This document shows, one piece after another, positions 1 through 31,980 of a stretch of DNA of 31,980 nucleotides (positions within the stretch are counted from its first letter, which is position 1; every line of letters starts with the position of its first letter). Both the position numbers and the translations under genes were made by a program. The DNA comes from Promethearchaeota archaeon Loki_b31. GTDB taxonomy: Archaea; Asgardarchaeota; Lokiarchaeia; Sigyniarchaeales; SOKP01. Where the stretch lies: positions 1-31,980 of the forward strand of contig NJBI01000040.1 in assembly GCA_005222975.1 (NCBI GenBank). Direction: 5' to 3'. The notes under the pieces are model-generated. The model was not told the DNA's origin. It did not search any database and saw only the letters and a list, made by a program, of their open reading frames with translations.

Positions 1-1
1 G

Positions 2-106
2 AAGAATGCAATTCGCGAGACTTTGGGCTTGAAAAGCGTTTTAGCGAAAGGTAAGAAACCCCCACAAAAGAAGAGTAGAAACAAAGAGAACAATTTTGTC
101 GGGTGA
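2..106 (+). CDS. Probable 3' end of a CDS entering from the left edge (KNAIRETLGLKSVLAKGKKPPQKKSRNKENNFVG*)
   Basis: Frame open from position 2 to TGA at 104-106, followed by a T-tract near 128-136. Too short to assign a function. Confidence 0.4.
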   Translation, partial: KNAIRETLGLKSVLAKGKKPPQKKSRNKENNFVG

Positions 107-310
107 AGATGAGTTTAAAAATATATGTTTTTTTTTAATTTAAATTTCACCAAAAATGTATGTGTTAAGTATCATACTTTCATGATATTATTTAAAATTT
201 TTGTCCTTCGATTTATTTTCTTTCGTTTTTCCATGGAATTGTCATTGAAATTAGACTATGAATTTACCATTCAGGAAGGCTTTCTATAAGAAGAAAATTG
301 AAAAAAGAAT

Positions 311-1572
311 TTATATTTTTTTTGCGATTAAATCAATTATATCTATAACTGTAATCTTTTCTTGGACTTCAGTTTCCATTTCTTTATACGCGTCTCTAAA
401 ATTGCCAATACAGAATGGACAACTCGTTGTTAGTATTTCAGCACCAGTTTCTATTGCTTCTTGAATTCTTTCTTTTGAGATATCAAGAGCCAATTCGGGA
501 AATTGACTTTTTACGCCTCCTCCAGCTCCACAGCACCAGGCATTCTTACGGTTTCTTTTCATTTCTACTAGTTCAATTCCCGGAATTTTCGATAATAGTT
601 CTCTAGGTATTTCGTAAAGATCCATATGACGTCCTAAATGGCAAGGATCGTGCCATGTTATGATTTCCGCACCTTCTACGGATTTAAACGGTATTTCGTC
701 ATTACTTAACATCTCAACTAAAATTTCAGTAATATGCTTTATTTCAAACGGTAATTCCTCACCTAGTAATTCAGGATAATCCTTTTTCCAAGTTCTATAA
801 CATCCTGCACATGCTGTAAAGACTGTTTTAGCTCCCATATTCTTAAAAACTTCTATGTTATGCCTAATTATATCAGTTAGAGCCCTTTCATCGCCGATCC
901 TCAAGGCAACAGAACCACAACACCACTCGTTTTTAGACATTGCGATATCTTTTCCAGCAGCTTTCAAAATTTTCATCATACTTTTCAATGTATCTACTTG
1001 TCTTAATGGCATCGTGCACCCTCCAAAAAACACTAATTCTCCTTTGTCCTTGATTTCGGGAAATTCAGTTGTCCACTCGAATTTTTTTGCTTCTTCTTCG
1101 CCGTAAGGATTTCTCATAGTATCGTTGTTCATGTAATCAATTAACTTGCCGTGTCTATCAAGGGGAGCGAAGCCAGCTTCTATTAGATCTTTTCGTAACG
1201 CTTCCCATACTTTTACATGGTCGATCCATTTAGATGTATTAAGAACGATATACTCGTTTTGAGACATATGACACACTTCTGTGCAATTCCCGCATTCCAT
1301 GCATTCGTAAACTAATTCCGCGAGTTCTCTGGAAAGAGGAATCTGTCCTTCTAATATACTTTTAAGAACGTTCATCCTTCCTCGAGCAAAATAAATTTCA
1401 AAACCTCCTTCTTCCTTAGCTTCCTTAACCGGACAAGTTAAGTATCGCTCAACTGCCGGTCGAATGGCGTATCCGCAATCCCCACATCCCAAATGCCGAT
1501 CTAGGTATTCTAGAACCGTATACACGAAAAGATTGCTTTCCACTCTTCCCTTAAATGTTTTAATTCACTCAA
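311..1572 (-). CDS. Fe-S oxidoreductase (GlcF/HdrD-like, 4Fe-4S dicluster plus two CCG domains); predicted spliced gene join(1572..1520,1490..311), 410 aa
   Basis: CMECGNCTEVC, WCCG, CAGC, WHDPCHLGR, CCGAGGG and SCPFC motifs. TTG start at 1572 follows a GGTGA RBS and overlaps the upstream stop. Exon 1 reads MSELKHLREEWKAIFSC. Removing 1491-1519 gives CMGCGDC, matching LKELEKEIYKCIHCKAC in the paralog at 25298. Confidence 0.9.
1491..1519 (-). other. 29-nt bulge-helix-bulge (BHB) intron in a protein-coding gene
   Basis: Minus-strand RNA reads UUC-GUGU-AU^A-CGGUUCUAG-AAUAC-CUAGAUCG-GCAU-UU^G-GGA: 4-bp helix GUGU/GCAU, 3-nt bulges AUA and UUG, an intron hairpin and an exon stem. It contains an in-frame TAG, and its removal restores frame and the CxxCxxC motif. 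Confidence 0.85.
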
Positions 1573-3091
1573 TTTTACTATCACCCCAAAAGTTAAATTT
1601 TCCTCTACTTAGTATTGATTTTGGATCAAGTATATATTTTATTGACTTCATAAAATTATAGAATTCTGGCGTGTAAGCTCCAATATCGACCATCAGACGA
1701 GACATCAAATCTCCCATCATATACCACTGAACCCCGTTTTTTGTCACTCTTTCTAATAGCGATTTCCAGAGCTTTAAATTTATCTCATTGAGAAATTCAT
1801 GATTTTCTCCATCGAAATAACTTCCAAAACTAGTAAAACCACATGTTATTTCTACGTTATTTCCATCAACTAATACAATTGGTCCACTCCCTACAATCGG
1901 ACGACTTTTTGTAATATTTAAAATTTTTTGCATATCTTCATTATGTTCCATGTCCCATTGCTCGATATCGTTTAAAATCTCAGGATATAAATTGATTGGG
2001 CTCATACTTTCTGCTGTTAATGGTTCCATGCATGGAGACATCCCCCATAAGTTATGATAGAATTGCCAATGTCCTTGTTCGGTGTAATGCCATTTAGCGA
2101 TGTTCCCGTCAGAAATTTCTGAACCCAATTCTTCTGTCTTATTATTTAGCATAATTTCGTCTAATTGTTTTACTTTCTCCTCTAATTCTTTTTCCGAATT
2201 TGCTTCGATCGTATAAAAGATTATACCTCTCTTTTTTTTCAAGTTTTCCCAAAACGGAAACATTCCTTGGTCACAACCTATTCTAACAATAAGATCCATC
2301 ATATACATAACATCGTAAACATCAATTCCCTTTTGCCTGATTTCAGTCATTAATTTTGCCGAAACTTCTCTTTCTTTTCGAGGTAATTGAAATGTTTTAT
2401 ATGCTGCGAATTGTGGTCTTGGAAATATTTGTAATGAAACTTTAGTTTTCACGCCAAAAATTCCATTGTCACCACAGAAAAGCCCAGCTAAATCAGGACC
2501 ATTACCAAATCGATTGAAAGGGAATTTGGAGTACTTATTAGCCTGAGAACCCGTTTCAATGATATCGCCCGTCGGAAGTACTACCTCCAATGAAACCAAT
2601 TGATTAGTACATGCTCCATATTTCGCACACCCCCCTCCACCTACTGAATGATGAGATATTCCGCCTCCTACAGCCGCAGTCATTCCGGAACCCGGTCCCA
2701 TACAACCCGTATAAAGACCATAATGACACAAATATTCGTTTAATTTTCCCCAAGAAATTCCGGCTTCAACAGTTACGATAAGATTTTCTTGGTCTAAATT
2801 GATAATCTCGTTCATTCTTTTCATATCTAATACTATTCCACCATCCCCTATGGGTTTACTTCCACCGAATTCACAATCCCCACCTCCACGAGGTGTAACG
2901 GGGATATTTTCAATGTTTGCAATTTTAAGAATTTCTGCAATCTCTTGAGCATCTTTCGGTCTAATTACGATATCAGGGACTCCTTGCAATACGGGGTCTA
3001 CATTTCTTGAATACGCGTGCCGTACATAAATACTGTTAGAGATGAATTTCTCTTTAACGATATTTTCTAATTTTTTATATACTTCAGACAA
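1565..3091 (-). CDS. FAD-binding oxidoreductase (GlcD/D-lactate dehydrogenase, VAO/PCMH family)
   Basis: PDIVIRP...PRGGG, VEAG, LEVVLPTG, GPDL..LFCGDNGIFGVKT and C-terminal K..LDP..IL..GK. Start is probably TTG 3091 (GAGGT RBS; aligns with the paralog's MSEL...KLENIVKEK) rather than 3112. Confidence 0.9.
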   Translation of the reverse strand: MSEVYKKLENIVKEKFISNSIYVRHAYSRNVDPVLQGVPDIVIRPKDAQEIAEILKIANIENIPVTPRGGGDCEFGGSKPIGDGGIVLDMKRMNEIINLDQENLIVTVEAGISWGKLNEYLCHYGLYTGCMGPGSGMTAAVGGGISHHSVGGGGCAKYGACTNQLVSLEVVLPTGDIIETGSQANKYSKFPFNRFGNGPDLAGLFCGDNGIFGVKTKVSLQIFPRPQFAAYKTFQLPRKEREVSAKLMTEIRQKGIDVYDVMYMMDLIVRIGCDQGMFPFWENLKKKRGIIFYTIEANSEKELEEKVKQLDEIMLNNKTEELGSEISDGNIAKWHYTEQGHWQFYHNLWGMSPCMEPLTAESMSPINLYPEILNDIEQWDMEHNEDMQKILNITKSRPIVGSGPIVLVDGNNVEITCGFTSFGSYFDGENHEFLNEINLKLWKSLLERVTKNGVQWYMMGDLMSRLMVDIGAYTPEFYNFMKSIKYILDPKSILSRGKFNFWGDSKIE

Positions 3092-3147
3092 TTTTGTTAA
3101 ACCTCTTGACAATTTAATAAAAACAATTTATAATAGATTCTATAAAT

Positions 3148-3158
3148 TACTTAAATGT
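3148..3158 (-). promoter_or_regulatory. Putative TATA-box element ACATTTAAGTA
   Basis: The same 11-mer lies about 60 nt upstream of both paralogous FAD oxidoreductase starts (also at 5151-5161). Confidence 0.4.
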
Positions 3159-3222
3159 TTTCTAATTCTAATCAAATTAAAAATTTTTGATTTATTTATT
3201 TTCCAACTTACTCATTTTTTAA

Positions 3223-3537
3223 TCATTCTTCAATACATTTCCAAGAATCTACAATTATATGATATTCAGTAAATTTATCGCTAATTTTAACTTCAGGATT
3301 TTTGTAATCACTCTCTAGCTTCGTAACTTTCCCAGTTATTTCGATCTGACCTTCACAAGAAATCTGGTCCTTAGTATAAACTATAATTTGATAACTATCA
3401 GCTAAGTCGAAATAATTCATGTGTGGATGAGAATCAATAAGAGCTGTCATATGTTGCCAGATTACTTTAGAAATTCTCCCTTTTACTTTAACTATATTCC
3501 CCATGTTATTTTCAAGATAAATCCTTTTACTAAACAT
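3223..3537 (-). CDS. Hypothetical protein, possibly OB-fold-like beta protein
   Basis: 104-aa ORF co-oriented between the two oxidases, with beta-strand patterns VKVKGRI and IEITGKV. Confidence 0.6.
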   Translation of the reverse strand: MFSKRIYLENNMGNIVKVKGRISKVIWQHMTALIDSHPHMNYFDLADSYQIIVYTKDQISCEGQIEITGKVTKLESDYKNPEVKISDKFTEYHIIVDSWKCIEE

Positions 3538-3571
3538 TTTTTTTACTTCTTTTTCTAATGATATTTGCTTT

Positions 3572-5089
3572 TTATTTTTCTCCCCAGAAATTAAATTTTC
3601 CTCTGCTTAAAATGAACTCAGGGTCAAGCATTTTTTTTATAGATTTCATAAATTTTAAATATTCTGGCTGAAATGCTCCAATTTCAACCAAAAGTCTACT
3701 AAGAATATCGCCCATCATGTACCAAGTGACACCATGCTTAGTTATTCTTTCGAGTAAAGATTTCCAGAGTTTAAGATTAATTTCTTTAATAATTTCATAA
3801 TTTTTCCCATCAATGTAGCTTTCGAAGCTCGTAAATCCAGTAGTTAGTTCAACATTTTGATCTCCAATCAATATTATTGGTCCTGCCCCGGAAATCGGCC
3901 GCATCCCTGTAATCTCTAAAATCTGCTCCATTTCTTTAGAGTGTTCCATATCCCAAAGCTCAACATCCTTCAAAATTTTTGGATATGTGCTAATTGATGT
4001 ATGGCATTCTGCGTCTAAGGCCGTAAAACCAGGAACTAATCCCCATAAATTATGGGCGATTAACCAGTGCCCTTGTTCCTCGTAATGCCATTTCCCAATA
4101 TTACCATCTGCGATTTCGGGACCTAATTCTTCTGCTTTATTTCGTAGAAAAATCTTGTCTAATTGATTTACCTTTTCTTCCAGTTCCTTTTCAGAATTTG
4201 CCTCAACTGTATAAAAAAGGGTCCCTCTTTTTCTTTTCAAATTCTCCCACAATGGAAATATGCCTTTTTCAGTGCCAATTTTTACTAATAACTCCATAAA
4301 ATACATCGCATCGTAAATGTCAATTCCTCTCTGCCTAATTTCCGTAAAGATTTTTGCTGAGATTTCATCTGATTTTCGAGGCAATACAAATGTTTTATAA
4401 TTCGCAAATGGAGGTTTTGGAAATATTTGTAGTGAAGCTTTTGTTTTTACTCCAAAAATGCCGTTATCGCCACAAAAAAGACTTGCTAAGTCTGGACCGT
4501 TTCCAAATCTATTAAACGGAAACTTTGAAAACTTATTTGCTTGAGATCCCGTTTCAATAATTTCGCCTGTTGGTAAAACTACTTCCAAAGAAACTAATTG
4601 ATTTGTGCACGAACCGTATTTCGCACATCCACCACCTCCTACCGATTGATGTGAAATGCCTCCTCCCACTGACGCGGTTAGTCCGGAGCCTGGGCCTAAA
4701 CATCCAGTGTATAATCCAAAATGACATAAGTATTCGTTTAATTTTCCCCAAGAGATTCCTGCCTCAACGGTTACAATAAGATTTTCTTGATCTAAATTAA
4801 CTATATTATTCATACGTTTTAAGTCCAAGACAATGCCGCCATCTCCTATTGGTTTACTACCGCCAAATTCACAATCGCCACCACCACGAGGAGTAACGGG
4901 GATATTTTCGTCGTTTGCAACTTTTAAAATCTCAGAAATTTCTTTTGTATCTTTCGGCCTAATTACGATGTCAGGGACTCCTTGCAATACGGGGTCTACA
5001 TTCCTCGAATAGGCGTGTCTTACATAAAGACTGTTCGAGATATATTTCTCCTTAACAATATTTTCTAATTTTTGAAACAATTCTGACAA
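3572..5089 (-). CDS. FAD-binding oxidoreductase (GlcD-like), close paralog of 1565-3091
   Basis: Same motifs; the FAD-binding N-terminal half is nearly identical to the downstream paralog. Confidence 0.92.
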   Translation of the reverse strand: MSELFQKLENIVKEKYISNSLYVRHAYSRNVDPVLQGVPDIVIRPKDTKEISEILKVANDENIPVTPRGGGDCEFGGSKPIGDGGIVLDLKRMNNIVNLDQENLIVTVEAGISWGKLNEYLCHFGLYTGCLGPGSGLTASVGGGISHQSVGGGGCAKYGSCTNQLVSLEVVLPTGEIIETGSQANKFSKFPFNRFGNGPDLASLFCGDNGIFGVKTKASLQIFPKPPFANYKTFVLPRKSDEISAKIFTEIRQRGIDIYDAMYFMELLVKIGTEKGIFPLWENLKRKRGTLFYTVEANSEKELEEKVNQLDKIFLRNKAEELGPEIADGNIGKWHYEEQGHWLIAHNLWGLVPGFTALDAECHTSISTYPKILKDVELWDMEHSKEMEQILEITGMRPISGAGPIILIGDQNVELTTGFTSFESYIDGKNYEIIKEINLKLWKSLLERITKHGVTWYMMGDILSRLLVEIGAFQPEYLKFMKSIKKMLDPEFILSRGKFNFWGEK

Positions 5090-5150
5090 GTTTTAAACCT
5101 TAATTTTTATGTAAAAAAATTAAAAATAATATATATTAGAAAGCTTCAAC

Positions 5151-5161
5151 TACTTAAATGT
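5151..5161 (-). promoter_or_regulatory. Putative TATA-box element ACATTTAAGTA
   Basis: Identical to 3148-3158 and at a similar distance from the paralog's start. Confidence 0.4.
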
Positions 5162-5206
5162 AATTCAATTTACTATAATTTTCTATATAAGATTGGTTTT
5201 AAAGAA

Positions 5207-5788
5207 TTGAAATTAGGAAAAAAGTATTTAGCTATAATTTCAACCGTTATTGTTTTAATTATTCCAATATTTTTTGGAATTTACGCCGATTTTCTCACCG
5301 TAAGCGAGATTAGCTTAGAGATTATGTTATTATTATTGATAGGGCTTGTGCTTCTTTTAGTTTTAGGAAAAGTGATGGAGTTATTTTTGTACGGTAAAAA
5401 AAATAAAGAAAAAATGAAACAACACGATGTTATCAGGGCTCTTTTGAACGAAGAAGGTAAAAAAATTACAATATTCTTTTTTCCGTTGATTATGATAATA
5501 GAGGAATTAATTTTTCGCTATTATCTTATAGGGTTTCTATTAAACCATCTAAACTTAAAATTAATTTCAACAATTATGATTTCAAGTTTAATTTTTTCGC
5601 TATATCATGTTCATACATGGTTTAGATTTAAAGACTTAAAAATCCTGATTTCATATCTTATATTTTCATTTCTTTTAGGAATCTATAACGCCTATCTCCT
5701 TTTTACATTAGGAATTTTTTCGTGTATTATAGTTCATTTTAGCTTGGTCTTTATAATATGTTATAACTTATACAAAAAACTTTCTTAA
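5207..5788 (+). CDS. CPBP (Abi/Rce1-like) intramembrane glutamic endopeptidase
   Basis: EELIFR, FSLYH and a C-terminal His (IIVH) within multiple TM helices. Confidence 0.85.
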   Translation: MKLGKKYLAIISTVIVLIIPIFFGIYADFLTVSEISLEIMLLLLIGLVLLLVLGKVMELFLYGKKNKEKMKQHDVIRALLNEEGKKITIFFFPLIMIIEELIFRYYLIGFLLNHLNLKLISTIMISSLIFSLYHVHTWFRFKDLKILISYLIFSFLLGIYNAYLLFTLGIFSCIIVHFSLVFIICYNLYKKLS

Positions 5789-5844
5789 ATACACTCCTAT
5801 TATTTTAATATAAACAATTTGTTTATTCACTAAAAGTTGATATT

Positions 5845-6717
5845 ATGAAATTATTCTTCCGAGATATAACAGAAAAAGATATACCAGCAATCTTAGAAAT
5901 AAGTAAAGATATATGGAAAGGAGATGATTACATTCCCGAAGTTATAGAAAGGTGGTTAAATGAGGATGATAAATTGGTTTATGGTGCTTTTCTTGAAGGA
6001 GAAATGAAGGAATTAATTGGATTTGGAAGAGTAAAGATGTTTTCTAATGGAGTAGCTTGGTTAGAGGGTGGTCGAGTGAAGATAACTCATCAAAAGCAAG
6101 GAATAGGACGTGATTTGATGAAGTATGCAATAGATTACGCGATTCAAGCAGGTGCTAAGGTCGCTCAATACGATACATCTTCTAGAAATTTTGGTTCGAA
6201 ATCTTTAGCAAAATTTCACGGATTTAGAGAGAAAAAAAGGATGGAAGTCTTAGAATGTAAAATGAGCGAGTTAAAACTAAGTAAAAGTGATTTTTCTCAA
6301 ATACGGAAAATAACTAACGAAGAGGCAAAAAGAATTTATAAAAAAATGGATATTGGCCCTGGAGATGAATTAAATATTGGATGGTCGTATATACCTTTAT
6401 TAAATTTAGAGGATAAAAATTCTTTATGGTTGACTAATTCTGAAGCAATTTTACAAAAAATAGATATTAAGAGTCGTGCTCAACCAGAAAAACCTAGAGA
6501 AAATGAAGTATGGATCATAGTTTACGGTGATCCATTAGCAGCTTGTAAATTAATATCTTATACATTAAATTTCGAAATTGATAAATTTGGGATCGATTTA
6601 GTTGAGCTTTACTGTAAGGCTGAAGTAGTAAAGTATGTAAAAGAATTAGGGTTTAGAGATCCCTCCTGGGAAGACGAACCCGTAGCGGTTGTTCTTTATG
6701 AAAAAAAATTAAATTAA
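5845..6717 (+). CDS. GNAT-family N-acetyltransferase
   Basis: WLEGGRV...QKQGIG acetyl-CoA motif A, and N..S..LAKFHGF motif B. Confidence 0.85.
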   Translation: MKLFFRDITEKDIPAILEISKDIWKGDDYIPEVIERWLNEDDKLVYGAFLEGEMKELIGFGRVKMFSNGVAWLEGGRVKITHQKQGIGRDLMKYAIDYAIQAGAKVAQYDTSSRNFGSKSLAKFHGFREKKRMEVLECKMSELKLSKSDFSQIRKITNEEAKRIYKKMDIGPGDELNIGWSYIPLLNLEDKNSLWLTNSEAILQKIDIKSRAQPEKPRENEVWIIVYGDPLAACKLISYTLNFEIDKFGIDLVELYCKAEVVKYVKELGFRDPSWEDEPVAVVLYEKKLN

Positions 6718-6762
6718 AATACTAATTGATAGAAAATTAAAATAAAATAAAAAAAAAGTGAA

Positions 6763-8493
6763 TTACATCTTTCTTAAAGCTTTTTTATCGACTTTGCCTA
6801 TTGTTGTTAATGGTAATTGATCTAGAAATTCAATGAATTTAGGAACTTTATATTTTGCTAAATTGTCTTGAGCAAATTTTAAAATATCTGCTTTAACTTC
6901 TTCTGAAGCCTGGTAATCTTTCTTAAGCAGCACATACAATTTAACTATTTCTGAACCTGGACGATCTGAGTCCGGGATTCCAACAGTTGAACATAACTCA
7001 ATTGCGGGATGCTTATTCATCTTATCGTCAACTTCAACGCTAAAAACCTTAAAGCCGCTGACAATTATCATATCTTTTGTACGATCAACGATGGTAAGAT
7101 ATCCATCCTCATCCATCACACCAACATCACCAGAATAGAACCAACCGTCAACAAGCGCATTTTCTGTTTCTTTTGGTTTATTCCAATATCCTTTGAATAT
7201 TTGAGGGCCTTTTATGGCTATTTCTCCAGGTGTTCCTATAGGGACTTCCTTCTTTCGATCTGTAACATCTACTAGTTTTACTTCTGTGTTAGGAAATGGA
7301 ACCCCAACAGTTCCAACTTTCTTCTTTCCAAGGTAAGGGTTCATAGTTACTCCGGGAGACGCCTCCGTCATTCCATAGGCTTCTACAAGTTTCCCTTTGC
7401 CGACCACACCTTCAAATTCTTTTATGTTTTTGGTGGGGAAAGGAGCAGCGCCAGAGATGTAACCTATTACAGAACTTAAGTCTAATTTTTTGAATTTTCG
7501 ATTCTTTAAAAGCATCATGTAAAGAGTTGGAACGTTGTACATCAACGCTATTTTACCTTCATATTTTTTCATTAACCCAATCATATAATTTGTGTCACGT
7601 GGGTCCGGAACTAAAATCTGAGCACAACCCATAAAAGCACTCTGAAGGCAAAATTGTAAACCCGCCAAATGGAAAAAAGGAAACCCGGACATATAAATGT
7701 CTTCACCGGGATTAGAACCCGGTTCAAACCAATGAGCTACTATTTGCATTATTTGTATTAAATTTCGATGAGTTAATATTGCCCCTTTAGGGGGGCCAGT
7801 CGTTCCACCAGTGTATTGAAGTAATAAAACATCTTCCGGACCTATTTCAACATTAGGCGATTTATCGTTTGGATATTTCTCCACAATATCTTTATAGTCA
7901 AAATATTTTATACTATTGATTGGCTCAACTTTTCCATAGGGAATTTTTCCTATTTTAATTAATTGTTCTTTCATAGCGGGTTCTAAATCCAAAATATCAG
8001 CTACATTAGTAGTAATCACAATTCTTACATCTGTGTCCCCCGTTTGGAGCGCTTCCTTTACTTTCTCTTCGTAAAAAGAGTCAAGGGTAATTATCGCAAC
8101 CGCTCCGCTGTCTTTTAGCTGATACCTGATTTCATTTGGTTGTAATAAAAAATTCATCCCTGAAGCAGCACATCCAGCGTAAAAAGTTCCAAATAGCGCT
8201 ACGATAAATTGGGGAAGATTTGGTAAGTTTATTACGACATGTTCTCCTTTTTTTACGCCATTCTCAACAAGAAAGTTAGCAAAACTGTTAATATATTTTT
8301 CTGCTTCTTTAAAAGTCACACAAGAACCTTGGAAATCGTAGCATAAACTATTAGGATACTTATTAACCGTACGTTTCATCATTTCTGCTACAGAATAATA
8401 CTCTAGATCAATTTTTGGTTTTACATGAGCATCGTAAGATTTAAGCCATATTTTTTCCGAATATGGACTCTTTTTGGCATTTTCATTTGTCAT
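6763..8493 (-). CDS. fadD: Long-chain fatty acid--CoA ligase (AMP-binding)
   Basis: YTGGTTGPPKGA, EAYGMTE, SGDVG, DRTKDMII and GKVDKK motifs. Confidence 0.9.
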   Translation of the reverse strand: MTNENAKKSPYSEKIWLKSYDAHVKPKIDLEYYSVAEMMKRTVNKYPNSLCYDFQGSCVTFKEAEKYINSFANFLVENGVKKGEHVVINLPNLPQFIVALFGTFYAGCAASGMNFLLQPNEIRYQLKDSGAVAIITLDSFYEEKVKEALQTGDTDVRIVITTNVADILDLEPAMKEQLIKIGKIPYGKVEPINSIKYFDYKDIVEKYPNDKSPNVEIGPEDVLLLQYTGGTTGPPKGAILTHRNLIQIMQIVAHWFEPGSNPGEDIYMSGFPFFHLAGLQFCLQSAFMGCAQILVPDPRDTNYMIGLMKKYEGKIALMYNVPTLYMMLLKNRKFKKLDLSSVIGYISGAAPFPTKNIKEFEGVVGKGKLVEAYGMTEASPGVTMNPYLGKKKVGTVGVPFPNTEVKLVDVTDRKKEVPIGTPGEIAIKGPQIFKGYWNKPKETENALVDGWFYSGDVGVMDEDGYLTIVDRTKDMIIVSGFKVFSVEVDDKMNKHPAIELCSTVGIPDSDRPGSEIVKLYVLLKKDYQASEEVKADILKFAQDNLAKYKVPKFIEFLDQLPLTTIGKVDKKALRKM

Positions 8494-8671
8494 TTTTTAT
8501 CAGATTTTAATATTATTTTAATATAATTAACGAAATTCGGTAATAACTTTATTGTTAGATCAATATTTAAAATTAATCTTCTGATATTGCCAATAAATAA
8601 CAATAATAATTCTAGGAAGAATAATATAAAAAAAAGAAATTAAAAAAATTAAATTAAATTATTTTGTATTG

Positions 8672-9193
8672 TTATGCTTCTACTAAATTCGCTTTATATC
8701 CCTTTCCACAATAAACGCAGAAAGCAAATCCTGTTTCAGCTAATTGTTCAAGCATTTTTTCGGTATATTGACTTCCGCATTCACTACAGTATACGGCAAT
8801 AGGCTGTACAGTTTCAACTTCCTTTAGCATTGGTTTGATGATCTCAGGCTCTACATAAGTTTGGGGCTGATTAAATTTTTGTTCTTCGCTAATAGAAGCT
8901 TTCTTAACAGGCTTAGGTTTTCCAGAAATATCATAATATATTTCTTCAAATAATTTGTATAAGCCTACAAAAATACCCTTTAATAGAAGATAAACTCCTT
9001 TTAATATGTAATAAATTAAATAGCCGACTCCCTTTAACACAAAATATACGATAAGTACTGCTAGAATTAACGACGCTACAGTTCCAATTATCATTAAAAC
9101 TTGAGCAGGGATAGGCATACTTAAAAATCATGTCATAAATTCTTGCCAATATAATAAAGCTTGATCCGAAATTTGGTTCCAATTATTATTCAC
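8672..9193 (-). CDS. Membrane protein with C-terminal double CxxC zinc ribbon; in-frame TGA at 9128-9130 in the likely N-terminus
   Basis: TM segment plus CSECG...CVYCG. An AAGGTGG RBS precedes GTG 9193, which is in frame with the called ORF (ATG 9118) across a single TGA. Confidence 0.65.
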
Positions 9194-9330
9194 TAATTAC
9201 CACCTTTTTAACTATTTTATTTAATGTTTTATTTTTAATTAAAAGGAGTTTGAAGTGGATTATAAAAAATTTGGAGTCCAGTTTTTAAATTTATTTTAAA
9301 AAGAGTAAAATTGAAAGATATTATTAAACA

Positions 9331-10743
9331 TTAAATTTCGGTATTTTTATTCATATTTTTATTTGATCTACTAAAATCATACAAAAATTTGAACGCCTTT
9401 ATTGCGTGGCTTATCTGAGTCATTATTGGAATTTTATATTTATACGAATGTTTTAAAAAATATTCAAGAACCCAGCGGGAACCAAAAACACAAGTAATAA
9501 CGGGTTTATTGAGCTTGGTTGAAAGGTTTTTCATTTCCCTCAAGTGTGGTGTTATAGGTATAGAAAAGGTTTCTAAAGGTTTTTGAGGGACAGCGAAAAT
9601 ATGTAATAAGGCATCAACATTCTCATCGTTTAGTATCGCTTTTAATGATTTACTAAAAGTCATAAATATAGAAGGTCCCAAGTCGACGGGATTCTTCAAA
9701 GAAGTCCAATTGGGTGAGATAGATCTCATTTGTTGAATGGTAGACTCATTTAAAACTGCAAGTTTTAGGCCTAGTCTTTCAATTTCGTCGCATGCTAATA
9801 TACCTAAACTTCCAGAGGATGTAATTATTGCGATGTTCTTTCCTTTAGGTAAGGGTTGAGTAGCAAATACTTGAGCGATATCAAACATCTCGTAAAAATT
9901 ATTTACGCGATAGATACCGGAATATTGTTTGAAAATTGCATCGTAAATTTTGTCGTCTCCAGCGATAGAGCCAGTGTGACTCTTTATTGCTTTAGAACCA
10001 ATTTCGCTGCGACCATTTTTTAGAATTAAAACAGGTTTAGTTAATTTTCTTAATATTTCGATTAACTTTGGTCCTCGTTTCACGCCTTCTAAATAAACTG
10101 TTATTACATTAGTATTCGTATCTTTCTCAAGGTATTCCAGCATATCAATCTCATCAACATCTACTTTATTTCCAAGAGTTATAGTCTTCGAAAAACCAAT
10201 TTTCTGACTTGCTGACCATTCAACAAATATATTTCCTAACACACCTGACTGTGCGATAATAGAAATGGTTCCCCCTTCTATAGATTGATTAAAATCTATT
10301 TCTGTGGTTGTAAATTTGTTATTAAAATTAGTAACACCCACACAATTAGGGCCAATTATTCTTACATCCGAATTTTTAGCGATTACCCCTATATCTTCTT
10401 GGATTTTAACAAATTTCTCGATACCCGTTTCAGCAAAGCCCGCAGTTTCTATAATTATTCCTTTAACTCTTTTTTTGACAGAATCCTTCACTATTTGAAG
10501 CACATTTTCATTCCTTACTACGATAATTGCTAATTCGATATCATCTGGTATATCATTAATATTTTTGAACACTTTATGACCAAAAATAATATCTTTGCTT
10601 ATATTTACGGGATATGTTTTAAAATCCGAATTCAATAAATAATATGTCATAGTATAACCAAATTTGAAAGTATCTGAAGCACCTATAATAGCAATGGATT
10701 TGGGGTTAAAGAAAACATCCATATCAGTTATTTGATCGCTCAT
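9331..10743 (-). CDS. ADP-forming acyl-CoA synthetase, alpha subunit (CoA-binding)
   Basis: FFNPKSIAIIGAS, AGFAE, IIGPNCVG, AQSG, LGNKVDVDE, SHTGSIAG (phospho-His) and NPVDL motifs. Confidence 0.9.
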   Translation of the reverse strand: MSDQITDMDVFFNPKSIAIIGASDTFKFGYTMTYYLLNSDFKTYPVNISKDIIFGHKVFKNINDIPDDIELAIIVVRNENVLQIVKDSVKKRVKGIIIETAGFAETGIEKFVKIQEDIGVIAKNSDVRIIGPNCVGVTNFNNKFTTTEIDFNQSIEGGTISIIAQSGVLGNIFVEWSASQKIGFSKTITLGNKVDVDEIDMLEYLEKDTNTNVITVYLEGVKRGPKLIEILRKLTKPVLILKNGRSEIGSKAIKSHTGSIAGDDKIYDAIFKQYSGIYRVNNFYEMFDIAQVFATQPLPKGKNIAIITSSGSLGILACDEIERLGLKLAVLNESTIQQMRSISPNWTSLKNPVDLGPSIFMTFSKSLKAILNDENVDALLHIFAVPQKPLETFSIPITPHLREMKNLSTKLNKPVITCVFGSRWVLEYFLKHSYKYKIPIMTQISHAIKAFKFLYDFSRSNKNMNKNTEI

Positions 10744-10912
10744 AATTTAGTTTGTCCCTTTGAAAAGATTATATAAAAGATTATAATTTATTGAACTTAA
10801 AATTTAGTTTTAAAGGTTGAAACTATATTGTTTTCGAAATTAGGGGTATTTAAATTCTAAGATGTAGATAGATTGTAAGACGATAAAATCAATTTATTTT
10901 TTTAAAAATTGT

Positions 10913-11482
10913 ATGGAAGCTATAACAATTAATAGATATGTTCAAGTTATTTGTCCTGTGTGTAAAGCACAGAACACGGTACGGATTCCTAAGTCCGTAA
11001 TTAACCAAGCTTCTCAACTAACTACCGTCTCTGTTCCTAAAGGTGAAATTTGTCAACATCACTTCCAATTATTTATAGACAAAAATTTTAAAATACGGGG
11101 ATACCAAAAAGTCGATTTTCAATTAGACTCAGAGAATGACAAAAAGAAGAAAAATCTAAGATATAATTACAAAGATAATTTTGTAAATAGTTTAAAGCTA
11201 TACAAATCTTCAGTATCAAAGGACAATTCTATCAAAAATGTACCAAAAAAGCCATATAATAAAAAAGAAACAAAAAAAATCGAAGAGAGCTTTAATAGAA
11301 AAAATAATAGAACATTACAAGATATTTACGAAGAATTTTGGGAATTTATCAGTGATAACAATGAAACTTTTCAAAAATTTATTGATAAAGACAAAAAAAG
11401 AAGGTTTCTTTTGAAAATGAATGAATTAACACCAGTTTCGGATCACAATTTATTACAAACAGTTGACAAAACTGTGCAGTAA
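10913..11482 (+). CDS. Hypothetical protein with N-terminal Zn-binding domain
   Basis: CPVC...CQHHFQLFIDKNFKIRGYQKVD; this resembles a domain I associate with Lokiarchaeia hypothetical proteins. Confidence 0.7.
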   Translation: MEAITINRYVQVICPVCKAQNTVRIPKSVINQASQLTTVSVPKGEICQHHFQLFIDKNFKIRGYQKVDFQLDSENDKKKKNLRYNYKDNFVNSLKLYKSSVSKDNSIKNVPKKPYNKKETKKIEESFNRKNNRTLQDIYEEFWEFISDNNETFQKFIDKDKKRRFLLKMNELTPVSDHNLLQTVDKTVQ

Positions 11483-11574
11483 ATTTTTAAGAAAATTCCT
11501 CTAAATATCATTAATCATTTATTATTTTTCAAATCTTCAAATTTATAGATTACTTCTTGTAAGAGCTTAACATA

Positions 11575-12726
11575 ATGGGCATAGGCGGATTAATACAAAA
11601 AGAATTTGGTAGAATTAAATCTGATAAAAGAACTTTAATTCTATTATTTGCAATACCAATAATCTTAATTGTCATTTTTGGGCTTACTACGGGTGTTGGA
11701 CCTATGAAATTCTTTACCTCTGCGATTATAACTCTCGATGAAATGCCTACTTACGATAATTTCCCGTCAAATTCTTCTCAATACGACGATATTTTTATCT
11801 CGATTATGGAACAGAATACCACAACGTGGGATCTTTATCGATACTATAATAGTACTAACAGTGGAGAATATAACGAAGCATTTGATCGATGTTTTAATTT
11901 ATTAAAAAATGAACTAATAGATGTTTTTATTGTACTCCCTAATAACTTCTCAGAATCTGTAGCAAATAAAACTAACCCAATATTAATCTATTATATTGAT
12001 GGCTCTGATCTAAGCGCTGTAGGTGCAATTGAGGTAGCTCTCCAAGAACCCCTCGCTCTATTTCGCGTTGAAATTAATATGCTGGAAAATTTTACAATAA
12101 TGGTACCTCACCTTGAATTTGGAGTCCCTTCATGGGAATCTCAATTGCTCAATTATTCATTAGCTCTGATCCTACCAATAATAATAATTGGAACTACGAT
12201 GAATTTAACATCTCTAACAATTGTTTCTGAGGGCCCACTTCCGCGAATGCTTATTACTCCTACGGCAAAAAGAGATATAATCCTTAGCAAACTAATTGCA
12301 AATACTGTAATAATGATAATGCAAGCTACAGAAATATTCGTAATGACGTCATTTTTCGGTTTATATAGTTTAGGCTCGTTATTTAATTTTTATCTAGTTT
12401 TAATAATGATTGGCTTTAGTGGAATAGCCATAGGTTTATGTATCTCTGCAATTAGCCCAACAGAACAAGGAGCTAATCAAATGTACTTGATGCTGTTTAT
12501 TATTATCATAATTTTTTCAGGAACTATTATGCCGCCTGAGTCTTTGGGGAGTGCGCGATTTCTTTCAGACATGCTTCCTTTAAGTCACGCTTCAGTCCTC
12601 ATAACAGATATAACATTAAGAGGTTTATCGTTAAATTTAGAGCATGTTCTTTCTATTCTTTTAATTTCATTAGTTTTTCTAGCAATTGCTTATATCGCAT
12701 ATAAGTTTAAAAAAGTGGAGGTGTAA
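11575..12726 (+). CDS. ABC-2 type transporter permease
   Basis: QKEF..IKSDKRTL N-terminus, an extracellular loop, RMLITP....IILSK, and FSG..MP...LPLSH. Confidence 0.9.
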   Translation: MGIGGLIQKEFGRIKSDKRTLILLFAIPIILIVIFGLTTGVGPMKFFTSAIITLDEMPTYDNFPSNSSQYDDIFISIMEQNTTTWDLYRYYNSTNSGEYNEAFDRCFNLLKNELIDVFIVLPNNFSESVANKTNPILIYYIDGSDLSAVGAIEVALQEPLALFRVEINMLENFTIMVPHLEFGVPSWESQLLNYSLALILPIIIIGTTMNLTSLTIVSEGPLPRMLITPTAKRDIILSKLIANTVIMIMQATEIFVMTSFFGLYSLGSLFNFYLVLIMIGFSGIAIGLCISAISPTEQGANQMYLMLFIIIIIFSGTIMPPESLGSARFLSDMLPLSHASVLITDITLRGLSLNLEHVLSILLISLVFLAIAYIAYKFKKVEV

Positions 12727-12729
12727 AGA

Positions 12730-13914
12730 ATTAAACGGAGCAATTTTAAGAATAATATATTTCGATTAGCCAGACAAATAAAGAAAGAATTTCAACTCTT
12801 ATGGACTGATAAATTTAATATTTTTATAGCTCTAATAGTTCCACCTCTTGTAGTTGCCTTATTAGGAGTAACCTCTAACATTTCAGGTTCTTCTTTAAAC
12901 CCTATAGATTGCGTTGTGGTTTCTTACGATTCAAATACATTTATTAATGAAAATAATTTTACCGAGTCAAATTTAGATGATTACAATATGAAATATGTTG
13001 AGGCTGTAAACAACTCGAATTTATTAAATCTTATACAATTTTTTAACGCTTCTGAAGAGATTTATGCGATGGAAACGGCTAGAAATTATCTAACTTCAAA
13101 GAAAATTAAGGTTATTATCGCAATTCCAGTTGATTTTTCAGAATTACTAATCTGGGGGTATCCCGGTTTAATAGAATGTATATCAGATTCATCAGATTTT
13201 AAAAAAATTCAAGAAAATTTGAATGCTGTTTACGATTCTATTAAAATTTTTGTTAATCAAAATAATTTGACCCCTCAATTTGAAGTTCGTGGTTTTGAAG
13301 AATTTTCGATACCTGAAGGCTATAGTTTTAAATATAATTATAACATGGTACTTGTTCTCTCTTTTATGGTTATAGGCGTTGGGATGGTCTCAACAATTTT
13401 AATAATAGTTCAAGAAAAACCAATTGCGAGATTATTGCTCACTCCCGTTAAAAGGGCTGAGATTCTATCTGCAAAATATATCACTTATACAAGCATTTTG
13501 ATTATTCAAGATCTTTCACTTGTTATTAGTGCTTTAGCATTTGGGTTATATGTAGTAGGTTCATTGTTCGATTTATTTCTCGCATTATTTATTTTAGGAT
13601 TTACCGGCCTTGCTATAGGTATTTTTATTAGCACATTTAGCAAAACTAAAACTCAAGCAAACCAATTATTTTTTGCTACTTTTCTAGTTTTAATTCTTCT
13701 AAGTGGAATATTTATTCCTATTGATGCCATGCCGATTTACTTACAAATTATAGCATACGCGCTTCCGTTATCTCATGGAAGTCCATTAATAACAGGAATA
13801 ATCACTAAGGGAAAATCAGTATTTGGTTTTGACTTTTTTACTTTATTAGGCGTTAGCATTTTTCTTGTAATTACTTCCTTCATAATATTTCAAAGAAGGA
13901 AATATGAGGTGTAA
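12730..13914 (+). CDS. ABC-2 type transporter permease (probable ATT start at 12730)
   Basis: Frame is open from 12727. The extension encodes QIKKEFQLLWTDKFNIFIALIVPP (TM1, homologous to the first permease). GGAGGTG RBS lies 6 nt before ATT. RLLLTPV and LSGIFIP motifs. Confidence 0.85.
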   Translation: MKRSNFKNNIFRLARQIKKEFQLLWTDKFNIFIALIVPPLVVALLGVTSNISGSSLNPIDCVVVSYDSNTFINENNFTESNLDDYNMKYVEAVNNSNLLNLIQFFNASEEIYAMETARNYLTSKKIKVIIAIPVDFSELLIWGYPGLIECISDSSDFKKIQENLNAVYDSIKIFVNQNNLTPQFEVRGFEEFSIPEGYSFKYNYNMVLVLSFMVIGVGMVSTILIIVQEKPIARLLLTPVKRAEILSAKYITYTSILIIQDLSLVISALAFGLYVVGSLFDLFLALFILGFTGLAIGIFISTFSKTKTQANQLFFATFLVLILLSGIFIPIDAMPIYLQIIAYALPLSHGSPLITGIITKGKSVFGFDFFTLLGVSIFLVITSFIIFQRRKYEV

Positions 13915-14121
13915 AATGGAGATTTCTAATCCTTCTGATAATTCAATGGTACTAGTGGAAAACTTAAATGTCACATTTGGGAAAAACCAAATTGTGCATG
14001 ATGTATCTTTTAATGTGAAGCAAGGTGAAATCATTGGTATGTTTGGAATTTCAGGCGCTGGAAAAACAACAATTATTAGGGTACTAACATGCCAAATTGA
14101 AAAGAAAAATTGGAATGGAAA
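13903..14121 (+). repeat. Left copy of a ~219-bp imperfect direct repeat (RBS plus 5' end of the ABC ATPase gene)
   Basis: Collinear with 16055-16273 at an offset of 2152. 14000-14114 is identical to 16152-16266, and 13903-13919 is identical to 16055-16071. Confidence 0.95.
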
Positions 14122-14128
14122 AAGATAA
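13916..14128 (+). pseudogene. Truncated 5' copy of ABC ATPase (Walker A only)
   Basis: GISGAGKTT is present, then homology ends at about 14121 and a stop follows. Confidence 0.9.
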
Positions 14129-14198
14129 AGATACTCCTGAAGTGTATCGATTACTAATAGAAATGATAGAAGATCTAAAACAAACAGCAAAAAAATAA
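14115..14198 (+). pseudogene. 27-codon fragment paralogous to part of the ORF at 14212
   Basis: EKDKDTPEVYRLLIEMIEDLKQTA aligns with DKDKGTPEVYQLLLEKIEQIKRSA; DNA at about 14121-14188 resembles about 14278-14345. Confidence 0.7.
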
Positions 14199-14211
14199 GA
14201 AAGTGAACTAA

Positions 14212-14748
14212 TTGGAAGATAAAGAAGATCAGGAAGAATTTAGAAAAAGAATTAAAGATTTAGTAGATAGATTGGATAAAGATAAAGGTACTCCTGAAGT
14301 TTATCAACTATTATTAGAAAAAATAGAACAAATAAAAAGATCAGCTATCTCGAAAATAAACAAAGCATCTCGAAACGAAAAGGTTATTATTGGACTTGTA
14401 TATATAATTCGGGAATACAATATGTTAAGATTTGATCCTAAATATCCTTTTGAAAAAGATCATGTTCTAGAGGAGATTGACGCATTGTATAAATTAATCT
14501 ACAAGGAATTGCAAAAACCAAATCCCTATATTCCTGATACATGGGATATAGATGAAAAGAAAAGGATACTTAACAATATGAGAGAGGTTTTGGGAATAGA
14601 AAATATGAACAAATTTTATAAGAAATACAAAATTCATAGGTTAGTTCGTTTAAAACTAGATATGAGAAAAGGTTTTCAATACTATGCGTATTGTTGGATA
14701 ATCGCATTTATTATTTTACTTATAATTTTTTTGGCTCAGAGGTTATAA
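14212..14748 (+). CDS. Hypothetical tail-anchored membrane protein
   Basis: 178-aa charged helical ORF with a single C-terminal hydrophobic segment. Confidence 0.65.
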   Translation: MEDKEDQEEFRKRIKDLVDRLDKDKGTPEVYQLLLEKIEQIKRSAISKINKASRNEKVIIGLVYIIREYNMLRFDPKYPFEKDHVLEEIDALYKLIYKELQKPNPYIPDTWDIDEKKRILNNMREVLGIENMNKFYKKYKIHRLVRLKLDMRKGFQYYAYCWIIAFIILLIIFLAQRL

Positions 14749-14848
14749 TAGGCTTAAATGGTGTTAAAACTTATTTGTCTATTGCATACTTTTTTATATT
14801 AATAGTTTAAGGAATATATTTTTAAATAAAAATCCGAATCCTTAAGTT

Positions 14849-15217
14849 ATGACGATAACATATTCTCGAAAAATAAAAAATAAAATTCGAAAATCAATAA
14901 TAGTATTTTCAATTACATTTGCTGTTCTTTTTTCAGGATTTATTCCTCTTATTGATCTTCCCGAAGGAAATATTCGTGAAGAACCAAATGTGTGGTTTAA
15001 TCCTCATTTATCTGATTTTTAATATGAATGTACTGTAACTACAAATAATACTTTTAACGCTTATAACAAGTCTTATATTATATGTAAAATTCAAAATACG
15101 GATTACTCAAAGTTTTGGTTTAATGGAACACAATACGATGTCAGTTATGGAATGAATATTTTACCTGTTGATTTTAGATTTGGATTGTGTAGAGATATTA
15201 AGGTCGTTAATAAGTGA
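14849..15217 (+). pseudogene. Remnant of a secreted or surface protein gene
   Basis: ATG, then a basic and hydrophobic signal-like N-terminus (KIRKSIIVFSITFAVLFSGFIP), a premature TAA at 15020-15022, and a continuing frame (…FWFNGTQYDVSYGMNILPVDF) that runs into the next ORF. Confidence 0.6.
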
Positions 15218-15986
15218 AAATTGTGTTTGTATATGCTTAAACTGTCATGGTGTCTTGCATTCAACTTTTAATTCTAATATCGAAGAAATACTTAAAGGTA
15301 TATTTACTGAAAATGAAATAAATAAATTTTCTTCAGATGTAAATCTAATTTTAAGTAGAATAAACAACGCGATTATAAGTTTCAAGTTTAAGTTAGAAAC
15401 AATTAAATTTATATCTCCTTTAAAATATGCAATTAATCAAAATGATATTTGGAAAATAAAAATGTTGAAGATATTTTCATATTTGAAACAAAGTGAGTTT
15501 AGAACAAAAGATATTATGAGTTTATGTAACAATAATTACTCTAATGCTTATGAAATAATAAGTAAACTAGTTGAGAAAGAATTCTTACTTCGTGTAAAAA
15601 GAGAGGGTTTTACACAAAACTATTATAAATTTTCAGAAGAGGGAATTAAAAGAGTTAAGGAGATACAACAAACATATGAGTTACACGAAGGTTTGATATC
15701 TTTAGACAATGAACAAATTATTTCTACTCAAAGAATGGAGAATGATGATATACTTGAAATATATCCTAAAATCATAAAGAGTATCATAAAAACTAAGGGA
15801 TATAATGAGTTTACAGTAAAAGAATTAGCAGAAGCCATTGGAAAAAGCACAGTTAACATATCCAGAAATTTAAGAGAAAAATTGATACCAAATGGTTATG
15901 TAAAAGTTAAGATTTCTTCTATTATTACAAAAAAATGTGGAAGTACAAAAGTTTATTATTTAACCGACAAAACAGAGATTCTATAG
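15168..15986 (+). pseudogene. N-terminally truncated HNH-endonuclease-like protein with two winged-HTH domains
   Basis: ENCVCICLNCHGVLH matches the C-terminal half of an HNH motif (N-x3-LC-xx-CH-x3-H). wHTH-like segments FRTKDIM…ISKLVEKEFL and FTVKELAEAIGKSTVNISRNL. No convincing start, and the first His is missing. Confidence 0.6.
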
Positions 15987-16054
15987 AATCATTTTTATTA
16001 ACTTATTATTGTATTATATATTATAAATTGAAGAATATAATATTTATTAGAATG

Positions 16055-16273
16055 TATGAGGTGTAAAATGGGTACATCCAAATCTTTAGAGGAAGTAATG
16101 GTCTTAGTAGAAAACTTAAATGTCACCTTTGGGAAAAACCAAGTTGTGAACGATGTATCTTTTAATGTGAAGCAAGGTGAAATCATTGGTATGTTTGGAA
16201 TTTCAGGCGCTGGAAAAACAACAATTATTAGGGTACTAACATGCCAAATTGAAAAGAAAAATTGGAGTGGAAA
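16055..16273 (+). repeat. Right copy of the ~219-bp direct repeat
   Basis: Collinear with 13903-14121 at an offset of 2152. Confidence 0.95.
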
Positions 16274-17136
16274 TGTTGTAGTTACGAGTTTAAATCCTAG
16301 TAAAAAAAAAAATCATTCAAAAATTCTAAGTAATATTGGATACGTTCCTCAACTAGAACTATTGAATTTATATTTTGAATTAGACCCTTTAAAAAATGTT
16401 GATGTGTTTACATCTACTTATGGAATGAACAAAAAAAAGGCAAGGGAAACTGCTGAAAAGCTGTTTAAAATATTGGACATTCCTGAGGACACTTGGAAAA
16501 AAAGGGTATCGCGGATGAGCGGGGGCGAAAAGAAGCGTCTTTCAATGGCTATTGGTTTAATACATAATCCTGATGTATTATTCCTTGATGAACCGACTAC
16601 ACTATTAAGTTGTTTAAACTAATAGAGTTTTAGGTGTCGATGCATCGAAACGCTATGATATACTCAGTTATCTAGAGAAGTTAAACCAGCATTTAAACAC
16701 AACCATGTTTATTATTACACACGATTTAGAAGCGGCACTAATATGTGGTAAAACTGCGATATTAAGGCAGGGGAAATTACTCGAATTTGATACACCTCAA
16801 AAATTAATATCTTCTTTGCCAAGTGGGGGTTTAGTAGCGAGAATTTCAATCGAAAATTTAGATCAAAAAGTAATAAAAACGGTTCAAAAATTTGATTCAG
16901 TCAAAAATGTATTACGCGTTGGAAATGAAACTATCGAAGTATTAATGGAAAATTTTGAGAATAACTTACCTAAATTAATGAAATATTTATTTGCGAATGA
17001 CGTTAAAATTTATTCAATGAGTAGGGATATTGCCAATTTTAGAAGGTTCTTTCAGATTAGAATCCAAGAGGAAGAAGAAAAAGAAAAGGAAGTAGATATT
17101 TCTGAAATAAATAGTGAAGGTGGAATTACATCTTAA
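16068..17136 (+). CDS. ABC transporter ATP-binding protein; predicted spliced gene join(16068..16600,16632..17136), 345 aa
   Basis: Walker A GISGAGKTT, signature MSGGE and Walker B LFLDE lie in exon 1. Removing 16601-16631 gives DEPTTGVDASKR and joins the frame carrying the ITHD H-loop (ORF 16705-17136). Confidence 0.92.
16601..16631 (+). other. 31-nt BHB intron in a protein-coding gene
   Basis: RNA reads ACC-GACU-AC^A-CUAUUAAGUU-GUUUA-AACUAAUAG-AGUU-UU^A-GGU: 4-bp helix GACU/AGUU, bulges ACA and UUA, a 9-bp intron stem and exon stem ACC/GGU. It contains in-frame stop codons. Confidence 0.9.
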
Positions 17137-20100
17137 AATTAAGTCGGAAAAACGAAAAAAGACTAAAAAATATTATTATAGTCTGTATTCTTATAGGAAC
17201 TCCACTCATAACTTTGGTTTTAGTAAATGTTCGTTGGACTTATTTTATTGACGAAAAAAATGTAGAACAAGTTAAAAATATGGTAACTTCATTTACAAGT
17301 ACTCATCATAACGATGTTGGACTGTTTGTAGAACCAGATATTGATTCAAATTTTAGAGCCATTGACTCTATTAATTTCACATTTTCAAGTATTAATGCTC
17401 CTGAATTGATTGATCCTAATTTTAATCTAAATATTGAGTCTTTTTCCCGTGATTTCTTTTTTGATTATATCTTTGAAAAACAAAATATAGATGGATCCTA
17501 TTCAGATATAGCAGGATTTGGAAATATGTTTTCAACCTATGAAGCAATCGAAACATTAGAAATAACCAATAAGTCGTATCTTGAACGCAAGATAAATCTT
17601 GGAGAAACGAGTAATATCGCAAATTACCTTTCAACTTCTTTAAATGAAGGGGGATGGGGCTTTAAGGCTAATCAGTTCTTAAACGATTCTGACATTATTT
17701 CTACGTTCTGTGCGATTGAACTCGCATATAGTTTATCAGAGAGTTCTTTACTTCTAAATCAAAATATTGAAGAATTTATTGATTCTACATGGTCTTTAGG
17801 TAGTTATCGATTAACAAATGATTCTTTAGATTCAAATCCAGAAACGACATTCTATGGTGTACGAGCTTTTTTAGGAATGAACATGTCTTATAATTTAGTT
17901 GAACTATTACTCATTGGAGCTTATTTTTATAATTTATTTAACCCTTTCGATGGGGGGTATATTAACCCTGAAACGGGTATTTCTGATATTCGATCGACAT
18001 ATTATTCAATTTCTTCACTAGATCTCTTAGAAATTCCTTTAAATTTAAAAAATGCCTCTAAAACTTTAGAATTTATCTTAAATTGTTCAAATAATGATGG
18101 AGGATTTGGTGTTCATCCAAATGTAACTAAATCTGATTTCACATCTGGTTGGGCAGCAATGAAATCAATTAAGATTTTAGAAAGTAAGTTAATTCTTACT
18201 CAAGAAGTAATTGATGCTATAAAACAAATTAAAATTAATTACTATGAATGGCTACACTTTTTCCAAGCAAAAAACGCTCTATTTGGGCAAATAACAATTG
18301 AAACTAATTATTTTGGAATTTTAACTTATTTTACTATGGGGTATCTCGATTCAATACAGACCGCGCAATTTCAATATATAAAAAGCAATATCTTAAGTTT
18401 TACAAAAGCATGTTATAATATTAATGATGGAGGATTTGGTTCGCAACCAGGTCAAGAAGCAACGCTTTTTGCTACATATTGTGGATTAAATCTGTTTCAA
18501 ATGCTTAATCCCGCAGATCGACCTTGGGATCCTAATACATTAAATCTGACATTGACAAAAAATTTCTTGTCTAACATGCAAAATCCTGATGGAGGTTTCA
18601 GAGTTGGAAACGATGTCGATTATTTATTATCTCTTTTCGAGTCTTATTCTATAATTTTTACTAATTTAATCAATACGAATGTGTCCACTGTAGAAAGTAC
18701 ATATTGGGCATTAATTTCTCTAGAATTAATTAATGGGTTAGATCGGATTCATTATAATAATCTTTCTCAATGGGTAAGGTCGTGCCAAAACGCTGATGGA
18801 GGATTTTCAATTGTTATAGGATTTCATAGCGACGTTATTTCTACATATTACGGTTTGCAAATCTTTTACGAGGGTTTTGTTAACGGTCCAATGTCTAAAA
18901 TGACCGCAATTGATTTTTTAAAGCTTTCGCAAACTTCCGATGGAAGTTTTTCCCTTATACCCATGATGGGGAAATTTTTAGATTTACCTTCATCTTTTCT
19001 AGTGACCTATCTCGCTTCTAAGGCTCTTTACGACTACAACTTTCAACCAGATAACATTCAAGAAGCTTTAATCTGGTTTTCGGGATGTATAAGCACCAAC
19101 ACGGGAGGGATAGGAGATAACCCTGATTTTGGAGCCGATTTACGAAATTCGCCCTATGGAATTATAATTATAGACGAATTAAAATATGACCAGAGTTTTG
19201 ATTCAAAACCTTGGAATCAATTATTATTTTATATCTTACTTACTGAAGCTGGATTTATTGGTCTATTTATATTTTTAAAAATTCGTAAAAGACTCTCGTT
19301 ATTGAAAAGAATTAAAGAAAAATTAGGTCTTGGCGGAAAAATTACACCATCCTATCTAAAAAGATTTCCATCAATTAGTTGCGAAAACTTTAGCGTATTT
19401 GCTGGAGGGAAATTAATTGTTGACTCTGTGTCAATGAAAATAGAACATGGTCAAATACTAGGAATCTTAGGGGAAAGTGGGGCAGGAAAATCAACTTTTG
19501 TAAAAGGGTTGTTGGGAATGAGAAAAATTACTGGATTTTGTAAAATTTATGGAATGGACATTAATAAAAAAAATTCTAAAAGGTTAAGACCAATATACGG
19601 CTATGTTCCCCAAGATCTAGGGAAAATCTATCATAATTTTACTGTCTTTGAAAACCTGTTATATTTTGGAACTCAATATGGGTTAACAGAACAAGAAATA
19701 ATAAGTAGATCTAGGAGACTTTTGCGTAATCTTGAAATTGAAGATAAATTTAATGAACTCGTGAGAAACCTTTCGGGGGGCCAAAAAAGAAGGGTTAGCA
19801 TTGCAATTGGGCTAATTCACGCCCCAATTTTTCTTATTTTAGATGAACCCACTTCAGGCTTAGATCCAATCATACGCGAAAACTTATGGTTAGCCCTTAC
19901 AAGAATCAACGAGCAATTTGGAACTACTCTAATTGTAATAACTCATTATCCCGAAGAATCTCGCTTCTGCCATCGCGTTGCTATTTTCGGCAGAAATCGC
20001 GGCGTTATAGACTTCGGGAAACCAAAAGATCTTTTAGCTCAATTACCTGGAAAAGGACGTTCTATAGAAATATGTTTCAAAGAGCTAAAAGAAAATGTAA

Positions 20101-20321
20101 TTGAAGCGCTCGAATCTATAGATGGCATAGAAAGCGTTCTTGAAAATAAAGCGGGAACTGATTATTCGTTATTTACCGAATTAAACTTAAAAGAACTAAT
20201 TGAAAAAATCGAAAATGAAATTGGTAAAGATTCTATCCAAGAAATAAAGCAAATCGATTCTAAAATGGAACAATTCTTCAGATACAAATTAATTGAGGTG
20301 CCTGAAATTGAAGAACTCTAG
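17130..20321 (+). CDS. Fusion protein: signal anchor, prenyltransferase/squalene-oxidase-repeat domain, TM helix, ABC ATPase
   Basis: Repeated (Q/S)NxDGGF motifs, many N-x-S/T sequons, TM LLFYILLTEAGFIGLFIFL, then GESGAGKST, LSGGQ, LDEPTSGLDP and ITH. The true start is uncertain and lies upstream of the called 17214. Confidence 0.85.
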   Translation: MLKLSRKNEKRLKNIIIVCILIGTPLITLVLVNVRWTYFIDEKNVEQVKNMVTSFTSTHHNDVGLFVEPDIDSNFRAIDSINFTFSSINAPELIDPNFNLNIESFSRDFFFDYIFEKQNIDGSYSDIAGFGNMFSTYEAIETLEITNKSYLERKINLGETSNIANYLSTSLNEGGWGFKANQFLNDSDIISTFCAIELAYSLSESSLLLNQNIEEFIDSTWSLGSYRLTNDSLDSNPETTFYGVRAFLGMNMSYNLVELLLIGAYFYNLFNPFDGGYINPETGISDIRSTYYSISSLDLLEIPLNLKNASKTLEFILNCSNNDGGFGVHPNVTKSDFTSGWAAMKSIKILESKLILTQEVIDAIKQIKINYYEWLHFFQAKNALFGQITIETNYFGILTYFTMGYLDSIQTAQFQYIKSNILSFTKACYNINDGGFGSQPGQEATLFATYCGLNLFQMLNPADRPWDPNTLNLTLTKNFLSNMQNPDGGFRVGNDVDYLLSLFESYSIIFTNLINTNVSTVESTYWALISLELINGLDRIHYNNLSQWVRSCQNADGGFSIVIGFHSDVISTYYGLQIFYEGFVNGPMSKMTAIDFLKLSQTSDGSFSLIPMMGKFLDLPSSFLVTYLASKALYDYNFQPDNIQEALIWFSGCISTNTGGIGDNPDFGADLRNSPYGIIIIDELKYDQSFDSKPWNQLLFYILLTEAGFIGLFIFLKIRKRLSLLKRIKEKLGLGGKITPSYLKRFPSISCENFSVFAGGKLIVDSVSMKIEHGQILGILGESGAGKSTFVKGLLGMRKITGFCKIYGMDINKKNSKRLRPIYGYVPQDLGKIYHNFTVFENLLYFGTQYGLTEQEIISRSRRLLRNLEIEDKFNELVRNLSGGQKRRVSIAIGLIHAPIFLILDEPTSGLDPIIRENLWLALTRINEQFGTTLIVITHYPEESRFCHRVAIFGRNRGVIDFGKPKDLLAQLPGKGRSIEICFKELKENVIEALESIDGIESVLENKAGTDYSLFTELNLKELIEKIENEIGKDSIQEIKQIDSKMEQFFRYKLIEVPEIEEL

Positions 20322-22014
20322 AGTAATAGAATTAGAACGATTAAGATTAAAAATCTTGGATGCAATCCGAGTTTCTAAACGCTTTTGGATGACTTATAGA
20401 GAAGATACTTTTGGAATTGCTTCTATTATTGATTTAATTTATAAAAAGTCGTTTATTGAAGTATTATTTTTTACTAATAGCGATGTCATTGAGAAAGGAG
20501 TTCCATTATTAAAAATTTATACCCCTATTGAAGATGAGATTGATTTCATTGAGATTATATTAGATCCAGACTTCGATGAAGATGGTCTTATTAATCCAAT
20601 GAAGATTATTAGGCGTATGAGAAGACTTATTAGGCAAGAATTTCAAAAACGCTTAGAAGTTTTGAACTATGAGGTTGAACTAATTGATAATAAGTTTGAA
20701 AATTTTCAAATAAAAAATAACCCATACTATAGAGAGATTCGAATCTCTTATCCCAATTTCGCTACAAAATTAAAAATTAAATTTGAAAAATACCCAATTT
20801 TACCATCCTTTTCATTTTCAAGATCTTTGTCAAGGATTATTACTGAAAAAAGATTTAACGAAGAAGAAATTATAAAAAACTGGGATATAGAAAATCCTCC
20901 GCATGTTCTTGAAATAATAGAAAAAAGCTGTGAAATTGTTTCAAAACAGCTCAAACTCGAACCTTTAAAAGAAAATTCTCAATATTTAGTTCTTAATGGA
21001 GTGTCAGTGGGAGAAGCAATTAATAATCTTTCTTTTAAAATTCATAGAGGAAAGTCTATTGGCATTATGTACGACGAAGAGTACTTAAATAACGCCAATC
21101 ATAGATTAGACTTATTGAATCTGTTTGAGACCATAGCAGGCTCGCAACTATATTTTTCAGGGTCAATAGAAATTTTCGGAAATCCCATAAAATCGTTATC
21201 AAAAAAAGAAAAAGAGAAAATTTTTCTTTTACCTCCAGCTTACGACTCAGTAATAACAAATATGAAGGTAAAGAAAGCAATTCAATACAAGATAAACTTG
21301 AATGAGAGATATAAAGAGAGAAAGAATGTATTCAACGCAATTTTAAAAAATGCGGGATTAGGTCAAAGTATAGATGAAATTATTGAAGATTTAATTTCGG
21401 ATACAACTTATAAATTCAATCGTAAAAAACAGTTCCTAAAAAATGTTTTGGAAGTAACTGGGATGCTAAATAAGAAAAATAAGAAGTTCTCAGAGTTAAC
21501 ACCTTTAGAATACCTGCTTTTCTCAATAGCACGCGCTTTAATCCAGGCACCAACGATTATAATGTTTTCAATACCTTATGGAATTTTAGGAAAATTAGAA
21601 TATGAAAAATTTAACAATTATATGGATAAAATTAAGCAAGAGTTTCATGTGATTATGATTTTCCATGGATCTGAGGAGATCGCATCAAATTGCGACCAAA
21701 TTTTAACGATCACCAAAATAGCATCAAAAATAGGATCTTTTAAGGATTATATTAAAGATTTGCCTCAATATGGCGAGATTGTAACGATAGAACTAAACGA
21801 TCCTGAAGAGTTCTTAATTAGAAAACTAAAAGAAATGGAAGAAATTGAAGTAATAATTGAAGAAAGAAAGAATGAAAAATATAAGATTTTTCTTAAATCA
21901 AATACAAATAATGTAATTGTAAAAATAACAGAATTATTTGGTCCACGTTTACAAAGTTTTAAAAAATCTACTGCCTCCATTGGAGAATATTTAGAATTTG
22001 TTGAAAATAAATAA
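20308..22014 (+). CDS. Degenerate ABC ATPase with N-terminal UEV/RWD-like domain
   Basis: ABC scaffold (NLSFKIHRGKSIGI, SIARALIQAPTII) lacks the Walker A GKT, LSGGQ and DE. KYPILP…IIKNWDIENPPHVLEII recalls UBC-like folds. GAGGTG RBS precedes TTG 20308. Confidence 0.7.
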   Translation: MKNSRVIELERLRLKILDAIRVSKRFWMTYREDTFGIASIIDLIYKKSFIEVLFFTNSDVIEKGVPLLKIYTPIEDEIDFIEIILDPDFDEDGLINPMKIIRRMRRLIRQEFQKRLEVLNYEVELIDNKFENFQIKNNPYYREIRISYPNFATKLKIKFEKYPILPSFSFSRSLSRIITEKRFNEEEIIKNWDIENPPHVLEIIEKSCEIVSKQLKLEPLKENSQYLVLNGVSVGEAINNLSFKIHRGKSIGIMYDEEYLNNANHRLDLLNLFETIAGSQLYFSGSIEIFGNPIKSLSKKEKEKIFLLPPAYDSVITNMKVKKAIQYKINLNERYKERKNVFNAILKNAGLGQSIDEIIEDLISDTTYKFNRKKQFLKNVLEVTGMLNKKNKKFSELTPLEYLLFSIARALIQAPTIIMFSIPYGILGKLEYEKFNNYMDKIKQEFHVIMIFHGSEEIASNCDQILTITKIASKIGSFKDYIKDLPQYGEIVTIELNDPEEFLIRKLKEMEEIEVIIEERKNEKYKIFLKSNTNNVIVKITELFGPRLQSFKKSTASIGEYLEFVENK

Positions 22015-22053
22015 AATTTAAAACCAAATTATGATAAAATATGAGGAGTGAGT

Positions 22054-22860
22054 ATGCTAAAAAATCTTTATATTATGGACGAAAACGGAAGGTTATTATA
22101 TTCCAAAGATTTTGGAAGAGAACAAAAGTACGATGATAATTTATTAATAGGTTTTTTCACATCTATCACTAACTTTAGTAGGGAAGCCTTAGGTACGGCA
22201 GTCAAAACCGTTAATCTTGGGGAAAATAATAAACTTATCTTCGTCCCAAAACAAGACGAACGGTTACTCGGAGCCGCGATCGTGAGTTCAAATGATAACA
22301 ACGAATTAGTCACTAACATTTTGAAAAAAATTTTGCAAGAATTTATCGATTCCTATTCGCCTGATTATGACACAGAAAAAATCATTCAGGAAGAAATGGA
22401 AAAAAACATTCAAAGCAATTTAAAAGGAAAAGTTATAAGCTCCCCCATAATTAGAGTGGTAATATCGTGGTTAATTAACGGATCGCTTATCTACCCTTTA
22501 ATTTTACTCAGTATTTATGCTACTCTTTTTATTTTTACGGCTTTTAATCTAACTCGATTTCTATATGGTGATGATCTGTTCACAAAATTTTTTCCGGCTT
22601 TGATTCTGTTATCAACTGGAAATATCATAATTTTATTTCTATTTCCTAATTTTCTTTTTGGTATTTTATCCCCAAATCGAAAAGTTGCCATTGCGAACTC
22701 TATTATTCATTTAGCTGTAACTATCATATTATTTGCCTACTCAACAGAACCCGTTTTTGCCTACATCGTTATTGGACATTTACCGTTAACATTGGTCTTC
22801 TCTTTGTTTTTCTTGTTTGTCGGCATGAGATTCTCTTCAAAATGGTTTTTAAAGAAGTAA
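22054..22860 (+). CDS. Longin-like domain protein with about four C-terminal TM helices
   Basis: MLKNLYIMDENGRLLYSKDF…LLIGFFTSITNFSRE…LKKILQEFIDSY fits the longin pattern; the C-terminal half is hydrophobic. Confidence 0.75.
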   Translation: MLKNLYIMDENGRLLYSKDFGREQKYDDNLLIGFFTSITNFSREALGTAVKTVNLGENNKLIFVPKQDERLLGAAIVSSNDNNELVTNILKKILQEFIDSYSPDYDTEKIIQEEMEKNIQSNLKGKVISSPIIRVVISWLINGSLIYPLILLSIYATLFIFTAFNLTRFLYGDDLFTKFFPALILLSTGNIIILFLFPNFLFGILSPNRKVAIANSIIHLAVTIILFAYSTEPVFAYIVIGHLPLTLVFSLFFLFVGMRFSSKWFLKK

Positions 22861-23207
22861 AATAAAGATAAGTTTTTTCTTCCTACTTCTTCTTTTTTAT
22901 AATTAAACTAATATTAACTAATTGAAATGGGAATTATTAAATAAAAAATGTTTTTTGTATTATCTTGTTTAGTAGAATTTTGGTTAAATTTCGAAATTAT
23001 TAAATGAGTGAGTTGATTATTTCAACCTAGAATTTATTTATTAATAATGGTATGGGTGTCTCACAAGATATTAAGGAAAACCCCTTTTAGAGAGGTTATT
23101 AAAAATTAATTTATAATTGATAAAAAAGACAAATCTGGGTGGATTATAAGGCCTAGAAGATGATGTTAAAGGAAATAATTTTTTAATATTAAAGACAAGG
23201 TGATTTA

Positions 23208-23573
23208 ATGGTTTCAGTATTTATCGTAGAAGACGATTTGTCGTTGCAAAAGTTATACGAGATGATGCTAACGACGTTCGGATTTGAAGTCGTTGATAAA
23301 GCGAGCAACGGAAAAGAAGCCATTGAAAAATTTAAATCCCTCTCTTCTAAACCTGATGTAATTTTAATGGACCATAGAATGCCAGTTAAAAATGGAATTG
23401 ACACGACCATTGAATTGATGAAATTCAATAACCACATTAAAGTTATTTTTACAAGCGCAGATAATTCAATTAAAGGACGAGCGCTTGAAATTGGTGCTAT
23501 TTCTTTTATCGAAAAACCCTTTACTGTAATTAAACTACAAAACGAAATCAACAGAGTATTTAACTTAGTTTAA
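23208..23573 (+). CDS. Stand-alone response regulator receiver (CheY-like)
   Basis: IVEDD, PDVILMDHRMP, FTSA and IEKPF motifs; GGTGA RBS. Confidence 0.92.
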   Translation: MVSVFIVEDDLSLQKLYEMMLTTFGFEVVDKASNGKEAIEKFKSLSSKPDVILMDHRMPVKNGIDTTIELMKFNNHIKVIFTSADNSIKGRALEIGAISFIEKPFTVIKLQNEINRVFNLV

Positions 23574-23787
23574 GGCTATTCGATTTCTTAAAAAAATTTA
23601 TACTCTAATTCTTACCTTTATTCAAATCTATTTTTAAGAATTCAACAATCCAATTATAAGAAAAATACATCTGTTTATTAAAATCATTTATGACAAATTT
23701 AAAATTTAATATTTAATTTTCGGAATTATAAAAATTATTTTATTCAAAAATCAAAAAGTATGAAGATTGATTAAAAGGTAAAAAAAT

Positions 23788-25275
23788 ATGAGCTATAAAT
23801 TACCAGATGATAAAGATTTAGATGCCATGATTGGTATTGTAGGTAAAGATTATGCTACCAATAACAAGGCAATTACAGCGTCATATCTTTCCAAATCTGT
23901 AATGGGTTTAGAAGCCCAAATTCCGGATATCGTCGTGCGCCCCAAATATGTAGAAGAGATTCGTAAAATTCTACTTTACTGCTCTGCAGAAAAAATTGCA
24001 GTCTCACCGGTTTCAGGCGGACTATCTGGCGGCTTTGCATGTCCAACTATTAAACCTGCTGGAGTTATGCTTGATTTAGGTAGAATGAATAGAATTATCG
24101 AAGTCGATACAGATAACCGATATGTCGTAGTCGAACCAGGAGTCACAATTGGGGAGCTTTGGGCTTACATGCACAAAAATTACCCAGAGTGGGCGCCTCC
24201 TGTACCAGACGGTGCCCCACCAGCTTCTACCGTAATGGGCGATGCCATCGATCGAGGATTTTCACTATATACAAGTTCTGTAGGTCCTCAAGGAGATAAC
24301 TTTATGTGCGGTGAGATAGTGTTTCCAAACGGAGATATTGTGCGAACTGGCTCTTGGGCACTTCCATTTGCGAAACCATTCTATAAATACGGACTAGGTC
24401 CAGATATCTGGTCCTTTTTAATGGGTTCACAAGGGACTCTAGGCGTAATGACTAAAGTCGCAGTTAAAATATATCCACATCCAAAATTTAAGACTGTAGT
24501 TGTATGGGGTATGTCCAATCCTGAGGATATGCAGGACTTAACACTTGAAATTGGAAAACAAGAATTTGGAATTGCTCACAACACCGTTATGGTTCAAGGA
24601 GGGAATTATCCTTTAGTAATGACGCGTTGGCCAAAAGATAAAGTTCCTCACGATTACGAATTCTACGAACAGTTAGGAATTAGTAAGTGGTGGATGAATT
24701 GGGAGTGCTGGGCACAAACTCAAGAAGAGTTAGATTATGTGGTTAATAGAATCAATAAAATGGCCGAGGATTTCAAGAAAAATAGAGCTAAAGACCCTGA
24801 TAGCATGAAACCTCAGGAACTACATCCCAAACAAATCGCAAGCAGATTGAAGAAACCAAATAAAATAGCGGTTCCCTATGCGTTTTGGGAGGCAGGTTTT
24901 TTATTCATTACATTCTATACCCCATGGAACGAATGCGCACATTTTGCTAACATGTATACTGCTGCTATGGAGAAATATGGTTTTCCACCAGTTATGTGGA
25001 TTGCTAGTATTGAGCGTTGTAGGCAAGCAATTTGTATGCCAATTATTTGTTTCGATAGCACAAAACAATCAGATATCGAAAAAGTTCAAGAGATGAATAG
25101 AGAAACAACAGAATACGCACTTAAGCAAGGGTGGTTGAATTATCGTCCAGATCCATACATCCACGCACCTCTCACTTATTCTCAAGCAGGAATGTATTGG
25201 AAATATTTGAGAACGATGAAGAAGATTTTTGATCCTAATATGATAATGCATCCTGGGAGGCTTGCTCTTCCATAA
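23788..25275 (+). CDS. FAD-binding oxidoreductase (GlcD/VAO family)
   Basis: PDIVVRP, VEPGVT, GPD…GSQGTLGVMT and KKIFDPNMIMHPG motifs. Confidence 0.9.
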   Translation: MSYKLPDDKDLDAMIGIVGKDYATNNKAITASYLSKSVMGLEAQIPDIVVRPKYVEEIRKILLYCSAEKIAVSPVSGGLSGGFACPTIKPAGVMLDLGRMNRIIEVDTDNRYVVVEPGVTIGELWAYMHKNYPEWAPPVPDGAPPASTVMGDAIDRGFSLYTSSVGPQGDNFMCGEIVFPNGDIVRTGSWALPFAKPFYKYGLGPDIWSFLMGSQGTLGVMTKVAVKIYPHPKFKTVVVWGMSNPEDMQDLTLEIGKQEFGIAHNTVMVQGGNYPLVMTRWPKDKVPHDYEFYEQLGISKWWMNWECWAQTQEELDYVVNRINKMAEDFKKNRAKDPDSMKPQELHPKQIASRLKKPNKIAVPYAFWEAGFLFITFYTPWNECAHFANMYTAAMEKYGFPPVMWIASIERCRQAICMPIICFDSTKQSDIEKVQEMNRETTEYALKQGWLNYRPDPYIHAPLTYSQAGMYWKYLRTMKKIFDPNMIMHPGRLALP

Positions 25276-25297
25276 CTGAGTAAGGAGGTAAAAAAAA

Positions 25298-26659
25298 ATG
25301 GCTAAAACTGGAATGGAAAGATTAAAAGAATTGGAGAAGGAAATATATAAGTGTATCCACTGTAAGGCGTGTAGGTTTGCTTATTCGGGAGAGCCTAGTA
25401 GAAACGGAATAGGGGAGTTCGCTGGAAAACAAGGTACAGTTCTTTACGAAGGAATGGTTGACTCGTGTCCAGCTGGAATAGAATACGGTTGGGAAGCGTT
25501 TTGGAACGCCGGTAAAATTTGGATTGCTCGTTCAATTTTAAGCGGAGATTTAGAATTCTCTGACGAAGTAAGGGATGTTATTATGCCGTGCATTACATGC
25601 GGGCAATGTGCAGCCCAATGTGAAAATAAAATACCCACAGTAGACATCATTGAATCTTTACGGGCTGCGTGTATAGAATCGGACGTCCCTATGATTGAGA
25701 AACATGAATTAGTCGATCGCTTAGTCAAGGAATTAAACAATCCTTACGGTGGGAAGGCAGAAGAGCGGTTTAAATGGGCTAAAGACGCTGGTTTAGGGAA
25801 ATATATTAACAATAAAAGCGCTAAGGTTGGTTATTATGTCGGATGTACAGCGAGTTATCGTCAAATAGAAGTTGCTACTGCTACAGCAAAAATATTCGAA
25901 GAATTAGGGATTGATTTTACATTAATCGAAGATGAAGTGTGTTGTGGGAGCCCTTTCTTTAGGATTGGAGCCGTTGAAACTGCTCAAGAGTTAATGAGGA
26001 AAAATCTCGAGGCGTTTAAGGATTTAGAAACGGTCTATTTCTCATGTGCGGGTTGTTATCAGACTATAACGATTGATTATCCAAAGTGGATGGCAGAAGA
26101 CGAGAAGCTCCCTTTTAAAACCATGCACGCGTTTGAATTAGTTTCAAAATTAATCATTGAAGGAAAGATTAAGTTCAAACCTAATAAAGAACTCAAGGGA
26201 AAAGTTGTAACCTATCACGACCCTTGCCATACCGGGAGACATTTCGCTCTAGACATGGAACAAGAAATGATCAAGAACTCCAAGAACTTAATGTTTGATA
26301 TGCGAAAGGTAAACAAAGCGATCGACGAATGGTTTGAAATTCCTAGAGTTATTTTACGGAAACTTGAAGAAGACGTCGGTATCAAGTTTGTTGAGATGTA
26401 TCGTATAAAGAATAATTCAATGTGTTGTGGAGCAGGAGGAGGAGTAAGGGCAGGTTATCCCGACTTTTCATTGCGCACAGCTAGTCTTCGATGCGACGAG
26501 GCTAATGCGGTGAAGGCTGATATCCTAACAACCGAATGCCCCTTTTGTTGGAGAAATTTAAGCGATGCCAATGGTCTTTACAATCATGGTATGCAGGTAA
26601 TGGGCGTTCTGGAAATGATATCCACGTACCATCTTTTAGATAAATCAAACATGAAATAA
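25298..26659 (+). CDS. Fe-S oxidoreductase (GlcF/HdrD-like)
   Basis: CIHCKAC…CP, CITCGQCAAQC, CCG, YHDPCH, CCGAGGG and ECPFC motifs; AAGGAGGT RBS. Confidence 0.92.
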   Translation: MAKTGMERLKELEKEIYKCIHCKACRFAYSGEPSRNGIGEFAGKQGTVLYEGMVDSCPAGIEYGWEAFWNAGKIWIARSILSGDLEFSDEVRDVIMPCITCGQCAAQCENKIPTVDIIESLRAACIESDVPMIEKHELVDRLVKELNNPYGGKAEERFKWAKDAGLGKYINNKSAKVGYYVGCTASYRQIEVATATAKIFEELGIDFTLIEDEVCCGSPFFRIGAVETAQELMRKNLEAFKDLETVYFSCAGCYQTITIDYPKWMAEDEKLPFKTMHAFELVSKLIIEGKIKFKPNKELKGKVVTYHDPCHTGRHFALDMEQEMIKNSKNLMFDMRKVNKAIDEWFEIPRVILRKLEEDVGIKFVEMYRIKNNSMCCGAGGGVRAGYPDFSLRTASLRCDEANAVKADILTTECPFCWRNLSDANGLYNHGMQVMGVLEMISTYHLLDKSNMK

Positions 26660-26662
26660 GCG

Positions 26663-26689
26663 AGGAGAATTACTCCTAATTTTTTTTTT
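26663..26689 (+). terminator. Putative terminator (short hairpin plus T-tract)
   Basis: AGGAG-AATTA-CTCCT followed by a T10 run immediately after the stop codon. Confidence 0.55.
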
Positions 26690-26889
26690 AAATTTCTTTT
26701 TAACTTAAATAAGACTTTGGTTTCTATACCTTTAAACGAAAAATCGTTCAAAAAATTAGCACAAATATTGGAATGTATTAATTTGATATATTTTCAAATA
26801 AAAGTTCGAACAACTGAGATAAAATACAATCAATAAAAATATATTCTAAAATTTTCATTATTATTATAATGTTTGCTGGGGTTTTTTAA

Positions 26890-29800
26890 TTGACTAATGT
26901 GGAAAACAAGACGGCATATCCTTATATTACGGAATTTAAAAAAGAACCATTTAGATCCTTTGTTTTTGTTAAAAGAAGGGAAATTGGGAGTTTTTACCTT
27001 AGTAATTACGAAAAGGTCTTAGAATTATATCAAACTTATAACAAAAGTTTGTTAACTGAATCTAATTTATTTTTAGAGAATATGTATTGGTTTCTCTTGC
27101 TAAGGAAATATCTCAAGCAAAAAAAGAAAGATTATAGAGAAGAGTTTTTAGAATTTATAAAAAGTTGCGAAGTTGAAATTATTGAAAAAGATCAATTAGG
27201 ATTTAAAACCTCTCCAAATTCTACTAAAAAACCTGATGTTTGGTCGTCGTATTTTGCATTAGCAAGTTTAAAATTGTTAGGAGTTTTGAAGGAATATCTT
27301 TCTTCTAAGGGTCAGAATGAAAATATCAGAAAAATTAAAAACTTTATTTACGATCATAAAAGAAACAACGGATTTTTGCACTGTCTAGATAAAGAATGTG
27401 CAGAAGATAATAAAACACCTAACGCTAAAACCCTATATTTCGTAATTGAGAGTTTAATCTTTCTTGGTGTAGATGTACGGTTATTCAAGGAGCAATTTCG
27501 TCAATATATTAACGATCGGAAAAAAGATAATTCCATAATTTTTAAGTTTTTATGTCTTAAATTCTTTGATTTAGATTCAGATGTAAAAGATAAAGAGATT
27601 CAATTTCTCTATTCATTTCAAAAAGATCACGGAGGGTTTGGTTTTGATTCTGAGGATGGGGAGGTTTCTACTACTTTTTGGCTTGTAAATGTTCTAGATA
27701 TATATTCATGGTTAATTGATTATAATCCCGCGAGGATTTATTCTTTTATCACAAAAAGTTTAGATAACTTGTTAAAAGAACGGGAAAGATGGAGTTTAAG
27801 GATCTTAACAGAAGTATCACAATTAGTAATTTTGTTATCTTTAATATGGCATCGCTTTATCGAAGAGATTGAAAGAGTTGTGTTTAAAGGCTTAGAAGCT
27901 CATAACTTTATTGATTTAAACCAAATTAAAACAACATTTGGTTTGAGTTATGGTATAGAAGAGATCATCTTGTACATTAATCTTAATTACACTATAAATT
28001 TGAGTATCTTAGATAATGCGGTAGAATTCAATCGCTATCTTCAAAACCTTAGTCAAGGTAAAAAAATTATTATTGAGGAAATCTATAACCAACTGAGCAA
28101 AAATAGCATTATATCTCTTTCTGATATTTTTAAGAGGTATAAAGCTTCTTACCATTATGAACCTTTAAAATTGAAAGAAGACATTTTTCCTTTAATTTAC
28201 GACTTAATTAGCAATCATTTTTTTGAAGGAGAAATTAGAACTAAAAAAGCTTTTTTATTTAGAACTAAATTTTATTTATGTTTGGACTTTCTTTTTGAGA
28301 AAGTAATTGTTTCTGATAACGAGATTAATACGGAGAGGTTATACGAGGAAAAGGCGAAATTAAAAGAATTCAAAAACGATATATATAATATGACATTAAA
28401 ATTAGAGAATACTATTCCACAGATTAGGGAAGAAATTGAATCTTATCTTTTATTAGACGAGGTTGAGTTTGCTAAAGAAAGGTTAAGGTTTATTTTGCGA
28501 AACGCATTGATGGAAGCTGATTTCTTAAACGAAAACATTGAAACCTCCTTTAATCAAGAATTAATTTATATTAATTTACAAGCTACTTTAGGGTCTGAAA
28601 TATCGCAATGGAACAAATCATACTCGCTTTTGCAAAATAGATTGAACGAATTAAATAAATATCTTCAAGGAAGAATCCAAGAGAAAGAAGATTTAAAAAA
28701 GTATAGTGTAATCTTAGATGAATTAGATAATAGGGTATATAATATTCAAGATTATATAGATCGCGAATTAGATTCTTTTAAGAATTTTGTTGTAGAAATT
28801 CTTGAAGACGGGTATAGTAAGGAAAAATTTGATCTTATCATTCAAGCATTTAACAAGATATCACAATATGTAAATAAATATGATGGAATCGTCTACAAAA
28901 TTTCTCACCAAATTACAGGAAAGGAAAAAAAAGTAGCCAAAAAACATAGAAAAATAATTAATAATTGGGTTAATTTTAAGGAGAATTTTGATTCTATTTT
29001 TGCAGATTACACGAATGGATTTCAATTTTTTAACGAATTAAATGAAAAAATCGGGAATTTCAAGGATAATATCCAAACAGGGATATTAGAAATAAAAGAA
29101 AACGCGAAGAATAAAGTTATTAATAATCAATTTCATGACGCGTTTAAAACCATCAAAAAAGAAGCCGATATTTTAATAAAACAAAAAGCTGAAGAAATTA
29201 AAGATTTAAAATCGATTGTGAAAAAGGAAATAAAATTCAAACAAAAGCTTTACCTTCTCTATAAATACTTGCAGGAGAAGTTAGATCGTCTTGAAGAAAA
29301 CATTATTGATTTAGTAGCTGAACAAGTGCAATTTATTAAGGAAAAAGTTATTGAAGAGAGAAATAGGGCGAAGATTGAAGATTTTGATAATTTTATATCT
29401 AGTACAATTACACACTTCAAAGATAAATTAGAGAATTATAAAATATATCTTGATCAAAATAGAATTAAAAAAATTGTCGATGTAGTTAACGGTTTTGACA
29501 AGATACTTATTGAATTTAACGAGCAGAATAAGAAATTTTCCAAAAAGTTAATTGATCTAAAAGAGATTGTTGATAAGTTTGAAGAAAATTCGATTACGAC
29601 GATACAATGGAACAAATTTAATGAATTTTTAAACAAAGAAATAACCAAATTAAAAGAAGAATATGTAAACAATATAATTTCTAACGAAATAATACTTATG
29701 AGTAAGGAGGAAAACACAGATAAAATAGATATTAAGAAGCTAGCTGGCAAGTTAGACCTCAAATGTAAAGCCGTAATTCCAAGGATAAAGAATTTGATAG

Positions 29801-31302
29801 AAATTTCCAAATTACAAGGAGATTTATTTGAAGATAAAAAGGAACTAATAGTTCATACAGAGGAATATTACAGGAGTCGAGAGCTAAAAAATTACGTAGA
29901 AAACAGAATTTTGAAACAAACACAGGAATCCATTGGAAAATTTTTAGCACTTTACGATTCTTGTATAAAAAATAAAACTTTAGGAGTTAATTTGTTAGAA
30001 ATTCAGAATAGAATTGATGATTTGAGCAAATTAGAGGAAACTGTTAATAAGCGATACGATGTGAAGATAAAAGAGTTAAATGTTGACGAAGCAAGAATCG
30101 AAAACATGGAGCTTAAAAAAGGCGTTAACTCAATTATCAGTAACAATCGGTTAGCAATAGAAAATATAAAACAGAATCTAATAGTTTTTAATGAGTTACT
30201 AAATTTTATAAGCAGCGAATATAACGCCCTTCAAATAGAAATAAATAATCAATTTGATAAAATCTCGGAAAACATTGAAGAAATAGAAGTTTACGAGAAA
30301 ATGAGAGAAAAACTTGTAAGTAGAAAGAAAAAAGTCGAAAGTAAATTAAAGCAAGTTGATGAAAAGATCGAAGAAAAGTTGAATTTAGTTATTAATAAAA
30401 GTTACGAATCAAGAAAATTTGAGACGGAAGCAAGAGAATTCTATGTTAGGAAAAAGAATGAAACGCTAAAAAGGTACGAAGAAAAGGTACATCTTATTAA
30501 CCAACAAATAAATACATTTAGATTTGAGACTTGTCGCGGCAAATTATTGACCAATATAAATAAGAATAAAATTCATTTGAGTCAATTATTAGGGACCCTT
30601 CAAGCGAGAGTTGAAGATTACCTTGAAACAGAACAATTTAAAAGGGCATATCTAAAAGTAAATAAAAGACAGAAAAACATTGAACAAGAAATAAAAGATG
30701 TTAATAAAAGAAACAAAGACCTAATTAAAGAATTTAACAAGCAATCAAATTATTTTGAAACTAAAAATAAACACATAATTGACGATTTTGACCGTTTTAT
30801 AAAAGAGTTTAACGACATTTTAAGGGAGAAAGTTAAATCCTTAGAAGAGTTGGTGTTAAAATCTTACATTGAAATGGCAATAAAAGCTGTTGCTAACGAA
30901 TTTCTTACATTAAGCTTTTTACAGAATGAATTAAAAATAAAAAAACAGCAAATCCAAAAACATCTTATCTCTTTGATTAGCGCTGGAAAATTGAATGGAA
31001 AATACAATCCCCAAATTGGCTTATATTACGAAAATCCAGATGTTTTAGCAAAGTTGGATGAGAAAGAGTTAGAAGTTATAAAGAAAATGAATTTTCGAGT
31101 ATACATGTTTATTAGGCGCTTAAAGAATTTTACAAACCAGTACGGGTCAATCATTGCTTTCTTTGCCTCAATCTTGACGATATCTTATTATATCTTCAGA
31201 CTTACTGGAGAAAATCCAATTACAATTTTAATTCCTGTTCTTTTGACATTATTAGTATTCTATTTCTTCTTTTTCAAAAAAAGGAAGGAAGATAAAATTT
31301 GA
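26890..31302 (+). CDS. 1470-aa protein: prenyltransferase-like repeats, long coiled coils, two PCI/wHTH-like domains, C-terminal TM hairpin
   Basis: DVWSSYFALASLKLLG and FQKDHGGFG…STTFWLV repeats; IDIKKLAGKL…LIEISKLQG and LTLSFLQNEL…LISAGKLNGKYN; two hydrophobic helices at the C-terminus. Confidence 0.75.
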   Translation: MTNVENKTAYPYITEFKKEPFRSFVFVKRREIGSFYLSNYEKVLELYQTYNKSLLTESNLFLENMYWFLLLRKYLKQKKKDYREEFLEFIKSCEVEIIEKDQLGFKTSPNSTKKPDVWSSYFALASLKLLGVLKEYLSSKGQNENIRKIKNFIYDHKRNNGFLHCLDKECAEDNKTPNAKTLYFVIESLIFLGVDVRLFKEQFRQYINDRKKDNSIIFKFLCLKFFDLDSDVKDKEIQFLYSFQKDHGGFGFDSEDGEVSTTFWLVNVLDIYSWLIDYNPARIYSFITKSLDNLLKERERWSLRILTEVSQLVILLSLIWHRFIEEIERVVFKGLEAHNFIDLNQIKTTFGLSYGIEEIILYINLNYTINLSILDNAVEFNRYLQNLSQGKKIIIEEIYNQLSKNSIISLSDIFKRYKASYHYEPLKLKEDIFPLIYDLISNHFFEGEIRTKKAFLFRTKFYLCLDFLFEKVIVSDNEINTERLYEEKAKLKEFKNDIYNMTLKLENTIPQIREEIESYLLLDEVEFAKERLRFILRNALMEADFLNENIETSFNQELIYINLQATLGSEISQWNKSYSLLQNRLNELNKYLQGRIQEKEDLKKYSVILDELDNRVYNIQDYIDRELDSFKNFVVEILEDGYSKEKFDLIIQAFNKISQYVNKYDGIVYKISHQITGKEKKVAKKHRKIINNWVNFKENFDSIFADYTNGFQFFNELNEKIGNFKDNIQTGILEIKENAKNKVINNQFHDAFKTIKKEADILIKQKAEEIKDLKSIVKKEIKFKQKLYLLYKYLQEKLDRLEENIIDLVAEQVQFIKEKVIEERNRAKIEDFDNFISSTITHFKDKLENYKIYLDQNRIKKIVDVVNGFDKILIEFNEQNKKFSKKLIDLKEIVDKFEENSITTIQWNKFNEFLNKEITKLKEEYVNNIISNEIILMSKEENTDKIDIKKLAGKLDLKCKAVIPRIKNLIEISKLQGDLFEDKKELIVHTEEYYRSRELKNYVENRILKQTQESIGKFLALYDSCIKNKTLGVNLLEIQNRIDDLSKLEETVNKRYDVKIKELNVDEARIENMELKKGVNSIISNNRLAIENIKQNLIVFNELLNFISSEYNALQIEINNQFDKISENIEEIEVYEKMREKLVSRKKKVESKLKQVDEKIEEKLNLVINKSYESRKFETEAREFYVRKKNETLKRYEEKVHLINQQINTFRFETCRGKLLTNINKNKIHLSQLLGTLQARVEDYLETEQFKRAYLKVNKRQKNIEQEIKDVNKRNKDLIKEFNKQSNYFETKNKHIIDDFDRFIKEFNDILREKVKSLEELVLKSYIEMAIKAVANEFLTLSFLQNELKIKKQQIQKHLISLISAGKLNGKYNPQIGLYYENPDVLAKLDEKELEVIKKMNFRVYMFIRRLKNFTNQYGSIIAFFASILTISYYIFRLTGENPITILIPVLLTLLVFYFFFFKKRKEDKI

Positions 31303-31320
31303 TTTAGATAAAATGTTATT

Positions 31321-31980
31321 TTATTCTTTTCTTTTTTTAAGTAAGACAAATTTTACAATAAGCAGAGAACTTAAAGTTGCGATGTATATAATGCTCCAAA
31401 GAACGATGTAAATTTCTATGTTAAGATACCAGATTGGGTTTTTCAGATCGTTAAAAGTGTGTACTTCGTTAGTCATAACAAAAGACGTCCCTAAGCACCA
31501 GAGTTGACTGAATCTTTCAATACTATCGATTGTATAGACCATAACAGGGATATTGTTTAAATAAAACGATCTATATAATTCATTAGAGTATTCATCACCC
31601 GTTTTGATAATTGTATAATTGTATTCAGACATTTTGAATTCTTCTAAGGAAGGATTAGATCTCATATCCATGCCTAATAAGATATCAGTGGCATTTTTTT
31701 GCTTGATCAAATCAATCCATTCAGCGTTGCTAGTGAAAATCATAACTTTTGTTAAATTAATTCCCGATTCGAGTGTTTCGTTTAAAATTGTTTCAAAATA
31801 GACATCACTATAGAGATGGCTGGATGATGGTAATTTAGTATCTAAATCTATTAAAAAGTCATTATCTCTTGTAAAATTTAAAACTTCTTCAAATGTGGGA
31901 ATTTGTATGCCCCTGTAATTGTCTCCGTCTTCTTTTGAAATACGACCAAAAGCTAAAGCCCCGTATGGATCTTTGTCCGC
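31321..31980 (-). CDS. Membrane glycerophosphodiester phosphodiesterase, 3' part (gene runs off the window)
   Basis: Frame is open to the window edge: DPY…IPTFEEVL…IDLDTK…VMVYTID…LWCLG..FVMTN, then a TM helix. Confidence 0.8.
   Translation of the reverse strand, partial: ADKDPYGALAFGRISKEDGDNYRGIQIPTFEEVLNFTRDNDFLIDLDTKLPSSSHLYSDVYFETILNETLESGINLTKVMIFTSNAEWIDLIKQKNATDILLGMDMRSNPSLEEFKMSEYNYTIIKTGDEYSNELYRSFYLNNIPVMVYTIDSIERFSQLWCLGTSFVMTNEVHTFNDLKNPIWYLNIEIYIVLWSIIYIATLSSLLIVKFVLLKKRKE

What the first reader, a model, noticed from the sequence alone, without database searches (positions are those of the whole stretch)
1491..16631. A system of BHB micro-introns in mRNAs: two unrelated genes share one splice-junction consensus
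Seen in sequence: a 29-nt and a 31-nt insert with different internal sequences but the same architecture. Both fit C-G-N-N-U-A-Y^A-C…G-R-N-W-U-U-U^R-G-G: a 4-bp central helix starting with G-U, a 5' bulge AYA, a 3' bulge UUR, a C-G pair opening the intron stem and a 5-nt loop. Both lie between codon positions 2 and 3, fall in highly conserved motifs, contain a stop and shift the frame. Established: archaeal EndA cuts BHB motifs after the second nucleotide of each bulge and RtcB ligates the exons. The well-known mRNA example is cbf5 of Crenarchaeota; tRNA and rRNA are the usual substrates. Inference: two such introns in ordinary metabolic and transport genes within 32 kb suggest that enzyme-catalysed mRNA splicing is common in this apparently Asgard genome. 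That would bear on intron origins and on non-spliceosomal splicing of the HAC1/XBP1 type. I cannot check whether recent literature already reports this.
Basis: partly seen in the sequence, partly recalled or inferred. Interest (0 to 1): 0.97.

Follow-up and report, generated by a model that had tools for sequence, protein, structure and literature searches.

The report
tRNA-type mini-introns in Asgard mRNAs
Two ordinary genes of a Loki-type Asgard archaeon (an iron-sulfur oxidoreductase subunit and an ABC-transporter ATPase) are each broken by a ~30-base insert shaped like the introns archaea cut out of tRNAs; relatives show the inserts must be removed from the mRNA and are gained and lost between species, whereas the papers I could search confirm such splicing for only one archaeal protein gene.

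Summary
Both inserts are real. One is 29 nt (window 1519..1491, minus strand, Fe-S/CCG protein). The other is 31 nt (16601..16631, plus strand, ABC ATPase).

- **Fit.** Each fits a canonical bulge-helix-bulge (BHB) motif. Cutting after the second nucleotide of each bulge gives exactly the sequence of intronless orthologs (SC-M-GCGDC; LDEPT-T-GVDAS).
- **Relatives.** The same sites carry introns in 10 of 26 (Fe-S) and 4 of 27 (ABC) orthologs. The exons are under purifying selection (dN/dS 0.07-0.19). Artefact and pseudogene readings are therefore very unlikely.
- **Enzymes.** The genome encodes two EndA paralogues and RtcB.
- **Other genes.** My incomplete census found five more such introns: two thiolases, a DeoC aldolase, an FGGY kinase and proteasome alpha.
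- **Consensus.** What is shared is the geometry and a 5' bulge A-N^A.
- **Mobility.** Intron presence is patchy (at least 5-6 events on the Fe-S tree). Two genomes have an HNH endonuclease gene beside the intron-bearing allele, and two have stacked introns.
- **Limits.** No RNA reads covered either site, so splicing is inferred, not shown.
- **Prior reports.** This scan already reported such introns in this genome and in others. The papers I could search confirm pre-mRNA splicing only for cbf5.

The parts
1520..1572 (-). Fe-S/CCG protein gene, exon 1 (17 codons plus 2 nt). It has a TTG start that overlaps the stop of the upstream FAD-oxidase gene, and it encodes SELKHLREEWKAIFSC plus the AU of the Met codon.
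   Evidence: colinear with, and nearly identical to, the N-termini of 16 intronless orthologs.
1491..1519 (-). 29-nt BHB intron. Layout: central helix GUGU (exon 1) / GCAU (intron 3' end), bulges AU^A and UU^G, hairpin with loop AAUAC. UAG lies in frame.
   Evidence: The MFE fold recovers the helix-bulge-helix.
311..1490 (-). Fe-S/CCG protein gene, exon 2 (G of the Met codon, then GCGDCGY... to the stop). It holds a Fer4_8 domain and two CCG domains.
1565..3112 (-). FAD-binding oxidase (GlcD-like), the partner gene directly upstream of the Fe-S gene. Context only.
   Evidence: FAD_binding_4, FAD-oxidase_C.
16056..16600 (+). ABC ATPase gene, exon 1 (Walker A to LDEPT plus the AC of the Thr codon).
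16601..16631 (+). 31-nt BHB intron. Layout: central helix GACU / AGUU, bulges AC^A and UU^A, hairpin with loop GUUUA. UAA lies in frame.
16632..17136 (+). ABC ATPase gene, exon 2 (A of the Thr codon, then GVDASKRYD... to the stop).
13904..14128 (+). Leftover duplicate of the ABC gene's 5' end (74 codons). It is near-identical to the 5' end in the intronless relative G005 and ends where the inserted segment begins.
14129..16055 (+). About 1.9 kb inserted between the ABC-2 permease gene (12916-13914) and the ABC ATPase gene. It is not found at this place in the 20 intronless loci whose permease gene was recovered. It carries ORF 14212-14748 (no family) and ORF 15168-15986 (tandem winged-helix DNA-binding protein). 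A link to the intron is not shown.

Best explanation
Both inserts are archaeal bulge-helix-bulge (BHB) introns inside protein-coding transcripts.

Proposed mechanism:
1. In the pre-mRNA, the last four exon-1 nucleotides before the 5' bulge pair with the last four intron nucleotides before the 3' bulge.
2. An intron hairpin on one side and a short exon-exon helix on the other flank the two 3-nt bulges.
3. The cell's heteromeric tRNA-splicing endonuclease EndA cuts after the second nucleotide of each bulge.
4. RtcB joins the exons and probably circularises the intron.
5. This restores the reading frame and an essential motif: the first Cys of a CxxCxxC cluster site, and the Walker B/D-loop.

What is shown: the geometry, the exact colinearity with intronless orthologs, conservation of the site and of both exons across species, and the presence of the enzymes.

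What is inferred: cleavage and ligation in vivo.

The introns belong to a population of at least 7 such introns in this genome. They are polymorphic within the genus, so they are gained and/or lost at the DNA level.
For: 1. Exact junctions. Twenty-three informative ABC orthologs and 16 Fe-S orthologs are uninterrupted and read ...DEPTTGVDAS... and ...SCMGCGDCG.... Removing exactly 31 or 29 nt at the predicted cut sites gives the same reading.

2. Same site in other assemblies.
- ABC: homologous 31-nt introns in G019, G032 and G007.
- Fe-S: introns of 29-34 nt in 6 further genomes and of 56-61 nt in 3.
- These are independent assemblies. A contig of a second DNA run, whose independence is unknown, also spans the Fe-S insert without a gap.

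3. Structure kept while sequence changes.
- Over 15 simple introns at 6 sites, the central helix is paired in 58 of 60 cells. With the 3' partner slid it is 17-30 of 60.
- The outer two pairs are paired in 29 of 30 cells, against 6-20 when slid.
- The first central pair of the Fe-S intron runs through G-U, G-C, C-G, U-G and U-A.

4. Genes are alive. dN/dS is 0.07-0.19 between intron-bearing and other alleles, with dS saturated. The 17-codon exon 1 is conserved.

5. Enzymes.
- One EndA paralogue is closest to the tRNA-splicing endonuclease chain 3p1z_B (E 3e-34), which from memory is the Aeropyrum pernix catalytic subunit. The other is closest to 1a79_A.
- RtcB is present.
- Asgard EndA is reported as the (alpha-beta)2 type with the L1 loop. 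That paper attributes broad substrate range to the loop-bearing enzymes (PMC5829648).

6. Context.
- ARAGORN finds only 14 tRNA genes in 3.5 Mb. This fits the heavy tRNA intron load described for some Asgard lineages (bioRxiv 10.64898/2026.10.13.758758).
- Five more genes in this genome carry 30-32 nt BHB inserts at points of exact Pfam-profile continuity.
Against: - No RNA evidence. The one true metatranscriptome laid had no cover at either intron.
- In G000 the Fe-S exon-2 frame stays open through the intron back to a GTG at 1543. A protein lacking only the first Cys could in principle be made without splicing.
- Exon 1 of the Fe-S gene starts with TTG where relatives have ATG.
- The outer helices are only 3 bp, and several related introns have a 3/4 central helix, so these are relaxed substrates.
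- ORF-only statistical tests found no genome-wide excess of frame-restoring BHB fits. That test was swamped by chance fusions at gene boundaries.
Confidence: 0.85

Rival explanations
1. The inserts are insertions of a small hairpin element that inactivated the genes (pseudogenes or split genes). Nothing removes them from the RNA.
For: - Both inserts carry stops and shift the frame.
- The closest relatives G005, G017 and G021 lack both inserts, so G000 could carry recent disruptions.
- A 1.9-kb insertion and a duplicated gene fragment lie just upstream of the ABC gene.
Against: - The same sites are occupied in 4 and 10 genomes whose exons have saturated synonymous divergence but dN/dS of 0.07-0.19. 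No further frameshifts or stops are seen.
- The 17-codon Fe-S exon 1 is conserved.
- Insert boundaries coincide to the nucleotide with BHB cut sites at six unrelated sites.
Confidence: 0.05
2. The ribosome skips the insert by programmed translational bypassing or frameshifting, as in phage T4 gene 60. No RNA splicing is involved.
For: - The inserts are short and hold a hairpin and an early in-frame stop, as the gene 60 gap does (own knowledge).
- Yokobori 2009 notes that the cbf5 cases were once confused with frameshifting.
Against: - The junction codons are split between positions 2 and 3 (AU|G, AC|A).
- No matching take-off and landing codons exist.
- A bypass would not need the 4-bp helix or the two 3-nt bulges, which are kept through sequence change.
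- Insert length varies from 29 to 61 nt at one site.
Confidence: 0.03
3. The inserts are spliced by EndA/RtcB, but inefficiently or conditionally. They would then act as switches: unspliced mRNA gives a truncated or cluster-deficient protein.
For: - The Fe-S exon-2 frame is open through the intron from GTG 1543.
- The introns sit in cofactor- or ATP-binding motifs.
- The BHBs are relaxed, with 3-bp outer helices.
Against: - Presence and absence among close relatives argues against a conserved regulatory role.
- Nothing in the sequence indicates regulation.
Confidence: 0.06
4. The inserts are assembly or sequencing artefacts.
For: The genome is a metagenome-assembled genome (99 contigs, about 6% contamination).
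Against: - Homologous inserts lie at the same sites in separate assemblies of other species.
- A contig of a second DNA run spans the Fe-S insert.
Confidence: 0.01

Closest known systems
BHB intron in the cbf5 (pseudouridine synthase) pre-mRNA of Desulfurococcales and Sulfolobales (Watanabe 2002; Yoshinari 2006; Yokobori 2009, PMC2738675)
   Same: - A short intron in a coding sequence with a (relaxed) BHB at the exon-intron borders.
- Cut sites lie between the second and third bulge nucleotides.
- A hetero-oligomeric EndA is the proposed enzyme.
- Lineage-specific presence and absence.
   Different: - Different phylum (Asgard) and different genes (metabolic, transport, proteasome).
- Several genes per genome.
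- Turnover within one genus (at least 5-6 events on the Fe-S tree).
- Stacked introns, and HNH genes next to some alleles.
- cbf5 splicing was confirmed by cDNA. Here it is inferred.
[quoted passage not shown]
   Same: - Same motif, same predicted enzymes and a similar small size.
- Repeated gains.
- This genome also appears to have mostly interrupted tRNA genes (14 found by ARAGORN).
   Different: - The substrate is an mRNA and the outer helix is made of coding sequence.
- The reading frame depends on exact cuts.
- The preprint does not treat mRNA and leaves the route of arrival open.
Unconventional cytoplasmic splicing of HAC1/XBP1 mRNA (Ire1 plus tRNA ligase; RtcB in animals). Own knowledge.
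   Same: Protein-only cleavage at stem-loops of an mRNA, RtcB-type ligation, and a frame change on splicing.
   Different: Another nuclease (Ire1, not EndA), another motif (two 7-nt loops), and a regulated stress response. This is an analogy only. No homology of the intron or the nuclease is implied.
Collaborative homing of free-standing homing endonucleases with endonuclease-less group I introns in phages (Bonocora and Shub 2009; Zeng et al. 2009). Own knowledge.
   Same: - An endonuclease gene lies beside, not inside, an intron-bearing allele.
- The intron interrupts a conserved coding site.
- Distribution among close relatives is patchy.
   Different: - Here the intron is a 30-nt BHB element, not a ribozyme.
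- The HNH gene is present in only 2 of 10 intron-bearing Fe-S loci and not in this window.
- Cleavage of the intronless site is untested.

Membership tests
Archaeal BHB intron (EndA/RtcB-spliced) | [quoted passage not shown] | tested here: met
   Central helix 4/4 in both window introns. Over 15 introns, 58 of 60 cells are paired, against 17-30 of 60 with the partner slid.
Archaeal BHB intron (EndA/RtcB-spliced) | Flanking helices on both sides (exon-exon helix and intron helix) | tested here: met
   Outer helix of 3 bp in both. Intron hairpins of 8-9 bp with 5-nt loops. The outer helix is short, so this is a relaxed form.
Archaeal BHB intron (EndA/RtcB-spliced) | Cuts after the second nucleotide of each bulge give a functional, colinear product | tested here: met
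   The spliced reading equals that of the intronless orthologs at both sites. It is the only BHB-fitting solution among 2192 frame-restoring ones for ABC.
Archaeal BHB intron (EndA/RtcB-spliced) | Host encodes the splicing endonuclease and the RtcB ligase | tested here: met
   Two EndA paralogues of about 200 aa, each with both domains, and RtcB at 562 bits.
Archaeal BHB intron (EndA/RtcB-spliced) | EndA of a broad-specificity type ((alpha-beta)2 with the L1 loop) | tested here: inconclusive
   Two paralogues fit an (alpha-beta)2 enzyme. PMC5829648 reports this type with L1 for Asgard. I did not map the L1 loop or the catalytic residues.
Archaeal BHB intron (EndA/RtcB-spliced) | Spliced RNA and excised (circular) intron observed | not testable with these tools
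   The one read-laying run gave no RNA cover at either site.
cbf5-type pre-mRNA intron | Located in cbf5 at the catalytic Asp codon | tested here: not met
   The host genes are a CCG Fe-S protein and an ABC ATPase. The mechanism is the same but the intron family is not.
Group I / group II self-splicing intron | Ribozyme core of hundreds of nucleotides | tested here: not met
   The inserts are 29 and 31 nt. There is no Rfam match in the window.
Translational bypass (T4 gene 60 type) | Matching take-off and landing codons flanking the gap | tested here: not met
   The junction codons are split 2|1 and no matching codons flank either insert (read).
Mobile intron spread by a homing endonuclease | Endonuclease gene in or beside the intron-bearing allele; patchy distribution; co-conversion of flanks | tested here: inconclusive
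   For:
- HNH_3 ORFs (600 and 787 aa) lie directly upstream of the intron-bearing Fe-S gene in G034 and G007. None is present at the 16 intronless loci.
- At least 5-6 state changes on the Fe-S tree.
- The ABC introns are 25-29/31 identical while exon dS is saturated.
- The last ~100 nt of ABC exon 1 are less like the closest relatives than most of the gene; by eye the changes lie mainly close to the intron.

Against:
- No nuclease is found next to either intron in this window.
- 8 of 10 intron-bearing Fe-S loci lack the HNH gene.

The most novel reading that the evidence does not exclude
The roughly 30-nt BHB introns of Promethearchaeia (Loki-type Asgard archaea) are a mobile DNA-level population, and mRNA splicing by the tRNA machinery is a routine part of gene expression in this lineage.

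The proposed behaviour:
- They invade conserved motif-coding sites of ordinary genes.
- They are sometimes helped by free-standing HNH endonucleases that sit next to the invaded allele.
- They move between species faster than the host genes diverge.
- They can stack on one another, as in the 30+31 nt tandem introns that must be removed in order.
Probability: 0.35. Interest if true: 0.85.

Novelty: new variant of a known kind. Interest (0 to 1): 0.7.

Why it matters
- **What is in print.** In the papers I could search, pre-mRNA splicing by the archaeal tRNA endonuclease is confirmed only for cbf5. Introns in other protein genes were only 'predicted' (PMC2738675).
- **What is different here.** One Asgard genome has at least seven ordinary genes that need it, including a proteasome subunit. 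The introns turn over within a genus.
- **Annotation.** Gene callers split or truncate such genes, so Asgard proteomes and metabolic reconstructions are affected.
- **tRNA introns.** It extends the open question of how Asgard tRNA introns arrive to mRNAs. There, intronless and intron-bearing alleles can be compared base by base.
- **A natural system.** It offers a system for protein-only mRNA splicing in the closest prokaryotic relatives of eukaryotes. It says nothing direct about spliceosomal introns.

Tried and rejected
1. **ORF-only genome-wide test.** I asked whether BHB fits restore long frames more often at the true cut than at cuts shifted by 1-2 nt. With four filter sets there was no excess. 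Chance fusions of neighbouring genes swamp a handful of real introns. My strict register also misses relaxed BHBs. This says nothing about the two sites.

2. **Bulge-sequence enrichment** among frame-restoring hits: nothing.

3. **RNA evidence.** One run search and one read-laying run.
   - The true RNA run had no cover at either intron.
   - One contig of a run labelled RNA-Seq (probably DNA) carries an intronless ABC allele. Its synonymous differences match those of relative G017, so it is another strain's allele and not the spliced product.

It finds only the two sites.

5. **Re-finding earlier-noted introns** (aIF2-gamma, histone, radA paralogue) with my strict scan: inconclusive. The aIF2-gamma-like match does start at profile position 43, which is compatible with a break in the P-loop.

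6. **Nuclease domain in the 1.9-kb insert upstream of the ABC gene.** None found. ORF 15168-15986 is a tandem winged-helix protein and ORF 14212-14748 has no family.

7. **Duplicated 5' gene fragments in other intron-bearing loci.** None.

8. **The HNH homolog in G000** (C46:5111-7543) is not next to any intron I found.

9. **Rfam and tRNA scan of the window.** Nothing.


Full report
**What is there**

The window is contig C98 of a 3.5-Mb, 99-contig genome. On the minus strand, a GlcD-like FAD oxidase gene (1565-3112) is followed by a gene for a protein with a 4Fe-4S dicluster domain and two CCG domains.

- The long frame of the Fe-S gene (311-1543) lacks the first Cys of its CxxCxxC motif.
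- A 17-codon frame starts at TTG 1572 and ends ...AIFSC plus AU at 1520. It supplies that Cys if the 29 nt 1519..1491 are removed.

On the plus strand, an ABC ATPase gene is cut into 16056-16622 and 16705-17136. Removing 16601..16631 (31 nt) joins ...LDEPT-AC to A-GGU GUC..., giving LDEPTTGVDAS. Both inserts shift the frame and carry an in-frame stop.

**Geometry**

Both inserts have the tRNA-type arrangement:
- four exon-1 nucleotides (GUGU; GACU);
- a 3-nt bulge (AU^A; AC^A);
- an 8-9 bp intron hairpin with a 5-nt loop;
- four intron nucleotides that pair with the first four (GCAU; AGUU);
- a second 3-nt bulge (UU^G; UU^A);
- a 3-bp exon-exon helix.

A loose structural filter passes 190,270 of about 7.5e8 (position, length) pairs in this genome, or 2.5e-4. 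Of 2192 frame-restoring, stop-free excisions within 60 nt of the ABC break, one passes. It is the ortholog-colinear one.

**Relatives settle most of it**

I searched 60 related genomes with each second exon and compared the loci.

ABC gene:
- 23 informative orthologs are continuous through DEPTTGVDAS. These include the three closest (G005, G017, G021; 91-92% protein identity).
- G019, G032 and G007 carry a homologous 31-nt insert at the same nucleotide.

Fe-S gene:
- 16 orthologs are continuous through SCMGCGDCG.
- 10 carry an insert after the same AU: 29, 29, 30, 30, 30, 31 and 34 nt, and 56, 61 and 61 nt.

These are separate assemblies of separate species, so an assembly artefact is very unlikely. 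A contig of a second DNA run also spans the Fe-S insert without a gap.

The exons are under purifying selection. dN/dS is 0.07-0.19, with dS saturated between intron-bearing ABC alleles.

Across 15 simple introns at six sites, the central helix is paired in 58 of 60 cells, against 17-30 with the partner slid. The first two outer pairs are paired in 29 of 30, against 6-20. The first central pair of the Fe-S intron occurs as G-U, G-C, C-G, U-G and U-A. Its exon side is the wobble base of a Ser codon, so the intron side follows it.

**Enzymes and host**

- The genome has two EndA paralogues of about 200 aa, each with both endonuclease domains.
  - One is closest to the PDB chain 3p1z_B (from memory, the Aeropyrum pernix catalytic subunit).
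  - The other is closest to 1a79_A (from memory, the Methanocaldococcus jannaschii enzyme).
- It also has RtcB.
- Kaneta et al. report the (alpha-beta)2 type with the L1 loop for Asgard archaea. The same paper attributes broad substrate range to the loop-bearing enzymes (PMC5829648).
- The nearest named records are Promethearchaeia/Promethearchaeota MAGs.
- ARAGORN finds only 14 tRNA genes. This fits a recent preprint on heavily interrupted Asgard tRNA genes, which does not treat mRNAs.

**Is it a system?**

Orthologous introns at the same sites have other 3' bulges and other stem-opening pairs. The consensus is therefore overfitted.

What is constant in all 18 introns examined is the geometry and the 5' bulge A-N^A. 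The first intron base is always A.

For a census that does not depend on the motif, I looked for neighbouring frame fragments that align end to end with one paralogue. This gave five more inserts of 30-32 nt, each at a point of exact Pfam-profile continuity:
- two thiolase-family genes (contigs C58 and C16);
- a DeoC/LacD aldolase (C99);
- an FGGY kinase (C8; FGGY_N 3-79 then 77-245);
- the proteasome alpha subunit (C67; profile 1-99 then 100-188).

Three have a 4/4 central helix and two have 3/4. The method sees only genes with paralogues and exons of 45 codons or more, so seven is a lower bound.

Earlier notes of this scan list further genes in this same genome (dnaG, a histone, aIF2-gamma, a radA paralogue, an AAA+/vWA gene). 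They also list similar introns in other Asgard and DPANN genomes. I did not re-verify those (searches were inconclusive).

**Turnover and possible mobility**

- On a tree of 26 Fe-S second exons, the intron needs at least 6 changes, 5 of them forced by well-supported branches. G000 sits in a fully supported clade with three intronless genomes.
- The same three genomes also lack the ABC intron. G000 therefore either gained both recently or its sisters lost both.
- The ABC introns are 25-29/31 identical between genomes whose exons are saturated at synonymous sites.
- The last ~100 nt of G000's ABC exon 1 are 85-88% identical to the closest relatives, against 88-98% over most of the rest of the gene (82% in the first 150 nt). 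By eye the changes lie mainly in the last ~35 nt before the intron and the first ~8 nt after it.
- In G034 and G007, a large ORF with two HNH_3 modules (600 and 787 aa; 51% identical to each other) lies between the FAD-oxidase gene and the intron-bearing Fe-S gene. In all 16 intronless loci those two genes abut.
- In G029 and G019, a 31-nt BHB intron sits directly after the 30-nt one. It uses the 3' end of the 30-nt intron as its own 5' helix. It must be removed first for the 30-nt BHB to form. This was the only solution found.

These observations fit DNA-level spread of a homing type. Against that reading, 8 of 10 intron-bearing Fe-S loci and this window have no nuclease gene at hand.

In G000, about 1.9 kb (14129-16055; a tandem winged-helix protein and an unknown ORF) separates the ABC gene from its permease gene. 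A roughly 220-bp leftover copy of the ABC 5' end lies at 13904-14128. All four intron-bearing ABC loci have lost the tight permease-ATPase junction that was recovered at 20 intronless loci. The intervening DNA differs between them, and I cannot tie it to the intron.

**What is not shown**

No RNA reads covered either site, so splicing is inferred. The Fe-S exon-2 frame is open through the intron from a GTG, so a first-Cys-less protein without splicing cannot be excluded.

Full-text searches found no report of BHB introns in Asgard protein-coding genes. Yokobori et al. state that splicing was confirmed only for cbf5 and that introns in other genes were only predicted.

**Verdict**

The two inserts are BHB mini-introns very probably removed by EndA and RtcB (0.85). 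They belong to a polymorphic, multi-gene population in this Asgard genome. The mechanism is that of cbf5. The scale, the host genes, the turnover, the stacking and the HNH neighbours are new relative to the papers I could search. This scan has already reported the phenomenon in this genome and in others.

Noticed in passing
G000 contigs C17, C23, C90 and C61 (paralogues of C87:42827-44846, minus-strand coordinates), and several shorter ORF pairs: A family of about 650-aa proteins is interrupted by a single in-frame TGA at the same position (...DDC(S/G)I-TGA-I.GP...), while one paralogue has a sense codon there. Other ORF pairs are split by a lone TGA after ...(V/A)(A/V)G. ARAGORN finds a tRNA-SeC on C59. 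These look like selenocysteine codons rather than broken genes.
   Followed up: no
window 13904-16055: An insertion of about 1.9 kb lies between the ABC-2 permease gene and the ABC ATPase gene. Its ORFs are 14212-14748 (no family) and 15168-15986 (tandem winged-helix). It is flanked by a roughly 220-265 bp duplicate of the permease 3' end and the ABC 5' end, as a single-crossover integration of a circular element would leave. It is not found at this place in the 20 intronless loci where the permease gene was recovered.
   Followed up: partly
L050 (G029) and L054 (G019), Fe-S gene 5' end; L041 (G004): Two BHB introns are stacked at one site (30 + 31 nt; 30 + 26 nt in G004, with weaker helices). 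The second uses the 3' end of the first as its 5' exon helix, so removal must be sequential.
   Followed up: partly
L140:2333-4135 (G034) and L141:2020-4383 (G007): Large ORFs with two HNH_3 endonuclease modules and HTH domains are inserted between the FAD-oxidase gene and the intron-bearing Fe-S gene. They are 51% identical to each other. A 35%-identical homolog lies in G000 at C46:5111-7543, with no intron found beside it.
   Followed up: partly
window 17214-20321: A 1035-aa ORF fuses a prenyltransferase/squalene-cyclase-like alpha-alpha toroid domain to an ABC ATPase domain. It is conserved downstream of the intron-bearing ABC gene in relatives (about 1065 aa). This is an unusual fusion.
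   Followed up: no
G000:C67:32408-33189 (L146:109-890, minus strand): The proteasome alpha-subunit gene is split between ...YTQYGG and IRPFG... by a 32-nt hairpin insert. It has a relaxed BHB (3/4 central helix) and a 9-bp exon-exon helix. It was not among the earlier notes shown to me for this genome.
   Followed up: partly
window 16570-16639, run X18: A cold-seep contig carries the intronless ABC allele of a related strain. Intron-bearing and intronless alleles therefore both occur in similar sediments.
   Followed up: no

What the first reader, a model, noticed from the sequence alone, without database searches (positions are those of the whole stretch)
1491..1519. 29-nt BHB intron inside the first CxxCxxC of a Fe-S oxidoreductase, masked by a decoy ORF start
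The called ORF (GTG 1543) begins with an implausible MESNLFVYTVLEYLDRHLG and lacks the first Cys. A TTG at 1572, with a GGTGA RBS and coupled to the upstream stop, reads MSELKHLREEWKAIFSCI and then stops inside a hairpin. The fold UUC-GUGU-AU^A-[CGGUUCUAG AAUAC CUAGAUCG]-GCAU-UU^G-GGA is extended by GCAAUCUU/GGGAUUGC exon pairing. Canonical cuts give AU+G (Met) and CMGCGDC, matching the spacing of CIHCKAC in the paralog at 25298. Because gene callers output a full-length-looking protein, 5'-proximal introns of this kind would be missed routinely.
Basis: partly seen in the sequence, partly recalled or inferred. Interest (0 to 1): 0.92.

Follow-up and report, generated by a model that had tools for sequence, protein, structure and literature searches.

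The report
tRNA-type intron splits Asgard Fe-S gene
A 29-base insert shaped like a tRNA intron breaks the iron-sulfur motif of a metabolic gene in a Loki-type Asgard archaeon, so the messenger RNA almost certainly has to be cut and rejoined; in the papers I could search this is reported inside an archaeal coding sequence for only one gene (cbf5).

Summary

- **The insert.** On the minus strand, bases 1519-1491 (29 nt) separate a 17-codon first exon (TTG 1572) from the rest of an HdrD/GlcF-like Fe-S gene.
- **The predicted product.** Cutting after the second base of each 3-nt bulge joins AU+G. The product reads ...AIFSCMGCGDCGYAIR (410 aa), exactly as more than 60 intron-less Asgard orthologs do.
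- **Comparative support.** I found 47 distinct alleles with an insert at the same site: 41 single (29-34 nt) and 6 with a second BHB intron nested inside (56-61 nt). The bulge-helix-bulge fold covaries strongly: 90% of cells paired against 73% in shuffles, 0 of 500 shuffles as high.
- **Selection on the first exon.** It is intact in 47 of 47 insert-bearing alleles, with dN/dS about 0.12.
- **Enzymes.** The genome encodes two EndA paralogs and RtcB.
- **Annotation.** The deposited protein is the decoy 410-aa ORF.

The scan has noted this before on other DNA, including orthologs of this gene, and on other genes of this genome. In the searched literature only cbf5 is comparable. Confidence that it is a spliced BHB intron is about 0.88.

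The parts
1520..1572 (-). Exon 1: TTG start (1572-1570), 17 codons MSELKHLREEWKAIFSC, plus AU of the split Met codon
   Evidence: Orthologs start at the same place with ATG/GTG/TTG. The mini-exon is intact in 47 of 47 insert-bearing alleles, dN/dS about 0.12.
1491..1519 (-). 29-nt BHB intron: A + 22-nt hairpin + GCAU + UU. It holds an in-frame TAG and shifts the frame.
   Evidence: Exact 29-nt gap against intron-less relatives (A2).
311..1490 (-). Exon 2: G of the Met codon, then GCGDCGYAIRP... to the stop. Carries the second CxxCxxCxxxC and two CCG domains. The spliced CDS is 1233 nt = 410 aa.
   Evidence: 73-95% identical to Asgard orthologs.
1522..1525 (-). Central helix H, 5' strand (GUGU; third base of the Ser codon plus the Cys codon)
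   Evidence: Pairs with GCAU 1496-1493. The first pair covaries across alleles as U-A, U-G, C-G, G-U and G-C.
1519..1521 (-). 5' bulge AUA; predicted cut between 1520 and 1519
   Evidence: AUA in 47 of 47 alleles.
1497..1518 (-). Inner helix h' and loop (CGGUUCUAG AAUAC CUAGAUCG)
   Evidence: All 9 inner pairs show changes on both sides across alleles.
1493..1496 (-). Central helix H, 3' strand (GCAU)
1490..1492 (-). 3' bulge UUG; predicted cut between 1491 and 1490
   Evidence: The third base is G in all alleles, so the joined codon is always AUG.
1475..1489 (-). 3' strand of the outer exon-exon helix h: GGA 1489-1487 pairs with UUC 1528-1526; GGGGAUUGC 1483-1475 pairs with GCAAUCUUU 1536-1528
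   Evidence: Exon-exon duplex energy is -10.8 kcal/mol in insert-bearing alleles against -5.7 in intron-less ones. The Ser codon is TCN in 46 of 46 against 17 of 26.
1541..1543 (-). Decoy GTG start of the annotated 410-aa ORF (MESNLFVY...)
1581..1585 (-). GGTGA ribosome-binding site, 8 nt upstream of TTG 1572
1565..3112 (-). Upstream GlcD-like FAD-binding oxidase gene; its stop overlaps the TTG start (TTGAGTGA)

Best explanation
Bases 1519-1491 (minus strand) are a genuine archaeal bulge-helix-bulge intron inside the coding sequence of an HdrD/GlcF-like iron-sulfur subunit of a Lokiarchaeia-type Asgard archaeon.

**How the pre-mRNA folds.** Exon 1 and exon 2 pair to form the outer helix. The last four exon-1 bases before the bulge (GUGU) pair with GCAU near the intron's 3' end. 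Two 3-nt bulges (AUA and UUG) face each other across this 4-bp helix, and the intron interior forms a hairpin.

**How it is spliced (inferred).** The tRNA-splicing endonuclease cuts after the second base of each bulge. This genome has two EndA paralogs, which looks like the broad-specificity (alpha-beta)2 type. RtcB then joins the exons, creating the codon AU|G, and probably circularises the 29-nt intron.

**Consequence.** Only the spliced mRNA encodes the full first CxxCxxC (C-M-G-C-G-D-C) of the N-terminal 4Fe-4S site. Unspliced RNA gives a 20-residue peptide, or from GTG 1543 a protein that lacks the first Cys.

**Shown:** the anatomy, exact agreement with intron-less orthologs, covariation, selection on exon 1, and presence of the enzymes. 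**Inferred:** cleavage, ligation, and that removal is constitutive. I take the intron to be a passenger the cell must remove rather than a regulator.
For: 1. More than 60 orthologs of 410-411 aa read ...W-K-A-I-[MF]-S-C-M-G-C-G-D-C, exactly the predicted junction. DNA alignment with 93%- and 88%-identical intron-less relatives shows an exact 29-nt gap.
2. In 46 orthologous loci from whole genomes, 15 carry an insert at this very site. Pattern scans raised this to 47 distinct alleles. Of the 41 single introns, 39 have a 4/4-bp central helix. The 5' bulge is always AUA, and the 3' bulge always ends in G.
3. Covariation on 41 introns: 90.1% of cells paired against 73.0 +/- 1.0 in shuffles (0 of 500 as high). 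The covariation score is 0.540 against 0.226. Slid controls reach at most 48%. Ten of 15 pairs change on both sides.
4. The 56-61-nt alleles resolve as a second canonical BHB intron nested in the first. Its helix is GCAG/CUGC, with GCGG/CCGC covarying, and removing it regenerates a 30-nt intron of the single type.
5. Exon 1 is intact in 47 of 47 alleles. Read-through hits a stop in 46 of 47 and shifts frame in the other. dN/dS is about 0.12.
6. Synonymous sites are bent to the fold. The Ser codon is TCN in 46 of 46 insert-bearing alleles against 17 of 26 intron-less ones, and the exon-exon duplex energy is -10.8 against -5.7 kcal/mol.
7. The genome has two EndA paralogs (97.7 and 70.5 bits). 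One best matches the catalytic chains of the Aeropyrum and Pyrobaculum heterotetramers. RtcB is present at 562 bits.
8. tRNA genes of this genome are rich in introns.
Against: - No RNA-level evidence was obtained, neither a junction read nor a circular intron.
- The BHB shape alone is common by chance in this AT-rich DNA.
- The BHB conformation is 2.7 kcal/mol above the MFE, and the fold z-score is only -1.05.
- The outer helix directly next to the bulge is short (2-3 bp).
- The intron sits only 51 nt after a start codon that is translationally coupled to the upstream gene. Ribosomes could compete with folding, and how that is avoided is unknown.
- The alpha/beta assignment of the two EndA paralogs rests on my reading of the catalytic motifs, not on a test.
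Confidence: 0.88

Rival explanations
1. The insert is a tolerated lesion. The gene is a pseudogene, or is expressed from the downstream GTG 1543 as a protein whose first iron-sulfur site lacks one Cys, and nothing is spliced.
For: The GTG 1543 ORF is open and of full length. It is what the database holds. No RNA evidence for splicing was obtained.
Against: - Exon 1 would then be untranslated, yet it keeps its start codon and frame in 47 of 47 alleles, with dN/dS about 0.12.
- The decoy N-termini differ completely between intron types.
- The insert's fold covaries with exon bases.
- Insert lengths of 29, 30, 31, 34 and 56-61 nt all restore the same junction.
Confidence: 0.05
2. The gap is crossed during translation (ribosomal bypassing as in phage T4 gene 60, or frameshifting), not by RNA splicing.
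For: There is a stop codon soon after the break and a hairpin in the gap, which superficially resembles gene 60.
Against: - There are no matching take-off and landing codons.
- The conserved Met codon exists only after joining AU and G.
- Gap lengths fall in all three frames and reach 61 nt with several stops.
- What is conserved is the 3-4-3 bulge-helix-bulge geometry with covariation, which has no role in bypassing.
Confidence: 0.02
3. The intron is spliced as described, but it is kept because it is useful. It acts as a switch that couples production of the Fe-S subunit to EndA/RtcB activity or to translation of the upstream gene.
For: - It sits 51 nt after a coupled start codon, where ribosome traffic would affect folding.
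- Some intron sequences are far more conserved than neighbouring synonymous sites.
- Removal of a 5' UTR BHB intron appears to matter for expression of HVO_1309 in Haloferax (PMC7714728).
Against: - About two thirds of orthologs lack the intron, often as the closest relatives of intron-bearing ones. The gene tree forces at least 9 changes and parsimony needs 16.
- Unrelated genes in the same genome are noted to carry similar introns. That fits a passenger better than a gene-specific switch.
Confidence: 0.15

Closest known systems
BHB intron in the cbf5 (pseudouridine synthase) pre-mRNA of Desulfurococcales and Sulfolobales (Watanabe 2002; Yoshinari 2006; Yokobori 2009, PMC2738675)
   Same: - A small intron inside an archaeal coding sequence, recognised through a BHB-like fold by the tRNA-splicing endonuclease of hetero-oligomeric type.
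- It splits a catalytically important motif.
- It is present in some lineages and precisely absent in others.
- It misleads gene prediction.
   Different: - A different gene and a different phylum (Asgard, not Crenarchaeota).
- The fold here is a canonical 3-4-3 hBHBh', whereas most cbf5 introns are described as unconventional BHB.
- Turnover is much more frequent: at least 9 changes on the gene tree against about two losses for cbf5.
- Nested double introns exist at this site.
- Splicing of cbf5 was shown experimentally. Here it is inferred.
BHB intron in the 5' UTR of Haloferax volcanii HVO_1309 (Schwarz et al. 2020, PMC7714728)
   Same: An mRNA substrate of the archaeal splicing endonuclease. 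That paper states that cbf5 was the only other mRNA case.
   Different: That intron lies in the untranslated leader (46 nt), so it does not interrupt a reading frame. It was verified by circRNA-seq and in vitro cleavage.
Archaeal tRNA introns, including the many non-canonical ones of Asgard archaea (bioRxiv 10.64898/2026.10.13.758758)
   Same: The same motif, the same expected enzymes (EndA, often as two paralogs, and RtcB), a similar size range, and repeated gains and losses.
   Different: The host is an mRNA. [quoted passage not shown] That preprint deals with tRNA genes only.
Unconventional splicing of HAC1/XBP1 mRNA by Ire1 and tRNA ligase in eukaryotes (from my own knowledge; not tested here)
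   Same: A small intron in a coding sequence is removed by an endonuclease plus a tRNA-type ligase (RtcB in metazoa), and removal changes the reading frame.
   Different: The nuclease and the recognition motif differ (twin stem-loops rather than a BHB). That case is regulated by stress. No evolutionary link is implied.

Membership tests
Archaeal BHB (EndA/RtcB-spliced) intron | [quoted passage not shown] | tested here: met
   GUGU-AUA...GCAU-UUG in the window. The helix has 4/4 pairs in 39 of 41 single-intron alleles and 3/4 in the other two.
Archaeal BHB (EndA/RtcB-spliced) intron | Flanking helices: exon-exon (h) and intron-internal (h') | tested here: met
   h is C-G and U-G, invariant in 41 of 41, plus a longer exon-exon helix. 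h' is an 8-10-bp hairpin.
Archaeal BHB (EndA/RtcB-spliced) intron | Cuts after the second base of each bulge give a functional product | tested here: met
   The joined sequence equals the intron-less orthologs, codon for codon. The spliced CDS is 410 aa, the same as the orthologs.
Archaeal BHB (EndA/RtcB-spliced) intron | The structure is maintained by compensatory change in relatives | tested here: met
   90.1% paired against 73.0% in shuffles (0 of 500 as high); 122 cells changed on both sides against 42.4.
Archaeal BHB (EndA/RtcB-spliced) intron | The splicing endonuclease and RNA ligase are encoded by the genome | tested here: met
   Two PF01974 hits above cut-off and one RtcB hit. PDB matches to EndA chains.
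Archaeal BHB (EndA/RtcB-spliced) intron | Spliced RNA and/or circular intron observed; cleavage by EndA in vitro | not testable with these tools
No near-identical intron-less/intron-bearing pair that could be a cDNA was found; the best pair was 96% identical.
cbf5 intron lineage (homologous intron) | Located in cbf5, at the catalytic Asp codon | tested here: not met
   The host gene is a CCG-domain Fe-S protein. It works like the cbf5 intron but is not the same intron.
Group I / group II / other catalogued RNA families | Match to a curated RNA family model | tested here: not met
   No Rfam family reaches its gathering score anywhere in the window. At 29 nt the insert is far too small for a self-splicing intron.
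Translational bypass (T4 gene 60 type) | Matching take-off and landing codons flanking the gap | tested here: not met
   The sequence shows UGU AUA ... UUG GGA with no matched codons. Gap lengths vary from 29 to 61 nt.
HdrD/GlcF-like CCG Fe-S oxidoreductase subunit (host protein) | Two CCG domains plus an N-terminal dicluster ferredoxin-like domain with two CxxCxxC motifs | tested here: met
   CCG twice (129.7 bits). Fer4_8 matches below cut-off, 24 bits against 27. The first CxxCxxC is complete only after splicing. Pfam did not discriminate spliced-type from decoy.

The most novel reading that the evidence does not exclude
This site is one locus of an active mRNA-intron system in Lokiarchaeia. 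BHB mini-introns are gained, lost, replaced and even inserted into one another (nested introns), and they move between lineages together with a short flanking exon tract.

The evidence does not exclude this:
- Intron similarity is uncoupled from host-gene similarity (Mantel rho -0.05).
- Near-identical introns sit in genes whose synonymous sites are close to saturation.
- The unit [exon 1 + intron] behaves as a mosaic block. Exon-1 identity is 0.86 for same-type pairs, against 0.73 for intron-less pairs at equal exon-2 divergence.

If true, the closest archaeal relatives of eukaryotes would have a mobile, protein-independent class of coding-sequence introns, with a testable route of spread.
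Probability: 0.4. Interest if true: 0.92.

Novelty: new member of a known kind. Interest (0 to 1): 0.8.

Why it matters
- **Rarity in print.** Splicing of protein-coding messages by the tRNA-splicing machinery is documented for one archaeal gene (cbf5), plus one 5' UTR. Here it appears in Asgard archaea, the closest known archaeal relatives of eukaryotes.
- **Depth of the record.** This is a conserved metabolic gene with dozens of independent alleles showing presence, absence and nesting at a single site. That makes the gain, loss and constraint of coding-sequence introns in archaea directly testable.
- **Practical cost.** The deposited protein for this gene is a decoy, and many orthologs are annotated as truncated proteins. 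Asgard proteomes, metabolic reconstructions and phylogenies built from automatic gene calls therefore contain systematic errors wherever such introns occur.

Tried and rejected
- **RNA evidence.** I therefore laid no reads, and did not try another route.
- **cDNA-like pairs.** I looked for an intron-less sequence nearly identical to an intron-bearing one. The best real pair was 96% identical, so there was none.
- **Pfam Fer4_8.** Its score does not separate the spliced-type N-terminus from the decoy: 21.9 against 24 bits, both below cut-off.
- **Thermodynamic fold.** The z-score of -1.05 is not significant, and the BHB conformation is 2.7 kcal/mol above the MFE.
- **Geometric BHB scans of the window.** The loose scan gave 793 hits. 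The stricter scan gave 49 against 38.7 +/- 5.8 in shuffles. The shape alone is not evidence.
- **Covariance model R1 on the whole genome.** It found only this site (51.5 bits). The next hits (E of 0.3 or more) lie inside intact ORFs, so this intron is not a multi-copy element at sequence level.
- **An alternative coding N-terminus.** I considered the MEIIHDRRK...PCLGCGDC N-terminus of some relatives as a real alternative start. I rejected it, because it is read-through of the nested second intron, whose helix strand CUGC happens to encode Cys.
- **Single origin.** I considered one origin with one clade of intron-bearing genes. The gene tree does not support this.

Full report
**What is in the sequence**

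The gene lies on the minus strand.
- A GlcD-like FAD-binding oxidase gene (3112-1565; PF01565) ends in TGA 1567-1565.
- Overlapping that stop, TTG 1572 opens a short frame, preceded by GGTGA 1585-1581. It reads MSELKHLREEWKAIFSCIRF and ends at a TAG.
- Twenty-nine bases out of register, GTG 1543 opens the 410-aa ORF that gene callers report (MESNLFVYTVLEYLDRHLGCGDC...). It has two CCG domains and a sub-threshold Fer4_8 match.
- The database record for this contig holds exactly that decoy protein (P0124).

A protein search returned thousands of relatives, the best ones from Promethearchaeota/Lokiarchaeota MAGs.
- More than 60 of the top 120 are 410-411 aa long and begin MSELKHLKxEWKAI[MF]SCMGCGDCGYAIRP. 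Joining 1520 to 1490 gives exactly this, with Met at the junction.
- The remaining hits have odd or truncated N-termini (MQKGCGDC, MGCGDC, MLQRGCGDC, MEIIHDRRK...CLGCGDC, MNVLKS...). That suggested the same problem in other genomes.

**The same site in other genomes**

- Searching 301 genomes of the phylum, then fetching further hits, gave 46 orthologous loci.
- Intron-less loci read TGY-ATG-GGN-TGY.
- Fifteen loci carry extra bases exactly between TGY-AT and G-GGN.
- Two pattern scans added 19 species genomes and 32 metagenome contigs.
- Altogether there are 47 distinct insert-bearing alleles: 41 of 29-34 nt and 6 of 56-61 nt.
- A 93%-identical relative (L110) has the window's intron with one change, in the 3' bulge. 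Intron-less relatives (L111, 93% identical; L002, 88%) show a clean 29-nt gap.

**Anatomy**

Every short allele has the same layout:
- [h] UC
- [H] NUGY
- [bulge] AUA
- [h'] a hairpin of 22-27 nt
- [H] four bases complementary to NUGY
- [bulge] NNG
- [h] GG

The central helix has 4/4 pairs in 39 of 41 alleles and 3/4 in the other two. Cutting after the second base of each bulge always yields UGY-AU|G-GGN, that is Cys-Met-Gly. PMC2738675 uses the same rule for cbf5.

In the window the elements are GUGU 1525-1522, AUA 1521-1519, hairpin 1518-1497, GCAU 1496-1493 and UUG 1492-1490. The intron is 1519-1491. The spliced CDS is 53 + 1180 = 1233 nt, or 410 aa, the length of the orthologs.

**Covariation**

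I counted a 15-pair structure on the alignment of the 41 short introns (A1). The results are:

| Measure | Observed | Control |
|---|---|---|
| Cells paired | 90.1% | 73.0 +/- 1.0 in column shuffles (0 of 500 as high) |
| Cells paired, partner slid by 1-3 columns | 90.1% | at most 48% |
| Covariation score | 0.540 | 0.226 |
| Pairs changed on both sides | 10 of 15 | |

- The first pair of the central helix joins the free third base of the Ser codon to an intron base. It occurs as U-A (16), U-G (9), C-G (8), G-U (4) and G-C (2).
- The sequences are related, so the shuffle count is not a probability. The slid controls, which keep relatedness, agree with it.

**The long alleles are nested introns**

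- In L018 and L023 the first hairpin is followed by GCAG-AAA-[24-nt hairpin]-CUGC-CUG-GGU.
- GCAG/CUGC is a perfect 4-bp helix between two 3-nt bulges.
- Removing that 31-nt inner intron leaves GCAG-AAG-GGU, a normal 30-nt intron of the short class.
- L016 has GCGG/CCGC (compensatory), and L075 has GCAG/CUGU.
- L004 and L085 have 3 of 4 pairs.
- This also explains the MEIIHDRRK...PCLGCGDC 'N-terminus' as read-through of the inner intron.
I derived it before seeing that note.

**Is exon 1 translated?**

- In 47 of 47 insert-bearing alleles the 17-codon exon 1 is open and keeps its peptide. Of these, 45 have a standard start codon at the aligned position (43 ATG, 1 GTG, 1 TTG). The other two (L056, L104) read ATA or ATT there, so their start probably lies elsewhere.
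- Reading on into the insert hits a stop in 46 of 47 and shifts frame in the last.
- Pairwise Nei-Gojobori counts give pN/pS of 0.24 and dN/dS of about 0.12.
- An untranslated leader would not behave like this.

**Exons are shaped by the fold**

- The Ser codon before the Cys is TCN in 46 of 46 insert-bearing alleles. In intron-less alleles it is TCN in 17 of 26, AGY in 8 and GCT in 1.
- The UC of TCN pairs with the GG of the Gly codon.
- The predicted duplex between the 18 nt on either side is stronger in insert-bearing alleles: -10.8 against -5.7 kcal/mol (Mann-Whitney p about 1e-8; alleles are not independent).

**Machinery**

- The genome is 3.52 Mb in 99 contigs, 31.5% G+C, with many intron-bearing tRNA genes.
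- It has two EndA paralogs of 200 and 201 aa.
  - The first best matches the catalytic chains of the Aeropyrum and Pyrobaculum heterotetramers (3p1z_B, 3ajv_B, 2zyz_B).
  - The second matches the family more weakly, and by my reading lacks the catalytic His.
- RtcB is present.
- This fits the (alpha-beta)2 type, which is known to accept a broad range of substrates (abstract of PMC5829648). The Asgard tRNA-intron preprint reports the same two-paralog pattern.

**Chance**

The BHB shape by itself is weak evidence in this AT-rich DNA.
- A loose scan gives 793 hits in the window. A stricter one gives 49 against 38.7 +/- 5.8 in shuffles.
- The MFE z-score is -1.05, and the BHB conformer is 2.7 kcal/mol above the MFE.

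The case rests on the match between the cut sites and the ortholog-defined indel, and on the comparative data.

**History**

- On a tree of exon-2 proteins (65 rows, quick IQ-TREE), intron presence needs 16 changes by parsimony. Well-supported branches alone force at least 9.
- Intron-less and intron-bearing genes are often nearest neighbours.
- The window's closest relative (L082, 94% aa) carries a different 31-nt intron.
- Intron similarity does not track gene similarity (rho -0.05).
- Some introns are identical or nearly so while third codon positions of exon 2 are only 50-57% identical. Examples are L031/L081 (31 of 31) and L017/L083 (30 of 31).
- In such pairs exon 1 is also unusually similar, while DNA upstream of the start is unrelated.
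- At matched exon-2 divergence, exon-1 identity is 0.73 for intron-less pairs, 0.77 for pairs with different intron types, and 0.86 for pairs with the same type (n = 13).
- I cannot tell whether this is transfer with co-conversion or RNA-level selection.

**What is known**

- In the searchable literature I found BHB introns in archaeal mRNAs only for cbf5 of Crenarchaeota (PMC2738675) and the 5' UTR of Haloferax HVO_1309. The 2020 Haloferax paper says cbf5 was the only other case.
- The 2026 preprint on Asgard tRNA introns does not treat mRNAs.
- Three further searches found nothing on Asgard coding-sequence BHB introns.

Within this scan the phenomenon has been noted repeatedly:
- on orthologs of this very gene (e1-5051082, e1-5630060);
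- on other genes of this genome;
- once with environmental RNA support on another gene (e1-5425605, which I did not check).

**Verdict**

This is a real BHB intron, very probably spliced (0.88). It is a new member of the cbf5-type class in a new phylum. It has an unusually rich comparative record and an unresolved hint of mobility. RNA-level proof is missing here.

Noticed in passing
window 16601-16631 (+): There is a second BHB intron (31 nt) in an ABC-transporter ATPase gene, just after the Walker B motif. The fold is GACU-ACA-[24-nt hairpin]-AGUU-UUA-GGU. The cuts join ACU AC|A GGU GUC, which reads ...LFLDEPTT|GVDASKR. Exon 1 matches PF00005 up to its last profile position, and exon 2 is open from 16633 to 17136. 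Scan note e1-5670807 had already flagged it.
   Followed up: partly
L018, L023, L016, L004, L075, L085 (orthologous loci): Nested BHB introns occur: a second 26-31-nt intron sits in the 3' bulge region of the first. Removing it regenerates the outer BHB. The inner and outer introns of L018 both begin AGGUUU, which hints at duplication.
   Followed up: yes
L031/L081, L017/L083, L031/L087, L010/L079, L021/L086: Some introns are near-identical, with very similar exon 1, in genes whose exon-2 synonymous sites are close to saturation and whose upstream DNA is unrelated. A mosaic block of about 80-100 nt looks like recombination or co-conversion.
   Followed up: partly
window 311-1543 (-) and relatives P0016, P0038, P0071, P0109, P0141-P0146: Public annotations of this gene family are systematically wrong where the intron occurs. 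They show a decoy 410-aa ORF here, and proteins of 354-396 aa starting at internal Met codons elsewhere.
   Followed up: yes
window 1565-5089 (-) and 23788-26659 (+): The window has three GlcD-like FAD-oxidase genes. Two are in tandem (1565-3112 and 3572-5089) with a 104-aa ORF between them. The third (23788-25275) is paired with a second, intron-less CCG Fe-S paralog (25298-26659) whose first motif is CIHCKAC.
   Followed up: no
loci L003, L014-L018, L021, L031, L034, L082, L083: Many intron-bearing copies have no GlcD-like gene directly upstream; the DNA there is AT-rich intergenic. Intron-less copies almost always have one (23 of 26 against 15 of 39 by a motif test). Some genomes hold two copies (G267, G276).
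   Followed up: partly

What the first reader, a model, noticed from the sequence alone, without database searches (positions are those of the whole stretch)
16601..16631. 31-nt BHB intron splits the Walker B/D-loop of an ABC ATPase
The ORF track shows two pieces (…DEPTTLLSCLN* and MFIITHD…). The break folds as ACC-GACU-AC^A-[CUAUUAAGUU GUUUA AACUAAUAG]-AGUU-UU^A-GGU, and exon pairing extends further (UUGAU/GUCGA). The canonical cuts join AC+A to give Thr, yielding DEPTTGVDASKR and a 345-aa ATPase. The adjacent ATPase fusion has an uninterrupted DEPTSGLDP, which serves as an internal control. Both exons are otherwise free of lesions, which argues against pseudogene decay.
Basis: partly seen in the sequence, partly recalled or inferred. 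Interest (0 to 1): 0.93.

Follow-up and report, generated by a model that had tools for sequence, protein, structure and literature searches.

The report
tRNA-type intron splitting Asgard ABC ATPase gene
A 31-base insert shaped like an archaeal tRNA intron interrupts the ATP-binding core of an ABC-transporter ATPase gene in a Loki-type Asgard archaeon, and comparison with relatives indicates the mRNA is cut and rejoined to make the protein, a kind of splicing published for hardly any archaeal protein gene.

Summary
Bases 16601-16631 split an otherwise intact ABC ATPase gene between Walker B and the D-loop. They can be drawn as a textbook bulge-helix-bulge (BHB) motif whose canonical cuts give ...DEPTTGVD...

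The host is a Promethearchaeota (Loki-type Asgard) MAG. At least 23 intronless orthologs read exactly the predicted junction, so the gap is exactly 31 nt. Eighteen distinct intron-bearing alleles, from 7 of 161 class genomes and 12 metagenome contigs, carry a homologous insert at the same site, and all are intact after in-silico splicing.

- Both exons are under purifying selection (dN/dS about 0.05-0.2, synonymous sites saturated).
- The intron is 88% conserved, against 46% at flanking third codon positions.
- Exon synonymous bases that must pair in the BHB are pairing-compatible in 17 of 18 intron-bearing alleles and 2 of 23 intronless ones.
- The genome encodes an alpha-like and a beta-like EndA, plus RtcB.

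No RNA evidence could be obtained.

The closest published case is the crenarchaeal cbf5 intron, so this is a new member of a known kind. Unchecked notes of this scan report similar introns on other Asgard DNA. A second intron of 29 nt lies at 1491-1519.

The parts
16056..16600 (+). Exon 1 of the ABC ATPase. It holds Walker A, the signature motif and Walker B ...LFLDEPT, and ends after the second base of a Thr codon. The likely start is ATG 16068, which follows GAGGTG.
   Evidence: translation; Pfam ABC_tran, E 1.6e-25, profile positions 1-136 of 137.
16592..16594 (+). 5' strand of the outer helix h (ACC). It pairs with GGU 16633-16635.
   Evidence: 47 of 48 cells paired across 16 homologs; the variable pair reads GC 7, AU 4, GU 4, AC 1.
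16595..16598 (+). 5' strand of the central 4-bp helix H (GACU, exon bases). It pairs with AGUU 16626-16629.
   Evidence: 64 of 64 cells paired (G-U/A-U and U-A/U-G variants); exon third positions are fixed to pairing bases only in intron-bearing alleles.
16599..16601 (+). 5' bulge ACA. The predicted cut is between 16600 and 16601.
   Evidence: invariant in 16 homologs; the junction matches intronless orthologs.
16601..16631 (+). 31-nt intron.
   Evidence: Exactly absent from 23 distinct intronless orthologs. A homologous insert is present in 18 distinct alleles. Mean pairwise identity is 88%, against 46% at flanking third codon positions.
16602..16625 (+). Inner hairpin h' (16602-16611 pairing with 16617-16625, one bulged A) with the 5-nt loop 16612-16616.
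   Evidence: The stem is kept in all homologs, with the bulge migrating between columns 46 and 47.
16626..16629 (+). 3' strand of the central helix H' (AGUU, intron bases).
16630..16632 (+). 3' bulge UUA. The predicted cut is between 16631 and 16632. The first two bases vary among homologs (UU, UG, AA, UC, UA).
16632..17136 (+). Exon 2. It holds the third base of the Thr codon, the D-loop GVD, the H-loop ...IITHD, a C-terminal domain and the stop codon. Bases 16633-16635 (GGU) form the 3' strand of the outer helix.
   Evidence: translation; orthologs; dN/dS.

Best explanation
Bases 16601-16631 are a genuine archaeal bulge-helix-bulge intron inside the coding sequence of an ABC-transporter ATPase.

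Proposed mechanism: in the pre-mRNA, exon bases ACC-GACU pair with intron AGUU and exon GGU. This forms two 3-nt bulges on opposite strands of a 4-bp helix, stacked on a 9-bp intron hairpin. The host's heteromeric (alpha/beta) tRNA-splicing endonuclease EndA cuts after the second base of each bulge. RtcB then joins AC to A-GGU. That restores the Thr codon and the reading frame, so a full-length ATPase of 345-349 aa with an intact Walker B/D-loop (DEPTTGVD) can be translated. Without splicing, only a 188-aa fragment ending in the intron's TAA could be made.

Shown here: the anatomy, the exact 31-nt gap, conservation and selection, exon co-adaptation, and the presence of the enzymes. Inferred: the cleavage and ligation themselves, and which enzymes carry them out.
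For: 1. Geometry identical to a canonical hBHBh' motif. The genome's own tRNA-Thr (C84:27264-27355) has a 19-nt intron of the same geometry.

2. 23 distinct intronless orthologs read ...GAR CCN ACN ACN GGN..., exactly the predicted ligation product.

3. 18 distinct alleles carry a homologous 31-nt insert at the same site. They come from 7 of 161 genomes of the class and 12 metagenome contigs. All translate to ...DEPTTGVDASKRY after in-silico splicing. Where the contig allows, they give intact ORFs of 337-365 aa.

4. Among intron-bearers, pS is about 0.7 (saturated) while pN is 0.1-0.2. Where computable, dN/dS is 0.05-0.2 for most pairs in both exons (up to 0.29 for the closest pair).

5. The intron is 88% identical on average. 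Flanking third codon positions are 46% identical and positions 1+2 are 91.5%.

6. The central helix is paired in 64 of 64 cells and the outer helix in 47 of 48, including A-U, G-C and G-U variants at synonymous sites.

7. Exon synonymous sites fit the BHB only when the intron is present. Pro third base is a purine in 18/18 intron-bearers against 7/23 intronless. Thr third base is U in 18/18 against 9/23. Glu3:Gly3 can pair in 17/18 against 14/23. All three conditions hold in 17/18 against 2/23, Fisher p = 2e-8. That p is overstated by relatedness, but the intron-bearers sit in at least 6 separate clades.

8. Enzymes:
- An EndA paralog on C13 best matches Aeropyrum pernix EndA chain 3p1z_B (E 2.8e-34). 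It has Tyr/His/Lys at the positions where I place the catalytic triad in the alignment, and a Lys aligned to K44 of the crenarchaeal loop.
- A second paralog on C79 has Ser where the M. jannaschii enzyme has the His I take to be catalytic.
- RtcB is present at E 7e-169.
- PMC5829648 reports (alpha-beta)2 EndA with the L1 loop in Asgard archaea.

9. The 24 codons between the junction and the first possible start codon of exon 2 are conserved at the protein level with synonymous variation. They are therefore translated in that frame.
Against:
- The BHB is not the thermodynamic optimum: -8.2 kcal/mol against an MFE of -14.9. RNAalifold recovers the outer helix and the hairpin but not the 4-bp central helix.
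- Formal covariation is weak because the element hardly varies: 70-100 of 500 column shuffles reach the observed values.
- In this genome the gene sits downstream of a 1.9-kb insertion that separated it from its permease and left a truncated duplicate of its 5' end. Expression of this particular copy is therefore not certain.
- One homolog has an A.C mismatch in the outer helix.
Confidence: 0.86

Rival explanations
1. Pseudogene: a 31-nt insertion inactivated the ATPase and the gene is decaying.
For: The insert brings a stop codon and a frameshift. In this genome a 1.9-kb insertion with a 242-bp duplication lies just upstream. The closest sequenced relatives (91-92% nt identity) lack the insert.
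Against: Eighteen distinct alleles in at least 6 clades keep the insert and have no other lesion. Among intron-bearers dN/dS is 0.05-0.2 for most pairs in both exons (at most 0.29), with saturated synonymous sites. The insert itself is conserved like a constrained element. Exon synonymous sites are co-adapted to it.
Confidence: 0.03
2. Split gene: the two ORFs (16056-16622 and 16705-17136) are translated separately, the halves assemble into a working ATPase, and the insert is only a spacer.
For: Both pieces are open, and the second begins with ATG just before the H-loop.
Against: The 24 codons from GVD to the ATG include the D-loop. They are conserved at the protein level with synonymous changes in every intron-bearing allele, yet no start codon precedes them. 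The spacer idea does not explain the conserved BHB or the exon co-adaptation.
Confidence: 0.03
3. Translational recoding: ribosomes bypass or frameshift across the 31 nt, as in the 50-nt hop of phage T4 gene 60.
For: A stop codon and a stable hairpin lie soon after the last in-frame sense codons.
Against: No landing codon matching the take-off codon ACA exists at the 3' edge. The needed shift spans 31 nt with stops in the entered frames. The conserved pairing between exon bases and the 3' end of the insert, with 3-nt bulges on opposite strands, is what EndA needs, not what a hop needs.
Confidence: 0.03
4. The insert is removed from RNA by another route than EndA/RtcB (an unknown nuclease, or a regulatory cleavage without religation), or it is excised at the DNA level.
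For: No enzyme assay was done. The intron's presence is patchy on the gene tree, which shows that exact DNA-level loss or gain happens.
Against: The geometry matches the EndA substrate exactly. It is the same as in the genome's own tRNA-Thr intron. EndA and RtcB are present. A 31-nt RNA is too small to be a self-splicing intron (established knowledge).
Confidence: 0.04

Closest known systems
cbf5 (pseudouridine synthase) pre-mRNA intron of Crenarchaeota (Watanabe 2002; Yoshinari 2006; Yokobori 2009, PMC2738675)
   Same: Both are short BHB introns inside a protein-coding sequence. Both occur in a host with a hetero-oligomeric EndA. Both show lineage-specific presence and absence, including secondary loss. 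In both, gene callers split the gene.
   Different: The phylum differs (Asgard/Promethearchaeota, not Crenarchaeota). The gene differs (an ABC ATPase, split in the Walker B/D-loop). Loss and gain are far more patchy here, with at least 6 changes within essentially one genus. Splicing is not yet shown at the RNA level here, whereas for cbf5 it was.
BHB intron in the 5' UTR of HVO_1309 mRNA, Haloferax volcanii (PMC7714728)
   Same: An mRNA substrate of the tRNA-splicing endonuclease outside tRNA and rRNA.
   Different: That intron lies in the untranslated leader and does not interrupt a reading frame. Its host has a homodimeric alpha'2 EndA (own knowledge).
Archaeal tRNA introns at position 37/38, including those of heavily interrupted Asgard tRNA genes (PMC11291895; bioRxiv 10.64898/2026.10.13.758758)
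   Same: Identical hBHBh' geometry and cut positions. The genome's own tRNA-Thr has a 19-nt intron of the same form. The predicted enzymes are the same.
   Different: The host RNA is an mRNA. The 'anticodon-stem' role is played by Glu/Pro and Gly codons, so the exon strands are constrained by both coding and pairing.
Ire1/RtcB-dependent HAC1/XBP1 mRNA splicing in eukaryotes
   Same: Spliceosome-independent removal of a short frame-changing intron from an mRNA by a protein endonuclease, followed by RtcB-type ligation (for XBP1). The splice sites are defined by RNA stem-loops (own knowledge; mentioned in PMC13149111).
   Different: The endonuclease is unrelated and the motif is different (twin 7-nt loops). 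That process is regulated by stress. No regulation is shown here.

Membership tests
Archaeal BHB (EndA-dependent) intron | Two 3-nt bulges on opposite strands separated by a 4-bp helix, each bulge 3' of its central-helix strand | tested here: met
   (sequence); the central helix is paired in 64 of 64 cells across 16 homologs.
Archaeal BHB (EndA-dependent) intron | Flanking helices h (exon-exon) and h' (intron hairpin) | tested here: met
h has 3 bp, paired in 47 of 48 cells. h' has 9 bp with a migrating bulge.
Archaeal BHB (EndA-dependent) intron | Cuts after the second base of each bulge give a functional, in-frame product | tested here: met
   The predicted product equals the sequence of 23 intronless orthologs, base for base in register. 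All 18 intron-bearing alleles give intact ORFs.
Archaeal BHB (EndA-dependent) intron | Host encodes the splicing endonuclease (of a type with broad substrate range) and the RtcB ligase | tested here: met
   PF01974 hits in two genes. One is alpha-like, with the Tyr/His/Lys triad and a Lys aligned to CSL K44. One is beta-like, lacking the His. RtcB is present.
Archaeal BHB (EndA-dependent) intron | Spliced RNA (and a linear or circular excised intron) observed in vivo | not testable with these tools
No reads were examined.
Archaeal BHB (EndA-dependent) intron | Accurate cleavage by purified EndA in vitro | not testable with these tools
   This is a bench experiment.
Pseudogene | Relaxed selection and accumulation of further lesions | tested here: not met
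   dN/dS is 0.05-0.2 for most pairs in both exons (at most 0.29) and no other lesion occurs in 18 alleles.
Repeated mobile element (MITE-like insert) | Multiple copies in the genome | tested here: not met
   There is one copy per genome in all 7 positive genomes. No second copy exists in this genome, only short chance matches.

The most novel reading that the evidence does not exclude
Loki-type Asgard archaea may carry a dynamic population of roughly 30-nt endonuclease-spliced introns in ordinary protein-coding genes. In this reading the introns are gained and lost precisely many times within a genus, and exon synonymous sites co-evolve to keep the splice motif. That would amount to a working protein-only mRNA splicing system in the closest archaeal relatives of eukaryotes.

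My own support:
- Two such introns lie in this 32-kb window (16601-16631 and 1491-1519), both exactly absent from close relatives.
- A different, longer insert (about 60 nt) sits at the second site in another species.
- The first intron needs at least 6 gain/loss changes on the gene tree.

Against a large population: a strict-motif ORF-joining scan of the genome showed no excess over a mirror-geometry control (168 against 165).
Probability: 0.45. Interest if true: 0.9.

Novelty: new member of a known kind. Interest (0 to 1): 0.75.

Why it matters
In the papers I could search, splicing of an archaeal coding sequence by the tRNA-splicing enzymes is documented only for cbf5 in Crenarchaeota, plus one 5' UTR intron in Haloferax (PMC7714728, PMC2738675).

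This case matters for four reasons:
- It extends that splicing to an ordinary transporter gene in Asgard archaea, the closest archaeal relatives of eukaryotes.
- It shows unusually clear comparative signatures: an intron conserved like protein-determining positions, and exon synonymous sites co-adapted to the motif.
- It documents repeated exact gain or loss within one genus, which makes the open question of how BHB introns move directly testable.
- It is a warning for annotation. Gene callers will report two fragments or a pseudogene, so Asgard gene content and "pseudogene" counts may be biased.

Tried and rejected
I did not try another route.

- Genome-wide census: a strict hBHBh' scan with an ORF-joining test gave 55 restoring hits against 125 of 30,904 displaced controls. 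A relaxed scan gave 168 real against 165 mirror-geometry hits. Helix-length tails and a no-start-codon filter gave no excess either. Adjacent-gene boundaries dominate the noise, so this approach cannot count mRNA introns, and I draw no census from it.

- Thermodynamic folding: the single-sequence MFE and RNAalifold do not return the 4-bp central helix. I treat this as the usual penalty on 3-nt bulges, not as evidence against the model, but it gives no support.

- Column-shuffle covariation test: not significant, because the element hardly varies.

- Mobile repeat idea: rejected, with one copy per genome.

- Rfam: no family matches 16450-16800.

- ARAGORN: no tRNA in the window.

- Three of the 15 metagenome pattern hits (L042, L044, L050) were chance matches in unrelated contexts.

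Full report
**Observation**

The window is contig C98 of a 3.5-Mb, 31.5% G+C genome in 99 contigs. Contig titles of its closest relatives name them Promethearchaeota/Promethearchaeia MAGs, that is, Loki-type Asgard archaea.

At 16056-16622 an ORF encodes the N-terminal two thirds of an ABC ATPase (Pfam ABC_tran, E 1.6e-25, profile 1-136 of 137). It runs through Walker B (LFLDEPT) into ...TLLSCLN and a TAA. A second open frame continues with GVDASKRY..., the H-loop IITHD and a C-terminal domain, up to 17136.

Removing 16601-16631 joins AC to A-GGU and gives ...DEPTTGVDASKRY... in one ORF. That ORF is 349 aa from the first ATG, or 345 aa from ATG 16068.

The flanks can be drawn as a canonical hBHBh' motif:
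- outer helix ACC/GGU;
- central helix GACU/AGUU;
- bulges ACA and UUA, each 3' of its central-helix strand;
- an intron hairpin of 9 bp with a 5-nt loop.

The cuts fall after the second base of each bulge. This is the same geometry as archaeal tRNA introns at 37/38 (established knowledge), and the same as this genome's own tRNA-Thr intron. A strict motif of this kind occurs at about 4e-5 per position-and-length combination in this genome. Finding it exactly at boundaries fixed independently by orthologs is therefore not chance.

**Orthologs**

A search of 61 related genomes with exon 2 found orthologs in most genomes of the genus. The genome collection and the metagenome collection added more.

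Twenty-three distinct orthologs have no insert and read GAR CCN ACN ACN GGN. That is exactly the predicted ligation product, so the gap is exactly 31 nt.

Eighteen distinct alleles carry a homologous 31-nt insert at the same position. They come from 7 of 161 genomes of the class, in two genera of one family, and from 12 metagenome contigs. After in-silico splicing every one reads ...DEPTTGVDASKRY. Where the contig allows, each gives an intact ORF of 337-365 aa. This excludes an assembly artefact or a private lesion.

**Selection**

Between most intron-bearing alleles the synonymous sites are saturated (pS about 0.7), while pN is 0.1-0.2. Where it can be computed, dN/dS is 0.05-0.2 for most pairs in both exons (up to 0.29 for the closest pair). 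Exon 2 is thus as constrained as exon 1.

The 24 codons between the junction and the first possible start codon (ATG 16705) include the D-loop. They are conserved at the protein level with synonymous variation, so they must be translated in that frame. That is only possible after removal of the insert.

The intron itself is 88% identical on average. Flanking third codon positions are 46% identical and positions 1+2 are 91.5%. The intron is therefore under purifying selection in its own right.

**Structure**

On the 16-sequence alignment A1:
- the central helix is paired in 64 of 64 cells, with G-U/A-U and U-A/U-G variants;
- the outer helix is paired in 47 of 48 cells;
- its variable pair is formed by the third bases of the Glu and Gly codons and reads G-C 7, A-U 4, G-U 4, A.C 1;
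- the hairpin is kept throughout, with the bulged base migrating.

The shuffle control is not significant, because there is little variation to count.

A sharper test compares exon synonymous sites with and without the intron:

| Site | Intron-bearing | Intronless |
|---|---|---|
| Pro third base is a purine (pairs with U) | 18/18 | 7/23 |
| First Thr third base is U | 18/18 | 9/23 |
| Glu3:Gly3 can pair | 17/18 | 14/23 |
| All three conditions hold | 17/18 | 2/23 |

The Fisher p for all three is 2e-8. Relatedness inflates this p-value. However, the intron-bearers fall in at least six separate clades, each with intronless sisters. The exon bases that the BHB model needs are thus constrained only when the intron is present.

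Two weaknesses remain. The BHB is not the minimum-energy fold (-8.2 against -14.9 kcal/mol), and RNAalifold does not return the central helix.

**Machinery**

The genome has two EndA-family genes.
- The C13 paralog best matches chain B of the Aeropyrum pernix heterotetramer (3p1z_B, E 2.8e-34). It has Tyr, His and Lys at the positions where I place the catalytic triad in the alignment, and a Lys aligned with K44 of the Crenarchaea-specific loop.
- The C79 paralog has Ser where the M. jannaschii enzyme has the His I take to be catalytic, as expected of a structural beta subunit.
- RtcB is present (E 7e-169).

PMC5829648 reports that Asgard archaea have (alpha-beta)2 EndA with the L1 loop that confers broad substrate range.

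**Evolution**

On a maximum-likelihood tree of 33 orthologs the intron needs 7 changes, of which at least 6 are forced by well-supported branches. The closest relatives of this allele are intronless genomes (91% aa identity) and two intron-bearing metagenome contigs.

Because the intron is homologous everywhere, two readings are possible. One is a single old gain followed by repeated exact losses. The other is spread of the intron-bearing segment by recombination. I cannot separate these.

Some intronless alleles (L030, L031) still carry the full exon signature CCA ACT ACA GGT, which would fit recent loss. The intron is single-copy in every positive genome and has no second copy here. It is therefore not a proliferating repeat.

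**Context**

Compared with G017 and G005 (about 92% nt identity over 30 kb), this genome has a 1.9-kb insertion at 14122-16034. The insertion carries three ORFs, one with a weak TrmB-like match, and is flanked by a 242-bp duplication of the ATPase 5' end. As a result a truncated 74-aa copy (13904-14128) stays coupled to the permease gene, and the complete intron-bearing copy lies downstream. This does not affect the intron argument, which rests on 18 alleles. It does mean that expression of this particular copy is not guaranteed.

**A second intron in the window**

On the minus strand, 1491-1519 (29 nt) interrupts ...FSC-M-GCGDCG... of an Fe-S/CCG-type oxidoreductase. It has BHB geometry: central helix GUGU/GCAU, bulges AUA and UUG, and helices of 3 and 5 bp. 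G005, G017 and G021 lack exactly these 29 nt. G019 has a different, longer insert (about 60 nt) at the same site.

In the roughly 30 kb alignable with G017, these two are the only intron-like inserts in the window's coding sequence.

**Census attempt**

Strict and relaxed BHB scans combined with an ORF-joining test showed no excess over displaced or mirror-geometry controls. Gene boundaries swamp the signal. I therefore make no claim about how many such introns the genome holds.

**Literature and earlier notes**

The searchable library holds the cbf5 intron papers (PMC2738675) and the Haloferax 5' UTR case. The Haloferax paper states that cbf5 was the only other example (PMC7714728). The library also holds papers on abundant tRNA introns in Asgard archaea (PMC11291895; bioRxiv 10.64898/2026.10.13.758758). 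I found no paper on Asgard mRNA BHB introns.

This scan's own earlier notes are AI notes that I did not check. They report similar introns in many other Asgard genomes, some said to be confirmed by environmental RNA. The phenomenon has therefore been seen before in this scan on other DNA.

**Verdict**

This is a genuine BHB intron in an Asgard ABC ATPase mRNA, supported by strong comparative evidence but not yet by RNA evidence. It is a new member of the kind represented by the cbf5 intron.

Noticed in passing
window 1491-1519 (minus strand), gene about 311-1572: A second BHB-type intron of 29 nt splits ...FSC|M-GCGDCG... of an Fe-S/CCG-domain oxidoreductase. G005, G017 and G021 lack exactly these 29 nt. 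The real start is probably TTG 1572 (ATG in relatives), not the called GTG 1543.
   Followed up: partly
L070 (G019:C263), about locus 1790-1890: At the same site as the 29-nt intron, G019 carries a different and longer insert (about 60 nt). This suggests intron replacement or length change at one splice site.
   Followed up: no
window 13882-16278: A 1.9-kb insertion (14122-16034) is absent from G017 and G005. It holds ORFs of 178, 57 and 272 aa, the last weakly TrmB-like. It is flanked by a 242-bp direct duplication of the ATPase 5' end, which leaves a truncated 74-aa ATPase stub (13904-14128) coupled to the ABC-2 permease gene (12916-13914).
   Followed up: partly
G000 whole genome: ARAGORN finds only 14 tRNA genes in a 92%-complete genome, 6 of them with introns. 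This fits the heavily interrupted tRNA genes reported for Asgard archaea. tRNA-Thr at C84:27264-27355 has a textbook 19-nt BHB intron.
   Followed up: partly
window about 12742, compared with G017:C52: G017 has a 48-nt (in-frame length) insert relative to the window just before position 12742, upstream of the permease gene. I did not check whether it is an indel or an intron in G017.
   Followed up: no
window 17214-20321: The neighbouring 1035-aa protein fuses a prenyltransferase-like alpha-alpha toroid domain (PF00432, E 1.8e-34) to an ABC ATPase domain with an uninterrupted DEPTSGLDP. The fusion is conserved in relatives at about 1065 aa.
   Followed up: no
L030, L031 (intronless orthologs): These intronless alleles keep the full exon signature of intron-bearers (CCA ACT ACA GGT), as expected after a recent exact loss of the intron.
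   Followed up: no
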